A stretch of 64,000 nt of DNA from Bryobacterales bacterium (GTDB lineage Bacteria; Acidobacteriota; Terriglobia; Bryobacterales; Bryobacteraceae), in contig CAVVZG010000031.1 of the NCBI GenBank assembly GCA_963752205.1, forward strand, positions 11,282 to 75,281, in the 5' to 3' direction. The translations under genes and the position numbers were made by a program. The notes below the pieces were generated by a model that made no database searches, had not been told where the DNA came from, and worked only from the letters and a program-made list of their open reading frames with translations. This document shows positions 1 to 64,000 of the stretch, one piece after another. Position 1 is the stretch's first letter. The number at the start of each line of letters is the position of its first letter.

Positions 1-699
1 TTTTTCGGCGTACTCGGCATGGGTCAAATCCGCGAGCGTCTCTGGATCTTTTTCGATTAGTTCCAGGAACTGCATGTCCCAAGCAGTGTTGTTGAACCCG
101 GCCCTTTCGCCGTGCACCTGATGAGAAAGGCCGCCGGTTCCCAGGATCACTACCGAAAGATCTTCCGGATAACTCTCAATCGCTTTACGTAGTGACTGGC
201 CCAGCTTATAACAGCGCCGCGCGGAAGGAATCGGGAACAGCAGCACGCCCACCTGCAGGGGAACGATGGCTCCGGGCCATTGCGGCTCGTGCGGCCACAG
301 CATGGATAGCGGCGAAAAGCATCCGTGGTCCAATGCGCGATCTTGAAAGAAGGATAGATCGAATTCGTCGGCCACCAGCGCCGCGCCTACATGATGCGCC
401 AAGCCGGCGTGGCCCTGGATGGGAGGCAGCGCGCGTGGGCCACCGCCTTCGTCGGCTACCGCGTACGAGTTGCCGATGCCGAGCGCGAAGTGTGAATAGT
501 GATCGAAGAAAAACGAAGTGACGTGGTCGTTATGAATAACGAACAGGACGTCGGGCTTTTTCTCCGCGAGCCAGCGCCGCAAGGGCTCAAACGCTTCGAA
601 GACGGGCGCCCATGCGGGATCGTCCTGCTTTTGCCGGTCAAGCGCAAAGCCGATGGTGGGGGAATGCGAGCAGCCGATCGCTCCCAGAATTTTCGCCAT
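1..699 (-). CDS. Class III extradiol ring-cleavage dioxygenase, LigB family, gallate-dioxygenase-like (DesB/GalA type). N-terminal 233 codons only; the 3' end runs off the window.
   Basis: Absent from the ORF track because no stop lies inside the window. Hand translation of the minus strand from ATG (plus-strand CAT at 697-699) gives MAKILGAIGCSHSPTIGFALDRQKQDDPAWAPVFEAFEPLRRWLAEKKPDVLFVIHNDHVTSFFFDHYSHFALGIG...LDHGCFSPLS...GTGGLSHQVHGERAGFNNTAWDMQF, open to position 1. The motif pattern matches LigB-family gallate / protocatechuate-4,5-dioxygenases as I recall them. Confidence 0.8.
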   Translation of the reverse strand, partial: MAKILGAIGCSHSPTIGFALDRQKQDDPAWAPVFEAFEPLRRWLAEKKPDVLFVIHNDHVTSFFFDHYSHFALGIGNSYAVADEGGGPRALPPIQGHAGLAHHVGAALVADEFDLSFFQDRALDHGCFSPLSMLWPHEPQWPGAIVPLQVGVLLFPIPSARRCYKLGQSLRKAIESYPEDLSVVILGTGGLSHQVHGERAGFNNTAWDMQFLELIEKDPETLADLTHAEYAEK

Positions 700-723
700 G
701 AACTTCCTCCTCGCAGCACAAGT

Positions 724-3700
724 TTACTTCGCCAAGGCTGGCAGCGTAGTGAAGGTGTGCGCGACGGGGATGCGGATGCCGAGCGCGCCGATCTGCGCGC
801 CCGCGGGAGCGTCAAACTCAATGGTGCCGCGGATGCCGGCAGCGGACGGATATTTGTCGACCGCAAGCGTGAACGCCAAATGCCCATTTGCGGCCAGAGA
901 TATGGTGTCGGTAGCGATTTGCGTTCCCGCGTCGTTGCGCACCACTACCGGGATGTTTACGCCTTGCGCGGATACGCTGTTGATCGCGACACCGGTCGCC
1001 GTCTGGCTGGTGTTGTCGAAGGCCAATAAGTAAGCGCCGGCGTTGCGGCTTTCAAGCGGCACCACTGCCTCCTGGCCATTGGGATTGTAGCGGAAGATCA
1101 CGAAGCCTCCGACGTGTCCATTGGTGGTGAGCTGCGCCGAGCCTATTGTTGGCGCGGGATCGGAAAGCGGCGCGGCACTTTGCACGATCAACGACGCGCC
1201 GGCAGCGATGACTTGATTGACCGAGGGAGCCGTCGTAGTGGTCCCACTGCCGGATTGCGGGAACCCCAGGGGCAGTGACAGAGCTGCGCCACTATCGGCG
1301 AAGAAACTCAAGTTGGCTTGCGCCGCGGTTGTGCCCGTGTTCACCAGTACAAACGTAGTCTGCCAGCCGTTGCCGGTCGCGATGTGCGCGATGGAGCCTC
1401 CGCCGGTGCCCACGTTGGCCAGAGCCGGAATAGTGGTGAGGGTAGTCGTGGTTCCCAAAGGAGTGGTGCGGATGCCCAGCACGCTGATCTGTCCTCCAGC
1501 CGGTGTGTCGAACTCGATGGTGCCGCGTTTGCCAGTTGTCACGGGATAGAGCGTCGACAGCACAAACGAGTAATGGCCGTTGCCAGCAAGGAAAATGGTG
1601 GCTCCGGGCGTACCGATCATGGTTCCCGTGTCGTCGCGGATCACGATTGGAATAACGGCCGGCTGCGAGGAAACATTCTCAACGGCCACGCCGAGCACCA
1701 CGCCTGCTGTGTTGTCGAAAGCTAGCAAATAAGAACTGGCGTTGCGGGTTTCCAAAGGCACGACGGCCTCCTGCGCTCCCGGAATCAGATGGAAGATGGC
1801 GAAGCCGTCGACGGCGCCGGTAGCGGCGAGTTGCGCCGAACCCACCAGGACCGGCGGAGTCTGCGGACCCGCCGTGGTAATCACGAACGACGCATTGGCG
1901 GCGACCGTCTGGTCGAGCGACGACGCGAGAATCGGCGCGGCTGCCGGCGATTGTGGAAACACCAGGGGCAGCGTGAGCGCACCGCTCGGGTCACCGAATA
2001 AACTTAAGCGCGCGGTCGCCGAGGACGCGCTCTTATCGACCAACGTGAAGGTTGTCGTCCAGTTCTCCTCCGCCGCCATATGCGGCATGGAGCCGATGAA
2101 GCTCAGGCCGGGGAGCGCGAAGGCCTGCTGCTGAATGGCAAACGCAACGCCTCCGATGGTCAGATTCGCCACGCGAGCCGCGCCTGCATTCGGCAGCACC
2201 TGAAAAATGAAACTCCCGTTGCCGGTGCCGCTGCCCGTGGAGGCGATCACCCAAGCGGGCGCGCCGCTGGCGGTCCACGGGCAGCTTAGGGGAGCGGTAA
2301 CCGCAATGGTTCCGTTTCCGCCCGCCGCGGGGAATGCCTCGCCTCCATCGCCGAGCGAATAGGTGCAGTTGGCAGGCGACAGTGTGAAGTTCAAAGCCAC
2401 CAACGCCGTGGTGGATTGGTTCCAGGTCACGCGGACACTCCACACACCCGGGAACGAAGCGGCGGAGGTTCCGTTGATGTTCATAGCCTGTGAAAGACAA
2501 CCGCTGGCTGCTGCGATGGTGGTGGAGGCGTTAGAGTAAACGACGCTATCCGGGCGTATAAATTGAATTTGCGCGGTGTCTCCCACATTCGCTCCGCTGT
2601 ACTGAAAAAAAATGTACACCTGCGCCGATTGCGTGGTGAAGCTGGAAACCGACGGCGGCGGAACGCAGACCCCGTTCACGATGCCGCTGCCGGTAGACGT
2701 GACCTGGTTGCTCACCGTGACCTGCGGTGGGGGTGGTGAGGTAGTGCCACCGAGAGAATAGCCGATGACGTCGAGGACCAGGATCTCGGCCGTTGGTGAA
2801 ATGTTGACATTCGCGATTCCCGCGCAGACCGTCCCCTGCACCAGTTCCGGGCTGCAACTCGGCACCCAATCGCCGGCGTCATAGCCGTCGCTAATGTTGT
2901 AGTATTGCTGCAACATATGAACGCCGTCGATTGAAAAGCACGCATTCCCGGCGTTGGCGGTGCTGCACGAACTGTTGTTGCCGGGTGCGAAGCTGCGCAT
3001 GCCGTTGCTCTGATAGCGGTACAAGTCCGGCGCGGCGATACGGTTCGCGCCGCAGGTGCCGAAGGCGCACGACGCCGTGCCGATAATTTCGTCGGTCTCA
3101 TGCTGGACAGTGGTAAAGAAATCGAATTGCGAGGGTCCGATCGATCCGTTGCGAAAATAGTAATTTCCCGCGGATTGGATGTCGGCGCTCATGGTGATAA
3201 TGCCGTCGTAGCAGCCGGCCGTGCCGCCGGTACAGTTGCCGCCAGTGGAGGTCACCCCGCCGGAAGGCGTGAATCCCAGCGCCCGCATGCCGGGCAGCGT
3301 GAGAAGAACGCTATAAGCGGCGTTGATGGGATTGGTGGCGGGGACGCTGTCATTGAACGCAGTGGTATCGTTCGCGCTGCTGAGACCGCTCTGCAGCGCG
3401 CTGCGGAACGCGCTATAGGTGACCTCGTTAAACAAAAAATTGCTCTGGCCCGCGTCGTTGCTGCCGATATTGCCAAATGTAATATAAATACTGGCACTCA
3501 CATTCGTAAATGTGCCGGCATAAATCCCTGCAATCGTGGTATTCAGGGTGTTACAAACTCCCGCGACGGCGGTAACGCTGGGATCGCAGGTATAAGTGAT
3601 CCCGCTGGGAGCCGCGGCTCCGCTCGGCGTGGGCGGAAGGCCGGCGAGCGAGATCACGTGGCTCTCGCGCACAGCATGCTGGTTCTGACCCGCAATGGCC

Positions 3701-3792
3701 GCCCCCGCGGACGCCATCCTCACTTCGGTTGTCTGGGCACTGACGAAGGGGACGCAAATGAGTAGGAATGTGGTTATCCAGGCAATCATCAA
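724..3792 (-). CDS. Large secreted multidomain protein of unknown function: Cys-rich N-terminal domain, Ig/BACON-like segment, two tandem C-terminal repeat domains.
   Basis: 1022-aa ORF with signal peptide MMIAWITTFLLICVPFVSAQT. The N-terminal domain has many Cys and a QHETDEIIG (HExxE-like) motif. aa 473-555 (CTYSL...CPWTA...GNGSFIFQV...RVANLTIGG..F.IQQ) resembles BACON/Ig-like binding modules. aa 565-793 and 799-1022 are paralogous repeats. Confidence 0.8.
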   Translation of the reverse strand: MMIAWITTFLLICVPFVSAQTTEVRMASAGAAIAGQNQHAVRESHVISLAGLPPTPSGAAAPSGITYTCDPSVTAVAGVCNTLNTTIAGIYAGTFTNVSASIYITFGNIGSNDAGQSNFLFNEVTYSAFRSALQSGLSSANDTTAFNDSVPATNPINAAYSVLLTLPGMRALGFTPSGGVTSTGGNCTGGTAGCYDGIITMSADIQSAGNYYFRNGSIGPSQFDFFTTVQHETDEIIGTASCAFGTCGANRIAAPDLYRYQSNGMRSFAPGNNSSCSTANAGNACFSIDGVHMLQQYYNISDGYDAGDWVPSCSPELVQGTVCAGIANVNISPTAEILVLDVIGYSLGGTTSPPPPQVTVSNQVTSTGSGIVNGVCVPPPSVSSFTTQSAQVYIFFQYSGANVGDTAQIQFIRPDSVVYSNASTTIAAASGCLSQAMNINGTSAASFPGVWSVRVTWNQSTTALVALNFTLSPANCTYSLGDGGEAFPAAGGNGTIAVTAPLSCPWTASGAPAWVIASTGSGTGNGSFIFQVLPNAGAARVANLTIGGVAFAIQQQAFALPGLSFIGSMPHMAAEENWTTTFTLVDKSASSATARLSLFGDPSGALTLPLVFPQSPAAAPILASSLDQTVAANASFVITTAGPQTPPVLVGSAQLAATGAVDGFAIFHLIPGAQEAVVPLETRNASSYLLAFDNTAGVVLGVAVENVSSQPAVIPIVIRDDTGTMIGTPGATIFLAGNGHYSFVLSTLYPVTTGKRGTIEFDTPAGGQISVLGIRTTPLGTTTTLTTIPALANVGTGGGSIAHIATGNGWQTTFVLVNTGTTAAQANLSFFADSGAALSLPLGFPQSGSGTTTTAPSVNQVIAAGASLIVQSAAPLSDPAPTIGSAQLTTNGHVGGFVIFRYNPNGQEAVVPLESRNAGAYLLAFDNTSQTATGVAINSVSAQGVNIPVVVRNDAGTQIATDTISLAANGHLAFTLAVDKYPSAAGIRGTIEFDAPAGAQIGALGIRIPVAHTFTTLPALAK
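727..1398 (-). repeat. C-terminal repeat 2 (aa 799-1022) of the 1022-aa secreted protein.
   Basis: GWQTTFVLVNTG...LSLPLGFPQS...GSAQLTTNGHVGGFVIFRYNPNGQEAVVPLESRNAGAYLLAFDNT...RGTIEFDAPAGAQIGALGIR aligns colinearly with repeat 1, roughly half of positions identical by eye. Confidence 0.8.
1414..2100 (-). repeat. C-terminal repeat 1 (aa 565-793) of the 1022-aa secreted protein.
   Basis: NWTTTFTLVDKS...LTLPLVFPQS...GSAQLAATGAVDGFAIFHLIPGAQEAVVPLETRNASSYLLAFDNT...RGTIEFDTPAGGQISVLGIR, a tandem duplicate of the following domain. Confidence 0.8.
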
Positions 3793-3951
3793 ACACCACC
3801 AAGCGGAACCTCAGAATATCCGCTCTTCTAATATTTTGCAATCAGCGATTCTCATTATTCGAACGCGGATAGAGGGCCCAAACACCTGAGCTAGGGTCCG
3901 GTTACACTGAGAGAATCCTGAAGGGTGCCAAACCTTGATATAGGAGGCTGT

Positions 3952-4410
3952 ATGGAAGCGATCATTTCAGATCTGTTGAACCGTTTCGAGAAGGGAGCGC
4001 TCTCGCGGCGGGGATTGATTCAGGGGCTGGCGATGCTGACGGCGGCAGGCGCCCAAGCCCAAGACACGGCGATCAAGCCCGTCAAGATCGATCATGTGAG
4101 CATTCAGGTGACCGACCTGCCGCGGTCGATTGCCTTTTACCAGAAGATATTTGGATTTACCGTCGTGAGCGAGGACAAGCCCAACGAAATCGTGCGGCTG
4201 GGCGCGGCCGGGAAGGTGTTGGTGTCGCTGCACCATAAGAGTCCCACGGGCCTGGTGGATCACTATGCGATCGGCGTTGAGAAGTTCAATAAGGAAGCTG
4301 TGACGCGCGAATTGAAGGAGCGCGGAGCGACTCCGGAAGAGAATCTGGATGCCGGATTTCACATCAAAGATCCCGAAGGAATGCGGGTTCAGATTGTCGG
4401 GCCAGCTTAA
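3952..4410 (+). CDS. VOC-family (glyoxalase / bleomycin resistance / extradiol dioxygenase fold) protein with a Tat-type signal.
   Basis: ORF 3925..4410. Start moved to ATG 3952, preceded by AGGAGG (3942-3947). Signal LSRRGLIQGLAMLTAAGAQA. VOC motifs IDHVSIQVTDL, FYQKIFGF, DHYAIGV, GFHIKDPEGMRVQI. Confidence 0.8.
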   Translation: MEAIISDLLNRFEKGALSRRGLIQGLAMLTAAGAQAQDTAIKPVKIDHVSIQVTDLPRSIAFYQKIFGFTVVSEDKPNEIVRLGAAGKVLVSLHHKSPTGLVDHYAIGVEKFNKEAVTRELKERGATPEENLDAGFHIKDPEGMRVQIVGPA

Positions 4411-4414
4411 CTCG

Positions 4415-4741
4415 TTAGTGGTTCAAAATCGGAATACTTTTCGACGCCGGCGGGGCGGGGATGCTTTGCAGGAACGCGTAGATGTCGGCGAGTTCCTGGT
4501 CCTTCACCACTTTGCTGGTGTACGGCGGCATTTCGCCCTTGGGGTTACGCACGTAGCGGCTGAATGCCGCGAAGGGAATCGGGTTCGGCGCCAGGCGCGC
4601 TCCGGCTCCCCCTTTCGCGTCGTGATCGTGGCACTGATAGCAACCATAGGCGTCGAAGATTTTCTTGCCGTTGGCGGCGTTGCCCGCGGGAGTTTGCGCT
4701 TCCAACACGCAGGCCATCGCGAGAAATATGAAGTAGCGCAT
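4415..4741 (-). CDS. Small periplasmic class I c-type cytochrome.
   Basis: 108-aa ORF with a signal peptide, a single CYQCH heme-binding site and a distal Met (KGEMPPY). Its start lies 8 nt after the stop of the upstream TPP-enzyme gene. Confidence 0.85.
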   Translation of the reverse strand: MRYFIFLAMACVLEAQTPAGNAANGKKIFDAYGCYQCHDHDAKGGAGARLAPNPIPFAAFSRYVRNPKGEMPPYTSKVVKDQELADIYAFLQSIPAPPASKSIPILNH

Positions 4742-4749
4742 GTTGGCCT

Positions 4750-6654
4750 CTAACGCGGTTGCGTGACGACGTCCACCAGGGCCGGTCCGCCGCTACGTTC
4801 CACCGCGTCGAGCGCGCGACGGATTGCCGGACCAAGATCCTTGGCTTCGGTGATAGGGCCTTCGCCATACACGCCCAGGCCGCGGACCATAGTGGCGAAA
4901 TCGATGTTGGGATCTGTGATGGTAGTGCCGATGCCGGCGTTCTCGATGCCACGCTGGTGACGGTTAGCCATGCGCTGGACGTGCATCACTTCCTGGTGAT
5001 ACGCGCGATTGTTGTGCATCACACTGAGCAAAGGGATACGGTGATGGGCCGCGGTCCACAAGGCCCCGGGAGCGTACATGAGATCGCCGTCAGTCTGGAT
5101 CGCCACGGATAGCCGTCCATGCTTGCGGTTGGCAAGGGCTCCGCCGACGGAGCCCGGCGCGGTGTAGCCGACACCTGCCGCGCCGCCGCCGCCGGCAGTA
5201 CGATAAATCTTGTCGACGTTCCACAGACGCGAAGCGCCTCCGCCGACCAACGACCAATCTTTCGCGCGGATCACTTCGTACAGCTCAGCTTGTAGGCGGG
5301 CGAGGCTGATGGGGCTCGAATCCCATCCATACGTGGCTTCGTCCCGCGCGCGCTGCATGCCTTGTTCGTGCGCCGCCGCCAACTTCTTGCCGCGGTCTTC
5401 GAAGGCGCGCTTGCGATCGGCCGTGAGCAGGCGTTTGCAGGCTTCGATCAGGTAGGGAAGCGTGGCCTCCGCGTCGGCCACGATAGAGATCTCGGTTTCC
5501 GGGTAGCGCTGGAAATATTGGTAATTGCTCTTCATGCCCAGTTCGAGGGCGGAGATGCTGACTACCTTAGTGGTCGGCTTGATGAACGTTTGCGTGGAGC
5601 GATGCAACTGATCGCGTACGGTGTTGACGGTTCCCCACAAGTCCGGCACTTCGAGGCCGACAATGAGGTCCGCATTGGCGATCAGCGCTCGGCCACCGGC
5701 CTGGCTGAGCGGATGATGGTTGGGAAACTTTCCGCCCACAACGGGAGCTTGCAGCGTTTCGGCGAGTTCGACCAGCAACGCTTGGCCCGCTTCGGTGCGC
5801 ACACAGCGGTCGGCGAAAATGACGGGATTTTCGGCATCGACCAGCAGCTTCGCCACCGCAGCCACGGAAGCGGAATCGCCGGCGGGCGGGCCAGACGCCG
5901 TGTATTTCGGGATGTGCAATTTTAGATTCGCTTCGACCGGCGTCTCTTGCAGATCGCTATCGGCGACCAGGATCACCGGTCCCATGGGCGGGGTGACGGC
6001 CAACTTGTAAGCGCGCACGGCGGATTCGGCGAAGTGCGGCAGCGAGATCGGCAGATCGTCCCACTTGGAATAATCGCGCACCATGGCGACGGCGTCCTGG
6101 GCGCTGTGATACCACTCGATCAGCGGCCGGCGCGCGGTGGCGTCAATCGTGTTGCCCAAAATAATAAACGCGGGCGAGCGTCCCGCGTAGGCGTTATAAA
6201 TCGCCATCGCGGCATGCTGCAGCCCGACGGTACTGTGCGCCATCACCGCCAATGGCTTGCCGTCGATCTTGGCATAGCCGTCGGCCATCGCAACCGACTG
6301 TTCTTCGTGGCAGCAAGTGATCAGCTCCGGCGCTTTGTTGCCGCCGTAATTGATGATGGACTCGTGCAGCGCGCGGAAACTCGATCCCGGGTTGGCGCAG
6401 ATATATTCGAAGCCGAGCGACTTCAGCACATCGACCATGAAGTCCGAACCTGGGCGGTCTGCGGTTAAGACTTCGACGTCTGTCGCGACGGGTTCTGTTT
6501 CTTTAGCCAGCGCCGTGGCGGACGGCACGGCCACATTGCGGCGGGTTTCGGGAGCTTGCGCTTTCGCGGGGGACTGGGTCACCAGCGCCGCCGCGCCTGC
6601 AGCGGCGCCCTTCAAAAAGCCGCGCCGCCCCGAGGGATTCTTCGACTTCGCCAT
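4750..6654 (-). CDS. Thiamine-pyrophosphate-dependent enzyme (acetolactate synthase / pyruvate oxidase superfamily) with a twin-arginine export signal.
   Basis: ORF 4750..6735. Start moved to M28 (ATG 6654), giving MAKSKNPSGRRGFLKGAAAGAAAL (SRRxFLK-type Tat motif), 1 nt after the upstream stop (6656-6658). Three-domain TPP-enzyme layout. TPP-binding motif IQTDGDLMY...(x)...VMHNNRAY. Confidence 0.85.
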   Translation of the reverse strand: MAKSKNPSGRRGFLKGAAAGAAALVTQSPAKAQAPETRRNVAVPSATALAKETEPVATDVEVLTADRPGSDFMVDVLKSLGFEYICANPGSSFRALHESIINYGGNKAPELITCCHEEQSVAMADGYAKIDGKPLAVMAHSTVGLQHAAMAIYNAYAGRSPAFIILGNTIDATARRPLIEWYHSAQDAVAMVRDYSKWDDLPISLPHFAESAVRAYKLAVTPPMGPVILVADSDLQETPVEANLKLHIPKYTASGPPAGDSASVAAVAKLLVDAENPVIFADRCVRTEAGQALLVELAETLQAPVVGGKFPNHHPLSQAGGRALIANADLIVGLEVPDLWGTVNTVRDQLHRSTQTFIKPTTKVVSISALELGMKSNYQYFQRYPETEISIVADAEATLPYLIEACKRLLTADRKRAFEDRGKKLAAAHEQGMQRARDEATYGWDSSPISLARLQAELYEVIRAKDWSLVGGGASRLWNVDKIYRTAGGGGAAGVGYTAPGSVGGALANRKHGRLSVAIQTDGDLMYAPGALWTAAHHRIPLLSVMHNNRAYHQEVMHVQRMANRHQRGIENAGIGTTITDPNIDFATMVRGLGVYGEGPITEAKDLGPAIRRALDAVERSGGPALVDVVTQPR

Positions 6655-6655
6655 G

Positions 6656-8053
6656 CTAACCGCCCCCTCCCACTTGCAGATACTTGCTGTGAACGATGGT
6701 CTTCGGGTCTGCATCCTTTCCCACCACCACACCATAGAACGGGTTCATCATTTCTTCCCACGTCATGGTGCCGTAGTACACGGTCTTGTTGGGATTGGGA
6801 TTGAACTTATTGTTCACCGAGTTGTCGAAATGCGCGTCGACGTGGAGGACGGTTCCCTTCGGGACCTTGATCGACGTGTTGTAGCCGAGTTGCCAGTTGA
6901 AGTCGTAATGCGGGACGCTCAAGATGGTCTTTTTGGTTCCGTCCGGATATTCCAGAATGTACGTCATGTCCTTGCCACGGAAATGCATGTGCGGCATCAA
7001 GTACACCAGTTCGGCATCCTGCAGGAACGTGACTTCAGCAGGTGGACTCAGCCAGTTGGGATCGTTCGGTGGAATCGCGAAGCGCTTGGCGTCAGTGGGC
7101 GAAGTCGTTAGGAACGAAACATAGCGGCGCTCCGGCGCCCTGTCGAGAACCGTGAAGCCCACCTTCACGTGATCGGTCACGGCGGTTCCATTGGGCGTGT
7201 AGTGCAAGTTGAAAGTGATATCCGATCCGGCGGGGATCAGCTTGGCGGCGTTGATGGCGCGATAGTCGGCGGCGAAGTTGCCGGGAAGGTAGCAATCCTC
7301 AGCGCCTCCCGGAGGCTGTGAGCCTCCACTTTGCCCCAAGCCGCGCGGGCCTCCGGCGACGGGACTGCCGTCGTTACTGCGCGGCGTACCACCGCCCAGG
7401 AAGGTCGGACCCTTTTCAGGACGCGCGGAGCCTTCTTCGTCGCGCTCCTTGTCGGCCCAGTAGGCGACGCCATATTTGTAGTTCGGGTTGTGCGGTAAAT
7501 AGCCGATGCAGATGTGATGCGTGACCGCGGGGAACTCGGGCTTGATCTGCACCGAGGTCACCCAAGTGTCCTTAGTGAAACCCGTCGGCATGATCACCGT
7601 GATCCATTCGACCACATTGTTTTTTGGACGGGCAGGCACATCGGTGACCGGCCCATCGACAATGATGTCCGGTTTGATGGCCCAGCCTTCCGGCCACACA
7701 ACGGCCACGGGGGCGTCCTTCGCGTCACCCTCGGGTGCGCCGGCATCCGCCCACTGCGCGATGGTATCGATCTCGTTCTGTTTGAGCGAACGGTCGTTCA
7801 GATACGGGCCATGCTGGGGATCGGCAAACCAGGGCGGCATCTTGCGCGCGAGCACCGCGGCCTTCATCGCCTTCGCCCACGGGCGAACGTTTTGATAGGT
7901 GAGAAACGACATCGGCGCGACTTGCCCGGGTCGATGGCAGGTCTGGCAATTTCTCTGCAGAATCGGCTCGACGTCTTTGTGAAATGTGACCGGCGCATCG
8001 GCGGCGAGAGCTGCGGAAGCCATGGTCAATGCGAATAAGGCAAGCAGGCGCAT
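6656..8053 (-). CDS. Heme-c-fused copper type II monooxygenase-like protein (PHM/DBH fold).
   Basis: 465-aa ORF with signal peptide MRLLALFALTMASAALA. CQTCH at aa 36-40. Candidate copper ligands: HH179-180 (AVTHHICIGY), H284 (FNLHYTPNG), H355-x-H357 (LMPHMHFRGKDM), M430/M435 (GTMTWEEMM). The spacings (about 70 aa between the last three) mirror the CuH/CuM sites of peptidylglycine alpha-hydroxylating monooxygenase, as recalled. Confidence 0.7.
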   Translation of the reverse strand: MRLLALFALTMASAALAADAPVTFHKDVEPILQRNCQTCHRPGQVAPMSFLTYQNVRPWAKAMKAAVLARKMPPWFADPQHGPYLNDRSLKQNEIDTIAQWADAGAPEGDAKDAPVAVVWPEGWAIKPDIIVDGPVTDVPARPKNNVVEWITVIMPTGFTKDTWVTSVQIKPEFPAVTHHICIGYLPHNPNYKYGVAYWADKERDEEGSARPEKGPTFLGGGTPRSNDGSPVAGGPRGLGQSGGSQPPGGAEDCYLPGNFAADYRAINAAKLIPAGSDITFNLHYTPNGTAVTDHVKVGFTVLDRAPERRYVSFLTTSPTDAKRFAIPPNDPNWLSPPAEVTFLQDAELVYLMPHMHFRGKDMTYILEYPDGTKKTILSVPHYDFNWQLGYNTSIKVPKGTVLHVDAHFDNSVNNKFNPNPNKTVYYGTMTWEEMMNPFYGVVVGKDADPKTIVHSKYLQVGGGG

Positions 8054-8054
8054 A

Positions 8055-9188
8055 CTATTTTGCTCCTCCTGACGCCACCTTGGCGCGGTCCGGATGCAGC
8101 GTCACTTTTTGCACCCGCCAGTTGTTCATGTCGGCGATGAAGAGAGTGTTTTCCGCGGGGCACGCCATGCCGTGGATCCAGCTGAACTGGCCGACGTCGT
8201 GGCCGGATTCGCCGAACATGCCTAGAATCTTGCCATCGAGCGAAAGCTTGTAAACACGGCCCGGTTCGTTGTCGGAAGTGTAGAGATACTGCGTGGGGCC
8301 TTGCGTGATGCAAATGGTCCAGGGTGCGGTTTCGTCGGGCGGATTGGCCGGCGCGTTGCCCAGCACGGGATGCCGCGACTTGTCGTACTTCGCGTTCAAA
8401 ACAATAAAGCGCTGAAAGTTCCCGTCACGATCGAAGACCTGGATACGGCGGTTGCCGCGGTCCGCCACGTAGACGTTGTTCTGGCGGTCGATGCCAATGT
8501 TATGCGGGGTATTGAACATGCCGGGGTTCTCATTGGCGTGCACCCCGCCGCTGCCGCGTTCGCCCCAGGACTTGATCCAGTTGCCGTGCTTGTCGAACTT
8601 GGCAACGCGCGAATTGATGTAGCCGTCGCTGATATAAATGTTGTCGTCCGAGTCGAAGGCGACATCGGTGGGAGCGCGAAAGTATCCGTCTAGCTGTGGA
8701 AGCTCCGGAAACACGGATGTCGCTGCGCCTCCACGGCCCAGGCCGTTGCCTTTGTAGTAGTCGGGCTCGTCGGGGCCTTCGGGCCTGCGGCCCAGATTCA
8801 GCGTGACCATGCCGGCCGGATTGAAGCGCATGGCTGCGTGTGTACCTTTGTCAACCACCCATAGGTTGTCGTATTTATCGAAGCGGACACCGTGCCCATA
8901 ACCGAGTCCGTAAACGCCTTTGCCAAGTTCACGGATCAGTTTGCCGGTGGAGTCAAACTCTAGAAGCTGCGTCGTGGCGTTGCCGTAGAGCGGACCGGAT
9001 GTCGCGCTGCCCGGGTGATTCAGCACCACGATCGTGCCTTTGGAATTGACGGCGACGCCTAGCACTTCGCCCAGGTTCAACTGATAATTCAGCTTGAGAA
9101 AGTTGGGGTCGGGATCAAAAGGGATCGTCGGAACCGCTGTTTGGCCGAACGCCGGCAGAGCCAGGAGTAGAAGTGTTGCGAAACGCAT
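8055..9188 (-). CDS. NHL-repeat six-bladed beta-propeller protein, peptidyl-alpha-hydroxyglycine alpha-amidating lyase (PAL)-like.
   Basis: ORF 8055..9245. Start moved to M20 (ATG 9188, MRFATLLLLALPAFGQ signal). Blocks VLGVAVNSKGTIVVLNHPG, GHGVRFDKYDNLWVVDKGTHAAMRFNP, FRAPTDVAFDSDDNIYISDGYINSRVAKFDKHGNWIKSWGERG and MFNTPHNIGIDRQNNVYVADRGNRRIQVF parallel the PAL domain of animal PAM (recalled: PTDVAV...VSDGYCNSRIVQF..., VADRENGRIQCF). The stop is 1 nt from the start of the PHM-like gene. Confidence 0.8.
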   Translation of the reverse strand: MRFATLLLLALPAFGQTAVPTIPFDPDPNFLKLNYQLNLGEVLGVAVNSKGTIVVLNHPGSATSGPLYGNATTQLLEFDSTGKLIRELGKGVYGLGYGHGVRFDKYDNLWVVDKGTHAAMRFNPAGMVTLNLGRRPEGPDEPDYYKGNGLGRGGAATSVFPELPQLDGYFRAPTDVAFDSDDNIYISDGYINSRVAKFDKHGNWIKSWGERGSGGVHANENPGMFNTPHNIGIDRQNNVYVADRGNRRIQVFDRDGNFQRFIVLNAKYDKSRHPVLGNAPANPPDETAPWTICITQGPTQYLYTSDNEPGRVYKLSLDGKILGMFGESGHDVGQFSWIHGMACPAENTLFIADMNNWRVQKVTLHPDRAKVASGGAK

Positions 9189-9247
9189 GTGGGAAGCCTC
9201 TCTATGTGCCTCCCGCAGCTTAATCCCACGCGGCGGCGGTGTCAATC

Positions 9248-10606
9248 TTACTTGGGAGCGCCGGCGGCCATGTCGTTTCGGATCACTTTTCCGCCCTTCA
9301 TGACGAACTTGACGCGCTGCAACTCAGTGATATCGGCGAGGGGGTCGCCGGAGACCGCGACCAAGTCCGCGAACTTGCCCTTTTCAACGGATCCGATTTG
9401 ATCCTGCCATCCCAGCGCCTCGGCGTTGATGATGGTCCCGGATTGAATCGCGTGCGCCGGAGTCATGCCGGCCAACTTCACCAGCGCTTCGAATTCCAGA
9501 GCCTGCGTACCGTGGGCGAAGGTGGCACCGTCGGCACCGCTGCCGGCCATGACCTTGATGCCTTTGGTAGCGGCGGCCATGGTGGCGGCTTTCGTGAAAA
9601 TCGGGATGATGCGGTACTTGCCGCCGGTGTTCTTCTTGTCGTTATCGTCCATGTAGGGCTCGGTGTAGCGGACGATGGTGGGGTCGTAGTACAGGCCTTT
9701 GGCGATCATCATGTTCACTTGTTCCTGATCGAGGCCGAAGCCGTGCTCAATGGTGTCGCAACCGGCGATGATGGCGTTCCTTTGGCCCTCGCCGCCGTAG
9801 ACGTGGCAACCGCTCTTCTTGCCCAGGCGATGGGTTTCGTCGATCAGGGCTTGGACGACGGGCAGCGGATAGGTGACTTCATATTGATCTTTGCCGGTCG
9901 GGCTGAACGAGTAGGCGCCTGCTGGATACAGCTTGATCCAATCGGCGCCGTGGGCGATCTCTTCACGTACGGCGGCGCGCGCTTCTTCCACCGTGTGAAC
10001 CGCGATGGGGTTGAGCGGGTTGACGGGAACAGCGGGGTCAAGAGGGTTGGCGCTCCACACGATCCCGCGCGTCGACACCTGGTAGCGCGGGCCGTCGATG
10101 CGTCCTTGATTAATGGCGTCGCGGACAGCGACGTCGCCGTAGCCATTGCCGTGCGAGGTCATATCGCGTGCCGCTGTGAAGCCCGCGCGCAGGTTGTTCT
10201 GCACGTTTTGAACGGCGATCAGCATGTAGTCTTCGGTGGTGCCGTTGGGCTTGCGCTGATTGAACATGTGGGTGTGGGCGTCTATCAAGCCCGGCAGAAC
10301 GGTGGCTTGGCTGAGGTCGATCACCTCGAAGCCGGCGGGAATTTTCACTTGGGATGCCGGGCCTACTTCGGTAATGCGGTCGCCGGCGATGAGCACCACT
10401 TGTTTCGTCAACATCTGGCCGGCCTTGCTGTCGAACAGGCGGCCGGCGCGGACGGCGTACGAGCGGGCAGCGGGAGGGCACTGGAAGATGCCGCCGTCGG
10501 AGCCGACGCAGGGCGGCATACCTGCTCCGCGCCACGGAGCCGGAGGCGGTTGCGGCTGTGCCCACAGCGCGGCCGCACCTAATAAGATTCCGAGAACTAA
10601 TTTCAT
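9248..10606 (-). CDS. Secreted metal-dependent amidohydrolase (prolidase / imidazolonepropionase-like superfamily).
   Basis: 452-aa ORF with signal MKLVLGILLGAAALWAQ. Motifs VLPGLIDAHTHM, SGCHVYG, CDTIEHG. ATGA start/stop overlap with pabB at 10603-10606. The antisense ORF 9239..10582 is judged spurious. Confidence 0.85.
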   Translation of the reverse strand: MKLVLGILLGAAALWAQPQPPPAPWRGAGMPPCVGSDGGIFQCPPAARSYAVRAGRLFDSKAGQMLTKQVVLIAGDRITEVGPASQVKIPAGFEVIDLSQATVLPGLIDAHTHMFNQRKPNGTTEDYMLIAVQNVQNNLRAGFTAARDMTSHGNGYGDVAVRDAINQGRIDGPRYQVSTRGIVWSANPLDPAVPVNPLNPIAVHTVEEARAAVREEIAHGADWIKLYPAGAYSFSPTGKDQYEVTYPLPVVQALIDETHRLGKKSGCHVYGGEGQRNAIIAGCDTIEHGFGLDQEQVNMMIAKGLYYDPTIVRYTEPYMDDNDKKNTGGKYRIIPIFTKAATMAAATKGIKVMAGSGADGATFAHGTQALEFEALVKLAGMTPAHAIQSGTIINAEALGWQDQIGSVEKGKFADLVAVSGDPLADITELQRVKFVMKGGKVIRNDMAAGAPK

Positions 10607-11900
10607 CGTTTGATCTCCTCTAACGCCCGCACGAAGGCGGCGGCTTTGTGGCTGCTCTCCAAGAACTCAGTATGGGGATCGGAGTCAGCCGTGATACCGC
10701 ACCCGGCATAGTATCGCACTTGGCCGTCTGCCGTGAAAGCCGTGCGGATGGCGACGGACAGCTCCATGTTCCCGTCCATCGAAATCCAACCGATGGCGCC
10801 CATGCAGGGGCCGCGCAGTTGGCCTTCTTCGCGCATGGCGGCGCGGATGGCTTCAATCTTGGGCGCACCTGTGATGGATGCTGCGGGAAACGCGGCCCTG
10901 AGTAAATCGACCAATCCGCCGCGAAGGCGTCCCCTAACCGTCGAATACAAATGATGGACGGTCGGGAGTGTCATCAGCGCGGCGTGCTGGATGACTTCCA
11001 CTGATCCGGTTTCGCACACTCTGCCGAGATCGTTGCGTACTACGTCTACGATCATGGCGAGTTCTGCGCGATCTTTTTCGCTGGTGAGGAGTTCGGCTGA
11101 CAGCGCCTGATCTTCGGCGGCGTCGTGAGCGCGCGGGCGTGTTCCCTTGATCGGCGACGACTCAACATTTCCCGCGTCCACCTTCAGGAACAATTCGGGA
11201 CTGATAGAAAGGATCGCCCGCTGGTCGTCTATTTGAATGTAGGACTCGTATTGCGCGGGGCTGATCGCACGCATTCGTTGGTAGAGGTCCCAAGCCAGCG
11301 CTGGGTCCAGATCGGTTTCGAGGCGGCGGCAGAGGTTGGTCTGGAAGATATCGCCGGCGCGGATGGTGGCCACGATTCGTTCGACCGACGCTTCAAAGGC
11401 TGCGCGATCTGGGCGGCTGCGGAGCGCCGGTGGAGTTCGCCAAGCGGTAGTTGCCGAGTGATGCCATTGATGATTCTCCAGGGTTAAGGCGGAATCGTAT
11501 AGGGCCGAAGTAGAACTGCGGAAAAGTGAAGTCCGGCCGGGGGATAGGTCCCAGGTCCTCGATTTCGGTGGCGAGGTCGTAGGAGAGAAATCCGGCGAGA
11601 ATGGCCTCTGAATGGCCGCGCCAAGCTTCGAGCATGGCTTCTAATACATCGAAGGCGGGGGCCGAGAGTTCGACCGTTCCCGCGTCGCTGGTGATCACGG
11701 CAGATCCGTTGGAGTAGGTTACCGTCGCCAGGGGGTTGTTCAACAGGAGGGGCTTTGTCCCAGTCACGTATGCGAAACCCGGTACAGGGTGCAACGATTC
11801 GTCAATTTGATCGGTACTTGCTCTGCGGCGGAGGCTTGGAGGGCGGAGTACGGAATGCAGCTTCGCCACCAGCGCGTGTAACCGCTCCGGTGGGGTTCGA

Positions 11901-11911
<11 letters not shown>
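10603..11911 (-). CDS. pabB: Aminodeoxychorismate synthase component I (PabB-like chorismate-binding enzyme). The reading frame is interrupted by a 1-nt indel near 11492-11496.
   Basis: ORF 11393..11911 carries the N-terminal part (FLSYDLATEIEDLGPIPRPDFTFPQFYFG). Shifting one frame at the GGCCC run continues LYDSALTLENHQWHHSATTAWRTPPALRSRPDRAAFEASVERIVATIRAGDIFQ into ORF 10603..11373 (SPELFL, GTRPR, MIVDVVRNDLGRV, FPAASITGAPK, GAIGW). Confidence 0.75.
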
Positions 11912-15690
<3,779 letters not shown>

Positions 15691-15748
15691 CCGATACCTA
15701 ACACAACGGACGCTGAACCGATCTTTATGATTCCTTTGGCATTTCTTT

Positions 15749-16747
15749 ATGCCTTCTTCAGGCCTGCCAGCCTATGCTCTAACTGGGGGACTTGCCATGC
15801 CATCAGCCCAGCCGGGAAGCCAGTTCGATCACTACGCCGTCAAGGAAGTCATCGCGCGTAGCAACACATCCTCGATTCTGCGGGCCACCGACCTGCGCAG
15901 CGGCCAAGACATCGCCCTCAAAATGCCGCACCCGGAAGTGGAAGGCGACCTTCTCTTCTACCAGCGTTTTTTGCGGGAACGCGAGATTTGCGAAAGCCTG
16001 GATCATCCCGCGGTGGTGAAGGCATTTCCCGCAGGCAAGCGGAGCCGAATGTATATTGCGATGGAGGTCGCGCCGGGACAAAGGCTCCGTCAGGTTCTGA
16101 GCGATCGCGGCAAACTTCCTGCCCGGCAGGCCGTGAAGATCGCGGTGGCCGTCTGCGAAGCGCTGGACTACATTCACTCCCAAGGCGTGGTGCATCGCGA
16201 TCTGAAACCGGAGAACATCATGATCGACGGCGAAGACCGCATCAAATTGATCGACTTCGGCATCGCCAGCCGCAGCGGCGCCCGCCGGTTGACGTTCGGC
16301 AAGCTGTCGAACGTGATGGGCACCCCGGATTACATAGCTCCCGAGCAAGTGAAGGGCAAACGCGGCGACGCGCAAACCGACGTCTACGCACTGGGCATAA
16401 TCCTTTATGAAATGCTCACCGGCGAGACGCCGTTTCCCGGAAACGATCCGTTCGTTGTTATGAACGACCGGCTAGTGAAGAATCCGCTCCCACCCCGCGA
16501 GATTGACCCGAGCATCACCCTTGAACTACAGGAAATTCTCTACCGGGCCTTGGAAAAAGACCCGAAAAACCGCTACGCGAGCGCCCGGGAGTTTGCGGAC
16601 GAACTACTCCATCCAGACGGCGTGCAAATTTCTGATCGCGGGCGCAACCGCGATCGGCGTACCAACCCTGCGCTCTTCTTTGGCGTACTGGCGGCGATCC
16701 CAATAGCCATTCTCGGGCTCGTGCTCTTCGTCACACGCCACGGATAG
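15749..16747 (+). CDS. Hanks-type serine/threonine protein kinase with a C-terminal membrane anchor.
   Basis: VALK-type Lys (IALKM), HRDLKPENIM, DFGIA, GTPDYIAPE. C-terminal TM LFFGVLAAIPIAILGLVLFV. The start may be the internal M17 (15797). Confidence 0.85.
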   Translation: MPSSGLPAYALTGGLAMPSAQPGSQFDHYAVKEVIARSNTSSILRATDLRSGQDIALKMPHPEVEGDLLFYQRFLREREICESLDHPAVVKAFPAGKRSRMYIAMEVAPGQRLRQVLSDRGKLPARQAVKIAVAVCEALDYIHSQGVVHRDLKPENIMIDGEDRIKLIDFGIASRSGARRLTFGKLSNVMGTPDYIAPEQVKGKRGDAQTDVYALGIILYEMLTGETPFPGNDPFVVMNDRLVKNPLPPREIDPSITLELQEILYRALEKDPKNRYASAREFADELLHPDGVQISDRGRNRDRRTNPALFFGVLAAIPIAILGLVLFVTRHG

Positions 16748-16761
16748 AGCAACTCAGGCAA

Positions 16762-16806
16762 TTTGAACGGCCGACCCCCCTTCGCCCAAGGCAGTTTCCG
16801 GCAATT
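16762..16806 (-). repeat. Degraded copy of the tRNA-Pro 3' region (T-loop to anticodon) plus a shared non-tRNA flank.
   Basis: 16762-16793 tttgaacggccgaccccccttcgcccaaggcag vs 37162-37193 ttcgaacgcccgaccccctgcgcccaaggcag (about 29/33). The next 13 nt, tttccggcaattc, resemble the flank of the 29.8-kb copy (tttccgcgattc), not the tRNA. Confidence 0.6.
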
Positions 16807-17006
16807 CGTTATACAGGAATGTTTCTGAGTCGATTGAAAGATTTGATTGGACCCAGGCTTGGGTTGCAGCTAGACTTTAATCTCTAAAGTGTTACACTCG
16901 TCCGCCCCTGCCCGGTCTGCGGGAGCTTCCAACCCAGGTAGTTGAAATCGTTTTCGACGGTATGTTTCCGTCCAGGTTCCCGCAACCCATTGATCCCCAA
17001 AACACT

Positions 17007-18044
17007 ATGACAAAATACAAACTCGAATACATCTGGCTTGACGGAAAACAACCGGTTCCCGAGCTACGCGGGAAGACCCTGCTCAAACAATTTGAGAAAC
17101 CACCGACGCTGGCCGACCTGCCCAATTGGGGGTTTGACGGCAGTTCCACGATGCAGGCGGAAGGCAAGAGCTCCGATTGCGTGCTGAAGCCGGTGGCTCT
17201 CTATCCGGATGGAAGCCGCAAGGACGGTTATATCGTTCTGAGCGAAGTGATGCACCCGGATGGGACCCCGCATTCCACCAACATGCGCGCGACCATCGAG
17301 AACGACCCTGACCTGTGGGTTGGACTGGAGCAGGAATACTTCCTGTATCAAGACGGGCGTCCGCTGGGTTTCCCGGAAGACGGCTACCCCACCACTCCGC
17401 AAGGGCCCTATTATTGCGGTGTCGGCTACAAATACATGGGCAACCTGGCCCGTACGATCGTCGAAGAACACTTGGAGCTGTGTCTCGCCGCCGGTATCAA
17501 CCATGAAGGCATCAACGCCGAAGTGGCGAAAGGCCAGTGGGAATTCCAGATCTTCGCCAAAGGCTCGGCCAAGGCGGCCGATGACGTGTGGACGGCGCGC
17601 TATTTGATGATGCGTCTTTGTGAGAAGTACGAAGTAGATGTGCAATTGCACTGCAAGCCGATCAAGGGCGACTGGAACGGATCGGGCATGCACTGCAACT
17701 TCTCGACGAAATACCTGCGCGAAGTGGGTGGCAAGGAATACTTTGAAGCCCTCATGAAGGCGTTTTCCGACAACGTCGCCGCGCACATCGCTGTGTATGG
17801 CCCGGATAACCATCTGCGTTTGACCGGTCTGCACGAAACGCAGGCCATTGACAAGTTCAGCTATGGCCTTTCCGATCGCGGCGCTTCCATCCGCATGCCT
17901 GTGAACTTCATCAAGAACGGTTACAAGGGCTATCTGGAAGATCGCCGCCCGAACTCCGAAGGCGATCCCTACCAGATCGTCTCGCGCGTTCTGAAGACGA
18001 TCAATAGCGTTCCCAAGCCTGCTATGGCCGCTAGCGGGGTTTAG
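17007..18044 (+). CDS. glnII: Glutamine synthetase type II (eukaryote-like GSII).
   Basis: ORF 16962..18044. Start moved to ATG 17007 (MTKYKLEYIWLDG). Motifs GFDGSST, LEQEYFL, NAEVAKGQWEFQ, NGSGMHCNFS, GASIRMP. Confidence 0.9.
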   Translation: MTKYKLEYIWLDGKQPVPELRGKTLLKQFEKPPTLADLPNWGFDGSSTMQAEGKSSDCVLKPVALYPDGSRKDGYIVLSEVMHPDGTPHSTNMRATIENDPDLWVGLEQEYFLYQDGRPLGFPEDGYPTTPQGPYYCGVGYKYMGNLARTIVEEHLELCLAAGINHEGINAEVAKGQWEFQIFAKGSAKAADDVWTARYLMMRLCEKYEVDVQLHCKPIKGDWNGSGMHCNFSTKYLREVGGKEYFEALMKAFSDNVAAHIAVYGPDNHLRLTGLHETQAIDKFSYGLSDRGASIRMPVNFIKNGYKGYLEDRRPNSEGDPYQIVSRVLKTINSVPKPAMAASGV

Positions 18045-18091
18045 AACGGGAATAGTTTCTCAGCAATCGGGCCCAAAAAAGGGGAGGTGTT

Positions 18092-19281
18092 ATGCAGCTT
18101 ACAGAAACGGGACTTCCTTCCGAAGTAGAGTCTGAAAAGACTCAGGATAGTTTAGCGACGATCACATCCGGCGAACCCGAGATAAAAGATGAAACCGCCT
18201 TTCTCGAAGAGCCGGAAACTAGCTTTCAGACTGCCATACCGCTGGAAAGAATAGTCCCAAAGCAGGAAAAGAAAAAGCTCAAAGCCCTTCCTGAGAAAAA
18301 GAACCTAAAAAACAAATTGAAGGAGAAGAAAAGCTCCACCAAAGTGCTGGCGGGAGCGTTCCCCATGGTCGCGCTGATTGACGAACAGGTGCGAACCAGC
18401 ATTCCCGAAGAACTGGTTGCCAGGGTAAAGGCGGCAAAGAGCAAGAAACACATCATCAGCTCCAACTATCCCTATACGAAAGCAGATGAAGGAGTCGGAC
18501 GTATCTGGAAGAGATCGAACTGCTGCAAATTGAACTGGTCAAGATGCAGGCTTGGGTCAAGGAAGTTGGCGAGCGCGTCGTGCTGATCTTTGAAGGGCGC
18601 GATGCCGCGGGCAAGGGAGGAACGATCCAGCGGTTCACGGAAAACCTCAATCCTCGCGGCGCCAAGGTCGTGGCGCTCGCCAAACCCTCGGACACCGAGC
18701 GGGGCCAGTGGTATTTCCAGCGTTACATCGAAAAACTTCCCACCAAAGGTGAAATCGTCTTCTTTGACCGATCCTGGTACAACCGCGGCGGCGTCGAACA
18801 TGTGATGGGATTTTGCACCCCGCACGAATATCTGGAATTCATGCGCCAGACGCCGGAATTTGAGCGGATGATGGTGCGCAGCGGGATTCGATTCTATAAA
18901 TTCTGGTTTTCCGTCAGCCGGGAGGAACAGCTCCGGCGGTTTCTTGGCCGGGCGCAAGATCCCCTCAAGCAATGGAAACTCAGCCCGATGGATGTGGAAT
19001 CCCTGGGCCGGTGGGAATCCTATACCAAGGCCAAGGAAGCCATGCTTTTCTACACCGACACCGCGGATGCGCCGTGGACGATTGTGCGCTCCGACGACAA
19101 GAATCGCGCTCGCCTCAACGCGATAAAGCATATCCTGCACACCATTCCCTACGCGGGCAAGGACACGGATATCGTCAGTGCCCCAGATCCGCACATCATC
19201 GGGTCGGCCAAGGCGATTTACGAACACGGCGAAAATTCCCATTCGCACGCCGTTGCGCATCATGTTGCTAGCTCATCCTAA
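18092..19281 (+). CDS. ppk2: Polyphosphate kinase 2 (class I PPK2) with a long Lys/Glu-rich N-terminal extension. Frame break between 18476 and 18508.
   Basis: ORF 18544..19281 is the PPK2 domain (FEGRDAAGKGG, NPRG, ERGQWYFQRY, FDRSWYNR, WKLSPMD, APW..V.SDDKNRARLN). ORF 18092..18586 (GGGGAGG RBS before its ATG) ends in SNYPYTK, a motif that precedes the PPK2 core in S. meliloti-type enzymes as recalled. The core's YLEEIELLQIELVKMQAWV continues in another frame. Confidence 0.75.
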
Positions 19282-19665
19282 GCCAGACTTTTGGCCGGAT
19301 ATCTCGACCCGAATCGATGTGACTCTGTCAGGGGGTAGAACGGACGTTCGAGAAACTGGGGGAATCTGATCTGTGGCGGAAAACAAACCTAAAATCCAAG
19401 CGACGTTAGGCTTAACCGGCCTGACCATGAACCAAGTTCTCGCGTTTCATTCGCCCACTATTGAATCGAAAGAGCCGGGTGCCTTGAAAATCGCCGTCCA
19501 AAAGGGCGGGATTCGCTCTGACGGAGAACGTTCTTTCCCGCTGCCGGTCGAAACCGGGCGGGGGCAGGGCGCGTAACCGCCTTCTTTCCCTGCGGGGAGA
19601 ACCCTCGAGTTCCTCACTTTTGCAAACGGAAACGTGGGGCTGCTCTGTTCCAGAGCAGGGCCTAA

Positions 19666-20166
19666 CTAGTCGCCCGCCCCAACCATCGGAGCTAGCGTGG
19701 GCACTTCGACGTCCTTGAACACGGCTGTGCTATCGGATGCTTCCGGCATAACCGGGAACTTGAACCCGCACTTTGGACAAGGCTCCGCCAGCGCTTGCTG
19801 CTCTTGGTGAAGGTCGTAGGGCTTGTCTGTGATTAGGGCGCAACAGGGACACACTCGGATCAGCCGGGTATTCTTCAGTTCGAAGTTGGTGATGATATCC
19901 TCCATGATGGCGCCGCTGCGAACGGCCCACTCCTTGGCTTGCTTGTGGTAGGTGTTCATGTGCCAATCTTTGAGGGCTTCAAAGCCGGTCCAGAGGCTGA
20001 TCTCGTTGTACCAGGTGGGATCCTTGGGATGGACCCACCAAGTGAGGTGCAAGAACCCAGGCAGCGTCTTTAGCTGATTGCGCGTTTCTCCAAACAGCAA
20101 CTTAAATTTCTCGTAGCCGTCGGGGCTCGAGAACCGCACTCTTTGCATGCTTTGATAAATGGCCAT
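19666..20166 (-). CDS. ABM (antibiotic biosynthesis monooxygenase)-like domain protein with a C-terminal CxxC..CxxC zinc ribbon.
   Basis: ORF 19666..20211. Start moved to M16 (ATG 20166) behind GGAGAAGGAGA. Ferredoxin-like ABM pattern (FLHLTWWVH...ISLWTGFEALKDW). C-terminal CPCC...CPKC. Confidence 0.55.
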   Translation of the reverse strand: MAIYQSMQRVRFSSPDGYEKFKLLFGETRNQLKTLPGFLHLTWWVHPKDPTWYNEISLWTGFEALKDWHMNTYHKQAKEWAVRSGAIMEDIITNFELKNTRLIRVCPCCALITDKPYDLHQEQQALAEPCPKCGFKFPVMPEASDSTAVFKDVEVPTLAPMVGAGD

Positions 20167-20220
20167 CTGATCTCCTTCTCCGTCAAAGAAAATAGTAATC
20201 TCACCTAGCACTAAATACGT

Positions 20221-23200
20221 TCAGAAATCCAACCGCAGCGAGACCTGTCCCGTCCGGTTCCCTCCCTGCCCCGCGGTCTGCGCGGACTGCAAAGCTCCGA
20301 AGGTTGACGGGCTGCTGATGGCGGTGGCTGGCGGCGCAAAGTTCGTGTGATTCAAGACGTTGGTGAAGGTAGATTCGAATCTGAGCCGCATGCGCTCCCT
20401 GATTTGAAAGGTCTTCGACAACCCCGCCGAGACGGAGATTGTTCCCGGACCCTCCAGGATACCGACGCCCGCATCGCCGATTCTTCCCGCGCCCGCCGGT
20501 GTCGGTCCAAACGCGTTAATGTTCCACTCGAGACCGGGAGTCAGGCCTGAGGTCGGATTTCCAATCGCGTCCGGGCGCGCTGTGATGCCGCCCCGCCCTA
20601 CGATGTCGGTGTTCGATTGATCCGCCGTGGGGCTGATGGTGGGCGTGAGATAGGGCCCAGTTTGCAACAGCGTGACGGTGCTCACATTCCAACCGCCCAA
20701 CAGCGCGTTTACAATCGCGGAGTTGCTGTGGAAATTGCGGCCGGTGCCAAACGGCAACTGGTACATACCGGTCAAAAGGAACCGTTGCCGCGGCATGCCG
20801 GCGACGTTTCCGCGAGCCGCGCGGAGGTCGAATTGATCGTAGGAGGGCGTAAACAAGAGGTTTTCCGAAGTAAATCCCCCCGGAGCGTCGCCTTGGGCGT
20901 CGCTAATGTTATGGGCCCAAGTGTAGTTTCCCTGAAAGGATAGTCCGTGCGACGTCCTTTGCGTGGCTTCGAAGGACAGCCCCTGATAGTTGGCAAATCC
21001 CGCATTTGCGCTGTAATTGATTTCGATCCAATTCTGATAAGGAGCGCGCGGATCGACGTAGGGACTAGGTACATAGGGCTGCTTGCTCGGCGGGATCGCG
21101 TTGTAATCTTCCTTCACGTTCATCCGGTAGGAATTCATCCCGGAATAGGTAACTCGTGCGGCCAGGGCAGATGTCAACTGGCGTTCGATCGTTACGCTCC
21201 ATTGTGCTGTTTGAGGATCCTTGAAATTCAGGCTCATGCCATCGTAGAGCCCAGTCCCTCCGTACTGTGCGGTGGTGGATGCGGGAGAAGTTTGCGGAAA
21301 TGTGAACAGCGGCACACCGTTGTTGTTGTTCGAATACGTGTAGGGCGCACCCAGCGGAATGCCGAGAAAATCATAGGCCAGCTGCCCCAAGGGGGTTTGA
21401 GTGAAAATGCCAAACCCCGCGCGAATGACGGTCTTATTATCTCGAAACGGGCGGAAAGCGATACCGATCCGTGGATCGTAATCACCCCAATAGGTGTTCC
21501 GCAGGCTCTGAGACAGGTGATTCTGGCTCGCGGTTACTACATTGCTACAAGGAAGCGTCATGTCCCTCGTGGGCAGGCTGCAGGCATTGAAGGAGATCAG
21601 AAAGGCGTTGTAGTTGGCCTGCAGCAGCGGGCTGGACGGCACTGTTTTGTTGAGGAGGATGTCTGGAACTACGATGTCGCCGTTCCGCGGATCGAAGTTG
21701 GCAATGTCGCCTTGGTTCTCTGTAAATTCGGGAAGCAGCTCCCACCGCATTCCGAAGTTCACGGTGAGCCGGTCGTTTACCTGCCATTGATCTTGGGCGT
21801 AAAACCCCCATTGAACACTCGGTTCATTCGTGTTGGGACTGCTTCCGACAATAAAATCGGTATTGGGTGCGCCCAGCAGGAAATCGCCGAAGGCGCTCCC
21901 CGTGAATACGCCTTGGTTGAACGTGAAGGCGCCGAAATCATCCGATTGACCCCACCTCACTACAGTTTCATAGAAGACGCGGCGCGCGTCTATACCGAAA
22001 CGGAGAGTGTGCTTCCCCATCGTACGGCTGATGTTGTCCGTGAACTGCATGGTTTTTGACTGGCCCGGCCCGTCCTTGTCCCGGCCGATGGGCGTAAAGC
22101 CGGTGCCGTCGGAAAAGTTGAAGGTCGGAAACGCTCCGGTACTCGGGTGATTCGCGAAGCTAATACCGGTCAAGCCAAGTTGGTTGTCGGCCGCGGCGCC
22201 CTGGATTGGAAAAATAGTGTTAACTAGGCTATTGGTAAAACCGAAGCGAAACTCATTCACCATCTTGGGAGAGATGGCGTAGTTATAGGAAACGATCAAA
22301 CTCCGGTCATGTTCCGCATTCAGGTCGTTCGGCAATAGAGGATTCGCTGGGAGGCCCAATTGACCTGAGTCTGAGAGCAAGTTCTTCCAACTGAAACGGG
22401 CATAAATCTGCTGGTTGGAAGTGATGGACTGATCCAGCCTGACATCAAAGCCGTTGGTATTGGAAGGGATGGGCTGGAGCGTTTCATAGTTGTAGCCGCT
22501 CCCGGAGCCACTGACATTGGGCAGCGGGTAATACTCGTTGAGCAACCTTAGGGATACTGGATTCAGCATGGACGTCGGAATCGTGTTGTTCGCGAAAGGC
22601 AGTCCGCTATAGGGATTGATCAAGGAATTGGAGGGCAGACCCGTCTGCGGATTGACGAGAGGAAGCTCATTCAGATTTCCGTTTCGCTCCGCTAGCGTCG
22701 GTACCAAATATTGCTCTGGAGTCGAGGTCCTGCGGCGATTGCCCTCGTAATCGACGTAGAAAAATGTCTTGTCGTGGCCGTTGTACAAATGGGGAATCGT
22801 TACGGGACCGCCGAAGCTGCCGCCAAAAGTATTGAACCGTTTGGGCGCCTTTGACGTGAAGTTGAGAACGGTGGCGTCCAGCGCGTCATTCTGCAAATAC
22901 TCAAACAGGCTGCCGTGAAACTGGTTGGTTCCGCTTTTGGTGATAAACGTCACATCCGCCACTTGGGAAAATTCGGCGCTGTTGTTGAAGGCTGTAACTT
23001 TGAGTTCGGCCAGACCTTCGGACGACGGGTAGGCGTTCTGTAGAGAGCCGTTGGCGGTGACATTGGCCGTGGAAATTCCATCGACGGAATAACCAGTCAT
23101 CGAATAAGTGGCGCCTCCGACCTGTATGTTGCCCTGACTATCCGTGATGACGTTCGGAGATAAGGCAAGCGAGGCGAGCGGGCTCGTGGTTTGGGCTCTG

Positions 23201-23661
23201 AAGTTGAGCGGCATCTGTTGCAGTTGGTCATTTCCCCGGGTGTCGCCGACCGTACCGTTCTCGGTATTGATCTGCGCGGCTGCAGCCTCGACGTTCACGC
23301 TCTGTTGCACCTCCTGAATGGAAAACGCGATATCCACTCGGGCACTCTGACGGGCAACCAAGTCAATCGCGACCGTGGGGGATTTCGCAAATCCCGGACT
23401 GGCCCCCGAGACCTGATATTGTCCCGGCTTTAGGTTCTCAAACAAGTACGTTCCGCCATTGTCGGTGGCGACGGAGCGGTTCGTGTTCTCATCGACATTA
23501 TGAAGCGTGACCACCGCCTGGGACACGGGGAGACCTCCGGGGTCGCGGGCAGTACCGCGGATGTCACCAAAGGTCGATTGTCCGCAACAGATAACGGGCA
23601 AGAGCAAGTAAGCGAAAAGCGCAAAGCGCGCCGAAAGAAATCGAGTCTGTCGTTGGGCCAT
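20221..23661 (-). CDS. TonB-dependent receptor-like outer-membrane protein with an N-terminal CarboxypepD_reg domain (acidobacterial type).
   Basis: 1146-aa ORF with a signal peptide. GTARDPGGLPVSQAVVTLHN...TDNGGTYLFENLKPGQYQV. Plug-plus-barrel-sized body. C-terminal aromatic end ...VSLRLDF. Paralogous to 32221..35595. Confidence 0.85.
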   Translation of the reverse strand: MAQRQTRFLSARFALFAYLLLPVICCGQSTFGDIRGTARDPGGLPVSQAVVTLHNVDENTNRSVATDNGGTYLFENLKPGQYQVSGASPGFAKSPTVAIDLVARQSARVDIAFSIQEVQQSVNVEAAAAQINTENGTVGDTRGNDQLQQMPLNFRAQTTSPLASLALSPNVITDSQGNIQVGGATYSMTGYSVDGISTANVTANGSLQNAYPSSEGLAELKVTAFNNSAEFSQVADVTFITKSGTNQFHGSLFEYLQNDALDATVLNFTSKAPKRFNTFGGSFGGPVTIPHLYNGHDKTFFYVDYEGNRRRTSTPEQYLVPTLAERNGNLNELPLVNPQTGLPSNSLINPYSGLPFANNTIPTSMLNPVSLRLLNEYYPLPNVSGSGSGYNYETLQPIPSNTNGFDVRLDQSITSNQQIYARFSWKNLLSDSGQLGLPANPLLPNDLNAEHDRSLIVSYNYAISPKMVNEFRFGFTNSLVNTIFPIQGAAADNQLGLTGISFANHPSTGAFPTFNFSDGTGFTPIGRDKDGPGQSKTMQFTDNISRTMGKHTLRFGIDARRVFYETVVRWGQSDDFGAFTFNQGVFTGSAFGDFLLGAPNTDFIVGSSPNTNEPSVQWGFYAQDQWQVNDRLTVNFGMRWELLPEFTENQGDIANFDPRNGDIVVPDILLNKTVPSSPLLQANYNAFLISFNACSLPTRDMTLPCSNVVTASQNHLSQSLRNTYWGDYDPRIGIAFRPFRDNKTVIRAGFGIFTQTPLGQLAYDFLGIPLGAPYTYSNNNNGVPLFTFPQTSPASTTAQYGGTGLYDGMSLNFKDPQTAQWSVTIERQLTSALAARVTYSGMNSYRMNVKEDYNAIPPSKQPYVPSPYVDPRAPYQNWIEINYSANAGFANYQGLSFEATQRTSHGLSFQGNYTWAHNISDAQGDAPGGFTSENLLFTPSYDQFDLRAARGNVAGMPRQRFLLTGMYQLPFGTGRNFHSNSAIVNALLGGWNVSTVTLLQTGPYLTPTISPTADQSNTDIVGRGGITARPDAIGNPTSGLTPGLEWNINAFGPTPAGAGRIGDAGVGILEGPGTISVSAGLSKTFQIRERMRLRFESTFTNVLNHTNFAPPATAISSPSTFGALQSAQTAGQGGNRTGQVSLRLDF

Positions 23662-23809
23662 GGTTGTGCTCCTCGAATCGATTCGTGACGTCCGGAATTC
23701 GCAGACTTTGCGAGTGGGTGGAAAGGGCCAGCGAGCCGGCTAACGTAGCCGATAGCTCAACGGGCAACTATCGTTGATTTTCTAACTCTAAGCTCGGGAG
23801 GGAAAGGAT

Positions 23810-25322
23810 TCAATGACCACTCTGCGTCCGCCCGTGATAGCCACTTTCATCGCGGATGATTTTTCGCAAGCGCCGCACTTGGGCGGGCATTTCATCGGTC
23901 TTTGTGCCGCCAAAACCAAGAATGAAGCCCTGGCGGACATTCGTGCCTACGTAAGCGGAAGAGAGGGGCCACAGCCAAAGACCCTCTTGCGCCGCGCGCC
24001 GGGATATCTTCTGATCGGACAACCCGGGCGGTAGCGTGATTACCAGGTGCATGCCGGCTTCCGCGCCCAGGATTTCGATTTCGGACCCGAATTCCTTCCG
24101 CAGCGCTTGCGTGAGCGCGCCGCGCCGCTCCGCGTACAACTGCTTGGTCCTGCGGACGTGGCGCGTGAAATGACCGGCGCTTATGAAATCGGCGAGCGCT
24201 GCCTGATAAAGATGTGACGGGCAGAGATCATTGGCTTGCCGCACCGCGAGAAAGCGGCCTACAAGAGCGGCGGGAATCACGACGTAGCCGATCCGAAGCG
24301 ATGGAAAAAGTGTCTTGCTGAAGGTTCCGATGTAGATTACGCGAGCGCCGGAATCCAGCCCTTGCATGGACGCGACCGGCATGCTTTCATAGCGGTACTC
24401 GCTGTCATAGTCGTCCTCGACGATCCACGCATTGGCCTCATGCGCCCATTCCAGTAGTTGCAAGCGGCGCGCGGCACTCATCGTGGTCCCGAGTGGATAC
24501 TGGTGCGAGGGTGTGACATAGGCCACGCGCGCGTTCCCGGCACATCCTGATGCCGGCCGCGACATCCAATCCTTCACTGTCAACCGGAACCGGAACCAGC
24601 CGGCAACCGGAAAGCGTCAGCGTGTGCCGCAGGAATACGTAGCCTGGCTCCTCGATCCAGACTGGGCAATCCGGGTCGAGCAGCACGCGCGCCGACAGAT
24701 CCAGCGCATGCTGCGAACCATTCACCACCATGATCTGAGAGGCTTCGCAATGAACGGCGCGCGCCGTTCGAAGATAGAGTGCGATCACCTCGCGAAAGTC
24801 CTCCGAACCCATCGGATCCGAATAATTCATCGAGCTGGCGCGCACCTTTCGCGCATGGTGCGTCACCAGGTCAGACCAGACGCGAAACGGAAAATGGTCG
24901 TATGCGATCTGCCCAACGCTGAATGCGCCCGACCCGCGGAACCACGGGGTTCCCTCCACCGGCAGAAGTCTGGAGACGCGTGAAATAGCATCGGATTCTA
25001 GATCGCTCGCAACGTTCGCCATTGCGGGACGCGCGCTAAGGATCTGGTCGGACAGTAGACGCGTTACAAACGTGCCCGCGCCTGAACGACTTTCGATAAA
25101 CCCTTCGGCGAGGAGTTGAGCATAGGCGCCGAGTACGGGAATCCGCGAAATTCGTAGCTCGGCGGCTAAAGCTCGCGACGAGGGAATCTGCTGACCTGGT
25201 TGTAACCTGCGTTCGAGAATCATCGCGCGGAACGCGTCGTAGATTTGCCGGTGGAGCGGCTTTTCGCCTTTACGGTCCACAGCGATCATGGGCGCCGCAG
25301 CGCCATGCGGAGTCTTTCTCAT
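23810..25322 (-). CDS. MocR/PdxR-type regulator (GntR wHTH fused to a fold-type I aminotransferase domain). Frame break in a CGCGCGCG run at 24526-24533.
   Basis: ORF 24438..25322 carries the GntR HTH (LHRQIYDAFRAMILERRLQPGQQIPSSRALAAELRISR) and the start of the AAT domain. After ...VPVPVDSEGLDVAAGIRMC, the protein continues as ARVAYVTPSHQYPLG...TFSKTLFPSLRIGY in the frame of ORF 23810..24583. Confidence 0.8.
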
Positions 25323-25827
25323 CGGTGGATTTCCAGCAGAGCGTCCGGATCTTTACCAATAGACGCGCTGTAGTTCAATCATAGTGGCCATATCGATATG
25401 GCTTCAACTGGCGGTTGAGCGAAACCACATTTCGGGTGACAGCGAAGGCACCGAAGCGTATACAGGCCTCCAGGCAGTAGGCCTCACCGCATTTTCGATC
25501 CCCACCGCATTGAAGAAGATCGGGGCTTGCTCAAGCCTTGCCGGATAGACCGGCCCGATCTCCTATCCGTGATGGCCCTCCGACCATCGCCACTAATTCG
25601 GCGTGGTTAGACTAAAGCCCAATTTTCCTACCACTCGACGCTCACTAATCGACGGCGCACCCCTGCTGCAATAACAGGCGCGCTAGGCTGGCTTGAGCAG
25701 AGGTACGCAATGTGTTTTTAGTAACTTGAGGATTTGCACTCGATGCGTGGAGAAGGATTGCAGTCGAAATTGTAGCTTACGACATCCTCACCATCCGACA
25801 AGCTCAGTTTCTAAGCTGTTGGATCAT

Positions 25828-25878
25828 TGGTCGGGGCGGGGCGATTCGAACGCCCGACCCCTTGTGCGCCCAAGGCAG
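25828..25878 (-). repeat. Diverged partial copy of the tRNA-Pro 3' half (CCA end to anticodon).
   Basis: tggtcggggcggggcgattcgaacgcccgacccc is identical to 37145-37178. The copy then reads ttgtgcgcccaaggcag where the tRNA has ctgcgcccaaggcag (one substitution plus 2 extra nt). The upstream 5' half does not fold into a D-arm/acceptor. Confidence 0.8.
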
Positions 25879-26231
25879 ATTCCGGCCACGCGCCGACAGC
25901 CACAAAATCATCTACAGCCGCATGGGTCCATCCGTTTACTCGATCAGAATTCCTCGCGCGAGTAGCCGAGCGACTCAATTTGGCCCCTTTCCGGCCACCG
26001 GAGTCACTCAGGATGAGAAGAATCAAGAAGCCACGCACTAGGCGGCGGTTAGGAGTATAACTTCGGTACGGAAAACTAAGACTGAAACTCCGGTTTCAGC
26101 TAGAACGGAATTTTTGGGGGGACCCCTCGGTCTTGCTTTCAAGTTCGTTGCATGCGGATGGAGCATTCAATACCCGGTCCCCAAGCAAATCGGATTCCCT
26201 TCCGTTCAATTTCTACGTAGGGTGCCAATAG

Positions 26232-27727
26232 ATGCGACGCAACTGCACACTTGGAATTTTGATTGCTGTGTTAGGTAGTTTGTTTGTCAGTTCGCTCGCG
26301 GCCCGGAATCGACCACCCTTTCTCAAGGGCCCGCGCAAACCGCGCGGCATTTACGCCAAGATTGACATCTCGGCCGAAATTCAAAGGCACCCTAATTACA
26401 CACCTGAGCAGATTGAATCTTATCTCATCGGTCTCTACCAGCAGATGCTGATCAACCCTGCCGTCTCCGGCCTTGCGATCCAGGCGCACTGGGACACGCT
26501 CAATCCCAATCCACCCGGCACGGCTGACGCTTACAGCTGGACTTATCTAGACGACGCCTTCACCCAGACCGAGTTGTGGAATCATGCAAATCCGCACGTG
26601 CCCGCTAAAACCATCCAGTTTATTTTGACGCCCGGCTATCAATCACCTAAATGGATGTTGAATAACATTCCCAGTTGCGACGGGCTTTTCTACACGCCGC
26701 AACAAATTCCTCCGCCCGACTGCGGAAGGGTGACTTTTGTTGCGAACGTGGAAGAAGCCGACGGTAATCAATTTCCGCTGCCATGGAACCCATACTACAA
26801 AAACGCGTGGAGAGACTTCCTTGTTGTTTTTAACGCGCGGTACGGCCAAAACCCCGCGTTCGTCTCCATTGCCGTTGCCGGCCCCACCGCCGCTTCGGAA
26901 GAAATGATCGTTCCCAATAACGTGGGCACGGTCGACCCAGAAGTCCAGTTGCTCCGGAGGGTACTCCCGCGATCCACGCGGACGACATGTGGATTGCGCT
27001 GCTCGCGTTCCACTATCGGGATATGCCCGCCTATCAAAGTTCGGATCAGGCGTTCATTGACGAGTGGGACGCGGCGATCGACATGTATAGAGAAGTTTTC
27101 CAAAACTTGACGCCGGTTGCCACCACTGGCAATGGCCTCATCGATTTCACCACTGGTACCTTCCCCGTCCCTGCCGACGTCTCCGGAGAATGTGGAAAGC
27201 CCGACGAGGATTGCGCTGCCGAAGCGGCGATCATCGCCCACTTCGTGGATCCGTTCGTGGATATTTTCGACGCAAAAGCAACTCAGACGAGTGGATTGGA
27301 AGCATCACGCGCGAACGTCGTCAACTTGGGTGCCGTCGGCGCGAAATTTCTGTCCCTGTCAACAGAGAATTACTTGTTCCCTTCGGCCCAAATCCTCGGC
27401 GGGTTGCAGTTCAACACTTCCGTTTCGCAAAACACCGAGAAGGAGGGCTCCAGCACGGAGGTCGAACAAGCCCTTTTCAACGTGCTGCAAGTCGTCTTCA
27501 CTAATACGCCCGTCGGCAGCCTGTATTGCGAACCCCAGAGCGGTTCGCCACTCAACTATTTGCAGATTTACTACCCGGACTTTCAGTACGCGGATAGCAA
27601 TGGCAATGCGCCGGTTATGGAAGGCACATGTAGCAACGTGAGTATCTCGGCCCAGGCGCTACTGAATACGGCGAGCCAATTGCTCTTCGTGATTTCCTCT
27701 CCAGCGACGCCGTTTCCCGTCTTCTGA
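26232..27727 (+). CDS. Secreted hypothetical protein, possibly a glycoside-hydrolase-like TIM barrel. Frame break near 26930-26950.
   Basis: ORF 26232..27110 (signal peptide; sensible up to ...IVPNNVGTVDP) and ORF 26987..27727. The latter's frame is open upstream as ...SPVAPEGTPAIHADDMWIALLAFHYRDMPAYQ. Together about 498 aa. No confident family assignment. Confidence 0.5.
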
Positions 27728-28229
27728 GGTTTGCGCCGCCGTTGTGAGCGCATTTCATTGTGATAGTTGCGATCGAGATCTCGAACAGATCGAAGAACCA
27801 CTCGATCATCTTATGAGCAAAGTCTTGCGCTTCATCCAACACTCGGGGCCTCCTCGACTTCTGTCTGCAGGGTGGCGCGTGATAGGACTCGCATTATCGG
27901 CGACAAGCCACTTCCCGGTACCAATCCGGCAAACTTCGTCGAACGCTGTTCCGGGTAAGCTCCGAGGGACGGATATCCGGAGCGAGGCAGCGGCCTTGGA
28001 GAGCCCTAAAAGCGATGCAGAAATTCGAGGTACTCAAACTGCCCTCCCGAGGCTCCACGGGTAGATCTTTTCGACAGGGCGTTGCAGGATTTAGATCGTG
28101 TGGGGTATCCTTGCTGTACTACTGCACTCAGCCGTTGCAGTCTCTCCTTCCCCGTTAGAATTTGGTACTCCGTCGGCTCTCACAAGATTGGCTCGCGTTT
28201 TTGTTCGTGCCTGAAGCAGACCCCTTCTC

Positions 28230-29651
28230 ATGCCGAGAACAAAGATTGTGGCTACGCTCGGACCCGCGATTAGCGGCACGTCCACCTTGAAGAGTATGTT
28301 TCAGGCGGGCGTGAATGTGTTTCGTCTGAATGCCAGCCACGGTACGTGGGACGATCATCTGACGCGCATCGCCAGTGTGCGTGCCGCCGCAGCGGAGTTG
28401 AGCATCCAATGCGGAATCCTGCTGGACCTACAGGGCCCGAAGATCCGTCTTGGAACCTTCCAGGGCGGCCAGTGCGAGTTGCAATCGGGCAATATTTTCA
28501 CGATTACCACGGAGAAGGTGCAGGGCACTCCTGAGTTGGCATCCACCGGCTATGTGCAATTTGCCAAAGATGTGAAGCAGGGTGACAGCGTTTTCCTCGC
28601 TGACGGGACCGTCCAACTCAAGGTGCTCGACACCGACGCCGTATCAGCACGGTGCGAAGTTGTTATCGGGGGATGTCTGAGCGACCACAAGGGGATTAAC
28701 CTACCCGGCGTGGAGCTGAGCACGCCGTCGCTCACCCGCAAAGACATGGAAGACCTGCAGCGCGGCCTACAAGCGGGTATCGATTTCGTAGCCCTCTCTT
28801 TCGTGCGGAAAGCGAGCGATCTACAAAGAGTGAGGCTTTACCTGGAGGAGAAGGACGCACAGATTCCAGTCATCGCGAAGATAGAGAAACCAGAAGCCTG
28901 GAAGAACCTGGAGCAGATTCTCGATGAAATTGAAGGGGTCATGGTGGCTCGCGGCGATCTCGGCGTCGAACTGGCTCTAGAGAAGGTGCCGTTTATTCAG
29001 AAGCGAATCATCGAGCGGGCGCGAGCAAAGGGGAAATTCGTCATTACTGCGACCCAAATGCTGGAATCGATGATCGAGCACTCATCACCTACGCGGGCAG
29101 AAGTGAGCGATGTCGCCAACGCAATCTGCGACGGCACGGATGCGGTAATGCTGTCCGCGGAAACTTCCACTGGCCGTTACCCGGAGCTGGCCGCTCGCAT
29201 GATGGCTCGCATCGCCGAGGAGACCGAGCGTTGGCTAGGCCCCCAAGGCTTTCCTGAACCACTGCCGCCCCTCACGCCGTCGAATGCGGAGATCATTGCA
29301 GATGCCGCTTATCACGCAGCCAGGTCGGCGGGAGTGGCAGCGATCGTAGTTTTCACGAGTAGCGGAGCGAGCGCGCGGTTGATATCCCGGTTCCGGCCCC
29401 CGGTGCCGGTTTATGCTTTTACCCAAAATGAATGTGTCGCGCGGCAGTTGAGCATTACCTTTGGAGTTGAGCCGATCCTAGCGCCGGACGTGAAATCGAC
29501 GGATCAGATGCTGCTCCAAATGGAGCATATATTGGTCAATTCCGGCCGGCTTAAGCCGAACGACAATGTCGTCTTTGTGGCGGGACAGCCCATCGGCCGA
29601 ACGGGCAGCACCAATCTGATCAAGCTCCACCGTATCGGAGAGAATAAGTAA
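28230..29651 (+). CDS. pyk: Pyruvate kinase.
   Basis: MPRTKIVATLGPA, GVNVFRLNASHG, IAKIEKPEAWKNLEQILDEIEGVMVARGDLGVEL, ATQMLESMIEH, DAVMLSAETS. Confidence 0.92.
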   Translation: MPRTKIVATLGPAISGTSTLKSMFQAGVNVFRLNASHGTWDDHLTRIASVRAAAAELSIQCGILLDLQGPKIRLGTFQGGQCELQSGNIFTITTEKVQGTPELASTGYVQFAKDVKQGDSVFLADGTVQLKVLDTDAVSARCEVVIGGCLSDHKGINLPGVELSTPSLTRKDMEDLQRGLQAGIDFVALSFVRKASDLQRVRLYLEEKDAQIPVIAKIEKPEAWKNLEQILDEIEGVMVARGDLGVELALEKVPFIQKRIIERARAKGKFVITATQMLESMIEHSSPTRAEVSDVANAICDGTDAVMLSAETSTGRYPELAARMMARIAEETERWLGPQGFPEPLPPLTPSNAEIIADAAYHAARSAGVAAIVVFTSSGASARLISRFRPPVPVYAFTQNECVARQLSITFGVEPILAPDVKSTDQMLLQMEHILVNSGRLKPNDNVVFVAGQPIGRTGSTNLIKLHRIGENK

Positions 29652-29778
29652 AGCTTTCCTCACCAGCTGACTAGCCGCTTCCGCCGCCGGACGTGCCCAT
29701 AGGGGTGTAAAGAACCGACCGAGACAGGTTCCCTTTGCTTGTGTTTCAACATGGAGATTCGCGGAAGATTACGCCTAT

Positions 29779-29827
29779 TGGTCGGGGCGGGGCGATTCGA
29801 ACGCCCGACCCCCTGCGCCCAAGGCAG
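29779..29827 (-). repeat. Exact 49-nt direct repeat of the tRNA-Pro 3' end (CCA through the anticodon); att-like site.
   Basis: tggtcggggcggggcgattcgaacgcccgaccccctgcgcccaaggcag is identical to 37145-37193, then diverges (tttccgcg vs gtgcgcta). No acceptor 5' strand or D-arm, so it is not a functional tRNA. Confidence 0.9.
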
Positions 29828-30128
29828 TTTCCGCGATTCCTCGGAATACTCTATTTTCTTCCGCTTAGGTTTCAAGTAGATGCGGCACGCTTGTTGAGGT
29901 CGAGGAAGGATGTTGAAGCTGGCGGCTTTGGGCAGCTACATTTATGTCTACAGTTGGATGGCGTGGACTCCCCTCGGAAGTAGCAACGCCACGATTGAAT
30001 GACTTTTGTTTTCCCACCAGACGAAGGATGGATCAACCCTGTCGCAAAGTTCCGGCATTTTAGTTTTTGGAACGCTGAGCGATAAAGGGAGACTCTAGCG
30101 AGAGACGGTCATCCGGGTGCCGAAAGTG

Positions 30129-31319
30129 CTAGCGTTCGCCACCTATTTCCGTGTGAATGCCAAAGGTAGCCACGAGCACGGCAAGAGTGAATCCGCTCAA
30201 CGCAAGAAAGCTGGATTGAAAGGTTCCCGACCAATCCACCATATGGCCGATGAGGGGCGGGGCTGCGAGGATCATTACGATCCCCAGCATGTTCACCAGA
30301 CCCATGGCAGCGCCCGACCGAGCGGGATAGAGCGCGGCAGCCCGATTGAACACCCCGGCATACGGTAACCCCGCGCCCACGCCCAACAGGAAAACGCCCA
30401 CCGCTGCTCGAACCAAAGACGCCGCCCCCAATCCGAAACAAAGGCAGGCGATTACACACAGCGCCAGGCCTATGCGCAAAGTGCGCCGTGCCCCCAAACG
30501 CGGCACCAACATTCCACCAATGGGCCTCGTGGCGACGCCGATCACCAGAACCAGAGAACCAATCCTGCCGGCTTGGACTGCCGTGAGATGGAATGATTTC
30601 GTCAGATAGGTACTGATCCAGACGCCAATCACGATGACCAGCCCAAACGACGCCATTTGCACGAGTCCCAACAGCCATAGTTGCGGACTCCGTAACATGC
30701 CGAGCAAGGGCGCGGGCTTATGAATTCGAACCGGCGCGGCCGGAGTCATGAACGTCCAGATAAGAGCCGCCGCCGCCGCGACCGCCGCGGTACAAAGAAA
30801 AGCCCCACGCCAACCAAAGGCGCCCGAGAGCAACGGTACCGCATAAATAACGAATCCGGACCCCAGCAAAACGGAACCGCCATAACAGCCCTGTGCCAGA
30901 TGCAAATGCGGACCTGCAAACATATTCGCGACATAACGTGCCCCGGCAACAAAACTGATTCCCGTTCCAATTCCTACAAAAATCTTGAGCAGCAAAAGCT
31001 GCGTGTAGCTGCCCGCAAACGCCAGTGAGATATTGCCCAGACAGACGATTGCCAGCGCAATGGATACTACGCGGCCAGAGCCAAATTTATCGGCGATAGT
31101 TCCACCGGGAAGCTGGATACCCCCATGTGTGAGAAAGATCCCAGTGGTGAGAAGCCCGGCGGCGGCAAGACTAAATTTGAACTCCGCAATCAGCGCCGCC
31201 ACCATGGGAGCGTGGTTGGTGTAGTTCGCCGAAAAAGCGAAGCCGACCACACAAACCGAGAAAAGCCCGAGCATCTCGGCTCGCGTCAGACGGGTCTCAA
31301 CCTGCTGTGCTGTCGCCAT
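30129..31319 (-). CDS. MFS transporter.
   Basis: 396-aa ORF, hydrophobic throughout with about 12 predicted TM segments and MFS-like loop motifs (GTIADKFGSGR). Confidence 0.85.
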   Translation of the reverse strand: MATAQQVETRLTRAEMLGLFSVCVVGFAFSANYTNHAPMVAALIAEFKFSLAAAGLLTTGIFLTHGGIQLPGGTIADKFGSGRVVSIALAIVCLGNISLAFAGSYTQLLLLKIFVGIGTGISFVAGARYVANMFAGPHLHLAQGCYGGSVLLGSGFVIYAVPLLSGAFGWRGAFLCTAAVAAAAALIWTFMTPAAPVRIHKPAPLLGMLRSPQLWLLGLVQMASFGLVIVIGVWISTYLTKSFHLTAVQAGRIGSLVLVIGVATRPIGGMLVPRLGARRTLRIGLALCVIACLCFGLGAASLVRAAVGVFLLGVGAGLPYAGVFNRAAALYPARSGAAMGLVNMLGIVMILAAPPLIGHMVDWSGTFQSSFLALSGFTLAVLVATFGIHTEIGGER

Positions 31320-31334
31320 AAGCTTTTGTATAGC

Positions 31335-32216
31335 TTAACTCCTCTGCAAGTTTTTAAAGTGGTCCGCGACGTCGCGCGGATGAGTGAGCCAGATTTTGTT
31401 ACCAAGGCTCGCCACATGCTCCAACGCCCGGCGCAAGTGCCGCAAGCGGAAAGGCTGCCCCACGATATAAGGGTGCAGCGCAATTCCAGCGACAAGCGGT
31501 TGTTGTTCCGCTTGCGCCAACATCTCTTGTAGCTGATCAATAATCATGTCAGCGAATTCCGCGGCACCCACTTTCCTCACAACGATCGCCGGAATATCGT
31601 TGATCTCTTGAGGATAGGGGATGGAGAGCAGCGGTCCGTTTGCGGTTTGTAGCCAGGTCGGCTGATCGTCGTGGCACCAGTCGAGCACATAGTCGTAGTT
31701 CGCCGCCTTCAGTAGATCAGGAGTGTCGAAGCTCTCCGAAATCCATGGCCCTAACCAGCCGCGCGGTCTCCGAAGTTCAAACTTTTCGATCGCGGCGGCC
31801 ACGTCTTCAATCAGGGCATTTTCATCAGCGCGGGCCAGCGCTGATTGACGCTCGCTGTTGGTGCGTCCATGCCCTACCACCTCATCGCCCCGCTTCCGAA
31901 ACGCATCCATGACCTCGGGACAGTAATTGTAGATTTCGGAATTGACGAGAACGGCTACCGGCAGATTAAGCCGGTCAAATTCCGCCAGCATGCGCCAGAT
32001 GCCGACTCTGTTGCCATAGTCCCGCCAGGCGTAATTCAATACATCCGGCTCAAGCCCACCTGACGGCGCAAGCTGCGCGCCCAGCCCTTCTCCAAAAGAA
32101 AAATGTTCGAGGTTCACCGCGATGTAGACGGCGAGCCCCGCGCCATTGGGCCATTTTCGGGTGGCCCTCCTGTGAATCGGCGCGTAGTCGTATCGTCCGT
32201 GTGTTCTCAGTCCCAC
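31335..32216 (-). CDS. Polysaccharide deacetylase family protein (PuuE/allantoinase-like subgroup).
   Basis: 293-aa ORF. ...VNLEHF..., DYGNRVGIWR, GDEVVGHG, HPYIVGQPFR pattern typical of NodB-fold, PuuE-like enzymes. Confidence 0.75.
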   Translation of the reverse strand: MGLRTHGRYDYAPIHRRATRKWPNGAGLAVYIAVNLEHFSFGEGLGAQLAPSGGLEPDVLNYAWRDYGNRVGIWRMLAEFDRLNLPVAVLVNSEIYNYCPEVMDAFRKRGDEVVGHGRTNSERQSALARADENALIEDVAAAIEKFELRRPRGWLGPWISESFDTPDLLKAANYDYVLDWCHDDQPTWLQTANGPLLSIPYPQEINDIPAIVVRKVGAAEFADMIIDQLQEMLAQAEQQPLVAGIALHPYIVGQPFRLRHLRRALEHVASLGNKIWLTHPRDVADHFKNLQRS

Positions 32217-32220
32217 CTTT

Positions 32221-35200
32221 TTAGAAGTCGATTCTGAGAGCTAGCTGGCCGGTGCGATTGCCGGCGTTTTCCGCAGTTTGTACGCTGGATGTTTTCCCAA
32301 AAGTATCGGGAGACGAGACATCCGTGGATGGAGGAGCAAAATTCGGATGGTTCAGCAAATTTGTAAAGGTCGCCTCGAATCGCATTCTGATGCGTTCGGT
32401 AATGGCGAAGGTCTTCGACAACCCGCCTGCTACCGTAATCGTTCCCGGCCCTTCCAGAATTCCCACCCCCGCATTGCCGACACGGCCCGCGCCAACGGGC
32501 GTTGGAGCGAAGGCGTTGATATCGAACCAGTCATCCGGCGTAGGATTGCTGATGTTTCCGTTGCCGATGCGATCCGGTCTCAGCAACGCGCCTCGCCCAA
32601 TGATATTGGTACCGCTTTGATCCTCCGACGGACTGATGGATGGCGTTAGCCACGGCCCCGTTTCGAGCATCGTAACTGTGCTGACTTGCCAGCCGCCCAG
32701 AATACCGTCTACCAGTTTTCCGGAATGCGTCAAATATGTCCGGCCCTTGCCAAAAGGCAGCTGGTACATGGCGGTAATCAGACCGCGATGACGGCGCGTT
32801 GCGTAGTCGTTGCCGCGGTTAGCCGCCAAGTCGAAACGATCGCCGATCACCGCTCCAGAACCAACCTCCGAAGACAGCGCGCTGGGAACGTCAGATCCCG
32901 CGTTTGTCAAGTTTTTTGCCCAGATGTAGCTACCTTGCAGAAACAGTCCTTTTGCCATCCGGTGGTCCACTTGGAGATTGAGCGATTGATAATTAGCGAA
33001 CCCAAGATTTTCGCGGATTCCTATCGCAGACCAGTTCCCGTAGGGCAAAAGAGCGGGGTTATATCCGGACGTACTAGGTCTTACCTGATTTTCGTCGACC
33101 ATGTTGGTGAGCCGGTAAGAATTCATGCCAATATAACTGGCGCGAACGGAATAACTGGAAGGCAGCTCGCGTTCGATCGTCACGTTCCACTGTGCTGATT
33201 GGGGGTCGCGAAACGACGTAGAAACGCCGGCCAGAAATTGCTCGCCGCCGATGAGATCGGGCGTCAGGCCTCCGTTGCCCGGGAGTGCCTGCGGAAACTG
33301 AAACCCAGGTGCGGATCCATTGCCGCCGCCGTTCACGTAGAAGCGCGCATCGGTCGTATGAATGCCGGTATCGGTCCAGGCAAGTTGTCCTAGCGATGTC
33401 ATGGTGAAAATACCAAACCCGGCGCGGAAGACCGTCTTATTTCCGAACGGCCGCCAAGCGACGCTGATCCTGGGATCGAAATTCTTCCAATAGTATTGAT
33501 GAAGGCCCTTGGGCAGGCCGACGGAACTTGCCGAGACGATGTTCGAACAGGGTAGCGACGGGTTCACGCCGGGGCACGGCGCATTGATCAGATACTTAAA
33601 CGATGCCGCGGCCGGCAAAGTCTGGTCCGGCACGATCACGTTGCCTGTTTTCAAATCGAAGTTGGTGATGTTCCCGTGCGTTTCGTCGAAGGGCGGGTCA
33701 AATTCCCAACGCATCCCGAGGTTGATGGTTAACTTGTCATTGATGCGGAATTCATCCTGCGCATAGACGCCATAGTGGTGCGCTCTCTGGTCGAGATTCG
33801 GTCCGGTTGTCGCAAAGTATCCGGTGGATGGAATTCCCAATAAGAAGTCCGCGAAGGCATTTCCACTGTAGGCGCTTCCCTGATTAAATACGAAAGATCC
33901 GAAGTCATCGGAGCCGCCGAAGTTCAGCACATCCTGATATTGAAGAGCCCGAAAATCCGCCCCGAACTTCATGCTATGCCGGCCTTTGGTCCAAGAGAGG
34001 TTGTCGGTAAATTGGTACGTCCTCGAAAAAGTATTGCCAACTTTTCCTTGCCCGACGGGGGTGAATCCTGTGCCATCGCTAAAATCGAAACTGGGAAAAG
34101 CACCCGCCTCGGGATGCTTGGTGAGATCGAGTCCCGTCAAGCCCAAAGCTTGGTCCTCAGCCGCACCATTGATGGGGAAGCTTTGATTCAACAGCCAGCG
34201 GCTGAACCCGAATCGCATTTCGTTTACCACTGATGGCCGGATTGCGTAGTTATAAGAGAGAATCATATTCTGGTCCGTCTCATTCACCGTGCGCGACGGA
34301 AGCAGCCCCTCGGACTGGAGGCTATCCAGAGACTTCCAGCTCCAGCGTCCGAAAATCTGTTGATTCTGCGTAATGTAATGATCCATCCGGATGTCATAGC
34401 CATCTGTGGTGATGGGCGTTCGCACCAAGGTTCGGTAATTGGCAAAGGTTGAGCCGCTATCGAAATTAGGCAGCGGATAAACCTGCGCCAGCAGCTTACT
34501 GCTAACGGAGCTGATACGGCCCGTCGGAATCTGATTGTTTAAGAACGGGAGCCCGGTCGTCGGATCGACAGCATCCCCTCCCGGCAACCCCGCCAGATTC
34601 CCAGTTCTCATGGCGGCAGTGGGAACCGAGAATTGCTCCAGCGTTGATCCGGGGTGGCGATTGGTCTCATAATCGCCGAAGAAGAACGTCTTGTTCCTGC
34701 CGTTATATCCGGGGACAACCACCGGCCCGCCTACGCTGCCGCCGAACGTGTTCCACACCTTGGCCTGCTTGATGTCTGAGCCATAGGTTGTCGCATCCAG
34801 GGCCGCGTTTTGAAAGTATTCAAAGAGGCTGCCGTGTAGATTGTTCGTGCCGCTCTTTGTGGTAACCGTAATGTCTCCCACCTGCGCGAACTCAGCGTTA
34901 TTGTTCACGGAAGAAACACGGAACTCAGACAATAGCTCAGATGACGGATACATGTTTTGATTCGCGCCGTTGTTGCGGACGTTGGCCGTGGAAATTCCGT
35001 CCAACGTGAAATCGATCATAGCCGGGAACCCGCCGTTGATGGTTAGGCCGCCGTTGCTATCTTGTTCCACCCCGGGAACCGCGACCAAGACGCCCAACGG
35101 ACTGGTGGTCGCACCCCGATAGTTAACCGGAAGCTGGGTTACTTCCTGGGAACCTTTGGTGTCTGAGATGGTGCCGTTCTCGGTGTTGATGACCGCTGCC

Positions 35201-35595
35201 GTGGCCGTGACCTCCACGGCCTGACTGAGCGCCGCAACGCTCAAAGTTATGTCCGCGCGCCGTTCCTGCCGTGAATCCAGAGCTACATCCGAGAGCTGAA
35301 ACGCACCGAAACCTTCTTTCCTCGCATTAATTGTGTACTTCCCGGGCTTTAGATTGAGCGCTTGATAGCCGCCTTGCGCGTTGGTCTCGATGGTGCGCGA
35401 AACGTTCTCATCGGTGTTGGTTATCTCGACCTTTGCGCCTGGTACGGCGGAATTGGAACTATCCGACACAACGCCGATGATCGATCCGAAGGTTGACTGC
35501 GCGGCGAGGTGCGGCGTCAAGAATAGGCACGGCCCCAATAAATAAAACAATACTGCACAAGACCTGGTTCTTAGTCTCACTTGTCCCCCTGGCAA
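32221..35595 (-). CDS. TonB-dependent receptor-like outer-membrane protein with an N-terminal CarboxypepD_reg domain.
   Basis: 1124-aa ORF with a signal peptide. GVVSDSSNSAVPGAKVEITN...NAQGGYQALNLKPGKYTI. C-terminal ...LALRIDF. Colinear paralog of 20221..23661. Confidence 0.85.
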   Translation of the reverse strand: MPGGQVRLRTRSCAVLFYLLGPCLFLTPHLAAQSTFGSIIGVVSDSSNSAVPGAKVEITNTDENVSRTIETNAQGGYQALNLKPGKYTINARKEGFGAFQLSDVALDSRQERRADITLSVAALSQAVEVTATAAVINTENGTISDTKGSQEVTQLPVNYRGATTSPLGVLVAVPGVEQDSNGGLTINGGFPAMIDFTLDGISTANVRNNGANQNMYPSSELLSEFRVSSVNNNAEFAQVGDITVTTKSGTNNLHGSLFEYFQNAALDATTYGSDIKQAKVWNTFGGSVGGPVVVPGYNGRNKTFFFGDYETNRHPGSTLEQFSVPTAAMRTGNLAGLPGGDAVDPTTGLPFLNNQIPTGRISSVSSKLLAQVYPLPNFDSGSTFANYRTLVRTPITTDGYDIRMDHYITQNQQIFGRWSWKSLDSLQSEGLLPSRTVNETDQNMILSYNYAIRPSVVNEMRFGFSRWLLNQSFPINGAAEDQALGLTGLDLTKHPEAGAFPSFDFSDGTGFTPVGQGKVGNTFSRTYQFTDNLSWTKGRHSMKFGADFRALQYQDVLNFGGSDDFGSFVFNQGSAYSGNAFADFLLGIPSTGYFATTGPNLDQRAHHYGVYAQDEFRINDKLTINLGMRWEFDPPFDETHGNITNFDLKTGNVIVPDQTLPAAASFKYLINAPCPGVNPSLPCSNIVSASSVGLPKGLHQYYWKNFDPRISVAWRPFGNKTVFRAGFGIFTMTSLGQLAWTDTGIHTTDARFYVNGGGNGSAPGFQFPQALPGNGGLTPDLIGGEQFLAGVSTSFRDPQSAQWNVTIERELPSSYSVRASYIGMNSYRLTNMVDENQVRPSTSGYNPALLPYGNWSAIGIRENLGFANYQSLNLQVDHRMAKGLFLQGSYIWAKNLTNAGSDVPSALSSEVGSGAVIGDRFDLAANRGNDYATRRHRGLITAMYQLPFGKGRTYLTHSGKLVDGILGGWQVSTVTMLETGPWLTPSISPSEDQSGTNIIGRGALLRPDRIGNGNISNPTPDDWFDINAFAPTPVGAGRVGNAGVGILEGPGTITVAGGLSKTFAITERIRMRFEATFTNLLNHPNFAPPSTDVSSPDTFGKTSSVQTAENAGNRTGQLALRIDF

Positions 35596-35769
35596 AATGT
35601 GTTTGGAATCAAAAAACGATCACGAACACCATCAACAGAGATGGACAGCTTAAGTGAGAGGCGGACGGGAATGCCTCGTTCAATCGAAGAAGCAACTCTA
35701 CAGCGAAAAAGCTTTACACAAAGGTTAAAACCGGGTGACAACGAAGTCAAGGCTATTTTCGGGAAAAAC

Positions 35770-36717
35770 TCACGGGGCAGGCGGCGGAACGCTTTGCGGG
35801 AACGGATGTTTCTCATCCAGGGGCCAAATGGTGAATTCGGCCAGCGCGTAGCGCTCCCGGCTTCCTTTCATTTCTTTCAGCGCGTCGTTCATCTCGAGCA
35901 AATGCGCTCGCGAGAGCGGCAGAGCGTGCTCCTCGGGCGCAAACGTCGTACCCACCGGATAATCCAGGTAAGGAGTGGTGGTCTGCTCCACGTGGCAACC
36001 GAGAATATGCGTCACCACTTTGCCGCGCGTGAAATCCACCATGCGCTGGTTGCTCTTGATAAAGGCATCCATATCACGCACGAAGACCCGCCCGGGATAA
36101 AGACTGTCCCCGGTGAAGAGAATCCCCGTCTGCCGGTCATACAGCGCGATGCTGAGCGAGTCGTGACCGGGAATCGGAATGATGTCGATTACGCGATTCC
36201 CCAAATCGATTTTTCCAATGTCCTCCGGCCACTTGGCGATAGCGAAAGCTTTCTGCAGCCCCTCTACGCTCAGCGGCACCATGGTCACGTTAGGCAGGAT
36301 CGCCATCTGGCTGTCGCCCGCTACGTGATCTTCGTGCGAGTGCGAATGGGTCACGACCAGTGGAATCGATTCGCGGTGATTGTGCCGCAGCCACCGCGAC
36401 ATCACCGCGGTGATCTCGCGCGCCGTTTCCGGATGGCCGGACCCTGTATCCTCCAACAAGGCCCGATCCTTGCCGAAGAAAAGATACAAGAACGGCTTCT
36501 CCGGATCGGTGCATCCGGATTCCCTGATGATGTACAGATCTTCGTTATATTCTTGGACCTGCCAGTCCGGAACCTCCGCGCACTTGGGGCCGCCGGAGAT
36601 CCATTTTGGGGGAAGCTGGCCGTGCCGCGCGCCCTTGTCATCTGCCTGCTGAGCCTCAACAGCAACTGTGATCAAGAAAAGAGCACTTAAAAATGAGTGT
36701 GAGAACGAAACGCGCAT
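35770..36717 (-). CDS. Secreted metallo-beta-lactamase-fold hydrolase.
   Basis: ORF 35770..36765. Start moved to M17 (ATG 36717, MRVSFSHSFLSALFLITVAVEAQ). HxHxDH motif THSHSHEDHVAGD. Later GHDS and HILGCH. Confidence 0.8.
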   Translation of the reverse strand: MRVSFSHSFLSALFLITVAVEAQQADDKGARHGQLPPKWISGGPKCAEVPDWQVQEYNEDLYIIRESGCTDPEKPFLYLFFGKDRALLEDTGSGHPETAREITAVMSRWLRHNHRESIPLVVTHSHSHEDHVAGDSQMAILPNVTMVPLSVEGLQKAFAIAKWPEDIGKIDLGNRVIDIIPIPGHDSLSIALYDRQTGILFTGDSLYPGRVFVRDMDAFIKSNQRMVDFTRGKVVTHILGCHVEQTTTPYLDYPVGTTFAPEEHALPLSRAHLLEMNDALKEMKGSRERYALAEFTIWPLDEKHPFPQSVPPPAP

Positions 36718-36803
36718 GTGCCTCCTGAAGTAACAACAAGATGAGGCAACACGGCCACGAATCACGACGGAGACTGTTGAGTCAGGTTACCATATCCGCA
36801 AGC

Positions 36804-37140
36804 TCACGGTTGAGCACTCAACCACCGCAATTTCTTGAAAGCACCGCTCACCCAGTTGCCGCTAAATCGGTCCCAGCGGCCATACCCAATCATCGCGGGA
36901 GATGTAGTCGAATTCCCTGAACGGATCATCTGCAGTTGCGCAGCCCTTAGCGCCTCGTCTTAACTCTTTCCTTGTTGCAGCTGACCATAGAACTGCTTCA
37001 TGAATTCCGACGCCCGCGAGTCATCCAGGCTCCATAATGATGCCAGAACCGAGTGTGCACCCGCGTACTGAAATGCGCGCGTCAATCCAATCAAACCTTC
37101 ACCGCCCGTTTCCTTGCCGAATGCCCACATCAGCGTGATT
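36804..37140 (-). pseudogene. 5'-truncated CHAT-domain (caspase-like protease) gene remnant abutting the tRNA-Pro 3' end.
   Basis: The minus-strand frame starting immediately next to the tRNA reads ...GKETGGEGLIGLTRAFQYAGAHSVLASLWSLDDSRASEFMKQFYGQLQQGKS*DEALRAAQLQMIRSG...SGNW. This is the typical C-terminal CHAT signature (GEGL.GL.RAF..AGA.SV.ASLW.V.D....FM..FY..L..G.SK.EALR.AQL). There is an in-frame TAA at 36960-36962 and no N-terminal part. Confidence 0.55.
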
Positions 37141-37144
37141 TTAT

Positions 37145-37221
37145 TGGTCGGGGCGGGGCGATTCGAACGCCCGACCCCCTGCGCCCAAGGCAGGTGCGCT
37201 ACCAGGCTGCGCTACGCCCCG
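37145..37221 (-). tRNA. tRNA-Pro (anticodon UGG), CCA encoded.
   Basis: The reverse complement CGGGGCG TA GCGC AGCCTGGTA GCGC A CCTGC CTTGGGC GCAGG GGGTC GGGCG TTCGAAT CGCCC CGCCCCG A CCA folds into a perfect cloverleaf (7/4/5/5-bp stems, TTCGAAT T-loop, anticodon TGG). Confidence 0.93.
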
Positions 37222-37379
37222 ACATCACTGCAGCCTCCATCTTAAACCACTTTCGAATCACGCATCCGCACGACTTTCGAATAGCGCAAAATTGCCCCTG
37301 CCAAATGGCGCTAACTCCTGTTTTCTCTGCGGCTTGACTCCTGCGCACTGACATGATAGTGTTCATCTGGAGTCTCTAC

Positions 37380-39764
37380 ATGCGCGTGTTAGCCCGCTGC
37401 GGCGGGGTCCTGGTATTGTCTTCATTATTGGTGAGCGCGCAAACCGCGCCCGCGCCCATTCCCGCCGCGTCCGAACGCAAGCTGTTGGATCAATATTGCG
37501 TCACTTGCCATAACCAGCGCCTCAAGACCGCAGGCTTGACGCTCGATCAGCTTGACCCCTCCAACGTCGCCGCCCATCCCGAGTCTTGGGAAAAGGTGGT
37601 CCGTAAACTCCGCGCCGGAATGATGCCGCCTTCGGGACTCCCTCGGCCCGCCGCCGCCGATTATGCGGCCCTCACAATTTCGCTCGAAAATGATTTGGAC
37701 CGCGCCGCCGCCGCCAAGCCGAAACTCGCCCGCCCCAGCGTCCATCGCATGAATCGCACCGAGTACGGCAACGCGATTCGCGAGTTGCTCGGTCTCGACA
37801 TCGACGTTTCCGCCTACTTGCCCGCCGACGATACCAGCTACGGCTTCGACAACGTGTCCAGCGGATTGCAAGTGTCTCCCACGCTCGTCGAAGCCTACAT
37901 CACCGCTGCCTCGAAGATCAGCCGCCTCGCGCTCGGCCACGACACCGCGCCCGCCCGCAAGGTGTATCACGTTCGTGAAGACTACTCGCAAGAAGATCAG
38001 GTCGAAGGCCTCTCCTTCGGAACCCGCGGCGGCATGCTGATCCATCATTACTTCCCAGCCGACGGCGAATACTCTATTTCCTTCGATATAGTGCGAACCA
38101 CGGTGGGTTCCTTATTTGGCGGCGATAGCGAAGACGAGCAGCTCGAAGTAACGCTCGACGGCCAGCGCTTGAAGCTTTTCAAGATCGGCGCGGGCAAAGA
38201 CATCGCACTCAACGCCCTCCACGACAAAACCGAGATCAAAGTTCCCGTAAAGGCCGGCCAGCGTACCGTTGGCGTGACTTTCATCGCCACTACCTACGTG
38301 CCCAACGTCGATTTGAACCGCCACTACCAGCGCAGCATTCTCGACGATAATCTGGTCGACGGTTTCACCTTCACGCCGCAAGTCAGCTCGGTCACCATCA
38401 TGGGCCCGTCAAACGGCAAGCGCCCCACCGACACCCCGAGCCGCAACAAAATCCTCGCGTGCCATCCCGCGAACGCGAGCGAAGAAATTCCCTGTGCCAA
38501 GCGCATCTTGACGGCGCTCGCGCGCAAAGCCTATCGCCGCACCGTCACTGATCGCGACACCGAAACGTTGCTCAGCTTCTACCAGGCCGGCCGCAACGCG
38601 GGAGACTTCGAAGACGGTATCGAACGGGCCTTGCAGTTCATACTCGCGCATCCCGAATTCGTGTTCCGCACCGAAGACGGCCCGGCCAACGTGAAGCCCG
38701 GCCAGGCCTATCGCATTAACGATCTGGAACTCGCCTCGCGCCTATCTTTCTTCTTGTGGAGCACCGTTCCCGACGAAGAGCTGATCACGCTCGCGTCCCA
38801 GGGCAAGTTGAAAGATCCGGTGGTGCTGGAGCATCAAGTCCACCGCATGCTGGCCGACCCGCGGTCTCACGAACTGATCAAGAATTTCGCCGGGCAATGG
38901 CTGGAACTGCGGACCATGCAGGGTTCCACTCCGGAAGGCGTGATCTATCCCGATTTCGACGACAACCTGCGGCAAGCCTTCCGCACCGAAGCGGAAATGT
39001 TCTTCGAAAGCATCATCCGCGAAGACCGCAACGTCATCGACTTGTTGAACGCGGATTACACTTTCGTCAACGAACGCCTCGCCCGCCACTATGGCATTCC
39101 CGGCATCTACGGCAGCCAGTTCCGCCGCGTGCCGCTCACCGGCGAACTGGATATCCGCCGCGGCCTGCTCGGTAAGGGCAGCGTGGAACTCGTCACCTCG
39201 GTGCCGGACCGCACTTCGCCCGTGCAGCGCGGCAAGTGGGTCATGATGAACATCCTGGGTACGGTCCCGCCCGATCCCCCACCAAATGTTCCCGCGCTCA
39301 AAACCAGTGGCGACAAAGCCGGTCCCGAGCAGACCATGCGCCAGCGCATGGAAGAGCATCGCGCCAACCCCGCCTGCGCCAGTTGCCATAAGATGATGGA
39401 CCCCATCGGCTTCGCGCTCGAAAACTTCGACGGCATCGGCACCTGGCGCACCAAGGAAAACGCGCAAAAAGTAGATGCGTCGAGCGTGCTCTTCGACGGC
39501 ACCAAAATCAACGGCGTCGTCGATCTGCGCAACGCGCTGCTGCGCTACTCGCCGCAATTCGTCCGCGTCTTCACGGAAAAGCTGATGATCTACGCGCTCG
39601 GCCGCGGCGTCGATTACGACGACATGCCGGTGGTGCGCTCCATCGTGCACGACGGCGAACGCAACAACTATAAGTTCTCAACGCTGGTGCTGGGCATCAT
39701 AAAGAGTGACCCGTTCCAGATGAACCGTAAACCCGACGGCGCCGTGGCCGCCGCTAGCAGGTAA
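37380..39764 (+). CDS. DUF1592/DUF1595/DUF1587/DUF1588/DUF1585-type large exported protein with cytochrome-c-like CxxCH motifs.
   Basis: ORF 37353..39764. Probable start M10 (37380, MRVLARCGGVLVLSSLLVSAQT). CVTCHNQRLKTAGLTLDQLD near the N-terminus and CASCHKMMDPIGFALENFDGIGTWR near the C-terminus are the hallmark blocks of this planctomycete/acidobacterial family. Confidence 0.85.
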   Translation: MRVLARCGGVLVLSSLLVSAQTAPAPIPAASERKLLDQYCVTCHNQRLKTAGLTLDQLDPSNVAAHPESWEKVVRKLRAGMMPPSGLPRPAAADYAALTISLENDLDRAAAAKPKLARPSVHRMNRTEYGNAIRELLGLDIDVSAYLPADDTSYGFDNVSSGLQVSPTLVEAYITAASKISRLALGHDTAPARKVYHVREDYSQEDQVEGLSFGTRGGMLIHHYFPADGEYSISFDIVRTTVGSLFGGDSEDEQLEVTLDGQRLKLFKIGAGKDIALNALHDKTEIKVPVKAGQRTVGVTFIATTYVPNVDLNRHYQRSILDDNLVDGFTFTPQVSSVTIMGPSNGKRPTDTPSRNKILACHPANASEEIPCAKRILTALARKAYRRTVTDRDTETLLSFYQAGRNAGDFEDGIERALQFILAHPEFVFRTEDGPANVKPGQAYRINDLELASRLSFFLWSTVPDEELITLASQGKLKDPVVLEHQVHRMLADPRSHELIKNFAGQWLELRTMQGSTPEGVIYPDFDDNLRQAFRTEAEMFFESIIREDRNVIDLLNADYTFVNERLARHYGIPGIYGSQFRRVPLTGELDIRRGLLGKGSVELVTSVPDRTSPVQRGKWVMMNILGTVPPDPPPNVPALKTSGDKAGPEQTMRQRMEEHRANPACASCHKMMDPIGFALENFDGIGTWRTKENAQKVDASSVLFDGTKINGVVDLRNALLRYSPQFVRVFTEKLMIYALGRGVDYDDMPVVRSIVHDGERNNYKFSTLVLGIIKSDPFQMNRKPDGAVAAASR

Positions 39765-39787
39765 TAATTAAGAAGGAAGGCGATCTC

Positions 39788-41111
39788 ATGTTCATTACTA
39801 AGAAACATCTTTCCCGGCGCGCGGTGCTGCGGGGCGCGGGCGTCACGCTGGCGCTGCCGCTACTCGATTCAATGATCCCGGCGCAGACGCCTTCCTCCAA
39901 AGTCGCGGCCCTTCCCAAGATCCCGCGCTTCGTCGGACTCTTCAATCCGCACGGCTGGGCGCCCGAATATTCCACGTTCACGAAACCCGGCGAATTCCCG
40001 TTCATACTCAAGCCCCTGCAAGACTGGAAAGATTCCATCACCATCTTCGAGGGTCTGGATGCTACGTCTTCCATGCCGCCTCCGGGCTTGACCGGCGGCG
40101 ATCACTCGCGGAGCGCCGCCGTATTTAGCGGCGTGCAGCCGCAGCAAGACCGTTAGCGATGACATCTTCCTCGGTACGACGATCGACCAGATGATCGCGC
40201 AGAAGTACGGCCAGGAGAACGCGCTGCCTTCGATCCAACTGGGCATCGAAGACCAGAGCTCTCTCGCGACCTGCCCGTGGGGTTATAGCTGCGCTTATGT
40301 AAATTCGATTTCATGGTCCGGCCCCAGCAAGCCGCTGCCGCATGAAGCCAATCCGCAGGTCGTCTTCGAGCGCCTCTTCGGCGAAGGCGGCAACGCGCAG
40401 GAACGCGCCGAGCGCAAGCTCGAAAAGGTGAGCCTGCTCGACGCCGTCACCAGCGAAGTCGCGCGCCTCAATAAGAGCCTGCCGGGCACGGACCGCACGC
40501 GCCTCAACGAATACCTCGAAGACATCCGCGAGATCGAGCGCCGCCTCAAGAACGTGGCGAAATCCAAGGACATGTCGCCCGAAGCGCAGGTGCCCTTCGG
40601 CATGCCCGAATCCTTCCAGGAACACATCAACCTCATGTGGGACATGCAGGTGCTGGCCTTCCAGGCCGACATCACGCGCGTCTCGACGCTCATGTACGCG
40701 CACGACGTCAGCATGCGCAGCTACCCAGAGTCGGGCGTCGGCAGCGCCAACCATGCGGCCTCCCATCATGGCGGCATCCCCAAGCGCCTGGAGGATTGGG
40801 CCAAGATCAACCGTTTCCACGTGCAGTGCCTGCCCTACTTCCTGAACAAGATGAAGTCGACGCCGGATGGCGACGGCAGCCTGCTCGATCACAGCCTGAT
40901 TTTCTGGGCCAGCAACATGGGCGACAGCAATCTGCACAGCCATAAGTCGGTGCCCAACATGTTCATCGGCGGCGCCTTGGGCCAGCACAAAGGCGGACGC
41001 AACATCCAGGCTTCCGGCACTACCGCGAACCTGCTGCTGACCGCGCTGCAAATGTTCGGTATCCAAAAAGAAAGCATCGGCGACAGCACTAAAGCGTTGT
41101 CTTTAAGCTAG
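39788..41111 (+). CDS. DUF1552 family protein with a Tat signal. Frame break near 40130-40152.
   Basis: ORF 39788..40156 (MFITKKHLSRRAVLRGAGVTLALPLLDSM...GGDHSRSAAVFSGVQP). It continues in the frame of ORF 40191..41111, which is open upstream as KTVSDDIFLGTTIDQMIAQKYGQ. Always the partner of DUF1592-type genes. Confidence 0.8.
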
Positions 41112-41136
41112 GAGCCTAACGTGCGAATCACATTCA

Positions 41137-42717
41137 TTGCCGCGGCGCTTGCTCGCGGTTTCCGCCTTCGCAGCCACCAACACCAGTCCCGTGGCGGACG
41201 CCGCCATGAATAAGGACCGCGACGCTCTGCGCAATCTGCTGAAGCAGAAAGCCGACGTGAACGCTCCACAAGCCGACGGCGCGACAGCCCTTCATTGGGC
41301 CGTCCGCTGGGATGACATGGACTCCGCGGACCTGCTCCTCAAAGCCGGAGCCAACCCGCAAGCCGCCAACCGCGCTGGCGCGACCCCGCTGTTTCTCGCC
41401 TCGACCACCGGTGACGCCGCCATGATTGAGAAGCTGCTCAAAGGCGGAGCCGACGCCAACGCCCCCATCCTCGCTCACGGCGAAACCGCTCTGATGATGG
41501 CCGCCCGCAGCGGCAACCTGAACGCCGTGAAAGTCCTGCTCGATCACGGCGCGCAAGTCAACGCCAAGGAAAATCTGCGCGGAACCACAGCCATCATGTG
41601 GGCCGCCGAAGAGGGCCACGCCGATGTGATCAAGTATCTGGCGGACCACGGCGCCGACATCAAACTAGCATCGGCCGTAATAACCCCGCCGCGCCGTAGA
41701 GGTTTGGGTTTCGCTCCCCCCACCGCTCCTCCCGGACCCGCCAAGGGCGGCCTCACGCCCCTGCATTTCGCGACTCGTCAGGGAGCGATGGAATCGGTTC
41801 GCGTACTACTGGCGGCGGGCGCGGACGTGAATCAGACGTCGGCCGACGGCAGCAGCCCCCTGCTGGTGGCCGTGCAGAACGGCTTTTACTCCATCGCGCA
41901 GTTCTTAATCGACAACAAAGCCAACGTGAATCTGACCAACAATAAAGGTTGGTCGCCGCTCTACCTCGCCGTGAAAAATCGCAACCAGGAAGTCACGGCG
42001 GTTCCCGGACCCAGCACCGATGGCGTTCTGGAATTCATCACCTTCCTGCTCGACCGCGGCGCGGATCCCAACGTTCGTCTCAAAGCCGCCACCGAAGTGC
42101 ATCAAGCCATGACCGCCGCTTGGCTCAGGGAAGAAGGCGCCACGCCGCTGCTGCGCGCCGCCCTCTGCGGCGACCTTACGGTTGTTCGCCTGCTGATCGA
42201 TCGCGGTGCGGACCCGCTGATCCCCACCTTGGATCACACCACTCCGCTGATGGCCGCCGCCGGCGTCGGCTGGGACAACGGCATGCTGCGCGAGTATTCC
42301 GAAGATCAAACGCTCGAAGTGGTGAAGCTCCTGATTGACAAAGGCTCCAACGTGAAGCTCGCCAACGATCACGGAATCACCGCGCTGCACGGTGCGGGCT
42401 ACAAGGGCGCGAACAAGGTGGTCCAGCTACTGGTCGACCGCGGCGCGGACTTGGCCGCCCAAGACAAAGGCGAGGACTTCGGATTCGGCGCCAGCTCCAC
42501 CCACATGACGCCGCTCAATTGGGCCGAAGGCGTGCCCATCGGCATGTCGTCCGCGATTTATCACGACGACACCGTGGCGTTGATGACGCGCCTGATGAAG
42601 GAACGCAACATCCCCGTCGTGAGCAACGTGTTCAAGGGCCAAAAAGACGGCAATTATAACTTTGGCGGCGCCGAACCAGCGCCCACGCCCACCACGCAAG
42701 CTCCCGTGACGAAGTAA
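41137..42717 (+). CDS. Exported ankyrin-repeat protein.
   Basis: 526-aa ORF (TTG start) with signal-like MPRRLLAVSAFAA. More than 10 ankyrin repeats (G.TALHWAV...D...LL.AGA.....). 25 nt after the DUF1552 stop. Confidence 0.8.
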   Translation: MPRRLLAVSAFAATNTSPVADAAMNKDRDALRNLLKQKADVNAPQADGATALHWAVRWDDMDSADLLLKAGANPQAANRAGATPLFLASTTGDAAMIEKLLKGGADANAPILAHGETALMMAARSGNLNAVKVLLDHGAQVNAKENLRGTTAIMWAAEEGHADVIKYLADHGADIKLASAVITPPRRRGLGFAPPTAPPGPAKGGLTPLHFATRQGAMESVRVLLAAGADVNQTSADGSSPLLVAVQNGFYSIAQFLIDNKANVNLTNNKGWSPLYLAVKNRNQEVTAVPGPSTDGVLEFITFLLDRGADPNVRLKAATEVHQAMTAAWLREEGATPLLRAALCGDLTVVRLLIDRGADPLIPTLDHTTPLMAAAGVGWDNGMLREYSEDQTLEVVKLLIDKGSNVKLANDHGITALHGAGYKGANKVVQLLVDRGADLAAQDKGEDFGFGASSTHMTPLNWAEGVPIGMSSAIYHDDTVALMTRLMKERNIPVVSNVFKGQKDGNYNFGGAEPAPTPTTQAPVTK

Positions 42718-42735
42718 GCCGACGAAAGGATCACC

Positions 42736-43779
42736 GTGAATCACTTTGCGCCCTCGCGGCGGGAACTCTTGACTGGATTGGCCGCTCTCGGCGCAAGCAC
42801 TCTGCTGCCAGCGCAGACGCCGGCAGGCGACCGCCGCATCCTGGACGTTCATCAGCATTACGTCTCTCCGGATTATCTAGCGCTGCTGACGCGCAAGAAC
42901 GCCGTGAGTCCGGTGGCCGGGTTTAACGTCTGGAAAGATTACTCGCCCGCGAAAAATCTGGACGCCATGGATAAGAGCGGTATCGCCACCGCCATGCTCT
43001 CGCCCACCGCTCCCGGAGTCTACTTCGGAGACGCTGAGGAAGCGCGCAAAGTCGCTCGCGAAATGAATGAGTACGCGGCCGCGAAGATGGTAGGCGCGTA
43101 CAAAGGGCGCTTCGGTCTGTTCGCCGTGCTGCCGATTCCCGACATCGACGGCAGCCTGAAGGAAATCGAATACGCGTTCGACACACTCAAGGCCGACGGC
43201 GTTGGCCTCCTGACCAGCTACGGAACGAAGTATTTAGGAGATCCTGCCTTCGCTCCCATCTTCGACGAGTTAAATCGCCGCAAGGCCGTGGTCTACACTC
43301 ATCCCATCGAGCCCACCTGCTGCATGAATCCCGTGATGGGCATCAATCCACAGGCGCTCGAATATCCCACCGACACCGCGCGCGCGCTCATCAGCCTGGT
43401 GGTCAGCAATACCGCCACGCGCTGCCCGGATGTGAAATTCATCTTCTCGCACGCCGGCGGCACTATCGTTTCGATCGCCGCCCGCTTCCTCGGCGCGGCC
43501 GTGAACGCGGAGAATCTGGCGAAGACCCCGGAAGTGAATTCGCGCATGTATCACGTGCGGCGTTTTTTCTACGACACCGCCGGGTCGGCGAATCCGGTCC
43601 AAATGCAGGGGCTCAAAACCCTGGTAGGCTCGTCGCAAATCGTCTTCGGCACGGACTTCCCTTTTGCCAACGCTCCCGCCACGGCTTCCGGGCTTTTAAC
43701 CAGCGGTTTCAGCGCAGACGAGCTTCGCGCCATCGATCGCGAAAACGCTTTGAAGTTCTTGCCGAAATACCGCGGCTAG
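42736..43779 (+). CDS. Amidohydrolase_2 (ACMSD / decarboxylase-hydratase-like) family protein with a Tat signal.
   Basis: SRRELLTGLAALGAS signal. ILDVHQHY metal motif, ...VYTHP..., FSHAGG, FGTDFPF. Confidence 0.8.
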   Translation: MNHFAPSRRELLTGLAALGASTLLPAQTPAGDRRILDVHQHYVSPDYLALLTRKNAVSPVAGFNVWKDYSPAKNLDAMDKSGIATAMLSPTAPGVYFGDAEEARKVAREMNEYAAAKMVGAYKGRFGLFAVLPIPDIDGSLKEIEYAFDTLKADGVGLLTSYGTKYLGDPAFAPIFDELNRRKAVVYTHPIEPTCCMNPVMGINPQALEYPTDTARALISLVVSNTATRCPDVKFIFSHAGGTIVSIAARFLGAAVNAENLAKTPEVNSRMYHVRRFFYDTAGSANPVQMQGLKTLVGSSQIVFGTDFPFANAPATASGLLTSGFSADELRAIDRENALKFLPKYRG

Positions 43780-43791
43780 AGAATTCCGTGG

Positions 43792-44523
43792 CTAGCTTCC
43801 GATGGGAGCCGCGATAAGAATCGGCATAGTGGGCGTGGCCGACCCAGCCGCTGGTTCAAGCGTGACCGCCACCGTCCCGATCACCGAAACATCCACCGGC
43901 CCGTTCAAGATGTACAGTGCGCGCATTCCGTCGGATTGGAACAGTCCCGCGGGCCGCGGCACGCCGCCCTTGGGGATCACCCACATCTCATACGTCTTGC
44001 CCGCGCCCGCCGCGGGAAGATTCGACGCGATCAACAGCACGCCCATCTGCGGATGCAGAAACACGTAGCCGCGCGGCGGAGCGGTTTGCCCTTTCCCAAA
44101 GCTGGCCGGCACGGTTTGCGGATCGGCAAGGAATTGCAGCGCCTGCGTCAGCCGGTCGCGCTCCGTATTCGAATCGATCAGCGCGCGGCGCGCGGCGGCG
44201 AGTTCGAAAGTGCGTCCGCGTTCTTCAAACCCCAGCCACGCCGCGATCACGAACAGGCACACCGCGCCCACGGCCCATACCCAACTCCAACTCGGATAAT
44301 GCACGCCCACCGAGGTCAACAAACGCCGCTTCAAACGCCTGCGCGGCGCAGCCTCGGGCACAAAACTAAGCACGCCCGCGTTGAGCGCGAGCGCTTCCGC
44401 CAGCGCGTTCTGGCAGTTGTCGCAGCCGCGCGCAAGATGCGCGTCGATCTCGCTTTTCTCCGCGGGCTCCAGCACCCCCAGCGCGTACAGTTCGAACAAA
44501 TCCTCTAGCTCCTGGCAGGTCAT
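43792..44523 (-). CDS. Anti-sigma factor (zf-HC2 N-terminus, one TM, RskA-like C-terminal domain).
   Basis: HLARGCDNCQ. TM WSWVWAVGAVCLFVIAAWLGF. KTYEMWVIPKGGVPRPAGLF. ATGA overlap with the ECF sigma gene at 44520-44523. Confidence 0.75.
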   Translation of the reverse strand: MTCQELEDLFELYALGVLEPAEKSEIDAHLARGCDNCQNALAEALALNAGVLSFVPEAAPRRRLKRRLLTSVGVHYPSWSWVWAVGAVCLFVIAAWLGFEERGRTFELAAARRALIDSNTERDRLTQALQFLADPQTVPASFGKGQTAPPRGYVFLHPQMGVLLIASNLPAAGAGKTYEMWVIPKGGVPRPAGLFQSDGMRALYILNGPVDVSVIGTVAVTLEPAAGSATPTMPILIAAPIGS

Positions 44524-45137
44524 GCGATAGCCACCTCCGCCAGTTCGTCGCGCAGAATTTTCAGCGCGCTGCGGGTCCAGGTTTTGACCGTGCCCAGCGG
44601 TTGGTTCAGCCGCTCCGCCATTTCGGTCTGCGACATGCCTTCGTAATACGCCAGTTCAATTACCTGCCGCTGCGTCGGCGTGAGTTTTTCGAAAGCGCTC
44701 TTCAAGCGCCGCACGCGGTCTAGGGCGAGCGCGGCGGAGTCCAGTTTCGCGAACAAGCCCGGGCGCTCCAGTTGATCCAGTTCCATCGCGCCCGCCTGCA
44801 TGCGGCCATCCGTCGACCGCAAATAATCGATGGCCCTGTTGCGCGCCACCGTCAACACCCATGCGCCCAGTGCGCCCCGCTCGGCATCGAAAGACTGCAC
44901 GCGGTTCCAAATACGCAGGAAAGTTTCCTGTACCAAGTCCTCCGCCGTCGAAGGGTTTCGCACAATGCGGAAAATCAGGGAATAGGTCAACCGTCCGTAG
45001 CGGTCGTAGAGATCGTTCATGGCTTTGGGCTCGTGCGCCTTCAGGCGCCTCACCAGATCGGCGTCGTCGGCCAGGCGCAAAACCACCTGTAGGATGCCGA
45101 ACGCCAGCCCCACCGGAAGTAATTTGAACAACAACAT
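44520..45137 (-). CDS. ECF-type RNA polymerase sigma-70 family factor.
   Basis: Region 2 DLVQETFLRIW. Region 4 LTPTQRQVIELAYYEGMSQTEMAERLNQPLGTVKTW. The exact start is uncertain because the first 20 aa are hydrophobic. Confidence 0.85.
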   Translation of the reverse strand: MLLFKLLPVGLAFGILQVVLRLADDADLVRRLKAHEPKAMNDLYDRYGRLTYSLIFRIVRNPSTAEDLVQETFLRIWNRVQSFDAERGALGAWVLTVARNRAIDYLRSTDGRMQAGAMELDQLERPGLFAKLDSAALALDRVRRLKSAFEKLTPTQRQVIELAYYEGMSQTEMAERLNQPLGTVKTWTRSALKILRDELAEVAIA

Positions 45138-45453
45138 ACGGTCTTCTATTAGGATATACGCGGAATCGGGTCCGGCGGATTGATGAGCAATCAGAAAGGG
45201 ATGAAGAGAAAGTACTTAAGGCGCCAGAGGCTGGAATTCTCCATACCCTAAAAATAGCGCCGTGCGCGCATACATGAAGGTAAGCATGGCGTCGAAAGCG
45301 ATCCGCGTGACGAAAGACGAAAGTTGACCACCCGCCGGTTGTCTCTGCGCATAGACCGCTAAACACATCGCACCAACCCACACGCCAGTTACCGCGGGTT
45401 CAGAAAGCTCCAAGATCCGACGAATCGATGCTGGAACTGTCATCCAATCGCGG

Positions 45454-45879
45454 TTATCGCCAACCGTTGGATTTGCCGCCTTCCTGCCGCAATAATCCAG
45501 TCCGAACCCGCAGATCAGCAGTAACCCACGTCGTCCACGGAGCCGGCCAATCCGAGCCGAAGCATGCCCCGACCAAGCGAATCAGCGTTAGCGTAAAACC
45601 GATTTGCACGATCACTTTAAGCTCACGGCGATGGCGGACCAGGAAGCGTGAGAGTTTTGAGGCGGGAGGAGCCGGGTCTTCGACCGAGGGATCCATTTGA
45701 AAAAAATGCCTGCCGGCGAAGAGGAAACCGATGCCGACGGCGACCATTATGACCGATGCCACAGCGGCTTCGTTGTCGGAGGTTTTGATGGCGTTCCCCA
45801 CGGTGAAGGGAAAGATAGTGAGCAGGACCACCCCGAAAAGGGCCGAAAACACTCCTATGATCTTCGCCATGATTCGCAT
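45454..45879 (-). CDS. Small hypothetical membrane protein.
   Basis: ORF 45454..46122, trimmed to M82 (MRIMAKIIGVFSALFGVVLLTIF...) so that it no longer overlaps the divergent GAF gene. Three hydrophobic segments. No family recognised. Confidence 0.4.
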   Translation of the reverse strand: MRIMAKIIGVFSALFGVVLLTIFPFTVGNAIKTSDNEAAVASVIMVAVGIGFLFAGRHFFQMDPSVEDPAPPASKLSRFLVRHRRELKVIVQIGFTLTLIRLVGACFGSDWPAPWTTWVTADLRVRTGLLRQEGGKSNGWR

Positions 45880-45972
45880 TTGGCTATCTCGCGCCAAGCC
45901 AACAATATCATTTCTGCTCCTCTTTAAAAAAGTGCTCGCAGGGTACATTAAATTTCTGCCATAATATAGCCG

Positions 45973-46575
45973 GTGTCCCGCACAAAAGAATTGGAAGCTC
46001 AGCTCTCGAGCACCGAGCAGCAACTTCGACTCCTGCAAAAAATCAGCCGCTATATGGTTCGCGACGTAGGGCTCGCGAAAGCGCTGGATAGCGTCGTGTC
46101 GCTGGTCGTGGAATTCATGCACTCGGATTCGTGCCTCTTATATCTGCTCCACGACAACGAACTGGTACTATGCGCGTCCAATAACCCGCAGCCCGAAACC
46201 ATCGGCCGCGTGCGCTTGAAACTGGGCGAGGGTTTGACCGGTTGGGTGGCGCGTGAGCGGCGTCTGCTTTCGATCTCGCGCGAAGCTTATGCCGATCCCC
46301 GGTTCAAGCTGTTCACGGATCTCCCCGAAGACGCCTACGAAGCGTTTCTCTCGGCGCCGATTCTGGTGCGCGGCCGCGTGGCCGGCGTCATCAACGTGCA
46401 GCATCGCGAACCGCACCCCCACTCCGGCGGCGAGATGGAATTGCTCACCACGGTGGGCGAACAGGTGGGCTGCCTCGCGGCCCTGGCGTCTCTCGATCCA
46501 GCGAAGCTGGCCGCTACGGATTTGCTCGAACTAGTGATGGCTCCCGTCACCTCCGGGTCCGCGCCCCGCCGCTAG
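45973..46575 (+). CDS. GAF-domain protein.
   Basis: N-terminal coiled segment, then a GAF pattern (DSCLLYLL.DNELVLCAS...GEGLTGWVARERRLL...ADPRF...AFLSAPILVRGRVAGVINVQH). Confidence 0.7.
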   Translation: MSRTKELEAQLSSTEQQLRLLQKISRYMVRDVGLAKALDSVVSLVVEFMHSDSCLLYLLHDNELVLCASNNPQPETIGRVRLKLGEGLTGWVARERRLLSISREAYADPRFKLFTDLPEDAYEAFLSAPILVRGRVAGVINVQHREPHPHSGGEMELLTTVGEQVGCLAALASLDPAKLAATDLLELVMAPVTSGSAPRR

Positions 46576-46581
46576 TTGTAT

Positions 46582-47724
46582 ATGCTGCGCTGGCTACTCG
46601 CAGCGGCGCTCCTTCCGCTGGCGTTTGGGCAGCCGCAGTCCAAGTGGACGCTCCAGTATTTCTACGATCAAGAAGGTAAGGTTCTCGAAATCACCGATCT
46701 CGCCTTCCCCTCGGCGACGCGCGGCATCGCAGTAGGAGCCATCGTCGATCGCGAAGGCCGCCGGCCGCAGTTCACCGCGCTGGTCACCAGCGACGGCGGC
46801 TCGCATTGGGCCTTGGTCCCGTTGAAAGAATACCCACGCTCGCTCTTCTTCCTGGATGAAATGAATGGGTGGATGGTCACCGGCGAAGGCCTGTGGTTCA
46901 CACGCGAAGCCGGCCGCAGTTGGACGCGCATCGCTGATCAGATCAAACCAAATAAAAAACTCGCGGACGCGCCGCGCGGCGGTCTCATCTTGCGCGTTTG
47001 GTTTCTCGACGAGCAGCACGGCTATGCCGTGGGATTGCAGAAGTCGGCGCTTGAAACTCACGACGGCGGCCGCACCTGGACTCCACTCGAAGAAGCCGCC
47101 AAGCCCACGTCGGATCCCGCCTTCACCGTGTATTCGCACATTGCTTTCGCTGATGCCCGGCGGGGATTGGTTTTGGGCTCTTACCTGCCGCCGAGCGCGC
47201 GCCAGGACTTGGGCTACGACTCGCCCCAGCAAACCTTGTCTCGCCGCCAGGTGCCGCGGCTCATGATCGAAATGGACACGCGCGATAGCGGCGAAGTCTG
47301 GAAGTCGGGTACGGCGCCCCTACTTGGCTCCGTGAACAGCCTGCGTGTAGCCGGATCAAGCGGGCTGGCTGTGTTCAACTACCTGGACTCCTTCGCATGG
47401 CCCGCGGAAGTTTATCGCATCGACTTGGCAACAGGACAAAGCGAAAGTGTGTTTAAGCAGAAGGACCGCCGGGTGACGGATACTGCAATCTTCGCGGACG
47501 GCCACGCGTTTCTCGCCTCCGTGGAGCCACCCGGCAAGCTGCGCTCAGCGCCGATCCCAGGCAGAATCAGAATGCTCGAAAGCGACGACCTGAAAAATTG
47601 GCGGGAAATGCCAGTCGATTACCGCGCCGTAGCACAATCCCTGGTCTTGGCCGGCCCCGACCCCGATCATTTGTGGGCCGCGACGGATACCGGGATGATT
47701 CTGCGCCTTTCGGCCGCGCATTAG
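46582..47724 (+). CDS. BNR/Asp-box repeat beta-propeller protein (Ycf48 / sialidase-like fold).
   Basis: ORF 46576..47724. ATG at 46582 (MLRWLLAAALLPLAFG signal). Asp-box-like TSDGGSHW, REAGRSW, THDGGRTW. Confidence 0.7.
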   Translation: MLRWLLAAALLPLAFGQPQSKWTLQYFYDQEGKVLEITDLAFPSATRGIAVGAIVDREGRRPQFTALVTSDGGSHWALVPLKEYPRSLFFLDEMNGWMVTGEGLWFTREAGRSWTRIADQIKPNKKLADAPRGGLILRVWFLDEQHGYAVGLQKSALETHDGGRTWTPLEEAAKPTSDPAFTVYSHIAFADARRGLVLGSYLPPSARQDLGYDSPQQTLSRRQVPRLMIEMDTRDSGEVWKSGTAPLLGSVNSLRVAGSSGLAVFNYLDSFAWPAEVYRIDLATGQSESVFKQKDRRVTDTAIFADGHAFLASVEPPGKLRSAPIPGRIRMLESDDLKNWREMPVDYRAVAQSLVLAGPDPDHLWAATDTGMILRLSAAH

Positions 47725-47837
47725 GTTGTTAAACAAGTGTTACAAGTTCTGTTTTATCCACAAATTGTCCACGCTCACTTCCCCGTAAATATCTGATTAC
47801 AAGCCAAATATACATTGAGGAAAGGCTTTCTTTTTCC

Positions 47838-47866
47838 TTGACGAAAATAGCCCCCGGGCGCATGAT
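47838..47866 (+). promoter_or_regulatory. Candidate sigma-70-type promoter in front of the ORF-free region.
   Basis: TTGACG (47838-47843), a 17-nt spacer, CATGAT (47861-47866). Preceded by an unusually AT-rich stretch (47725-47835). Sequence match only. Confidence 0.3.
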
Positions 47867-47872
47867 GGCTAT

Positions 47873-48486
47873 GGTTCCAAGAGGTTCGAAGGACAGCGAG
47901 CCAAGCGGGAAGTAGCGGAGCTGGAACGTTGATCCGTCGCGCGGTGGTACGTCACAACTATTACAACGCGGCGGGGAGCGAAGGCAGATCGGGCAACTCG
48001 CTATGGTAAGTTTATCCGGCTGAAACTGGGCAGAGCGCTAAGATCTGGAAGGATCGAGAGGTCCTGAAGGGGAGCGGAGGTCCAGCGACAGGCGGAGAGC
48101 TTTAGAACAGGAAGTTGGCAACGGGCGACTCGCGAAGAACGACCCTGTCAGGCGAAAAAAAGTCAGGCGAGGCCGGGAGTGGGAAGCCGAACGGGCCAAT
48201 TGAAATTCTAAGGCGGCTTTGAAGATGTAGGCCAGGAACGTCGACCCGGCCGCGGGGATTTGCCGCAAGGCAGGACTTCGCTGCAGGAGAGTGAAAGGTC
48301 GCATCGAGAGGCAAACTTCTACCGGAACGGAGAGCGGACGCGCACCAGAGCTACGATCCGCGGCTGAATAAAACCGGCTGCGGGGAGCGAAGGGCCTACG
48401 TCACATCCGGTCCGGATGCCGTGTTCAGGCCGTGCATGCCGGTCGGAGAGCGAGCAGTTCTACGGGTCACTTGGAACCATTTTTTT
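47873..48486 (+). ncRNA. Candidate large structured or protein-sponging ncRNA. Family not recognised; ends are approximate.
   Basis: No ORF of credible length or composition on either strand across 47725-48562. The plus strand is purine-rich with 24 GGA triplets in 47881-48480. Recurring motifs GGGGAGCG(A/G)AGG (x3) and CGGAGAGC (x3). Local stems such as CCGTCGCG(47935)...CGCGGCGG. T7 run at 48480-48486. Confidence 0.3.
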
Positions 48487-48562
48487 GCGCGGTCCCGCCT
48501 TCGCGCAACGCCCGGCGATAGACCTCCAATTCTGGTCGTGCTGCTCCGGGTGTGCGCAATCC

Positions 48563-48943
48563 TTACTGCAGCGACGAATCCTGCTCGACGTCCCGTTCCT
48601 GGTGACGCCAACTGAACTTTTCCTTACACTTCTTAAAACTGGCGAAGTTGCAGCGGCAGGCCACGCAGCGATAGGGAGTCGCGCCCAGGCGCAGCTGAAT
48701 CACGGTCCAGTGCGGCGGACTATAGTGGACTTCACTCCACGTCGAAAGTTCCTGACGGTAGCACTTGGGGCAGCGGGCATATTTCCAGGCGGCGGATTCC
48801 CATGTGCTGGTCCGCCAGCGCGTTTCGCAGCGGCGGCAGCGCAATGGATAAATGCCTGCTAGCGATCCGCACCACTCCCCAAACCCTCTGCGGTGGGCCA
48901 CACGCGCGTCGCGCGCGCCGCATTTGGGACAAGCAAGTTGCAT
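48563..48943 (-). CDS. Cys-rich zinc-ribbon protein (four CxxC pairs), function unknown.
   Basis: ORF 48563..49042, trimmed to M34 (ATG 48943) behind GGAGG. MQLACPKCG...CRRCETRW...CPKCYRQ...CVACRCNF. 22 nt downstream of the class IV aminotransferase gene. Confidence 0.55.
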   Translation of the reverse strand: MQLACPKCGARDARVAHRRGFGEWCGSLAGIYPLRCRRCETRWRTSTWESAAWKYARCPKCYRQELSTWSEVHYSPPHWTVIQLRLGATPYRCVACRCNFASFKKCKEKFSWRHQERDVEQDSSLQ

Positions 48944-48965
48944 TGGTCCTCCGAAGACCGTTGCG

Positions 48966-49853
48966 TTAATTATAGACCGGTTTCGCGCGCCGGCTGACCG
49001 AATGCTTGACGCGGGCGGAGAAGGCGTCGCGCAGCCGGTCACAAATCGCGCGTCCTCCTTGAATTTCCAGGCCCTCGATAGCGGCGGCCGGGAGCAGCTC
49101 GCGCGTAGTCGAAGTGATAAATATCTCTCGCGCGGACTTCAGGTCGTCCGGGAACAACGTCTTTTCGCCAACCGCGATGTCCCCATCGCGCACTTCCTCC
49201 AGCAGCACCGCACGTGTGACGCCCGCCAGGCACCCTGACGATAGCGGCGGCGTCCAGACGCGGTTTTCGGCGTCCACCACAAAAACATTAGCGGACGTGC
49301 ATTCGGAAATCTCGCCGCGTTCATTCAGCAGGATTACTTCGTCCAGACCTTGCTCGTGGGCGCGCTCGTAGCGCGTCAGATTCTCCGCCCAGGAAATATA
49401 TTTGGTTCCGGCAAACTCACTGGCTGCATGGCGTCCGTCGGGGACCAAGCCCAGCTTCACGCTGCTCGGCCAGCGCACCACGTCCACGGTGAAAGCCACC
49501 ACGTCGAAATCGCGAGTGATGCTGGGGCCTTCAAAGAGTCCCCCGCGATTGCGTACCACAGCGACGCGCAGTGTTGCGTTCAAGGGCTGGCTGGACGAGA
49601 CCTGATTGGCCTCGATCAAGCGATACAATTGCGACTCCAGCCAGTCCGCCTGCGCCGGGAAGGGAACTCGCATGCGCGCCGCATCGCTGCGCATCCGCTG
49701 CCAGTGCCGGTCGAAAGCGAACATCACGCCGTTGTAAACCCGCAGCGTTGAAAATATGCCCCAACCGGAGAGGAATCCTATTTGTCCCGGCGAGAGGCTG
49801 CGCTCAGCGGAGTCGCGAATGTCATCGTTATGCAGCAGGAAGCGGTGCAGCAT
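48966..49853 (-). CDS. Fold-type IV (class IV) aminotransferase family: aminodeoxychorismate lyase / branched-chain or D-amino-acid aminotransferase-like.
   Basis: 295-aa ORF. ...GWGIFSTLRV..G..F.FDRHWQRM..., GTKYISWAENL, ECTSANVFVV, GVTR, FITSTTRELLP. Confidence 0.8.
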   Translation of the reverse strand: MLHRFLLHNDDIRDSAERSLSPGQIGFLSGWGIFSTLRVYNGVMFAFDRHWQRMRSDAARMRVPFPAQADWLESQLYRLIEANQVSSSQPLNATLRVAVVRNRGGLFEGPSITRDFDVVAFTVDVVRWPSSVKLGLVPDGRHAASEFAGTKYISWAENLTRYERAHEQGLDEVILLNERGEISECTSANVFVVDAENRVWTPPLSSGCLAGVTRAVLLEEVRDGDIAVGEKTLFPDDLKSAREIFITSTTRELLPAAAIEGLEIQGGRAICDRLRDAFSARVKHSVSRRAKPVYN

Positions 49854-50250
49854 CTTCCTACATTCTAGCTCGCAGGCAGCAGTCTAGGCGGCGTGCACGC
49901 GTTCCTGATGCCGCTGTAGGCGAAAGGCGATCTGCGCCTGGCGCTTCCTGCTGAAAAGAACAATCTCGTCCAGAACCTGATCGGGATTTTGCTCCATATT
50001 TTCGTGCTGCAACAGCGGCTGCAGTAACCGGTGGCGTTTTTGCAGAACCGTCGTCGCTTCAATTTGATTCATCAGGCTGTGTTCACGCTGCAAGGACTCA
50101 CACACGGAGCATCGCATATGGGATTTCATTGTACTACGGGATGTTCAGCGAACCCTCAGGCTTCTGATTGAAACTTCACCATAAATTGACCCGACTGTAA
50201 CGCGCTCTTGCTAACCTAGCCGAAAGTTTCCCAAACAGGAGAGGTTAACA

Positions 50251-52711
50251 GTGAAAAGTATCGCTAGAGCTATAGTTTTTCTTTCGATGTGCGCAGGATT
50301 GCTCCTTGCGCAATCGGGCAATGGAGGCGTAAGCATCGGTGGCACGGTGTTCGATCAGGCCGGTAAGACCGTCCCCAATGCGGCGGTCACATTGAAGAAC
50401 GAATCGAGCGACGCCGTTCGCGAAGTGAAAACCGCCGAAGATGGCCATTTCTCGGTGAGTGGATTGCCCACCGGCAAATATACCGTGGAGGTAACCGCGC
50501 CCGGCTTCGCAGTGGCCCGCCGCACCGGTGTCGATTCAGCCGCCGGCAACGCGGAAGACCTCTCCATCGCGCTCGCCGTGGGCAGCGTGAATCAGTCCGT
50601 CACGGTCGAGGCCGTGGCATCGGTCGCCGCGCAGCTCGCCCCGCAAGGCAATACCTTGGACACCACCTCCGCCAAGACCGAGATCACCAAAGAGTACATT
50701 CAAAACTTCATTTCACCCATTGCGGATTTCGCCGAAGTCGTTCAAATGTCGCCGGGCGCGTTCAGCATCAATCCCAATGGTGTCGGCCTGGGACAAGGCA
50801 AAACCTTTTTCCGCGGATTCGCCGACCCGAAATATAGCATGACCTTTGACGGCATCCCGTTCGAGGACACCAACGATGGTTCGCACCACTCCTGGGCGTT
50901 TTTCCCCGGCCAGTGGTTGGGTGCGACCGACTTCGATCGCAGCCCCGGCACCGCCTCGACATTGGGCCCCGACAACTTCGGCGGATCGATCAACCTCCTG
51001 TCACGCGATTTGGAGAGTTCCCCGGACGTCCGCGCGACTGGCTCCTACGGTTCCTTTAACACCCGTCTGCTGGGATTGCAGTTGGATTCCGGCCAGTTTG
51101 GTTTTGGCGGCGATAAGAAATCCAGTCTGTTTATCGACGTTCACCAGCTGCTATCGGATGGCTATCAGACCTATAACTACCAGAAGAGCGTGGCTGGGTC
51201 TATGAAGTATCAGTACCGCGTTTCCGACAAAACCATCATCACGGTTTTCACCGGCGTCCTGGATGATTGGAACAATACGCCCCAACAATCCGCCGCTGCG
51301 CTCGCAGATTGCGCAGTTCGGCGACAACTACCTCATGAGCGGAGATCCCAGCAATCCCTTTTTCTACGGCTATAACTTTTATCACATCCAGACCGACTTC
51401 GAATACACGAGCCTGCACACCGACCTCGGCGGCGGCTGGAAATTCGACACCCGCGCCTATACTTACCGCTATTGGAACAAGCAAAACTACAACAACAGCG
51501 CCACGACGATCGTCGGGAATGTCGGCGTCGACAAACTCAATGGCTATCGCCATGCCGGAGACATCTCGACCCTGACCCAGGAATCCAAATGGGGAATCCT
51601 TCGCGTCGGCGCCTGGTACGAGTGGGCCTACACCGATCGCTATCAAAGCCCTTCGGCCCTGGGGACCTGGGCCGACCCCCTGTTGCCCAACTTCCACGAA
51701 CATTTCATCACGCAAACCTTCCATCCTTTCGTCGAGTATGAATGGCGCGTCACCCCCAAGCTGGTGATCACAGCCGGCGTCAAGGATGCCCACTACAACA
51801 TGGCCCTGGATCAGTTCCAGGACAACGGCGGCAAAGTTGGATGCCTGGGCGGAAAGCTGGTGGGTGGCAAGACCGGCAGCTGCGTTGGCGGCCCGGCCTT
51901 CGTTTACCATGACGCCGGCTACGGAACCTGGCTGCCGGCGGCCGCCGCGCGCTACCGGGTGCAGAGGAACTGGTCAGTCTACGCGCAGTTCGCCGAGGGC
52001 AGCCAGATTCCGCCGAGCGCCGTATTCGACGTGCCCAATGCGGCCGTTGAAACTCTTCCGAAACCGACCTTGTCGAAAACTTACCAAGCCGGTACGGTGC
52101 TGAAATTCAACCGCTGGACGCTGGATCTCGACGCCTACTACATCCATTTCCAAAACGGTTATTCGTCAGTGAACGATCCCGCCGATTTCAACGATGCCGT
52201 ATATGTCCCCACGGGCCCCTCCAACACCAAGGGCATCGAAGCCGAAAGCAACATTCTCATTGGCCATGGAGTCAGCCTGTACCTCAACGGAACCGTTGGC
52301 CAAGCCAAATACGCGCAGAGCGGTTTGTGGGTGGCCAATGCGCCCAAGAATACCGAAACCGTCGGCATCACCTGGCAGCAGAAAAACTGGGACATCGGCT
52401 TCTTCAACAAGCGCGTCGGCGATATGTACAACGACAATGGCTCGGTGAATCAGGCCGTTTCCATCAATCCCTTCAGCATCGCCAATCTCTCGGCGAACTA
52501 CACCATCAAGAACAATTCATTCCTCCGCGGAAGTAAACTCGGAGTAAGCGTGAGCAATCTGTTCGACAATCACAACATCGTGGGCATCACGCCCGGAACC
52601 GCGGCCACGGCAGCCGCGCCTTTTGTCGCCGGGCCGAACGATCAGCTCACTTTGCTGCCCGGCCGCAGCGTGATGTTTTCGCTTACCGTGGGCTACGCCC
52701 CCAAACGTTAA
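50251..52711 (+). CDS. TonB-dependent receptor (CarboxypepD_reg + plug + barrel). Frame break at the C run 51280-51283.
   Basis: ORF 50251..51375 (GTG start; GTVFDQAGKTVPNAAVTLKN...EDGHFSVSGLPTGKYTV; plug FRGF...TFDGIP) is sensible up to ...VLDDWNNTP. It continues as NNPPLRSQIAQFGDNYLMSGDP in the frame of ORF 51263..52711, which ends ...FSLTVGYAPKR. Confidence 0.8.
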
Positions 52712-53941
52712 ATGCGCCTTCTAAGCCTGGCTCTGCTGGCCGCCGTACTCGCGAGCGGCCAAGCTCTCTCTCCTGCTTGGGTAGCCGTGGGTGAAGGCGG
52801 CCAGGCAGTCGCACGCATTGTTGTCACAGACGGGCGCGATTGCCCCGCGATTCAAATCGACGGCGTGAAGCGGCCGATGTCTGTGCGCGAGCCCCTGCCG
52901 GAAGGCCTGCGTCCCGCGTGCGAGTTCACCATCCCGCGCGGCGCGAAATCGGCATCGGTCAACGGTCGGGCTCTCGCGTTGCCCCGGGCAAATCCTGCGC
53001 GAGTGATTGCGCTCGGCGACACCGGATGCCGCATCAAAGGCGATGAACTGCAAGCCTGTAACGATCCCCAGCAATGGCCCTTCGCGCAAGTAGCATCGCG
53101 GGCCGCCGAAGAGAAGCCGGACCTGGTGATCCACGTAGGCGATTATCTTTACCGCGAAATGCCCTGCCCCGCGGATAAACAAGCCATGTGCGGAGGCACT
53201 CCCTCAGGCGACACCTGGGACGCTTGGAACGCGGACTTTTTCACCCCCGCCGCGAAGCTCCTGGCCGCCGCTCCCTGGGCCTTTTCGCGCGGGAATCACG
53301 AGGACTGCGGCCGCTCCTGGCGCGGCTGGTTCTACTACCTCGACCCGCGCCCCTGGAACGGCGCCTGCCAGCGTTTCTCGCCGCCCTACATGATCCAGTT
53401 GGGAACCTTTGAACTCGTCATGCTGGATTCGGCCTCGGTCGCGTCGAACACTTTGAACCAAGAACAAGCCTCGATGTACGCCGCGCAGCTTGCCTCACTG
53501 CATCCGGTAAAGGCATGGCTAGCGGATCATCATCCCTTCTGGGGCATGCGCACAGACGCCGCGGAAGGCAAGCCCGCTCCCGTATCGCCAACGCTCGAAG
53601 AAGCCTGGGACCGCGCCTCGCCCAAAGGCATAGACTTGATTCTTTCCGGTCACATTCATCTATTCGAATTGCTCAGCTACGATCACGGCCGCCCCACCCA
53701 ACTGGTCGCCGGAGACGGCGGCACGAATCTCGCGATGGCGCTCGAAGGTTCTGTGAAAGGCGTGCCCGTGCACGGCGCCGCGGTGGTAGCCAGCGAAAGC
53801 CAGCGGCAATTCGGCTACTCGCTGCTGACGCGCCACGGAAAAACGTGGGATCTGACGCTCAAAAATCGCGTAAGTCACGTCCTGGCGGATTGCACCCTGC
53901 CCAGCGGCCACGCGACTTGCCAGACGCGCTCGGGGGATTAA
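52712..53941 (+). CDS. Calcineurin-like metallophosphoesterase, exported.
   Basis: Signal MRLLSLALLAAVLASGQA. VIALGDTGC, DLVIHVGDYLY, SRGNHED, LSGHIHLF. Confidence 0.8.
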   Translation: MRLLSLALLAAVLASGQALSPAWVAVGEGGQAVARIVVTDGRDCPAIQIDGVKRPMSVREPLPEGLRPACEFTIPRGAKSASVNGRALALPRANPARVIALGDTGCRIKGDELQACNDPQQWPFAQVASRAAEEKPDLVIHVGDYLYREMPCPADKQAMCGGTPSGDTWDAWNADFFTPAAKLLAAAPWAFSRGNHEDCGRSWRGWFYYLDPRPWNGACQRFSPPYMIQLGTFELVMLDSASVASNTLNQEQASMYAAQLASLHPVKAWLADHHPFWGMRTDAAEGKPAPVSPTLEEAWDRASPKGIDLILSGHIHLFELLSYDHGRPTQLVAGDGGTNLAMALEGSVKGVPVHGAAVVASESQRQFGYSLLTRHGKTWDLTLKNRVSHVLADCTLPSGHATCQTRSGD

Positions 53942-53942
53942 C

Positions 53943-54708
53943 CTAGACCCCGAGGCGGTCTTTCAAGGCGCGCACGCGATCGCGCGAAACGGCCAGTTCG
54001 GTCTTTTTCGCGTCCTTCAGCCGCGCGACCATTTTTCCGCCAAACCACGTGTGTAATTCGCGCAGGTGATCCAGATTGAGGATGGTCGACCGATGGACGC
54101 GCACGAAGCGCCTCGGGTCCAGCTTGTTTTCGAGCTCGGCGATGCTGGGATCGACCACGTAGCTGCGCTCGGCGGTGGCGGCGTAGGTGAGTTTGTCGCT
54201 GGCATAGAAGTGCGTTACGCGAGACAGTTCCACCAGCTCTAGTTTGTCGCCGCTGCGTGAGGCAATGCGTTCCAGCCAGCGGGTACGCGGGGTTTCTAAA
54301 GCGGCGCCGATTTGCGTGAGCAGCGCGCGCATGTCGGGCGCTGGCTGGTGGTCTCCACAAAGACGCTCGGCCTTCGACAGGGCACGCTCCAAGTGCGCCG
54401 GCTCGATGGGCTTCAGCAGGTAGTCGATGGAGTTCACCTCAAAGGCTTCGAGCGCGTGCTGATCGTAGGCGGTGGTGAAAACCACCAGCGGCTGTTTTTC
54501 GAGTTCCGCTAAAAGTTGGAAGCCCGTCAGCTCGGGCATGTGGATATCCAGGAACAAGAGCTCGGGCGGAGACTGGCGAATTTGTTGCACCGCTTCCAAC
54601 GGGTCAGCGAAAGCGCCGGCGATTTCTGCGCGCCCGCTGGCTTCGAGCATGCGGCGGAGGCGCTCTAGGGCGAGAGGCTCGTCGTCGACAATGAAGGTCT
54701 TTGATCAT
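53943..54708 (-). CDS. LytR/AlgR-family response regulator (receiver + LytTR DNA-binding domain). 1-nt frame break after codon 3, near 54699.
   Basis: ORF 53943..54650 starts inside the receiver domain. Its frame is open upstream as KTFIVDDEPLALERLRRMLEA, right up to the kinase TGA. ATG at 54706-54708 (ATGA overlap with the kinase stop) gives MIK, then is off by one nt. LytTR block: VTHFYASDKLTY...FVRVHRSTILNLDHL. Confidence 0.85.
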
Positions 54709-55766
54709 GCGACTGAGGATGGGAATAGCAGGCGCACCGTGGTCCAGCCATCGTGGCGGGTGACCCGCAAATCAGCAGCGTTGCCGAAAAGGATCGCCAG
54801 GCGGTTGCGAAGGTTGTCGAGGCCGTGGCCCGGCCCGGCGGAGGCGAGCGAAAAGCCCGGTCCCGTGTCGGAAACTTCAATTTGCAAGTGTCCGTCGGTC
54901 TGCTGAGCGTGGACGCGAATTTCGCCGCCGCGCCGCTCCGGCGCAATGGCGAACTTAATGCTGTTTTCGATCAGGGTCTGGACGGCGAGCGGCGGCAAGC
55001 GTAGACCGGCGATCTCGTCAGGCGCATCCACCTGATAGCGCAGCCGCGATCCCAGGCGAGCCTGTTCGATCTCCAGGTAATCGCGCACGATCTTTATTTC
55101 CTGATCGAGCGGCACCAGGCCGCGCGCGTGCGCGTCCAGCGAAAAGCGCAGCAGCGCGGCCATGCGTTCCATCAGGCGCTCGGCGCGTTCGGGGTCAACT
55201 GGAATGAGCGCCGAGATGGAGTTGAGCGTGTTGAACAGGAAGTGCGGATGGATGCGCGATTCGAGCGACGCCAACTGCGCTTCGGTGGCCAGATTCACGG
55301 CGCGCTGGCGCTCCATCTCCTGGCGATGGAGGCGTCCCTGCATGCGCGCGAATACGGTGGTGACCAATCCGAAAGCCAGCGTGATGAAGATGCAAATCGC
55401 TAAGTTTTCGCGTGCCGCGAACCAGTATCTGGACCAGCGGAACATGCCTAGAGCCGCGATGGCGGCGGTGCCCAGCAGGCAGCCCACGACAGCCAGGCCA
55501 ATCAGCGCGAGCGTGACTGCGGTCCATTCGTAGGCGGGTCCGCGGCGGCCGATGGCCGGATAGAGGCGCGGGATCACGAACCGTGCCGGTAAGCCGATGG
55601 AGTTGGCAAAGATGACGCCGATGACAACGCTCTGCAGCAGAACACGCTGGCTAAGGATGACGCCGGTCAACAATAGGAACGCGGCGGGAATCGCGCCGGC
55701 CACGCTGTTGACCAGCAATTGGATCGCGAAGTCTTTCAGGTGGTAGCGGCGCGCGGCGGTTGCCAT
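54705..55766 (-). CDS. LytS/YehU-type sensor histidine kinase (His_kinase + HATPase_c).
   Basis: ORF 54705..56489, trimmed to M242 (ATG 55766) behind GGAG. 4-5 TM segments, then HPHFLFNTLNSI, ENSIKFA, DTGPGF, GHGLDNLRNRL. The upstream part of the long ORF is a different gene read through out of frame. Confidence 0.85.
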   Translation of the reverse strand: MATAARRYHLKDFAIQLLVNSVAGAIPAAFLLLTGVILSQRVLLQSVVIGVIFANSIGLPARFVIPRLYPAIGRRGPAYEWTAVTLALIGLAVVGCLLGTAAIAALGMFRWSRYWFAARENLAICIFITLAFGLVTTVFARMQGRLHRQEMERQRAVNLATEAQLASLESRIHPHFLFNTLNSISALIPVDPERAERLMERMAALLRFSLDAHARGLVPLDQEIKIVRDYLEIEQARLGSRLRYQVDAPDEIAGLRLPPLAVQTLIENSIKFAIAPERRGGEIRVHAQQTDGHLQIEVSDTGPGFSLASAGPGHGLDNLRNRLAILFGNAADLRVTRHDGWTTVRLLFPSSVA

Positions 55767-55774
55767 GGCTTCTC

Positions 55775-56465
55775 CTATTTTGCGGCGTGGCAGCCCAGGC
55801 AGCCAGCTTCGCGCGGGGCCAGCGTTTTGGTTTGCAGCCACTTTTCGGCGCTCGCGGCGTAGGGCGTGCCCGGCAGCGTCGCGCGGATGCGTTCGAAGGT
55901 AGCGGTGGCCGGGCCGTCTTTGCCCAGGCGCGCGTAGCCGTCGGCCAGGCCGATCAGCAATTCGCCGCGCGGGTGCGTGCCTAAAGAATCGAAGCCGGTC
56001 CTGTTGGATTTCCAGCGCGCGTTCGTAATCGCTGACGGCTTTTTCGATCAAGGGACGCGCCATTTCAAGGCTGGGCAGGTTCCGCGAGGCGGTGAGCAGC
56101 GCGGCCCCGCGCGGGATGCGGACGCTCACTCGATCCGGCGCGATGGCGACGGCGGCATCCATTTCGCTGAGCGCGCGCTGCCAGAATTCACCGCCCTTAG
56201 CGCGGTCTCCGGCTTGGAAAAACTGGCCGCTCTTATAAAGCGTGCCGGCGCCGTGCCAGACCATGGCTTCGGCGTTCTGCGGATTGGCAGCCAGGGCATC
56301 TTCGCAGAACTTCATGGCCCTGTCGAATGCCGGCTGGTCGCCGGTGAATCCGGCGAAAAAGTCATTGCGGACCTTCATGTCGAAGCGATCTTGGCCGGAG
56401 GCTATACCGAAGAGGGTCAGGCCAAGGCCGATCGCGGTCACGGTAGCTTTGAGAATGCGATGCAT
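55775..56465 (-). CDS. Exported helical (TPR-like) protein ending in a CxxCH motif. Frame break near 55995-56005.
   Basis: Starts at M9 of ORF 54705..56489 (MHRILKATVTAIGLGLTLFGIASG). Sensible to ...SDYERALEIQQ. It continues as RTGFDSLGTHPRGELLIGLADGYARLGKDGPATATFERIRATLPGTPYAASAEKWLQTKTLAPREAGCLGCHAAK in the frame of ORF 55775..55960. Confidence 0.5.
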
Positions 56466-56557
56466 GTGGAAATCTCCTTCGTGTTCCACAGTAAGCGGCG
56501 CGGCGCCTTCCTGCCCCTGGTTTCCGATGAAAGGCGGAAAAAACGGATGAACGGTGG

Positions 56558-57412
56558 CTAATCGTCGCTGCCCAGAATCCCGCTGATCACGTCCAGCCCC
56601 TTGTGTTCGTCGCCGCCGCTGCGCGTCGGAGCCAACATTCGCCGCATCTTCTCGAGCGTCATCGACTGCACGATCACTTTCCCGGGCCCCGTGAGTGTCG
56701 CCAGGAAAAAGCCCTCACCACCAAACAAAGCGCGCTTGATGCCGCCGACCAGTTGAATGTCGTAGTCCACCGTTTCCTCGAACGCCACAATGCAGCCCGT
56801 CTCGATTTGCAACGCCTCGCCCGCCGCCAGCGTGAATTCCAGATGATCCCCGCCCGCGTGGATGAAAGCAGTGCCCGGCCCGGTGAGCTTTTCCAGAATA
56901 AATCCTTCGCCGCCGACCAATCCTGCGCCCAGCCGTTTCGTAAAAGCGATGTTGAGCGTGACGCTAGACTGCGCGCACAGGAAACTATCGCGCTGCACTA
57001 AAATCGATTGCCCCGCCGCCAGAGCCAGCGCCTGAATGCGTCCCGGATAATCGCCCGCGAAGCCCACTTCCCCAGGCGTCGCACAGCGAAAGTAAGTAAG
57101 GAACAAGGACTCGCCCATCAGCGTGCGCTTCAAAGCGCCTAGAAGCTTATCGCCGAGCGTCTCACCGCTCATGCGGGTTTCCCACTCCACCGCCGGCTGC
57201 TTGTAGACCATCTTGCCGGCCTCCGCGTATAGCTCCTGTCCCGGTTGCAGGCGGATGCGAGCCACCTGCAGGTTGTCGCCGAAAATATTGAAGTCCAGTG
57301 GCGCAACCGGCGGTGCCGCCGCCGCGGTCACGCCCCCAAACGGCGTTCCACAACTAATGCAGAAACGAGCCGTGTCGGGCGCCTGCGCCCCGCAAGAAGT
57401 ACAAAAAGCCAT
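56558..57412 (-). CDS. AIM24 (TIGR00266 / DUF124) family protein with an N-terminal double-CxxC zinc ribbon.
   Basis: ORF 56558..57538, trimmed to M43 (MAFCTSCGAQAPDTARFCISCGTPF). The body shows the AIM24 pattern (L.PGQ.LYAE.G.MVY......E..M.....G..L.R...GESLF...F....GEV.FA...PG.I..L.L......VQRDSFLC). Confidence 0.7.
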   Translation of the reverse strand: MAFCTSCGAQAPDTARFCISCGTPFGGVTAAAAPPVAPLDFNIFGDNLQVARIRLQPGQELYAEAGKMVYKQPAVEWETRMSGETLGDKLLGALKRTLMGESLFLTYFRCATPGEVGFAGDYPGRIQALALAAGQSILVQRDSFLCAQSSVTLNIAFTKRLGAGLVGGEGFILEKLTGPGTAFIHAGGDHLEFTLAAGEALQIETGCIVAFEETVDYDIQLVGGIKRALFGGEGFFLATLTGPGKVIVQSMTLEKMRRMLAPTRSGGDEHKGLDVISGILGSDD

Positions 57413-57459
57413 GCTCTTGATGTTAGAACACGCGGCGAGCGATGTGGAACAATAAGGAC

Positions 57460-57666
57460 ATGAAGCGTCCATTTGCAACCACTGTCTGGCGGGAAGGCGA
57501 CTGGTACGTCGCGCAGTGCCTGGAAGTGGACGTAGCAAGCCAAGGCGAGACGGAAGACGAAGCTCTCGCGAATCTCAAGGAAGCGCTGGAACTGCACTTT
57601 GAATCACCGCAACCGACGCGCGCCCCGAAGCTCCGTATGATCGAGGTTGAGGTTGGGGCGACTTAG
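57460..57666 (+). CDS. hicB: HicB-like antitoxin (UPF0150 fold).
   Basis: ORF 57442..57666. Likely start M7. FATTVWREGDWYVAQCLEVDVASQGETEDEALANLKEALELHFE is the classic HicB N-domain pattern. Confidence 0.65.
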   Translation: MKRPFATTVWREGDWYVAQCLEVDVASQGETEDEALANLKEALELHFESPQPTRAPKLRMIEVEVGAT

Positions 57667-57862
57667 CCCTCAGCCCTTCCGCGAGGTGAAGCGCAGACTC
57701 GAAGCCAGCCAGAAGGGCAGCCACGTAAAGTTCGTACGAAGAAACGGTGATATCGTAGACACCGCCATTGTTCCAAGGAAGTCCGAAATTCCGGTGGGCA
57801 CTTTGCACAGCATTCTGAATCAAGCCCACATAGATCCACGCGATTGGGACCGTCTGGGCTGA
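57647..57862 (+). CDS. hicA: HicA-like toxin (YcfA family), atypical.
   Basis: ...VKRRLEASQKGSHVKFVRR...IVPRKSEIPVGTLHSILNQAHIDPRDW matches the HicA GSH....vP.H..l..GTL..IL.QAgi pattern. It lacks the GF/GW segment and has R/K where the catalytic His normally sits. Overlaps hicB by 20 nt. Confidence 0.55.
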   Translation: MRLGRLSPQPFREVKRRLEASQKGSHVKFVRRNGDIVDTAIVPRKSEIPVGTLHSILNQAHIDPRDWDRLG

Positions 57863-58492
57863 CTAAACGCCCACGCGTGCCGGCTGCGGTTTGCTCTTCG
57901 TACCCTTTTGCAGCCACATGCGCGCCCGGAAGAGCATCAACACCAACAGGATGCCGAAATACATCAGCGGCTCGCGCACGTTGGACTTCACCAGCCAGTA
58001 ATAGTGGATCACGCCCGCGAGCGTGCAGAAATAAACCAGCCGGTGCAGCAACTGCCAGCGCTTAGGACCCAGCCTCCGCACCATCGCCGCCGTGGATGTA
58101 ACCGCCAACGGCACCAGCATCAAGAAACCGGCCGTGCCCACCGTGATGTAAGGCCGCTTCACCACGTCCGCGTAGATTCCGGACGGACTAAACATCTGGT
58201 CAAAGATCAAATATGTCAGCAGATGCAGGCACACGTAGAAAAACGCGAACAAGCCTAGCATGCGGCGGAAGCGCGTCAACAAAGGTTGCTCGAAAATCTT
58301 ACGCAGCGGAGTCACAGCCAGCGTGATCAACAGGAAGCGCAGCGCCCAGTCCCCGGTTTTATGCTCGATGAACTCGATGGGGTTGGCGCTCAGGTCGCCC
58401 GTGAATCCGCGCCATACCAGCAGCAGCAAAGGGATCAGGCAGAGGGCGAAAAGCGCTCGCTTAGTCCAGGGGCTAAATAGGATTTTCTTCAT
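57863..58492 (-). CDS. msrQ: Protein-methionine-sulfoxide reductase heme-binding subunit MsrQ (YedZ).
   Basis: 209-aa ORF with six hydrophobic segments, conserved His (HLLTYL, HRLVY, IHYYW). Immediately downstream of msrP. Confidence 0.85.
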   Translation of the reverse strand: MKKILFSPWTKRALFALCLIPLLLLVWRGFTGDLSANPIEFIEHKTGDWALRFLLITLAVTPLRKIFEQPLLTRFRRMLGLFAFFYVCLHLLTYLIFDQMFSPSGIYADVVKRPYITVGTAGFLMLVPLAVTSTAAMVRRLGPKRWQLLHRLVYFCTLAGVIHYYWLVKSNVREPLMYFGILLVLMLFRARMWLQKGTKSKPQPARVGV

Positions 58493-58513
58493 CCGCGGTT
58501 GCCCCTCGGCTCT

Positions 58514-59446
58514 TTAGTAGTTCTTGCGCAGGTCCATCCCGCTGTATAGGCCCGCCACTTCAGGATAGCCGTTGAACATCAGCGTCTTCTTCTTGAACAG
58601 TTCACCCAGGCGGCGCTCGGAAGCCTGGCTCCAGCGCGGATGATCCACCGTCGGGTTCACGTTCGAGTAGAAACCATACTCGCCCCGGTTGGCGATATTC
58701 CAAGTGGTGGGCGGCTGCTTGTCGGTGAGCGTAATCTTCACGATCGACTTGATGCTCTTGAACCCGTACTTCCACGGCACCACCAGCCGGATCGGCGCGC
58801 CGTTCTGGTTGGGCAGCGTTTCCCCGTAAAGTCCCACGGCCAGCAGCGCCAGCGGATGCATGGCTTCGTCCAGCCGCAAACCCTCGACATAAGGCAGATC
58901 GATACCCGCGCGATCCCCCAGTGGCATCTGTTTCTTGTCGTAAAGCGTCTGGAACGCCACGTATTTGGCCTTACTATTCGGCTCGACGTCCTTGAGCAGC
59001 GCGGCCAGCGGGAAGCCGATCCAAGGAACCACGATGGACCAAGCCTCCACGCAGCGATGGCGGTAAATGCGCTCCTCAATCGGCGCGATCTTCATCACCG
59101 AATCCAGATCGTAGGTCTTGGGCTTGTCCACCAGCCCGCCCACTTGCACTTGCCAGGGAGACGGCCGCAGAGTATTGGCATAGCGCGCCGGCTCGTCCTT
59201 GCCTGTGCCGAATTCGTAGTAGTTGTTGTAAGTGGTGATGTCTTCTTTAGGCGTGATCTTCTCATCCACCTTGTAGTTGCTCTTCACCACATTATTAAGC
59301 TTCATGGTGGCCTCGGCCGCGCTGGGCAGCGCCCAGGCGCCCACGATGGCCGAGGTGCCCGCTGCCAGGAACCGGCGGCGGTTCACATACAAACTCTTCG
59401 GCGTTACCTCAGAGTAACGAAGATCTGCAGGTTTACGAATCAACAT
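58514..59446 (-). CDS. msrP: Protein-methionine-sulfoxide reductase catalytic subunit MsrP (YedY), molybdopterin enzyme, Tat-exported.
   Basis: ORF 58514..59461. ATG 59446 (M6) preceded by [19 protein letters not shown] Tat signal. [48 protein letters not shown]. Confidence 0.9.
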
Positions 59447-59547
59447 AAGGCCTCTACCCAAATCTTACTCCAATGTATGGGAGGCCGGAGCCGATCTCGC
59501 TCCAACCCCCTGTCTGCTATACGTATGCCGCGTGTTCCTGGATTGAA

Positions 59548-60405
59548 CTAGCGCCGTTCCCGCCCGCCTTCGCGCCGCTCATGCATTTCGCGCCGGTCGA
59601 AACCGCCCCGCTGGTAGCGCGGCAAGCTGTAAGGATGCGCATAACCCGGCCGCACTCCTACCCACGGACGATTATTGATGAAAAAGGCATGTTCACCCCA
59701 GCCGAAACGGATGCCGCCGCCGAACCATCCCCAGGGCGCGAAAGCCGCTCCCAGCGTGATTCCAGGCCCGAAGCGAATGCCCAGTCCGACGCTGAAACCC
59801 GGTCGAGGCGCGAAGAACACGATCGCCGGGTCGTAATAAGGAACGTAATAGAAGCCCGGATCCACTGGAACGATGTCGATATACGGTCCGTTATTCACCC
59901 TGATCTGCGGCGTGCTGCGCAGATAGCCATAATCCCAGGCGCGACGGCGCATGCGCTGTACCGCGTCCATCACCCCGGCGCGGTTGGCCAGGAAGGCGTC
60001 GCCCAACGCGCGCGTCCAGCCGATGTCGCGCGCCATCATATCGAGCACATCCGGGAAGGGCAGCAGCGCCTGCACGCTGGGATCGAACCACAAGTGGTCA
60101 TCCTGAATCGCGCGCGCCAATTCCGGACCGTGCAAATACCCATGCCGGTGCGCCCAGGCTTCAGCGTCGAAGATCTGATCGGAGAAGCCAGCGGCCGCCA
60201 GAATGTTTCCCAACAGCGGGTCCGGATAGAGCGCGATGCGATCCACTAGCCGCTCCAAATCCTGCGGAGACTGCGGGGGAGGATAGTTCTGTGGATACCC
60301 CTGCGGCGGGGCCCCTTGCGGGGGCGGGTACGGCTGGGGCGGCTGCGCCAGCCCCGAGAAGGCGAATACACCCAGAAATACTGCGGCGAAAGCTAGACGT
60401 TTCAT
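59548..60405 (-). CDS. DUF3300 family exported protein with Pro/Gln-rich and Gly-rich low-complexity ends.
   Basis: Signal MKRLAFAAVFLGVFAFSGLA. LERLVDRIALYPDPLLGNILAAAGF...W is the DUF3300 signature (L..L.APIALYPD.LL.QIL). The antisense ORF 59473..60249 is judged spurious. Confidence 0.7.
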   Translation of the reverse strand: MKRLAFAAVFLGVFAFSGLAQPPQPYPPPQGAPPQGYPQNYPPPQSPQDLERLVDRIALYPDPLLGNILAAAGFSDQIFDAEAWAHRHGYLHGPELARAIQDDHLWFDPSVQALLPFPDVLDMMARDIGWTRALGDAFLANRAGVMDAVQRMRRRAWDYGYLRSTPQIRVNNGPYIDIVPVDPGFYYVPYYDPAIVFFAPRPGFSVGLGIRFGPGITLGAAFAPWGWFGGGIRFGWGEHAFFINNRPWVGVRPGYAHPYSLPRYQRGGFDRREMHERREGGRERR

Positions 60406-60454
60406 ACGACAATTCTCCTGTCTTTTTTGACGCCCCGGCCAGGCCCAAGATTAC

Positions 60455-61444
60455 TTAGGAAACCTTAATCACAACCCGCCCGCGGATCGCGCCACCAATG
60501 ATTTTATCGCCCAAATCGAACACCGCTTCAAGTGGGGCTTCCTGGGTCATGCTGTCGAGCAGCGGCAGCGGCAGATCACGGGTCAAACGCTCCCACATCA
60601 GCAGCCGGTCGCTTCCCGAGACGTACACCGAGTTAATTCCTAGCAAGTTCACGCCGCGCAGGATGAAGGGAAAGACCGTGGTGTTGAGCGCCGCCCCGCC
60701 CGCCACGCCGCACGCCGCCACACTCCCGTTCGCCACCAACCCCCGCACGATCGCAGCCAGCGTATCCCCGCCCACGCTATCGACGGCCCCCGCCCAGCGC
60801 TCCGAATCGAGCGGCCGTTTGGACGGCGCCGTCAATGTGTTGCGGTCCAGAATCTCGCTCGCCCCCAGCGATCGCAAGTAGTCTCCCAATTCCGCCCGCC
60901 CCGTCGACGCAACCACTTTGTAACCCAACTTCGCCAGCACCGCCACCGCCACGCTGCCCACGCCCCCCGCCGCCCCCGTGACCAATACTTCCCGTCCCCC
61001 CGGCGCCACCCCATGCCGTTCCAGCGCCACCACGCATTGCATGGCCGTGAACCCCGCCGTCCCGATCGCCATCGCCTGCTTGAGCGTTAACCCCTGCGGC
61101 AGCCGCACCAGCCAGTTCGCGTCCACCCGCGCCAGCTCCGCATAACCGCCCCAGACGGTTTCCGACAGTCCGAACCCCGTGATCACCACTTCATCGCCCG
61201 GCTTCCAATCCGCCGCAGCCGACTCCTCCACCACCCCCGCCAGATCGATCCCCGGAATCATCGGAAACTTGCGGATCACCCCCGGCCGCCCCGTAACGGC
61301 GAGCCCGTCCTTATAATTCAAGTCCGAATACCGCACTCGCACCAGCACATCGCCCGCCGGCAGGCTGTCGCGGTCGAGTTGCTGAATGGACACCTGGGTT
61401 TTCCCGTCCTGCTGCGTCGCATATACGGCTTTGAAAGTGGACAT
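60455..61444 (-). CDS. MDR-superfamily NADPH:quinone / acrylyl-CoA reductase (YhdH/AcuI subgroup).
   Basis: VLVRVRYSDLNYKDGLA, PMIPGIDLAGVV, VLVTGAAGGVGSVAV, ...GRVVIKV. Confidence 0.85.
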   Translation of the reverse strand: MSTFKAVYATQQDGKTQVSIQQLDRDSLPAGDVLVRVRYSDLNYKDGLAVTGRPGVIRKFPMIPGIDLAGVVEESAAADWKPGDEVVITGFGLSETVWGGYAELARVDANWLVRLPQGLTLKQAMAIGTAGFTAMQCVVALERHGVAPGGREVLVTGAAGGVGSVAVAVLAKLGYKVVASTGRAELGDYLRSLGASEILDRNTLTAPSKRPLDSERWAGAVDSVGGDTLAAIVRGLVANGSVAACGVAGGAALNTTVFPFILRGVNLLGINSVYVSGSDRLLMWERLTRDLPLPLLDSMTQEAPLEAVFDLGDKIIGGAIRGRVVIKVS

Positions 61445-61504
61445 AGCTGCTCTCCAGGATATTGGAAATTACGACGATAGAGGGGTGCGGAGGAATTACG
61501 AAAT

Positions 61505-62029
61505 ATGATGTGTCCCGGCTGCGGCGCCCCCATGAGTCTAGACGCCGGCAAGGATTTCCTGGCCTGCCGATACTGCGGCACCACCCACTTCCCTGACCCC
61601 AATCCCGACGGCGTGCGCGTCCTCGATGAGCCGTCCGATGAACAATGCCCGCGCTGCAAGGTCGCGTTAGTTCAAGCCGCGATCGCCGGCGAGCGCGTGC
61701 TCTATTGCCAACGCTGCCATGGCCTGCTGATCGATATGGATGGGTTCCTGGCCGTGGTCGAAGACCTGCGCTCCCGCCACGAGACCTCCGAATACGCCGG
61801 CGTCCAGCCCGACTGGGGAGCCCTGGACCGCCGCACCAACTGTCCCAAGTGTTCGAAGGAAATGGACACCCACCCCTACGGCGGTCCCGGCAACGTAATC
61901 ATCGATACCTGCGAAAACTGTTCCCTAAATTGGCTCGATTACGGCGAACTCCAACACATCGTCCGCGCCCCCGACGAGAAATACGTGATCGCGATCGATG
62001 AGGATGAGCGGTTGAAAGCTAAACAATAG
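61505..62029 (+). CDS. Double zf-TFIIB-type zinc-ribbon protein.
   Basis: CPGCG...CRYCG; CPRCK...CQRCHGLLID; CPKCS...CENCSLNWLDYGEL. These match the transcription-factor zinc-finger (zf-TFIIB) pattern C..C....L.......C..C.G.W.D.GEL. Confidence 0.65.
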   Translation: MMCPGCGAPMSLDAGKDFLACRYCGTTHFPDPNPDGVRVLDEPSDEQCPRCKVALVQAAIAGERVLYCQRCHGLLIDMDGFLAVVEDLRSRHETSEYAGVQPDWGALDRRTNCPKCSKEMDTHPYGGPGNVIIDTCENCSLNWLDYGELQHIVRAPDEKYVIAIDEDERLKAKQ

Positions 62030-62075
62030 CGTTGAAATATCCACCGAATTGTGGTCAGATGATGCGCAAGCGGTC

Positions 62076-63194
62076 ATGAAGTTACGGTTAGTAACGCTCA
62101 GCATATTGCTCACGGCCAGCCCGGCCTTCTGCGGCGTTGCCGCACTCTCCTCAGTCGGCCGACTTCTAGCCCAGGCCGACCAGGTGGTGGTCGCGACGGT
62201 GCGAAATAGCAGCAGCGCAGAACACACCTTAAATATTGACTTAACGGTGAGCAGAACGATTAAAGGATCCGCGATTGTAGGCTCAAGCATTTCCGCAACG
62301 CTGTCGTCTCCCAACGTCAGGACCCTTACTCCTGGAACGGTCGAAACTAGCGGCGCAGTGGTCTCGAGTGAGTTGAAAGAGAAGACTGGCGTCTGGTTCC
62401 TACAAGCGTCCGGCTCTAGCTGGATTGTACTGTCATTAGTAATTGGTGACCTCTCTACCGACGACCTCTATATCCCGGTGCCTCCCGGGCAACTGCCCGC
62501 GCCCTATTTATACGATTCCAGCGCCGACCCGAAGACAAAGTTGGCAGTGGAGATCGGCGCCGCCGCAGAAGACCCAATCACCGTTCTCGCGATTTCGCGC
62601 TTAGCAGCACAGCGCATGTTAGTTGACCTCGATCCAGACCTTCAGCCCGTCTTTAATCAACTGGCTTCATCGCCCCGACCCGCTTCCAGGGCCATGGGAT
62701 GGGCAGGCCAAATTCGGCTCGGCACGCCGAGCGTTTTAATCGCAGCGGTGAGGTCCAATCTAGCGTCGTCCACCGCGGACCCTCAGGGTCAAATAGCGAA
62801 CTCAGTATGCGTGTATCGCAATACTGACCCTCGCGGAATAGCGGCGTTGGGCGACCTTGTAGGTTCCCAGTATCCCGATGCGATGAGATTCTGCGCCACG
62901 TACGCCTTGAGAGAGATACATTCGAAGGAGACGTTGCCGTTTCTGGAAAAACTTTTGAGTGATAACTCAGCACAGATTCGATATGACGCTGTTATCGGCA
63001 TCGCCCAGTATGCCATTTCATTCCCGATGGTAGGAATTGGCGAGAAACCCGCTACCATCGCAACGTTCACGCCACCACCCAATGTCACGGATGAGATGCG
63101 ACAACATTATCCCTCGCAGGGCCTGTTCCTGAAGAACGAACAAGAGTACGTCTCCTACTGGAAATCCTGGCTAGCTGCGCATCCCGTGCGGTAA
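62076..63194 (+). CDS. Exported hypothetical protein with a HEAT/ARM-like C-terminal half.
   Basis: ORF 62049..63194. Likely start M10 (MKLRLVTLSILLTASPAFC). The C-terminal helical repeats include LREIHSKETLPFLEKLLSDNSAQIRYDAVIGI (HEAT-like). Confidence 0.55.
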   Translation: MKLRLVTLSILLTASPAFCGVAALSSVGRLLAQADQVVVATVRNSSSAEHTLNIDLTVSRTIKGSAIVGSSISATLSSPNVRTLTPGTVETSGAVVSSELKEKTGVWFLQASGSSWIVLSLVIGDLSTDDLYIPVPPGQLPAPYLYDSSADPKTKLAVEIGAAAEDPITVLAISRLAAQRMLVDLDPDLQPVFNQLASSPRPASRAMGWAGQIRLGTPSVLIAAVRSNLASSTADPQGQIANSVCVYRNTDPRGIAALGDLVGSQYPDAMRFCATYALREIHSKETLPFLEKLLSDNSAQIRYDAVIGIAQYAISFPMVGIGEKPATIATFTPPPNVTDEMRQHYPSQGLFLKNEQEYVSYWKSWLAAHPVR

Positions 63195-63282
63195 AGCGCG
63201 CTACCGAATTCGTCCTCAGCATAGATTTGCCGGAGTGGTGCTATGCTGCACTCAGAAGTCGCCTCCACTAAGGCCCATGCAC

Positions 63283-63522
63283 ATGAACGATTCCGCCGCC
63301 ATGACCTTCAAGACCAAATTGCAAGACGGAAGAATCCCGTTGCCCAGCCGCCTGCGAACTCTAGCCGGTGTCTCTGACGGCGATCCGGTCAACGTCACCC
63401 TCATTCAGGGGCTCTTCGTCGTAACGCCTGCCCGCCGCAACCGCCTTAGCCAAGCCGCGAAGCCGCAGCGGCGCAAAGTAGTATTGAGCCGCCTGCAGCG
63501 CCGAAGCCCCGGCGTCGCTTAA
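63283..63522 (+). CDS. AbrB/SpoVT-fold putative antitoxin. Start and C-terminus uncertain.
   Basis: TFKTKLQDGRIPLPSRLRTLAGVSDGDPVNVTLIQGLFVVTP fits the swapped-hairpin AbrB/MazE pattern (G.i.lP...R..lgi..GD.v.v....g.i.i.P). Confidence 0.5.
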   Translation: MNDSAAMTFKTKLQDGRIPLPSRLRTLAGVSDGDPVNVTLIQGLFVVTPARRNRLSQAAKPQRRKVVLSRLQRRSPGVA

Positions 63523-63548
63523 AGCCATGTGGGCAGACTCCCATCGTC

Positions 63549-63650
63549 ATGGCACCAGACAAGATGACGATGCGGGAGATCGACGCGCTGATCGCCGAAG
63601 TCCGCGCGGAGCAAGCGTTAAAACGCAAGGTCAAGCAATCTGCTAAATGA
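63549..63650 (+). CDS. 33-codon ORF overlapping the PIN gene start. Possibly the displaced C-terminus of the antitoxin.
   Basis: Hand-translated MAPDKMTMREIDALIAEVRAEQALKRKVKQSAK. Its TGA overlaps the PIN ATG (ATGA at 63647-63650). The frame is open upstream to 63430, so it may join the AbrB-like ORF through another indel. Confidence 0.3.
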   Translation: MAPDKMTMREIDALIAEVRAEQALKRKVKQSAK

Positions 63651-64000
63651 TCCGGGTCGTCCTGGACACCAACGCGGTCGTCTCCGCTCAGCTCAAACCC
63701 TCAGGATTAGAAGCCGCCGTGCTCTTACTCGCATTGCGTGGAGTTGTCGCTCTCTGCGTCTCGCCGCCAATTTTGGCCGAGTATCAAAGGGTACTTTACA
63801 AACCCAAGCTAAAGTTCAATCCACGCCGGGTGGAAGCGGTTCTCTCGGATATCGGTGCCGCAAGCAGCTTGGTCCATCCAGCTCGTGTTCTCGCGTTGGC
63901 TAGTCACGAACCGGACAACCGCTTTCTGGAATGCGTGCAGGGCCGCGCAGGCTGACTACCTGGTCACGGGAAACAAGAGACATTTTCCCAAACAGTGGGG
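63647..64000 (+). CDS. PIN-domain toxin (TIGR00305-like). Frame break near 63934-63946. The 3' end runs off the window.
   Basis: MIRVVLDTNAVVSAQL...SPPILAEYQRVL...EPDNRFLEC, then the listed frame stops. The next frame reads AAQADYLVTGNKRHFPKQW, the canonical continuation (D..fle.A.a..AdyLVTGd..hf). Confidence 0.75.

Follow-up and report, generated by a model that had tools for sequence, protein, structure and literature searches.

Two adjacent genes in the analyzed window, a stretch of 64,000 nucleotides from a soil acidobacterium of the Bryobacterales, encode distant relatives of the two halves of the animal amidating enzyme PAM, and the similarity of their products to PHM/DBH and to PAL is well beyond chance. 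The explanation that we favor, although tentatively, is that these genes are part of a recently assembled periplasmic catabolic operon for five exported proteins, in which a cytochrome-fed copper hydroxylase is paired with a zinc lyase.

From the relationships described below we infer an electron path, a chemistry and a possible coupling of the two enzymes. The PHM-like protein, of 465 aa, would be a PHM/DBH-type two-copper monooxygenase that receives its electrons not from ascorbate but from its fused N-terminal c-type cytochrome, which might in turn be reduced by the respiratory chain or by a soluble cytochrome c. Electrons would pass from the heme c to CuH (His179, His180, His284) and then to CuM (His355, His357, Met435), which would activate O2 and hydroxylate the substrate at a C-H bond. 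The NHL propeller would act as a PAL-type Zn enzyme (His99, His229, His339, Tyr190, Arg244) and break down the carbinolamide-type hydroxylated product. In this lineage both proteins probably work in sequence, with hydroxylation next to a nitrogen followed by a lyase-assisted collapse, the sum of which would be an oxidative cleavage. The substrate could be peptide-like or an N-substituted amide, on which the dipeptidase-like amidohydrolase of the cluster may act before or after the pair. Since the residues that hold the glycine carboxylate in PHM and PAL appear to have been exchanged for others, this substrate is probably not a canonical peptide with a C-terminal glycine.

Gene cluster and distribution of the pair

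The periplasmic genes of the cluster begin with one (9248..10606, minus strand, as all features given below) for an exported amidohydrolase of 452 aa with a signal-like N-terminus, MKLVLGILLGAAALWAQ. This protein matches Pfam Amidohydro_1 (E 2.8e-35), reaches 279 bits against the NCBIfam Xaa-Pro dipeptidase of the Caulobacter type, under the cutoff of 500 bits, and is predicted from its sequence to be dipeptidase-like. It is followed by the PAL-like NHL gene (8055..9188), whose 377-aa product starts at an ATG and carries a signal peptide; an alternative TTG start at 9245, upstream of this ATG, is unlikely because the homologs begin with MR. The third gene (6656..8053) encodes the 465-aa secreted heme-c and PHM/DBH-like copper protein. 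Both open reading frames of the pair lie on the minus strand at the positions first assigned to them, and the predicted gap of 1 nt between the NHL stop codon and the PHM-like start is borne out by the junction TAG-t-ATG. An AGGAGG is found just upstream of it, and this Shine-Dalgarno-like sequence of the PHM-like gene sits inside the upstream NHL gene. The PHM-like stop codon and the start of the next gene, coding for a TPP enzyme, are again separated by a 1-nt spacer preceded by a Shine-Dalgarno-like sequence.

The operon with a secreted amidohydrolase anticipated in the original prediction is thus recovered, as an exported amidohydrolase encoded upstream of a tightly spaced and exported pair. 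The operon also runs further downstream than had been stated, and includes the genes for a Tat-exported TPP enzyme (4750..6654, 634 aa from the ATG at 6654) and for a small exported monoheme cytochrome c (4415..4741, 108 aa), which is the last of the cluster. Each of the five products has a Sec or Tat signal. The TPP enzyme carries the twin-arginine motif SGRRGFLKG and matches Pfam TPP_enzyme_N, TPP_enzyme_M, and TPP_enzyme_C, with benzoylformate decarboxylase as its closest solved structure (E 5e-26), and the small cytochrome c matches Pfam Cytochrome_CBB3 (E 6.8e-12). The TPP gene is an accessory that the cluster can lack, as it does in the otherwise syntenic locus L086, and the small cytochrome c gene co-varies with it across loci.

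The distribution of the pair was surveyed from both sides, seeking an NHL gene within 8 kb in 80 PHM-centered genome loci and a PHM-like neighbor in 80 NHL-centered metagenome loci. All nine loci whose NHL gene shows 94% identity or more to the one studied here (L001-L003 and L084-L089) have the pair side by side, and wherever the contig reaches far enough they also retain the gene order amidohydrolase, NHL, PHM-like; in L001-L003 the PHM-like protein has 93% identity or more to the query. In the PHM-centered survey an NHL gene within 8 kb was found only in L001-L003, L007, L008, and, weakly, L059, and none was present in 74 of the 77 loci with PHM-like proteins at 57-85% identity. In the NHL-centered survey the PHM-like gene is adjacent in 6/6 loci at 95% identity or more, and no PHM-like gene was found nearby in 71 of the 74 metagenome loci at 70-89% identity (it is present in the remaining 3/74). 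The long contigs L081-L083, holding NHL orthologs 74-85% identical, have a PHM-like gene in none of the three cases. PHM-like relatives at 78-85% identity instead have unrelated neighbors, namely an aminotransferase, a GH15 glycosidase, a nuclease, a pirin, and a response regulator. Conservation of the pair in related genomes, whose absence the original prediction had named among its grounds for refutation, does not hold, since adjacency is limited to NHL genes at 94% identity or above.

This narrow distribution counts in favor of the main rival explanation, according to which both proteins are catalytically active, one as a PHM/DBH-type and the other as a PAL-type enzyme, but act on unrelated substrates, and their adjacency arose by the shuffling of two highly expanded families and is functionally meaningless. 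Both gene families are very large and paralog-rich in Acidobacteriota, with several copies per genome, and are found in many contexts, so that the few independent juxtapositions come close to the chance level on a rough, informal estimate. Orthologs of either gene at 70-89% identity occur in unrelated contexts. The cluster itself is a mosaic, lacking the TPP and cytochrome c genes in L086 and holding a 2.2-kb insert in L002. In addition, the start of the amidohydrolase gene overlaps by 4 nt the stop of a gene for an unrelated, cytoplasmic chorismate-binding enzyme, which makes tight spacing uninformative in this genome. Against a meaningless adjacency, however, the 1-nt spacer and the internal ribosome-binding site suggest co-translation, all cluster products are exported, and the reactions of the two families naturally follow one another. 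The order NHL then PHM-like also recurs in L007, a second juxtaposition in which a different NHL paralog (48% identical, and with the arginine equivalent to PAL Arg533) immediately precedes a PHM-like gene of 80% identity; looser juxtapositions are found in L130 and L138. On balance, chance neighborhood is rather unlikely, and the sequentially acting pair of a catabolic operon remains the preferred reading.

The PAL-like propeller

The protein encoded at 8055..9188 is a six-bladed propeller, collinear with PAL. It matches Pfam NHL (E 5.8e-17) and aligns with rat PAL over 282 columns at 32% identity (hhalign, probability 98.9%, E 1.8e-17). The sequence blocks quoted as following the PAL motifs are present, and PAL is also the best structural match (Foldseek, 3fvz, E 5e-20), with the NHL domains of TRIM and Thin barely behind. 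Close homologs are already named [quoted passage not shown] by NCBI. There is also NHL-repeat similarity to ScyF and other bacterial NHL propellers (NCBIfam NF035926), although membership in that family was rejected at 104.8 bits against a cutoff of 350 bits.

The zinc of PAL is reportedly bound by His585, His690, and His786, with Tyr654 as catalytic residue, as Chufan et al. (2009) are said to have described. These four residues align with H99 (8892-8894), H229 (8502-8504), H339 (8172-8174), and Y190 (8619-8621), all of which are invariant in 33 homologs, and R244 (8457-8459), equivalent to PAL Arg706, is at least 90% conserved in the same set. PAL Val520 is kept as V45. The three histidines are putative zinc ligands of the NHL protein. 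The expectation of a complete PAL active site stands for these histidines, Tyr654, and Arg706, but not for Asp787 of the structural Ca site, and probably not for Arg533. Asp787 is not kept and aligns with Gly340, and Arg533 aligns with Pro59 (hhalign) or His58 (MAFFT), a His-Pro that is invariant in this NHL subfamily. The NHL paralog of L007 and L008, on the other hand, retains an arginine at the Arg533 position.

The putative heme-c and copper protein

The PHM-like protein consists of a signal peptide (residues 1-18), a cytochrome c domain (residues ~20-110), and a two-domain copper core (residues ~125-450). A profile of 46 family sequences aligns with rat PHM over 237 columns (hhalign, probability 91%, E 1.1e-6). 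The AF2 model of the 465-aa protein (pLDDT 75.5) retrieves solely DBH (4zel) or PHM at Foldseek ranks 1-31, with E values from 3e-9 to 4e-7, probability 1.00, and TM-scores of ~0.5-0.63 on PHM target length. The two-domain beta-sandwich catalytic core of the PHM/DBH family is therefore present in the model, and the assignment to this family made in the original prediction is confirmed by Foldseek, hhalign, and the aligned ligands. The suggested profile check had a mixed outcome. The 465-aa protein itself has no match to PF01082 (Cu2_monooxygen) or PF03712 (Cu2_monoox_C) in Pfam at E <= 0.1, and NCBIfam detects no Cu2 monooxygenase domain in it, but some relatives do reach the family: PF03712 is found at E <= 0.001 in 17/59 of them (best E 4.5e-7), and the relative P0294 passes its threshold with 30.7 bits against a cutoff of 23.

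The residues proposed as copper ligands were almost all well chosen. HH179-180 (7514..7519) align with the PHM CuH ligands His107 and His108, and H284 (7202..7204), within an LHY motif, with the third CuH ligand His172; all three are conserved in 46/46 relatives. The motif H355-M-H357 (6983..6991) aligns with the CuM ligands His242 and His244 (45/46 each), and M435 (6749..6751), within an EEM motif, with the CuM ligand Met314 (46/46). The columns matching the copper ligands are also invariant in 59/59 long relatives. Only M430, put forward as an alternative CuM methionine and conserved in just 7/46 relatives, has to be dropped. This pattern is consistent with copper binding at putative CuH and CuM sites.

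The N-terminal part carries the predicted Sec signal and a CQTCH heme-c attachment motif (C36-H40, 7934..7948), together with Met72 (7838-7840), a probable axial ligand within a KMPPW motif. C36, C39, H40, and M72 are invariant in 46 diverse relatives, as are the Cys-x-x-Cys-His and Met columns in 59/59 long relatives, and the 465-aa protein gives weak matches to Pfam Cytochrome_CBB3 and Haem_bd; the domain is accordingly a candidate for heme binding. Because it is an integral and invariant part of the PHM-like family, a role as the electron entry that replaces ascorbate, as originally proposed, is reasonable.

The substrate pocket departs further from that of PHM. The roles of the PHM copper ligands and of Arg240, Tyr318, and Asn316 have been described, with Arg240 forming a salt bridge to the substrate carboxylate (PMC12164859). 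In the hhalign alignment, where ~15% identity means that positions may shift by a residue or so, Arg240 aligns with Met353, Tyr318 with Phe439, and Asn316 with Asn437, and the carboxylate anchor of PHM (Arg240, Tyr318) is not kept in the 465-aa protein. In the set of 46 relatives, position 353 is most often occupied by M, T, Q, L, Y, or F, the residue at 437 varies, and 439 holds F, W, or Y. A conserved R359-G-K follows H355-M-H357, and its Arg359, two residues past the second CuM histidine and kept in 45/46 relatives, could provide an alternative carboxylate anchor.

These observations bear on the second rival explanation, a true bacterial PAM in which the copper enzyme would place a hydroxyl group on the alpha-carbon of a C-terminal glycine in peptides or N-acylglycines, and the lyase would free the amide and glyoxylate. 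The metal ligands, the catalytic tyrosine, and Arg706 of the animal enzymes are all conserved, the NHL protein resembles rat PAL across the whole propeller, a peptidase-like exported amidohydrolase is co-located, and Arg359 might take over the function of Arg240. Nevertheless, Arg240 is matched by a position that varies across the family, Tyr318 has become a phenylalanine, Asn316 falls on a variable position, and an invariant His-Pro occupies the place of PAL Arg533. Furthermore, the pair is not co-conserved, and the cluster shows no sign of an amidated bacterial product or of a gene for a precursor. The predicted PHM and PAL amidating system is upheld as to homology, catalytic residues, adjacency, and export, but not as to co-conservation and glycine-carboxylate anchors. 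A pairing found only in one narrow lineage falls short of demonstrating such a system, which we regard as doubtful, and peptide amidation by bacteria via this pair goes beyond what the present data demonstrate.

As a last rival, it is very improbable that the PHM-like protein is a periplasmic redox or copper-handling protein (for O2 or peroxide reduction, or thiol or copper homeostasis) with no relation to the NHL protein, a reading invited by the N-terminal AhpC-TSA/Redoxin domain of 35/59 long relatives, by the NCBI family name "thiol-disulfide isomerase", and by the frequent occurrence of the gene alone in varied contexts, but opposed by the full conservation of the CuH and CuM ligand sets, including the His2Met site typical of O2-activating PHM/DBH, by pocket positions that vary among paralogs as expected if substrates diversify, and by the lack of any Pfam redoxin domain in the 465-aa protein itself.

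Comparison with known enzymes and possible meaning

PHM, the N-terminal catalytic domain of PAM in animals and algae, belongs with DBH and related proteins to the textbook copper enzymes of eukaryotic neuroendocrine systems. The PHM-like protein shares with PHM and dopamine/tyramine beta-monooxygenase the two-domain beta-sandwich fold and an extracytoplasmic, secreted location, and with PHM the six copper ligands in the same order (HH, H, HxH, M) and nearly the same spacing, at just ~15% identity. It differs from them in the fused and invariant N-terminal c-type cytochrome of its family, which would replace the ascorbate/cytochrome b561 supply or the DOMON domain of DBH, and in belonging to a very large, paralog-rich family of Acidobacteriota, often redoxin-fused. 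This family counts 15,655 clusters (50% identity, E <= 0.001), and each MAG holds no fewer than 3-5 close copies. The claim of novelty made in the original prediction holds in part: the heme-c-linked PHM/DBH family appears to be uncharacterized, with no description of such a protein evident, but both families are already in databases and the NHL homologs bear PAL names.

Like the bifunctional PAM of animals and Chlamydomonas, the cluster encodes both catalytic types together, expected to be co-expressed and extracytoplasmic. PAM, however, unites PHM and PAL in one polypeptide, whereas here they are separate and the PAL-like gene comes first, in reversed order. A fusion search (10 relatives scanned for domains, and the 25 Pfam families listed for 59 more) found no PHM-like/NHL fusion among these 69 long family members. 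Unlike the conserved PAM unit, the pair is confined to one shallow bacterial lineage, and its substrate-anchoring residues differ. The lack of co-conservation, the varied contexts, the large families, the absence of fusions, and the missing Pfam copper-monooxygenase match are among the points that speak against the favored explanation.

A broader reading, highly speculative, joins all of these elements. The heme-c-fused PHM/DBH-like proteins would form a very large unrecognized class of periplasmic copper C-H hydroxylases fed directly by the respiratory chain, and here one of them, together with a PAL-type lyase and, optionally, an exported TPP enzyme and cytochrome c, would make up a self-contained pathway for oxidative N-dealkylation or amide formation. 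The TPP enzyme would then oxidize the 2-oxoacid released by the lyase, and the two electrons might return via the cytochrome c to the monooxygenase. If this were true, the assembly would be a living model for the origin of the eukaryotic PHM-PAL fusion. In any case, the adjacent PAL-like gene shows that bacteria possess each of the two halves of the animal amidating enzyme and that these can meet in one operon, which bears on the origin of PAM.

How electrons cover the long distance between the two coppers of PHM and DBH, 11 A from each other, continues to be disputed (PMC12164859). A branch of the family in bacteria, with thousands of sequence clusters in soil Acidobacteriota, conservation of the six ligands, and a c-type cytochrome covalently attached as built-in donor, would open to enzymology a system that is new and might be simpler. 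Attention would also be drawn to a large mislabeled family ("thiol-disulfide isomerase") that probably contributes to oxidative organic-matter turnover in soil.

Further differences from the animal enzymes lie outside the metal sites. The PHM-like protein has a Gly-rich insertion of ~35 residues between HH180 and H284, in addition to the loss of the Arg240 and Tyr318 anchors. The NHL protein, which shares with PAL the six-bladed propeller, the Zn ligands, Tyr654, and Arg706, is stand-alone and exported, with no PHM-like gene adjoining it in most genomes. Besides the exchange of Arg533 for His58/Pro59 and of Asp787 for Gly, it has Trp in place of Met784 and an insertion of ~30 residues in blade 3.

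The PHM-like protein and its family

The gene coordinates, 1-nt spacer, peptide blocks and residues on which the original prediction was built are all present in the sequence as it described them. The gene at 6656-8053 (minus strand) encodes a 465-aa protein joining a heme-c domain to a copper core like that of PHM, which together with PAL makes up the two halves of animal peptidylglycine alpha-amidating monooxygenase (PAM). Its homology to PHM and dopamine beta-hydroxylase (DBH) surfaced only through profile-profile comparison with hhalign, a fold search and more distant relatives. Pfam and NCBIfam identified no copper-monooxygenase domain in the protein (Pfam gave weak cytochrome c matches only, NCBIfam nothing), and no chain matched it when PDB sequences were searched by phmmer and by a 43-sequence profile. 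In a Foldseek search with its AlphaFold2 model (pLDDT 75.5), ranks 1-31 are occupied solely by human DBH and rat PHM (E 3e-9 to 4e-7, probability 1.00), later matches being far weaker. A family profile built from 46 diverse relatives (33-88% identity) aligns by hhalign with rat PHM over 237 columns (probability 91%, E 1.1e-6), the reference sequence having been confirmed as 100% identical to PDB 4e4z. The copper-monooxygenase profile match that had been proposed as a check is absent from the window protein but present in some of its relatives: 17 of 59 longer ones match Cu2_monoox_C at E <= 0.001, and the distant relative P0294 passes the Pfam threshold for this domain (30.7 bits, cutoff 23). 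These three independent lines agree on the PHM/DBH fold, and the assignment of the protein to the PHM/DBH copper monooxygenase superfamily, as a periplasmic heme-c-linked member, is well supported.

The proposed copper ligands align with those of PHM, with one exception. At the CuH site, His179, His180 and His284 correspond to rat PHM His107, His108 and His172, and each is conserved in all 46 relatives. At CuM, the second copper site, His355 and His357 correspond to His242 and His244 (45/46 each) and Met435 to Met314 (46/46). The matching columns are also invariant across the 59 longer relatives. The exception is Met430, suggested as an alternative to Met435, which is conserved in just 7 of the 46. 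Cys36, Cys39, His40 and Met72 are invariant among PHM-like relatives, indicating that the c-type heme domain is integral to the family.

PHM holds the C-terminal carboxylate of its substrate by a salt bridge to Arg240, together with Tyr318 and Asn316 (PMC12164859). In the hhalign alignment of the 46 relatives, Arg240 falls on Met353, a variable position whose commonest residues are M, T, Q, L, Y and F, while Tyr318 falls on Phe439 and Asn316 on another variable position; judged by this alignment, the carboxylate-holding residues are not kept in the 465-aa protein. A conserved Arg359, two residues past the second CuM histidine, could speculatively serve a related carboxylate role.

Both families in question are very large: the PHM-like query retrieved 15,655 clusters (50% identity) at E <= 0.001 and 1,947 at E <= 1e-30, and the NHL search at least 8,000 matches. 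Several close PHM-like copies are found per MAG, and tandem arrays occur. Paralogs often lie in tandem or near one another (genome loci L017, L031, L011, L018, L022, L063 and L064), with two copies in L017 and three within 6 kb in L031, a sign of local duplication within the family.

Many long relatives carry additional domains. An N-terminal AhpC-TSA/Redoxin domain precedes the heme and copper domains in 35 of the 59, and others bear EF-hand, TPR or carbohydrate-binding (CBM48) domains. GDSL lipase, PQQ-propeller and peptidase M56 domains are examples from 10 individually scanned relatives. Redoxin-bearing and multidomain forms were noted in P0242, P0283, P0294, P0301, P0314, P0345, P0374 and the alignment of long relatives (A4). 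No NHL fusion was seen among the 59 long and 10 individually scanned proteins. The redoxin fusion accounts for the NCBI label 'thiol-disulfide isomerase' on this family, a name unsuited to the redoxin-less protein of the window. A literature search found nothing on bacterial PHM-like proteins, on heme-c fusions or on what bacterial PAL-like proteins do. The joining of heme c to a PHM/DBH-like core appears to be undescribed and is mislabelled in databases; specialists in copper enzymes would find it of real interest. NCBI records already carry the PAL-like annotation.

The PAL-like NHL protein

The 377-aa NHL protein (8055-9188, minus strand) matches rat PAL collinearly. Its family profile aligns by hhalign with PAL over 282 columns (probability 98.9%, E 1.8e-17, 32% identity), the reference sequence having been checked to match 3fvz residues 7-329 at 100% identity. 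The best Foldseek match of its AlphaFold2 model (pLDDT 78.6) is likewise 3fvz (E 5e-20), with generic NHL domains close behind, and when a profile of NHL homologs was searched against the PDB, PAL ranked no higher than generic NHL domains. What is specific to PAL is the collinear match and the set of active-site residues. His99, His229 and His339 correspond to the PAL Zn ligands His585, His690 and His786, Tyr190 to the catalytic Tyr654, and Arg244 to Arg706; each is either invariant in 33 homologs or conserved in at least 90% of them. The proposed likeness to PAL is borne out in these residues but not in three others: Arg533 appears replaced, aligning with an invariant His58-Pro59 of the subfamily, Asp787 aligns with Gly and Met784 with Trp. 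Close homologs bear the NCBI name 'peptidyl-alpha-hydroxyglycine alpha-amidating lyase family protein', and the assignment of the protein as a PAL-family Zn propeller is well supported.

Two Solibacteraceae MAGs encode, near a PHM-like gene, an NHL paralog (L007, 6738-7856; L008, 3448-4458) that retains Arg at the Arg533 position, and is thus closer to canonical PAL than the His-Pro subfamily of the window. A different, redox-flavoured setting is found on the long contig L081 (9216-13734), where an 85%-identical NHL ortholog lies beside a 323-aa cytochrome c, a second SGL/SBBP-type propeller and a Rieske/cytochrome b-c gene set.

Organization and distribution of the gene cluster

Five tightly packed minus-strand genes encode, in order, an amidohydrolase (9248-10606), the NHL protein, the PHM-like protein, a thiamine-diphosphate (TPP) enzyme (4750-6654) and a 108-aa cytochrome c (4415-4741), followed by a convergent glyoxalase-family gene (3925-4410). 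The stop of the NHL gene and the start of the PHM-like gene form a TAG-t-ATG junction with AGGAGG just upstream, and the PHM-like and TPP genes meet at TAG-c-ATG. The cluster products open with Sec-type signal sequences, except for the TPP enzyme, which has the twin-arginine motif SGRRGFLKG. A promoter and terminator scan of 3800-14200 gave sites no more numerous than in shuffled sequence. The amidohydrolase start overlaps the gene of a cytoplasmic chorismate-binding enzyme, so that tight spacing in this cluster proves little. This PabB/TrpE-like enzyme, whose stop shares 4 nt with the start of the exported amidohydrolase, is apparently split, possibly by a frameshift, into two ORFs 20 nt apart (10603-11373 and 11393-11911, minus strand); upstream of it lie a glutamine amidotransferase gene (11901-12500) and a GCV_T-like gene (12479-14002).

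The PHM-like/PAL-like pair is not a conserved unit: the two genes are neighbors only in loci of close relatives and in a few scattered juxtapositions. Of 80 PHM-centred loci taken from GTDB genomes, nearly all of them MAGs of Bryobacterales or Terriglobia, only L001-L003 have the entire cluster; their PHM-like genes share at least 93% identity with that of the window. In L007 a different NHL paralog (48% identical) adjoins an 80%-identical PHM-like gene, in L008 the same paralog type lies 3.5 kb off, and L059 has a weak NHL match; in none of the remaining 74 loci does an NHL gene lie within 8 kb. The L007 PHM-like gene has an in-frame stop (8844-8846) at the Tyr285 codon, right after the CuH ligand His284 (FNLH*TPNG), which marks either a pseudogene or an error in the MAG sequence. 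Unrelated genes flank the nearest non-syntenic PHM-like relatives (78-85% identity). A neighbor census of the 80 loci found no dominant partner, the commonest neighbor clusters occurring in only 15-17 of them and resembling, by eye from representative sequences, a PQQ dehydrogenase, a TonB-type receptor and a metallo-beta-lactamase-like protein.

The same picture emerges from 80 NHL-centred metagenome loci. A PHM-like gene lies directly downstream in all six with an NHL protein at least 95% identical, and anywhere nearby in only 3 of the 74 at 70-89% identity: in L130 (32% identical), in L138 (41%, divergent orientation) and in L147 (27%, about 5 kb off). No PHM-like gene was found near the NHL orthologs (85%, 84% and 74% identical) of three long contigs. 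The cluster is also mosaic, since L086 has the NHL, PHM-like and glyoxalase genes without the TPP or cytochrome c gene, and L002 has a 2.2-kb insert ahead of the TPP gene.

Possible roles of the pair

Sequential action of the two proteins in this lineage is plausible, given their sequential chemistry, probable co-translation, shared export, a peptidase-like neighbor and the second case, in L007, of such genes lying side by side in this order; comparative genomics does not support it. We tentatively favor, at slightly under an even chance, a catabolic hydroxylase-lyase pair specific to this lineage, with a non-canonical N-substituted compound as its substrate. That the two are functionally unrelated neighbors is the next most likely reading, with clearly less than an even chance. 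By a rough estimate, about four independent juxtapositions in some 150 loci are close to chance expectation. The bacterial two-gene PAM of the original prediction is only partly supported: its enzyme family identities hold, but the pairing is not conserved. Because the carboxylate anchors appear replaced in both enzymes, a glycine-extended peptide substrate is unlikely, and a true PAM equivalent is improbable. A copper protein with a non-hydroxylase redox role has only a slim chance of being the right description of the PHM-like protein.

The Tat-exported TPP enzyme, which among solved structures comes closest to benzoylformate decarboxylase (E 5e-26), forms with the small cytochrome c a cassette (4415-6654, minus strand) that might act as a 2-oxoacid:cytochrome c oxidoreductase in the periplasm. 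A closed electron loop, in which the TPP enzyme would oxidize glyoxylate released by the lyase and return electrons through the small cytochrome c, has a low probability, and is weakened by the lack of both genes in the otherwise syntenic L086 and their displacement in L002. The pairing of an exported TPP enzyme with a cytochrome c is in itself unusual. Also on the minus strand, 724-3792 encodes a secreted 1022-aa protein whose C-terminal part holds two modules resembling each other, each about 230 residues long; its only match is a weak one to the BACON domain.

Follow-up and report, generated by a model that had tools for sequence, protein, structure and literature searches.

A degenerate tandem array of probable tRNA-Pro-integrated islands lacking integrases in an acidobacterial genome

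In the stretch of Bryobacterales DNA analysed here (64 kb, hereafter the window), a proline tRNA gene is followed on its 3′ side by three further copies of its own 3′ part, all on the minus strand like the gene itself, raising the question of how a tRNA fragment came to be repeated along 20 kb that contains no integrase. A preliminary description had read the copies as attR-type scars left when related elements, whose integrases are missing, integrated serially into one tRNA. This was supported by every test run, and the locus is likely to be a tandem array of tRNA-integrated islands, now degenerate and without integrases, in which the partial copies are the scars of successive site-specific integrations (CIME-like accretion). 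The attachment-scar reading draws on the nucleotide at which tRNA identity starts, which is shared with viral fragments, on a family of conserved arms, on a break in synteny, on foreign composition and on decay graded with distance.

The tRNA-Pro(UGG) is the single tRNA across the whole 64 kb (ARAGORN, with Rfam in agreement; Table 1). The 49-mer from the anticodon-stem base C29 to the CCA has exactly two exact occurrences (37145-37193 and 29779-29827, minus strand), where a second is expected 0 times by chance (100 shuffles), and BLAST lengthens the exact repeat previously described to 52 nt. The 3-nt difference ascribed to copy 3 consists of 1 substitution and a 2-nt insertion. Copy 4, correctly described as more decayed but with its end now moved from 16793 to 16794, is ~87% identical to the tRNA over 38 nt and 88.6% identical to copy 2 over 44 nt, including 6 nt of common non-tRNA arm (E = 1e-7, 27-kb database), and is without the final ~14 nt (acceptor strand and CCA). 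With <=1 mismatch, the 12-mer CTGCCTTGGGCG occurs four times compared with 0.6 expected, a count reached in 0/100 shuffles. Copy decay grows with distance from tRNA-Pro, as would be predicted if the newest insertion adjoined the tRNA.

Table 1 Features of the tRNA-Pro array and its flanks (window coordinates)
Feature	Position	Strand	Evidence or remark
Ser/Thr protein kinase gene, first in distal flank	15749..16747	+	Pfam; orthologues 79-99%
Copy 4, decayed tRNA-Pro 3′ half, T-arm truncation, fused to kinase gene 3′ flank	16762..16794	-	Alignment
Degenerate arm of copy 4, CTTTAGAGATTAAAGTCTAGCTG ... TTGCCGGAAA	16795..16889	-	Alignment by eye and MAFFT
Segment A cargo (9.0-kb segment)	16890..25758	.	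Pfam, NCBIfam; GC 0.560
GlnII-like, segment A	16962-18044	+	Pfam, NCBIfam
PPK2, segment A	18544-19281	+	Pfam, NCBIfam
ABM-like, segment A	19666-20211	-	Pfam, NCBIfam
TonB-dependent receptor, segment A	20221-23661	-	Pfam, NCBIfam
MocR-type regulator, segment A, split over two ORFs	23810-25322	-	Pfam, NCBIfam
Flank downstream of copy 3, common to L002 fragment; weak inverted partial arm	25759..25827	-	BLASTN; nhmmer E = 0.83
Copy 3, tRNA-Pro 3′ half	25828..25878	-	Differences from tRNA in text
Copy 3 arm remnant, CTGTAGATGATTTTGTGGCTG joined to ...GGCCGGAAT, ~90 nt internal deletion	25879..25918	-	Alignment; nhmmer positions 1-25, E = 0.076
Segment B cargo (3.9-kb segment)	25919..29775	.	Pfam; GC 0.556
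ORFs without family assignment, segment B	26232-27110 and 26987-27727	+	Pfam
Pyruvate kinase, segment B	28230-29651	+	Pfam
Copy 2, displaced tRNA-Pro 3′ half	29776..29827	-	52/52 nt identical to tRNA (BLAST)
Full conserved arm (putative P arm) of copy 2	29829..29953	-	nhmmer arm profile, E = 4.7e-25, profile positions 1-127
Segment C cargo (7.3-kb segment)	29954..36908	-	Pfam, NCBIfam; GC 0.557
MFS transporter, segment C	30129-31319	-	Pfam, NCBIfam
PuuE-like deacetylase, segment C	31335-32216	-	Pfam, NCBIfam
TonB-dependent receptor, segment C	32221-35595	-	Pfam, NCBIfam
MBL hydrolase, segment C	35770-36765	-	Pfam, NCBIfam
CHAT-domain gene C-terminal fragment, pseudogene	36909..37118	-	Six-frame Pfam PF12770, profile positions 203-272 of 289, E = 2.9e-20
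26-nt remnant of conserved flank downstream of tRNA (putative P′ arm)	37119..37144	-	Homology to L001, L002, L020
Intact tRNA-Pro(UGG), putative integration target (attL side)	37145..37221	-	ARAGORN; Rfam RF00005, 63 bits

Upstream of every copy in the window lies a non-tRNA arm, which forms part of a conserved ~130-nt sequence. The motif cag[t/a]ttccg, previously noticed beyond the tRNA core, is real and constitutes the final 9 nt of this much longer arm, and with one arm family upstream of each copy the idea of related attP arms is correct and stronger than it could appear in the preliminary description. The arm of copy 4 gave no match with the nhmmer arm profile. In soil metagenomes the arm sequence recurs at ~60 sites (60 full copies across 62 loci), in some cases as co-oriented arrays (three units in L138, two in L146/L191 and two in L112), with inter-site distances as short as 98 nt (L112) and 1 kb (L146), and had no occurrence in ~1.4 Mb of other acidobacterial loci. 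Likeness between independent contigs is limited to a discrete module, about -130 to +120...+250, and ends sharply at its borders, and the fragments follow the T-loop variant of the host tRNA. A ‘core-only’ subclass keeps the arm and the anticodon stem-loop alone, which may together represent the minimal crossover region.

As the preliminary description had stated, the window contains no integrase, excisionase or transposase: Pfam matched none in any ORF, a six-frame Pfam scan recovered no recombinase relics from any stretch that was ORF-free or unassigned, and no tyrosine recombinase was matched by a custom HMM on all ORFs >=60 aa, by tblastn or by PHROGs. Phage, conjugation and mobilisation genes are likewise absent, and neither the 64 kb nor the 8-10 kb around the tRNA in three relatives holds an integrase, excisionase or relic. 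Elsewhere, tRNA identity starts at the same anticodon-stem base (C29, CTGCC) in five viral-contig fragments (L229, L223, L235, L228, and L221), and a tyrosine integrase (PF00589) adjoins the tRNA-Pro fragment in all four tested by Pfam (L229, L223, L235, and L228), with tRNA and fragment separated by 10.2 kb in L229. Amongst ~50 arm-bearing sites, only two have an integrase abutting the fragment. In L194 an integrase adjoins the CCA of an arm-bearing fragment, and L097 has a relic at the equivalent position. An L203-type integrase adjoining a module turned out to be part of an unrelated neighbouring element.

Three relatives (L001, L002, and L020) are 87-90% identical to the window on the other side of the tRNA, and all three lack the bounded 20 kb on the downstream side. 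Synteny breaks 26 bp past the gene with different DNA and cargo in each. Four related genomes have the tRNA-proximal arm in common (partial arm matches follow the tRNA in all three relatives), beyond which their cargo is unrelated and integrase-less. A fragment in L002 (positions 1435-1560) matches copy 3 on both flanks (83% to window 25759-25887, BLASTN; 22 nt identical in the arm remnant), with cargo differing on either side; no empty site, in which the kinase flank would directly follow the tRNA, was found. The GC content of the three segments (0.556-0.560) falls below all 300 size-matched samples of the flanks (both 0.60), segment B has the lowest tetranucleotide correlation with the flanks, and all three segments are compositionally foreign. 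The cargo as previously annotated was recovered with Pfam and NCBIfam, and elsewhere the segment C genes form an ordinary chromosomal operon, recurring without att sites in L240-L242. Segments A and C each possess one TonB-dependent receptor of the same family (~67% nucleotide identity in patches); receptor genes aside, the segments have no sequence in common.

Both outer junctions are deletion breakpoints rather than clean att junctions. Homology with the three relatives stops at 37119/37120, leaving the window 26 nt of post-tRNA flank where the relatives retain 62-93 nt, including a hairpin and a CTGTAGAT...TGTAGCTG motif. The start of the CHAT pseudogene, which has an in-frame stop, coincides with the end of this homology, and its N-terminus is severed exactly at the junction; a deletion that begins 26 nt beyond the tRNA and ends within the CHAT gene remodelled this side. 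At the distal end, kinase homology in L082-L085 stops at 16761 and a strain-level contig (L081) has a copy 4/kinase junction identical to that of the window; the 3′ end of copy 4 was lost through a deletion that fused the scar to the kinase gene 3′ flank. Such breakpoints provide a concrete reason for the absence of at least the newest integrase.

The same sites could have arisen if the segments never had an integrase and were cassettes defined only by the conserved ~250-bp module, stacked at tRNA-Pro and moved in trans by a recombinase from another locus, as in an integron-like, IMEX-like or active-CIME gene-capture platform, an explanation we regard as rather unlikely. It would accommodate the ~48 of 50 module sites without an integrase abutting the fragment, the four related genomes with unrelated integrase-less cargo past a common arm, the sharp module borders, the very short inter-site distances, the core-only subclass and the chromosomal operon of segment C. 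The arm-site sample, however, was chosen by a pattern for P-arm junctions, where an integrase is unexpected if located tRNA-proximally, and came from short metagenome contigs, while deletion has demonstrably removed the tRNA-proximal end in the window, and integrase loss is therefore a sufficient explanation; further, a trans-acting integrase was not found and no cassette was seen at two different array positions. A very improbable alternative is that the module is a self-transposing, MITE-like or SINE-like tRNA-derived repeat and the bounded segments are ordinary chromosome. In its favour, the module forms a discrete unit of 235-290 bp, nine units close with an inverted copy of the arm’s first 45-90 nt and IS3, ISL3 and IS91 transposases occur close to several sites, but every multi-copy locus is co-oriented (8 independent orientation choices, ~1 in 256 if random), copies in the window and L002 occur solely 3′ of their cognate tRNA and none occur in the ~1.4 Mb of other acidobacterial DNA. 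Nor do the fragments’ agreement with the host’s own tRNA variant, the lack of target-site duplications by eye in four units (L110, L140, L151, and L203), the distinct conserved consensus of the two ends without co-variation (p = 0.065) or the foreign composition of the segments and their absence from relatives fit such a repeat.

Class-B and class-F units fold to a long closing helix (MFE -103 to -132 kcal/mol), and a small hairpin just upstream of GGAAW seems variable by eye with apparently complementary changes, as might be expected if the module encoded a structured RNA in which a long stem closes a tRNA-like domain, its copies being paralogous RNA genes. This is extremely unlikely given the lack of an Rfam family match, of the right-hand end of the helix in the window copies, of significant co-variation between the two ends and of the acceptor-stem 5′ strand, together with decay that follows distance from the tRNA. 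Local segmental duplication of the tRNA 3′ region, for which the related receptors of segments A and C might speak, or chance similarity is effectively refuted by the 52-nt exact match (0 expected in shuffles), by a non-tRNA arm common to dozens of unrelated contigs and by the lack of other common sequence between segments.

Under serial integration, a tyrosine integrase would, following the established model of tDNA integration, recombine an element’s attP with the tRNA-Pro(UGG) gene in its anticodon loop, attP comprising the ~130-nt P arm, a core (anticodon stem-loop and remaining tRNA 3′ half) and the P′ arm. The element’s own 3′-half copy would regenerate the tRNA, and the original 3′ half, now behind the P arm, would shift to the element’s far end. 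Repeat integration at the regenerated tRNA would stack elements with the newest adjoining it, giving an order from the tRNA of segment C, then B, then A. The array is now degenerate, with no integrase gene or relic left and the copy-3 arm internally deleted. Today these 20 kb are a fixed block of compositionally foreign DNA that carries transport and metabolic genes between CIME-like sites; tRNA-adjacent insertion is a known route of gene gain, and in this soil acidobacterium the gene for the inserting enzyme has probably since been lost.

Islands delimited by the Islander principle include those with anticodon-centred sites (Williams 2002; Hudson et al. 2015, PMC4383910), which number 2083, with 3760 having 3′ fragments (PMC4383910). 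The window resembles them in its intact tRNA at one end and displaced direct-orientation 3′ tDNA fragments at the other, in an identity block from anticodon stem to CCA, and in foreign composition with synteny broken at the tRNA. That method makes an integrase mandatory per island, and tandem arrays of >=3, each member with its integrase, numbered only 4 in 2168 genomes (PMC4383910); the array here, having none, would be filtered out. The ssrA-specific tandem islands of Dehalococcoides include integrase-less members (McMurdie et al. 2011, PMC3146451), and islands without an integration module were read as cis-mobilizable elements (PMC3146451). There too several islands follow one small-RNA gene, each is bounded by a 3′-end direct repeat with a conserved non-target motif directly upstream, and the integrase, if present, abuts the att site at its 3′ end (compare L194). 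The target there is tmRNA rather than tRNA-Pro, the enzyme a CcrB-like serine recombinase rather than the tyrosine recombinases adjoining fragments here, and the conserved arm 15 nt rather than ~130 nt; in the window, unlike in Dehalococcoides, no member retains an integration module.

CIMEs and the tandem accretion model (Pavlovic et al. 2004; Bellanger et al. 2011; reviewed in PMC5704250) propose integration, decay and then new integration adjoining the target gene (PMC5704250), the same history as suggested here for att-flanked tandem segments without integration or transfer genes at a tRNA gene 3′ end. Unlike CIMEs, the window segments have no visible parent ICE/IME, relaxase or conjugation gene, and the outermost att sites are damaged. 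As in integron cassette arrays, short, integrase-less and functionally unrelated segments are stacked co-oriented with one type of recombination site, but no intI lies beside the array, the sites derive from a tRNA and are conserved in sequence, without co-variation, rather than being structure-conserved attC hairpins, and the segments carry several genes, each with its own orientation. Moderate novelty attaches only to the att module, which is widespread and mostly lacks an integrase.

The intact tRNA-Pro(UGG) is the only tRNA called by ARAGORN in the whole 64-kb window, and Rfam agrees. Three partial copies of its 3' half (copies 2, 3 and 4, at increasing distance from the tRNA) share the minus strand and all lie on the 3' side of the tRNA, a repeat pattern that the preliminary description had reported and that stands with only small corrections to the coordinates (see table). 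The 49-mer of copy 2 is expected zero times by chance (100 shuffles) and its identity with the tRNA reaches 52 nt in BLAST, while the 12-mer CTGCCTTGGGCG occurs four times in the window with ≤1 mismatch against 0.6 expected. Copy 4 has lost the final ~14 nt of the tRNA 3' end and matches copy 2 at 88.6% over 44 nt, non-tRNA sequence included (E = 1e-7); together the scars show a decay gradient. The block of identity starts at CTGCC in the anticodon stem, an anticodon-centred sublocation with a putative crossover point, and the region has the intact, regenerated tRNA at one end and a correctly oriented fragment of the same tDNA at the other. The array is best explained by site-specific integrations that used the anticodon loop of tRNA-Pro(UGG) one after another and would have been followed by decay.

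Features of the tRNA-Pro region, of the bounded segments and of the loci compared with them
Feature	Position	Strand	Description
tRNA-Pro(UGG), intact	37145-37221	minus	ARAGORN; Rfam, 63 bits
CHAT-domain C-terminal fragment	~37118-36909	minus	PF12770 profile positions 203-272, E = 2.9e-20
Copy 2	29779-29827	minus	Exact 49 nt, anticodon-stem base C29 to CCA
Copy 3	25828-25878	minus	One substitution and a 2-nt insertion relative to the tRNA
Copy 4	16762-16794	minus	~87% identity with the tRNA
Segment C (tRNA to copy 2) genes			MBL hydrolase, TonB-dependent receptor, PuuE-like deacetylase, MFS transporter (Pfam, NCBIfam)
Segment B (copy 2 to copy 3) genes			Pyruvate kinase and two ORFs without assignment (Pfam, NCBIfam)
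Segment A (copy 3 to copy 4) genes			MocR regulator (two ORFs), TonB-dependent receptor, ABM-like, PPK2, GlnII-like (Pfam, NCBIfam)
TonB-dependent receptor, segment C	32221-35595		CarboxypepD_reg/OMP_b-brl_4, ~1130 aa
TonB-dependent receptor, segment A	20221-23661		CarboxypepD_reg/OMP_b-brl_4, ~1130 aa
MocR-type regulator	23810-25322		Frameshift giving two overlapping ORFs
PPK2	18092-19281		Start directly after an in-frame stop
Indel relative to L001, L002 and L020	45183-45934		~750 bp, GC dip to 0.543
222-aa ORF overlapping the indel	45454-46122	minus	Unassigned; flanked by genes for an ECF sigma factor and a GAF-domain protein
Core-only units	L110, L131, L157, L166, L170, L174, L198, L138:6324 and 10450, L112:6228		Full arm and anticodon stem-loop
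Defence-type island at the tRNA-Pro hotspot	L020:1883-9692		Reverse transcriptase (611 aa); HsdM split in two, HsdS, HsdR
1186-aa ORF	L002:5469-8007		Three tandem copies of an 852-bp unit
'tRNA-???' (ARAGORN)	L082:13280-13364		85 nt, good T arm, CCA-like end GGTTCAAGTCCCTCCGCCCGCACCA
L203-type integrase contexts	L243:11197-12433, 17448-19314; L244:2948-5894		Defence-rich mobile elements

The three segments bounded by the copies differ in composition from the DNA around them, with a GC content of 0.560, 0.556 and 0.557 in segments A, B and C against 0.599 and 0.603 in the flanks, below every one of 300 size-matched flank samples. Tetranucleotide correlation with the flanks was 0.82–0.89 for the segments and ≥0.91 in the null, which is slightly generous because the sampled chunks belong to the reference with which they are compared. 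The genes are metabolic, transport and regulatory only, and phage structural, replication and lysis genes are absent by Pfam and PHROGs, including among the ORFs without assignment (PHROGs). No recombinase of any kind was found by Pfam on all window ORFs, nor a relic of one when all stretches with no ORF or no assignment were compared with Pfam in six frames; a custom HMM built from control integrases found no tyrosine recombinase among all window ORFs ≥60 aa, PHROGs found no integrase among the window ORFs, and tblastn with seven integrases as queries yielded no more than chance matches in the window and its relatives (E > 0.04). The cargo list and the lack of an integrase, both first read from the sequence, are thereby borne out, and the suggested comparison of composition by segment brought out a deviation from the flanks in each.

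The two TonB-dependent receptors have the same orientation and ~67%, patchy nucleotide identity, and are paralogues of a family typical of the Acidobacteriota with no recent duplication. The frameshift in the MocR-type regulator and the stop before PPK2, for which a possible N-terminal part lies in another frame, could be real pseudogenes, as would fit an island of some age, or could reflect homopolymer errors, should the assembly rest on Nanopore reads as those of the relatives do. The T-loop variant of the fragments is that of the tRNA of their own host, with TTCGAAT in the window and L002 and TTCAAAT in most others. An Rfam match to CrfA (34592-34700) was below the gathering score and inside a receptor gene and was treated as chance.

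The source organism is a Bryobacterales-type acidobacterium, and three MAG loci from other species (L001, L002 and L020) have the same tRNA-Pro adjoining a PSD/PSCyt protein with 97% amino acid identity. Nucleotide homology to these loci is 87–90% upstream of the tRNA and ends at window 37119/37120, 26 nt past the CCA, with different DNA downstream of the tRNA in each: a kinase-like gene, a broken HsdR, IS21, a deaminase and an rve transposase in L001, a repeat protein of 1186 aa and a LamG/VanZ protein in L002, and a reverse transcriptase and a type I restriction-modification system in L020. No integrase was found within 8–10 kb of the tRNA in the three loci. The segments are thus absent from related genomes as well as foreign in composition, with no perfectly empty site among the recovered relatives. 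A second tRNA-Pro fragment in L002, 8 kb downstream, matches window copy 3 on both flanks, and the cargo beside the two fragments differs between the genomes on either side. The distal junction is the same in a 5-kb strain-level contig (L081, 99.6%), and in more distant relatives the kinase homology stops at 16761, directly before copy 4. Exact-protein look-ups of the kinase (two alternative starts) and of pyruvate kinase found no record, and L081 was the sole strain-level contig to be recovered.

The junctions themselves carry the marks of deletion. Among themselves, L001, L002 and L020 have 62–93 nt in common after the tRNA, a stretch that holds a hairpin and the motif CTGTAGATAAAAATGTAGCTG and of which the window has the first 26 nt only. 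Exactly where this flank homology ends, a CHAT-domain fragment begins that has lost its N-terminal part and contains an in-frame stop, and the tRNA-proximal junction is therefore a deletion breakpoint inside a once longer insert. A second deletion is seen at copy 4, which is cut in the T arm and joined to the 3' flank of the kinase gene, and the arm of copy 3 (the conserved non-tRNA sequence that precedes each partial copy) has lost ~90 nt internally.

Beyond the window, the partial copies belong to a module that recurs in metagenomes. A scan with the last 5 nt of the shared arm and 12 nt of the core, a pattern that thereby excludes intact tRNAs, recovered ~50 genuine tRNA-Pro 3' halves (45–49 of 49 nt identical), nearly all of which are preceded by the same ~130-nt arm, though only 5 nt were selected for. 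The ~250-bp module consists of this 130-nt arm, the tRNA-Pro anticodon stem-loop core and a second arm with direct or inverted CTGTAGAT...TGTAGCTG; the first arm opens with CTGTAGATAAwwwTGTAGCTG, followed by three tandem TTCAACAGG-like repeats and two TTGAAA boxes, and closes with GCCGGAAW. An arm profile has 60 full copies in 62 loci, matches window copy 2 (E = 5e-25) and the L002 fragment (E = 1e-28), and picks up partial arm copies directly after the intact tRNA in L001, L002 and L020. Similarity between independent contigs is confined to the unit, from about -130 to between +120 and +250, with unrelated DNA on both sides. Co-oriented arrays occur elsewhere as well, with three units over 10.5 kb in L138, two 1 kb apart in L146/L191 and two 98 nt apart in L112. 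The exact 49-mer was not found in IMG/VR, and the arm-plus-core pattern matched there by chance only, within coding sequence.

The partial arm with which some units end is inverted in nine of them and direct in three; window copy 2 has none and copy 3 a weak one. The two ends have different consensus sequences and show no co-variation within units (0.676 vs 0.650, p = 0.065), and a selected hairpin or co-evolving TIRs were rejected on this comparison within and between units, which was not significant. The second-arm pattern would fit arms that bind protein in a site the size of an attP, rather than a hairpin under selection or the ends of a transposon. In the core-only units, the full arm and the anticodon stem-loop CTGCCTTGGGCGCAGG are followed by non-tRNA sequence that replaces the T arm and acceptor strand, after which the units rejoin a conserved flank (GATTCAATAGCTTAGAAAC...AGCTTGTTGAACCTTGAGGA) that likewise follows window copy 3 and the L002 fragment. 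This arrangement is consistent with stem arms that act as core binding sites and a loop that acts as the crossover region.

No conserved gene stands beside the arm-bearing sites, and ORF clusters near them proved to be only artefacts of module translation, IS3-type transposases and NtrC-type regulators. Module sites appear to lie in regions where mobile DNA accumulates. IS3-, IS91- and ISL3-family transposases were observed 0.2–1.5 kb from module sites in L112, L151, L153, L159 and L165, and L178/L144 holds a cluster of adjoining tyrosine recombinases.

Integrases were found beside tRNA-Pro fragments in other settings. In five IMG/VR contigs (L229, L223, L235, L228 and L221) the identity of the fragment begins at the same base, CTGCC, and a PF00589 integrase adjoins the fragment in the four tested by Pfam (L229, L223, L235 and L228); in L229 the tRNA and fragment are 10.2 kb apart. 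The arms in these contigs are unlike those of the module, and they therefore represent different element families that use the same sublocation. Within the arm family, the stop codon of a convergent integrase lies ~8 nt from the CCA of the fragment in L194, and a homologous 101-aa integrase relic occupies the same position in L097, the only arm locus with an L194/L232-type relic. After integration, the L194 arrangement places the integrase next to the intact tRNA, the site of the deletion in the window. We infer that the junctions were made by a tyrosine integrase, that the newest segment is the one adjoining the tRNA and that integrases were lost, as opposed to never present. The integrase of module locus L203 was rejected as the cognate enzyme, given that neither a module nor a tRNA lies within 10 kb of its homologues in L243 and L244 (87–91% amino acid identity) and that the nucleotide homology of these loci with L203 sets in 176 nt past the module. 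Around the L203-type integrases lie DarT/NADAR, ubiquitin-like Prok-E2/ThiF modules, restriction-modification, an OLD-family nuclease and relaxase/TrwB genes.

The main rival modifies serial integration and decay rather than opposing it, and holds that integrase-less cassettes were moved in trans by way of the module. In its favour, integrases are scarce at module sites; it is weakened by sampling that is biased towards P-arm junctions (those with the ~130-nt arm) and by the deletion demonstrated in the window. The segment C operon (MFS/TBDR/MBL) also occurs in L240–L242 at 72–85% nucleotide identity, within a larger catabolic cluster and with no arm, fragment or tRNA around it, which rules out that this cargo and the arm travel together; cargo and att module are therefore not one fixed unit, and segment C was either captured as cargo from a chromosome or reshuffled as an island interior after integration. 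A more far-reaching proposal, which we regard as unlikely, takes the module to be the site at which an undescribed gene-capture system in soil Acidobacteriota recombines; integrase-less cassettes of 0.1–9 kb, delimited by nothing but the module, would be stacked at tRNA-Pro and exchanged in trans; if true, this would be a tRNA-anchored functional analogue of integrons.

Readings of the module as a MITE-like element, as a structured RNA or as the product of local duplication are each contradicted by several results. As to a MITE, no TSDs were seen by eye in four units (L110, L140, L151 and L203), the multi-copy loci are all co-oriented with the copies 3' of the tRNA where one is visible, and no arm was found in ~1.4 Mb of further acidobacterial loci that had been chosen independently of the module. 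Rfam holds no known RNA family for the module.

Serial integration and decay would yield an array of a type already known in kind. The Islander principle covers tDNA islands with anticodon-centred sites (PMC4383910), and the window array matches this architecture, but where Islander looks for an integrase inside the island, or in each member of a tandem array, here each segment has a fragment and none an integrase. The architecture also matches the tandem ssrA islands of Dehalococcoides, in which a conserved motif precedes each repeat, some members lack an integrase and integrases adjoin the att site (PMC3146451), and the CIME/accretion model (PMC5704250), the segments being CIME-like from sequence with cis-mobilisation as a prediction. 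Integration and transfer genes are absent from the segments, as in CIMEs (Pfam, six-frame scan, HMM, PHROGs). Segment B is flanked by att-like sites (copies 2 and 3), the tRNA-side arm of segment C is cut at 26 nt and the distal site of segment A is truncated; the tRNA-proximal deletion is evidenced by the CHAT remnant, with no ICE/IME relic to identify a parent. Since the segments lack the integrase that Islander requires and their cis-mobilisation is predicted only, the array works like a decayed tandem island or CIME array and is not a verified member of either class. It differs from an integron in having no intI next to the array, no recombinase being present in the window or near the tRNA in the three relatives, and in a module conserved in sequence, whereas attC sites are conserved in structure.

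For this genome, the array implies that 20 kb of transport and metabolic genes, including two TonB-dependent receptors, an MFS transporter, a deacetylase, a pyruvate kinase, PPK2 and a GlnII-like enzyme, were gained by horizontal transfer in three or more steps at a single tRNA hotspot and have probably become fixed. What may merit follow-up is the conserved, widespread and mostly integrase-less module in the Acidobacteriota, and if most modules are integrase-less and still active, this would suggest a cassette system that is mobilised in trans. Tandem arrays without an integrase escape island finders that depend on one, and the arm profile offers a handle for mapping such regions in the Acidobacteriota. 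To our knowledge, the mobile elements of this abundant, poorly cultured soil phylum are little described.

Several minor features were observed in the window and its relatives. The ~750 bp that L001, L002 and L020 lack, with their homology to the window intact on either side, form a small indel. The defence-type island in L020 also holds a small ORF with an ExoX-like C-terminal motif. The 852-bp repeats in L002 have 99.8–99.9% identity and are either a very recent internal expansion or an assembly artefact. In L082, a homologue of the distal flank, the odd tRNA call has the kinase orthologue on one side and a paralogue of the PSD protein on the other, and may represent a further remnant derived from a tRNA.

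What the first reader, a model, noticed from the sequence alone, without database searches (positions are those of the whole stretch)
47725..48562. 838-nt ORF-free, GGA-rich region between convergent genes: candidate large ncRNA
In an otherwise tightly packed window this is a long gap with no credible ORF on either strand.

It opens with an AT-rich stretch and a TTGACG-N17-CATGAT promoter-like site (47838-47866). About 600 nt of purine-rich sequence follow on the plus strand, and a T7 run ends it (48480-48486).

I counted 24 GGA triplets in 47881-48480, roughly twice what the base composition predicts. GGGGAGCG(A/G)AGG occurs three times (near 47972, 48082, 48383) and CGGAGAGC three times (near 48103, 48329, 48446).

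I see no RNase P, tmRNA, SRP or group II intron consensus blocks. The repeated GGA-containing modules are reminiscent of CsrB/RsmZ-type protein-sponge RNAs. A novel structured RNA is equally possible.
Basis: seen in the sequence. Interest (0 to 1): 0.62.

Follow-up and report, generated by a model that had tools for sequence, protein, structure and literature searches.

The report
Abundant new large RNA of soil Acidobacteria
The "empty" gap encodes a 606-base, intricately folded non-coding RNA found only in one order of soil Acidobacteria (Bryobacterales); it matches no catalogued RNA family, is hugely abundant in soil RNA samples, and probably pairs with copies of itself.

Summary
The gap holds a real RNA gene at window 47873-48478 (+). 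It has its own conserved promoter (TTGAC-N17-CATnAT) and a T-run just after its closing helix.

- **Conservation:** 116 distinct full-length copies (mostly 590-613 nt, down to 52% identity) occur in Bryobacterales genomes. A 5'-domain model hits 140 of 301 genomes of the order and none outside the window's family in a 401-genome phylum sample.
- **Structure:** A 170-pair model is 89.7% paired, against 35-45% in slid controls, and 127 pairs show compensatory changes.
- **Expression:** In six soil metatranscriptome runs laid here, thousands of unitigs cover exactly this interval and none cover the flanking genes. A DNA run is flat at about 7x.
- **Known families:** Rfam 15 gives no usable match. 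RNase P, 6S and tmRNA genes lie elsewhere.

A 3' hairpin loop is a 6-nt palindrome (GCAUGC) whose variants (GCUAGC, GUAUAC, UCUAGA, GCGCGC) stay self-complementary, which points to kissing-loop self-association.

GGA is not enriched (24 observed, 20.5±2.9 expected), so the CsrB-like sponge idea fails.

Best reading: a new OLE/ROOL/GOLLD-like ornate RNA. Its function is unknown.

The parts
47838..47843 (+). -35 hexamer TTGACG
   Evidence: Promoter scan. TTGAC is invariant in all 27 aligned homologs from two families, while the spacer sequence varies freely.
47861..47866 (+). -10 hexamer CATGAT (family consensus G[C/T]ATnnT)
   Evidence: It lies 17 nt from the -35, with six bases between it and the RNA 5' end.
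47873..48478 (+). Mature 606-nt structured RNA
   Evidence: Conservation starts and stops at these bases. RNA-run depth starts in the bin that begins at 47873 and ends in the bin 48458-48496. Sequencing-adapter sequence abuts 47872/47873 (one run, 5 records) and 48477 (two runs, 3 records).
47873..47888 (+). P1 closing helix, 5' strand (GGUUCCAAG.AGGUUCG)
   Evidence: Pairs with 48463-48478. The terminal 9 bp are invariant in 79 sequences; the inner pairs covary.
48463..48478 (+). P1 closing helix, 3' strand (...GGGUCACUUGGAACC)
   Evidence: The 13-mer GTCACTTGGAACC is found at the expected place in genomes with the RNA. It is absent from 15 of 16 genomes without it.
47900..48007 (+). Arm A (5' domain)
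   Evidence: RNAalifold helices 3-5: 89-99% paired, with 17 pairs showing double changes. This arm is the basis of covariance model R1.
47921..47935 (+). Kink-turn a, bulged strand CUGGAAC-GUU-GA-UCC
   Evidence: The 3-nt bulge is present in 116/116 sequences, and G.A/A.G in 115-116/116. The extended C helix is C-G, A.C<->G.U, A.G, G.A, G.A.
47973..47984 (+).
48008..48318 (+). Central domain: closing helix 48008-48012/48314-48318 enclosing arms B, C and D
   Evidence: In the closing helix, 5 of 5 pairs have compensatory changes and 97% of cells are paired (helix 6).
48036..48046 (+). Kink-turn b, bulged strand CGC-UAA-GA-UCU (arm B, 48013-48098)
   Evidence: The 3-nt bulge is present in 114/116 sequences and G.A/A.G in 111-114/116. 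The -1 pair is C-G in 110/116 and the -2 pair covaries G-C/G-U/A-U.
48069..48076 (+).
48130..48142 (+). Kink-turn c, bulged strand UCGC-GAA-GA-ACGA (arm C, 48114-48200)
   Evidence: The 3-nt bulge is present in 116/116 sequences and G.A/A.G in 112/116. The C helix covaries. The 3b.3n pair is U.G, A.G or G.G.
48173..48182 (+). Kink-turn c, non-bulged strand CCGG-GA-GUGG
48232..48250 (+). Kink-turn d, bulged strand CCAGGAAC-GUC-GA-CCCGGC (arm D, 48215-48313)
   Evidence: The 3-nt bulge is present in 109/116 sequences; G.A in 111/116 and A.G in 105/116. It has the same extended C helix as kink-turn a, and the -2 pair covaries G-C/A.C/G.U/A-U/U-A.
48283..48298 (+). Kink-turn d, non-bulged strand GCAGG-A-GA-GUGAAAGG
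48348..48361 (+). Kink-turn e, bulged strand GAGC-UAC-GA-UCCGC (arm E, 48322-48415)
   Evidence: The 3-nt bulge is present in 115/116 sequences and G.A/A.G in 114-115/116. The -1 pair is C-G in 112/116.
48380..48390 (+).
48428..48444 (+). 3' hairpin carrying the palindromic loop
   Evidence: The 5-bp stem covaries (helix 26).
48434..48439 (+). Self-complementary loop 6-mer GCAUGC (candidate kissing-loop self-association site)
   Evidence: 107 of 116 sequences have perfect Watson-Crick palindromes: GCAUGC 91, GCUAGC 7, UCUAGA 3, GUAUAC 3, GCGCGC 2, UCAUGA 1. Three more are palindromic with G.U. The remaining six keep a 4-nt palindromic core.
48480..48486 (+). T7 run just after P1 (inferred transcription stop; not retained in the few RNA ends seen)
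   Evidence: A T-rich run follows GGAACC in all homologs. Adapter junctions at 48477 suggest trimming back to the helix. The terminator scan found no local hairpin.

Best explanation
Window 47873-48478 (+) is the gene for a previously uncatalogued, 606-nt, highly structured non-coding RNA confined to the order Bryobacterales (Acidobacteriota).

Shown:
- It is transcribed on its own, and the RNA seen in soil libraries matches the conserved block to the base.
- That block is closed by a near-invariant terminal helix.
- It folds into a closing helix, five arms and a 3' hairpin, supported by extensive compensatory base changes.
- At the sequence level, each of the five arms carries one kink-turn-type module.
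- The 3' hairpin loop is a 6-nt palindrome whose variants stay palindromic.
- It is among the most abundant non-ribosomal RNAs in the soil metatranscriptomes examined.

Inferred:
- The conserved TTGAC-N17-CATnAT site is a sigma-70-type promoter.
- The five modules really kink the arms and brace a compact particle.
- Two or more copies join through the palindromic loop.
- The RNA therefore acts as a self-associating architectural RNA or RNP core, like OLE, ROOL and GOLLD RNAs. It does not act as a base-pairing regulator or a CsrA sponge.

Its biochemical function is not known.
For: **Gene and family**
- There is one copy in this genome.
- Full-length homologs at 72-96% identity occur in 22 of 24 same-genus genomes.
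- 116 distinct copies, mostly 590-613 nt, were collected, with identity down to 52%.
- The promoter hexamers are conserved while the spacer varies.

**Structure**
- The model has 170 pairs in 26 helices, with 89.7% of cells paired against 35-45% when the partners are slid.
- 2130 cells have double changes, against 457-625 in the slid controls.
- 0 of 500 shuffles reach the observed values.
- RNAalifold gives 132 pairs, 96 of them with compensatory changes.

**Not coding**
- There is no 3-base periodicity, and deletion lengths are mostly not multiples of 3.

**Expression**
- Twenty-one RNA or probable-RNA runs from many studies hold its 31-mers.
- In six runs laid here, depth of 10^5-10^6 covers only 47873-48478 and is zero on the flanks. 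DNA run X1 is flat at about 7.3x.
- Adapter junctions mark both ends.
- Depth is comparable to the universal core of RNase P RNA. It is tens to thousands of times that of the lineage-specific parts of RNase P RNA in the same runs.

**Kink-turns**
- Five modules each have a 3-nt bulge in 109-116 of 116 sequences, tandem G.A/A.G in at least 90%, a C-G -1 pair, a covarying C helix and a non-Watson-Crick 3b.3n pair.

**Self-association**
- Palindromy of the loop is preserved through changes at positions 2/5 and 3/4, which cannot pair within one hairpin.

**Not a known RNA**
- Rfam gives no usable match in the window or in 11 homologs.
- RNase P, 6S and tmRNA genes are elsewhere.

**Analogy**
- OLE, ROOL and GOLLD RNAs form homo-oligomers with kissing loops (PMC12286853).
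- OLE RNA contains a functional k-turn (PMC9723947).
Against: - No physical evidence for kinking or self-association exists; both rest on sequence patterns.
- The 1/6 positions of the palindrome could also pair within the hairpin, closing a 4-nt loop. The intermolecular argument therefore rests on the 2/5 changes (9 sequences) and the 3/4 changes (14 sequences).
- No L7Ae/YbxF-type k-turn-binding protein is encoded in 16 genomes tested, and no partner protein was identified.
- The neighbouring zinc-ribbon protein does not co-occur with the RNA.
- The RNA is absent from two near-complete genomes of the same genus and from several genera of the family, so it is dispensable.
- Summed unitig depth is a crude measure of abundance. 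It pools related species, and rRNA-depleted libraries favour stable structured RNAs.
- The 5' and 3' ends rest on a few adapter-bearing unitigs.
- The literature and Rfam searches cannot see subscription-only papers.
Confidence: 0.55

Rival explanations
1. It is a protein-titrating or scaffold RNA. The five near-identical kink-turn modules (GA-UCC / GGG-GA-GC) are binding sites for several copies of one unknown protein. The RNA stores, sequesters or organises that protein, as 6S does for RNA polymerase or as OLE is proposed to do for bS21.
For: - Sequence conservation within the modules goes beyond what a k-turn needs: U.G at 3b.3n and C-G at 4b-4n recur in three of them.
- Abundance is very high.
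- The OLE k-turn is a protein site (PMC9723947).
- A basic double zinc-ribbon protein is a frequent neighbour.
Against: - No L7Ae-family gene is present.
- The zinc-ribbon family is present in genera without the RNA and largely absent (5 of 6 genomes) from the second family that has it.
- No other conserved neighbour was found.
- This reading overlaps with the best explanation and does not exclude it.
Confidence: 0.22
2. It is a large ribozyme whose conserved unpaired purines and G.A-rich junctions form an active site for an unknown reaction.
For: - Its size, the density of invariant nucleotides at junctions, and structural complexity comparable to RNase P and OLE.
- Large ornate RNAs have long been suspected ribozymes (PMC11332333 abstract).
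Against: - No similarity to any known ribozyme model was found.
- No self-cleavage junction is visible in the laid contigs.
- The gene is dispensable in close relatives.
- OLE, ROOL and GOLLD have so far shown no catalysis.
Confidence: 0.12
3. It is a CsrB/RsmZ-type sponge that titrates CsrA through many GGA motifs.
For: - There are 24 GGA triplets.
- CsrA is present in 6 of 9 tested genomes with the RNA and in 0 of 5 without it.
Against: - GGA is not enriched: 20.5 +/- 2.9 are expected.
- Only 7 of 24 GGA triplets are conserved, none centrally in a hairpin loop, and 4 belong to k-turns.
- CsrA is absent from the complete genome G042, which has two RNA copies, and from G007.
- The fold is rigid and covarying, unlike Csr/Rsm sponges.
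- No Csr/Rsm model matches.
Confidence: 0.03
4. It is not an independent gene. It would instead be a divergent housekeeping RNA (RNase P, tmRNA, 6S), a long UTR or leader of a neighbouring gene, a decayed protein gene, or a mobile-element remnant.
For: - The upstream BNR/Ycf48-like gene keeps a constant distance of about 155 nt in 36 of 80 representative loci.
- Stop-free stretches of 84-207 aa exist in homologs.
Against: - The housekeeping RNAs are found elsewhere.
- RNA depth is zero on both neighbours and begins at the base that follows a conserved promoter.
- There is no coding signature.
- Genomes carry one to three copies, and there are none on viral contigs.
- Second copies sit in other contexts.
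Confidence: 0.02

Closest known systems
OLE RNA (Rfam RF01071; ornate, large, extremophilic RNA of Bacillota)
   Same: - About 600 nt, an intricate conserved fold, and very abundant.
- Contains a functional kink-turn (PMC9723947).
- Forms an RNA-only homodimer (PMC12286853).
- Biochemical function still unknown.
   Different: - No match to the OLE model even at E <= 10.
- Different phylum.
- Five kink-turn modules rather than one.
- No L7Ae/YbxF (OapC) homolog in the genomes.
- Own promoter and different neighbours, not an oapA-linked operon.
ROOL and GOLLD RNAs (large ornate RNAs that form multimeric nanocages)
   Same: - Large, ornate and highly expressed.
- Quaternary kissing loops that covary (PMC12286853).
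- Function unknown.
   Different: - No model match.
- ROOL and GOLLD are often phage- or tRNA-linked. This RNA is chromosomal, has conserved gene order over part of the order, and is absent from 2.9 million viral contigs.
- The stoichiometry here is unknown; a single palindromic loop by itself predicts a dimer.
Kink-turn (k-turn) motif, e.g. Kt-7 of 23S rRNA and the k-turns of SAM-I and T-box RNAs
   Same: A Watson-Crick C helix, a 3-nt bulge, tandem sheared G.A/A.G, a non-Watson-Crick 3b.3n pair, then an NC helix (definition as quoted in PMC9723947). All of these are met at sequence level five times. The non-bulged strand GGGGAGC resembles that of Kt-7 (GGGGAGCC, from my own knowledge).
   Different: - Five in 606 nt is an unusually high density. 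From memory, a 2,900-nt archaeal 23S rRNA has about six.
- Two of them share an extended C helix of three further purine-purine pairs.
- No L7Ae-type binder is encoded.
Retroviral dimerisation initiation site (palindromic kissing loop)
   Same: A hairpin loop with a 6-nt self-complementary sequence. Its natural variants remain self-complementary (general principle reviewed in the reference cited within PMC12286853).
   Different: It is a bacterial chromosomal RNA with no packaging role. Self-association has not been tested.
CsrB/RsmZ family sponges
   Same: A non-coding, purine-rich RNA that contains GGA.
   Different: It fails every defining feature tested.

Membership tests
CsrB/RsmZ-type CsrA sponge | GGA motifs over-represented relative to composition | tested here: not met
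   24 observed against 20.5 +/- 2.9 in dinucleotide shuffles; 72 of 500 shuffles reach 24.
CsrB/RsmZ-type CsrA sponge | GGA presented in the loops of many short hairpins | tested here: not met
   0 of 24 GGA triplets lie centrally in a hairpin loop. Only 7 are conserved, and 4 of those are k-turn G.A steps.
CsrB/RsmZ-type CsrA sponge | CsrA encoded wherever the RNA occurs | tested here: not met
   PF02599 is absent from the complete genome G042 (two RNA copies) and from G007. It is present in 6 of 9 carriers.
OLE RNA (RF01071) | Match to the family covariance model | tested here: not met
   No OLE hit at E <= 10 in the window or at E <= 1 in 11 homologs.
OLE RNA (RF01071) | k-turn recognised by the L7Ae-family protein OapC/YbxF | tested here: not met
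   k-turn-type modules are present, but PF01248 is absent from 16 genomes. The same search hits 7 of 14 control genomes.
OLE RNA (RF01071) | Occurrence in Bacillota next to oapA | tested here: not met
   The hosts are Bryobacterales. The neighbours are a BNR/Ycf48-like gene, a zinc-ribbon protein and an aminotransferase IV. OapA itself was not searched for.
ROOL / GOLLD | Match to family models; frequent phage or tRNA linkage | tested here: not met
   No Rfam hit. There are 0 matches in viral contigs.
Housekeeping RNAs (RNase P, 6S, tmRNA) | Match to the family model, and no other copy of that RNA in the genome | tested here: not met
   RNase P scores 280 bits on contig C183 of this genome. 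6S is found in 9 of 10 genomes. tmRNA is found in 9 of 10 genomes, all at other loci.
Kink-turn structural motif | Watson-Crick C helix, 3-nt bulge, tandem G.A/A.G, then NC helix | tested here: met
   Five modules. The bulge length is 3 in 109-116 of 116 sequences, G.A/A.G is kept in 105-116 of 116, and the -1 pair is C-G in 96-115 of 116 with covariation in the C helices.
Kink-turn structural motif | Actual kinked geometry (A-minor contacts between C and NC helices) | not testable with these tools
   Needs probing, FRET, a crystal structure or cryo-EM.
Palindromic kissing-loop self-association | Hairpin loop with a self-complementary 6-mer whose variants remain self-complementary | tested here: met
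   107 of 116 sequences are perfect palindromes of six different types, 3 more are palindromic with G.U, and 6 keep a 4-nt palindromic core.
Palindromic kissing-loop self-association | Physical dimer or oligomer | not testable with these tools
   Needs a native gel, mass photometry or cryo-EM.

The most novel reading that the evidence does not exclude
This is an undescribed class of ornate bacterial RNA, and one of the most abundant non-ribosomal transcripts of a dominant soil lineage. It would be built as a five-kink-turn framework that self-assembles through a covarying palindromic loop, making it a natural RNA nano-object in Acidobacteria. Its function would be unrelated to any characterised RNA.
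Probability: 0.45. Interest if true: 0.9.

Novelty: new variant of a known kind. Interest (0 to 1): 0.82.

Why it matters
Large, ornate bacterial RNAs of unknown function are very few (OLE, ROOL, GOLLD, raiA, HEARO), and each has opened new biology. Recent cryo-EM work showed that three of them are self-assembling RNA particles.

This one would be the first from Acidobacteria, one of the most abundant and least tractable soil phyla. Several features make it attractive:
- It appears at extreme levels in soil metatranscriptomes from many studies, where it is presumably filed as unassigned or intergenic.
- Its sharp ends, 606-nt size, five kink-turn modules and single palindromic loop make it a ready target for cryo-EM and for simple self-association tests.
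- A covariance model would let soil transcriptome studies annotate, and use as a lineage marker, a large block of reads.

If the self-association is real, it extends the idea that RNA quaternary structure is a general property of large bacterial RNAs.

Tried and rejected
1. **Known RNA families.** Rfam 15 at gathering threshold on the window, at E <= 10 on the region and at E <= 1 on 11 homologs gave only a chance 11-bit H19 match.
2. **Divergent housekeeping RNA.** Rejected: RNase P, 6S and tmRNA are elsewhere. ARAGORN finds no tmRNA in this 78%-complete genome.
3. **Coding or decayed gene.** Rejected on the substitution and indel pattern.
4. **CsrA sponge.** Rejected.
5. **L7Ae/YbxF partner for the k-turns.** None is encoded.
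6. **Neighbouring double zinc-ribbon protein as obligate partner.** Rejected: the family is in 208 of 301 genomes, including genera without the RNA. It is absent from 5 of the 6 genomes of the second family that has the RNA.
7. **Other conserved neighbours.** Only gene order inherited by descent was found: a BNR/Ycf48-like gene upstream and aminotransferase IV downstream.
8. **Wider distribution.** The 5'-domain model finds nothing in about 400 other Acidobacteriota genomes and nothing on viral contigs. Stricter filters may miss very divergent relatives.
9. **Extra long-range helices or pseudoknots.** A covariation scan gave only two weak 4-bp candidates.
10. **Literature.** Six full-text searches found no description of this RNA.
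11. **Earlier notes of this scan.** These held nothing on this sequence.
12. **Raw-read runs for strand and exact ends.** None were offered.
Full report
**Coordinates.** RNA position p corresponds to window base 47872 + p. The first G of GGTTCC is 47873 and the last C of GGAACC is 48478. The window coordinates printed by my scripts are one base too low; everything below is corrected.

**1. Checking the observation**

The interval lies between a + strand gene (46576-47724, BNR/Ycf48-like) and a - strand gene (48563-49042, no Pfam match).

Present as described:
- the promoter-like TTGACG-N17-CATGAT site at 47838-47866;
- the T7 run at 48480-48486;
- the purine bias;
- the two thrice-repeated words.

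The exact positions are 47973/48069/48382 for GGGGAGCG(A/G)AGG and 48093/48328/48444 for CGGAGAGC.

The count of 24 GGA triplets is right, but the claim of two-fold enrichment is wrong. Composition predicts 20.0, dinucleotide shuffles give 20.5 +/- 2.9, and 72 of 500 shuffles reach 24.

**2. A conserved gene, not spacer**

The 641-nt stretch occurs once in this genome. It has full-length relatives at 72-96% identity in 22 of 24 genomes of the same genus. End-only BLAST matches appear in a second family.

In the alignments, conservation begins abruptly at GGTTCCAAGAGG and ends at GGTCACTTGGAACC. Upstream, only TTGAC and G(C/T)ATnnT are kept, 17 nt apart, with a free spacer. That is the signature of a promoter.

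A degenerate pattern from the 5' end recovered at least 120 contigs from a collection of 185,579 species genomes. Nearly all the 80 listed are labelled Bryobacterales, Bryobacteraceae, Solibacteraceae, Candidatus Solibacter or Sulfopaludibacter, or more broadly Terriglobia or Acidobacteria; one bears an Arcobacter label. This gave 116 distinct full-length copies, mostly 590-613 nt long and down to 52% identical to the window.

A covariance model of the first 136 nt gave these results:
- It hits 140 of 301 genomes of the order, covering 65 of 90 genera, with one to three copies each.
- In a 401-genome, 227-genus sample of the phylum, it hits only members of the window's own family.
- It finds no viral contig.
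- Several genera of the family and two near-complete genomes of the same genus lack both the model hit and the invariant 3' 13-mer. The RNA is therefore dispensable.

**3. It is RNA and it is structured**

There is no codon periodicity: variability by phase is 0.304, 0.293 and 0.306. Deletion lengths are mostly not multiples of three (355, 118 and 94 for remainders 1, 0 and 2).

RNAalifold on 79 representatives gives 132 pairs, 96 of them with compensatory double changes. For a 170-pair, 26-helix model:

| Measure | Model | Partners slid by 1-3 columns |
|---|---|---|
| Cells forming standard pairs | 89.7% | 35-45% |
| Cells with double changes | 2130 | 457-625 |
| Covariation score | 0.488 | 0.08-0.12 |

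No shuffle out of 500 reaches any observed value.

Many invariant G-U pairs (for example columns 12:748 and 46:137) fit only the + strand.

The architecture, in order, is:
- a closing helix P1 (47873-47888 with 48463-48478), whose outer 9 bp never vary;
- arm A (47900-48007);
- a central domain closed by 48008-48012/48314-48318 and holding arms B, C and D;
- arm E (48322-48415);
- a 3' hairpin (48428-48444).

**4. It is expressed, massively, with ends at the conserved block**

Twenty-one RNA or probable-RNA runs from many studies hold a quarter to two-thirds of its 31-mers.

I laid six soil metatranscriptome runs on the window: four at 90% identity or better and three at 97% or better, with one run in both sets. 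Between 1,300 and 21,000 unitigs per run cover 47873-48478, with summed word depth of 10^5 to 6.6 x 10^6. Not one unitig covers either flanking gene.

A DNA run from a moss metagenome is flat at about 7.3x across the genes and the gap alike.

Unitigs carrying sequencing-adapter sequence abut 47872/47873 and 48477. The RNA ends seen therefore match the conserved block, apparently without the U tail. These ends rest on a handful of unitigs.

In the same runs, the RNase P RNA of this genome reaches similar depth only in its universally conserved core, which many phyla share. Its lineage-specific parts reach only 5 x 10^2 to 1.2 x 10^6, mostly below 3 x 10^5. Contig depth is a crude measure and pools related species. 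Even so, the RNA clearly ranks with or above the classical stable RNAs.

**5. It is not a known RNA**

- Rfam 15 gives nothing at gathering thresholds.
- At E <= 10 there is only a chance 11-bit hit.
- Eleven homologs give nothing at E <= 1.
- RNase P RNA, 6S RNA and tmRNA have their own genes elsewhere in these genomes.
- Six full-text literature searches found no description.

**6. What the repeats are**

Its partner strand reads GC-NNN-GA-UCC. On the 116-sequence alignment, four such modules show:
- a bulge of exactly 3 nt in 114-116 sequences;
- tandem G.A/A.G in at least 96%;
- a C-G pair before the bulge in 83-99%, 95% or more in three of the four;
- a covarying next pair;
- a non-Watson-Crick 3b.3n pair (U.G, A.G or G.G), followed by C-G.

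A fifth module lies in arm D (48232-48250 with 48283-48298). It shares with the first an extended C helix of C-G, a covarying R-Y pair, then A.G, G.A and G.A.

This matches the textbook definition: a Watson-Crick C helix, a 3-nt bulge, then sheared G.A pairs (as quoted in PMC9723947). Each of the five arms thus carries one such module. The actual kinked geometry is inferred, not shown.

No L7Ae/YbxF-family protein is encoded in 16 genomes of the order, while the same search finds it in 7 of 14 control genomes. If the kinks form, tertiary contacts or an unknown protein must stabilise them.

One example is the symmetric AACGGG/AACGGG element in arm C.

**7. Evidence for self-association**

The loop of the 3' hairpin is U + GCAUGC (48434-48439). 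Across 116 sequences the 6-mer is:

| Loop 6-mer | Sequences |
|---|---|
| GCAUGC | 91 |
| GCUAGC | 7 |
| UCUAGA | 3 |
| GUAUAC | 3 |
| GCGCGC | 2 |
| UCAUGA | 1 |
| GCAUGU or GUAUGC (palindromic with G.U) | 3 |
| GCAUGA or GCUAGA (4-nt palindromic core) | 6 |

The first six rows are perfect Watson-Crick palindromes.

The variants occur in unrelated branches of the family. Changes at loop positions 3/4 (AU to UA or GC) and 2/5 (C-G to U-A) are compensatory. Yet these positions cannot pair with each other inside one hairpin. The simplest reading is an intermolecular loop-loop duplex, that is, homodimers or larger assemblies.

Only the 1/6 pair could also be intramolecular. A scan for further covarying long-range helices found nothing convincing.

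**8. Rejected or weakened ideas**

CsrB-like sponge:
- GGA is not enriched.
- Only 7 of 24 triplets are conserved.
- None sits centrally in a hairpin loop.
- CsrA is missing from a complete genome with two RNA copies.

CsrA did appear in 6 of 9 carriers and in 0 of 5 non-carriers. The sample is tiny and confounded by phylogeny, so I only note it.

The convergent downstream neighbour is a basic protein of about 126 aa with four CxxC pairs, whose real start is MQLACPKCG at 48943. It accompanies the RNA in 21 of 80 representative loci. However, its family is present in 208 of 301 genomes, including genera without the RNA. It is absent from 5 of the 6 genomes of the second family that has the RNA. 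It is therefore not an obligate partner.

The upstream BNR/Ycf48-like gene keeps a spacing of about 155 nt in 36 of 80 loci, down to 53% RNA identity. This looks like inherited gene order, and the RNA is not co-transcribed with that gene.

**9. Interpretation**

Shown:
- an independent, conserved, covarying, very abundant 606-nt RNA;
- restriction to Bryobacterales;
- five kink-turn-type modules;
- a palindrome-preserving loop.

Inferred:
- the modules kink the arms into a compact framework;
- the loop joins copies;
- the RNA works as a self-associating architectural RNA or RNP core.

The closest known things are OLE RNA (about 600 nt, one functional k-turn, an RNA-only dimer) and the ROOL and GOLLD nanocage RNAs, whose quaternary kissing loops also covary (PMC9723947, PMC12286853). 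It is not a member of any of these families: the model matches, taxon, partners and neighbours all fail.

I rate the identity claim at about 0.97 and the mechanistic reading at about 0.5. The main rivals are a multi-site protein scaffold or sequestering RNA, and a ribozyme.

I file it as a new class within the loosely defined kind 'large ornate bacterial RNAs'. At family level it is new to Rfam 15 and to the searchable literature.

Noticed in passing
window 48563-48943 (-): A small, basic protein with four CxxC pairs (a double zinc ribbon) and no Pfam match. Its likely true start is MQLACPKCG, 22 nt after the stop of the aminotransferase IV gene. The family is in 208 of 301 Bryobacterales genomes, often in 2-8 copies, and it is a frequent convergent neighbour of the RNA.
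   Followed up: partly
window 46576-47724 (+): A BNR/Ycf48-like beta-propeller gene ends about 155 nt upstream of the RNA start in 36 of 80 representative loci. This holds even where the RNA is only 53% identical and the protein 35-45% identical. No read-through into the RNA is seen.
   Followed up: partly
G042, G216, G063, G140 and others: Many genomes carry two or three copies of the RNA at unlinked places. By contrast, two 99%-complete genomes of the window's own genus (G001, G043) and whole genera (g15, g16, g30, g33) have none.
   Followed up: partly
14 genomes of the order: CsrA (PF02599) was found in 6 of 9 genomes that carry the RNA and in 0 of 5 that lack it. The sample is small and confounded by phylogeny, and the pattern may simply track flagellar genes.
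   Followed up: no
G000:C183:2047-2128 (-) (L022): A second, partial RNase P-like match (44.5 bits, model positions 223-303) lies about 6 kb from the genuine RNase P RNA gene on the same contig.
   Followed up: no
L016 (G003:C5), between arms C and D; L093, arm B: Lineage-specific insertions of about 35-45 nt that look like extra hairpins sit in otherwise conserved junctions of the RNA. These places tolerate expansion.
   Followed up: no
run X30: A tiny 2011 data set (2 million letters), labelled with a single organism rather than a metagenome, holds 27% of the RNA's 31-mers. It might point to a cultured carrier.
   Followed up: no
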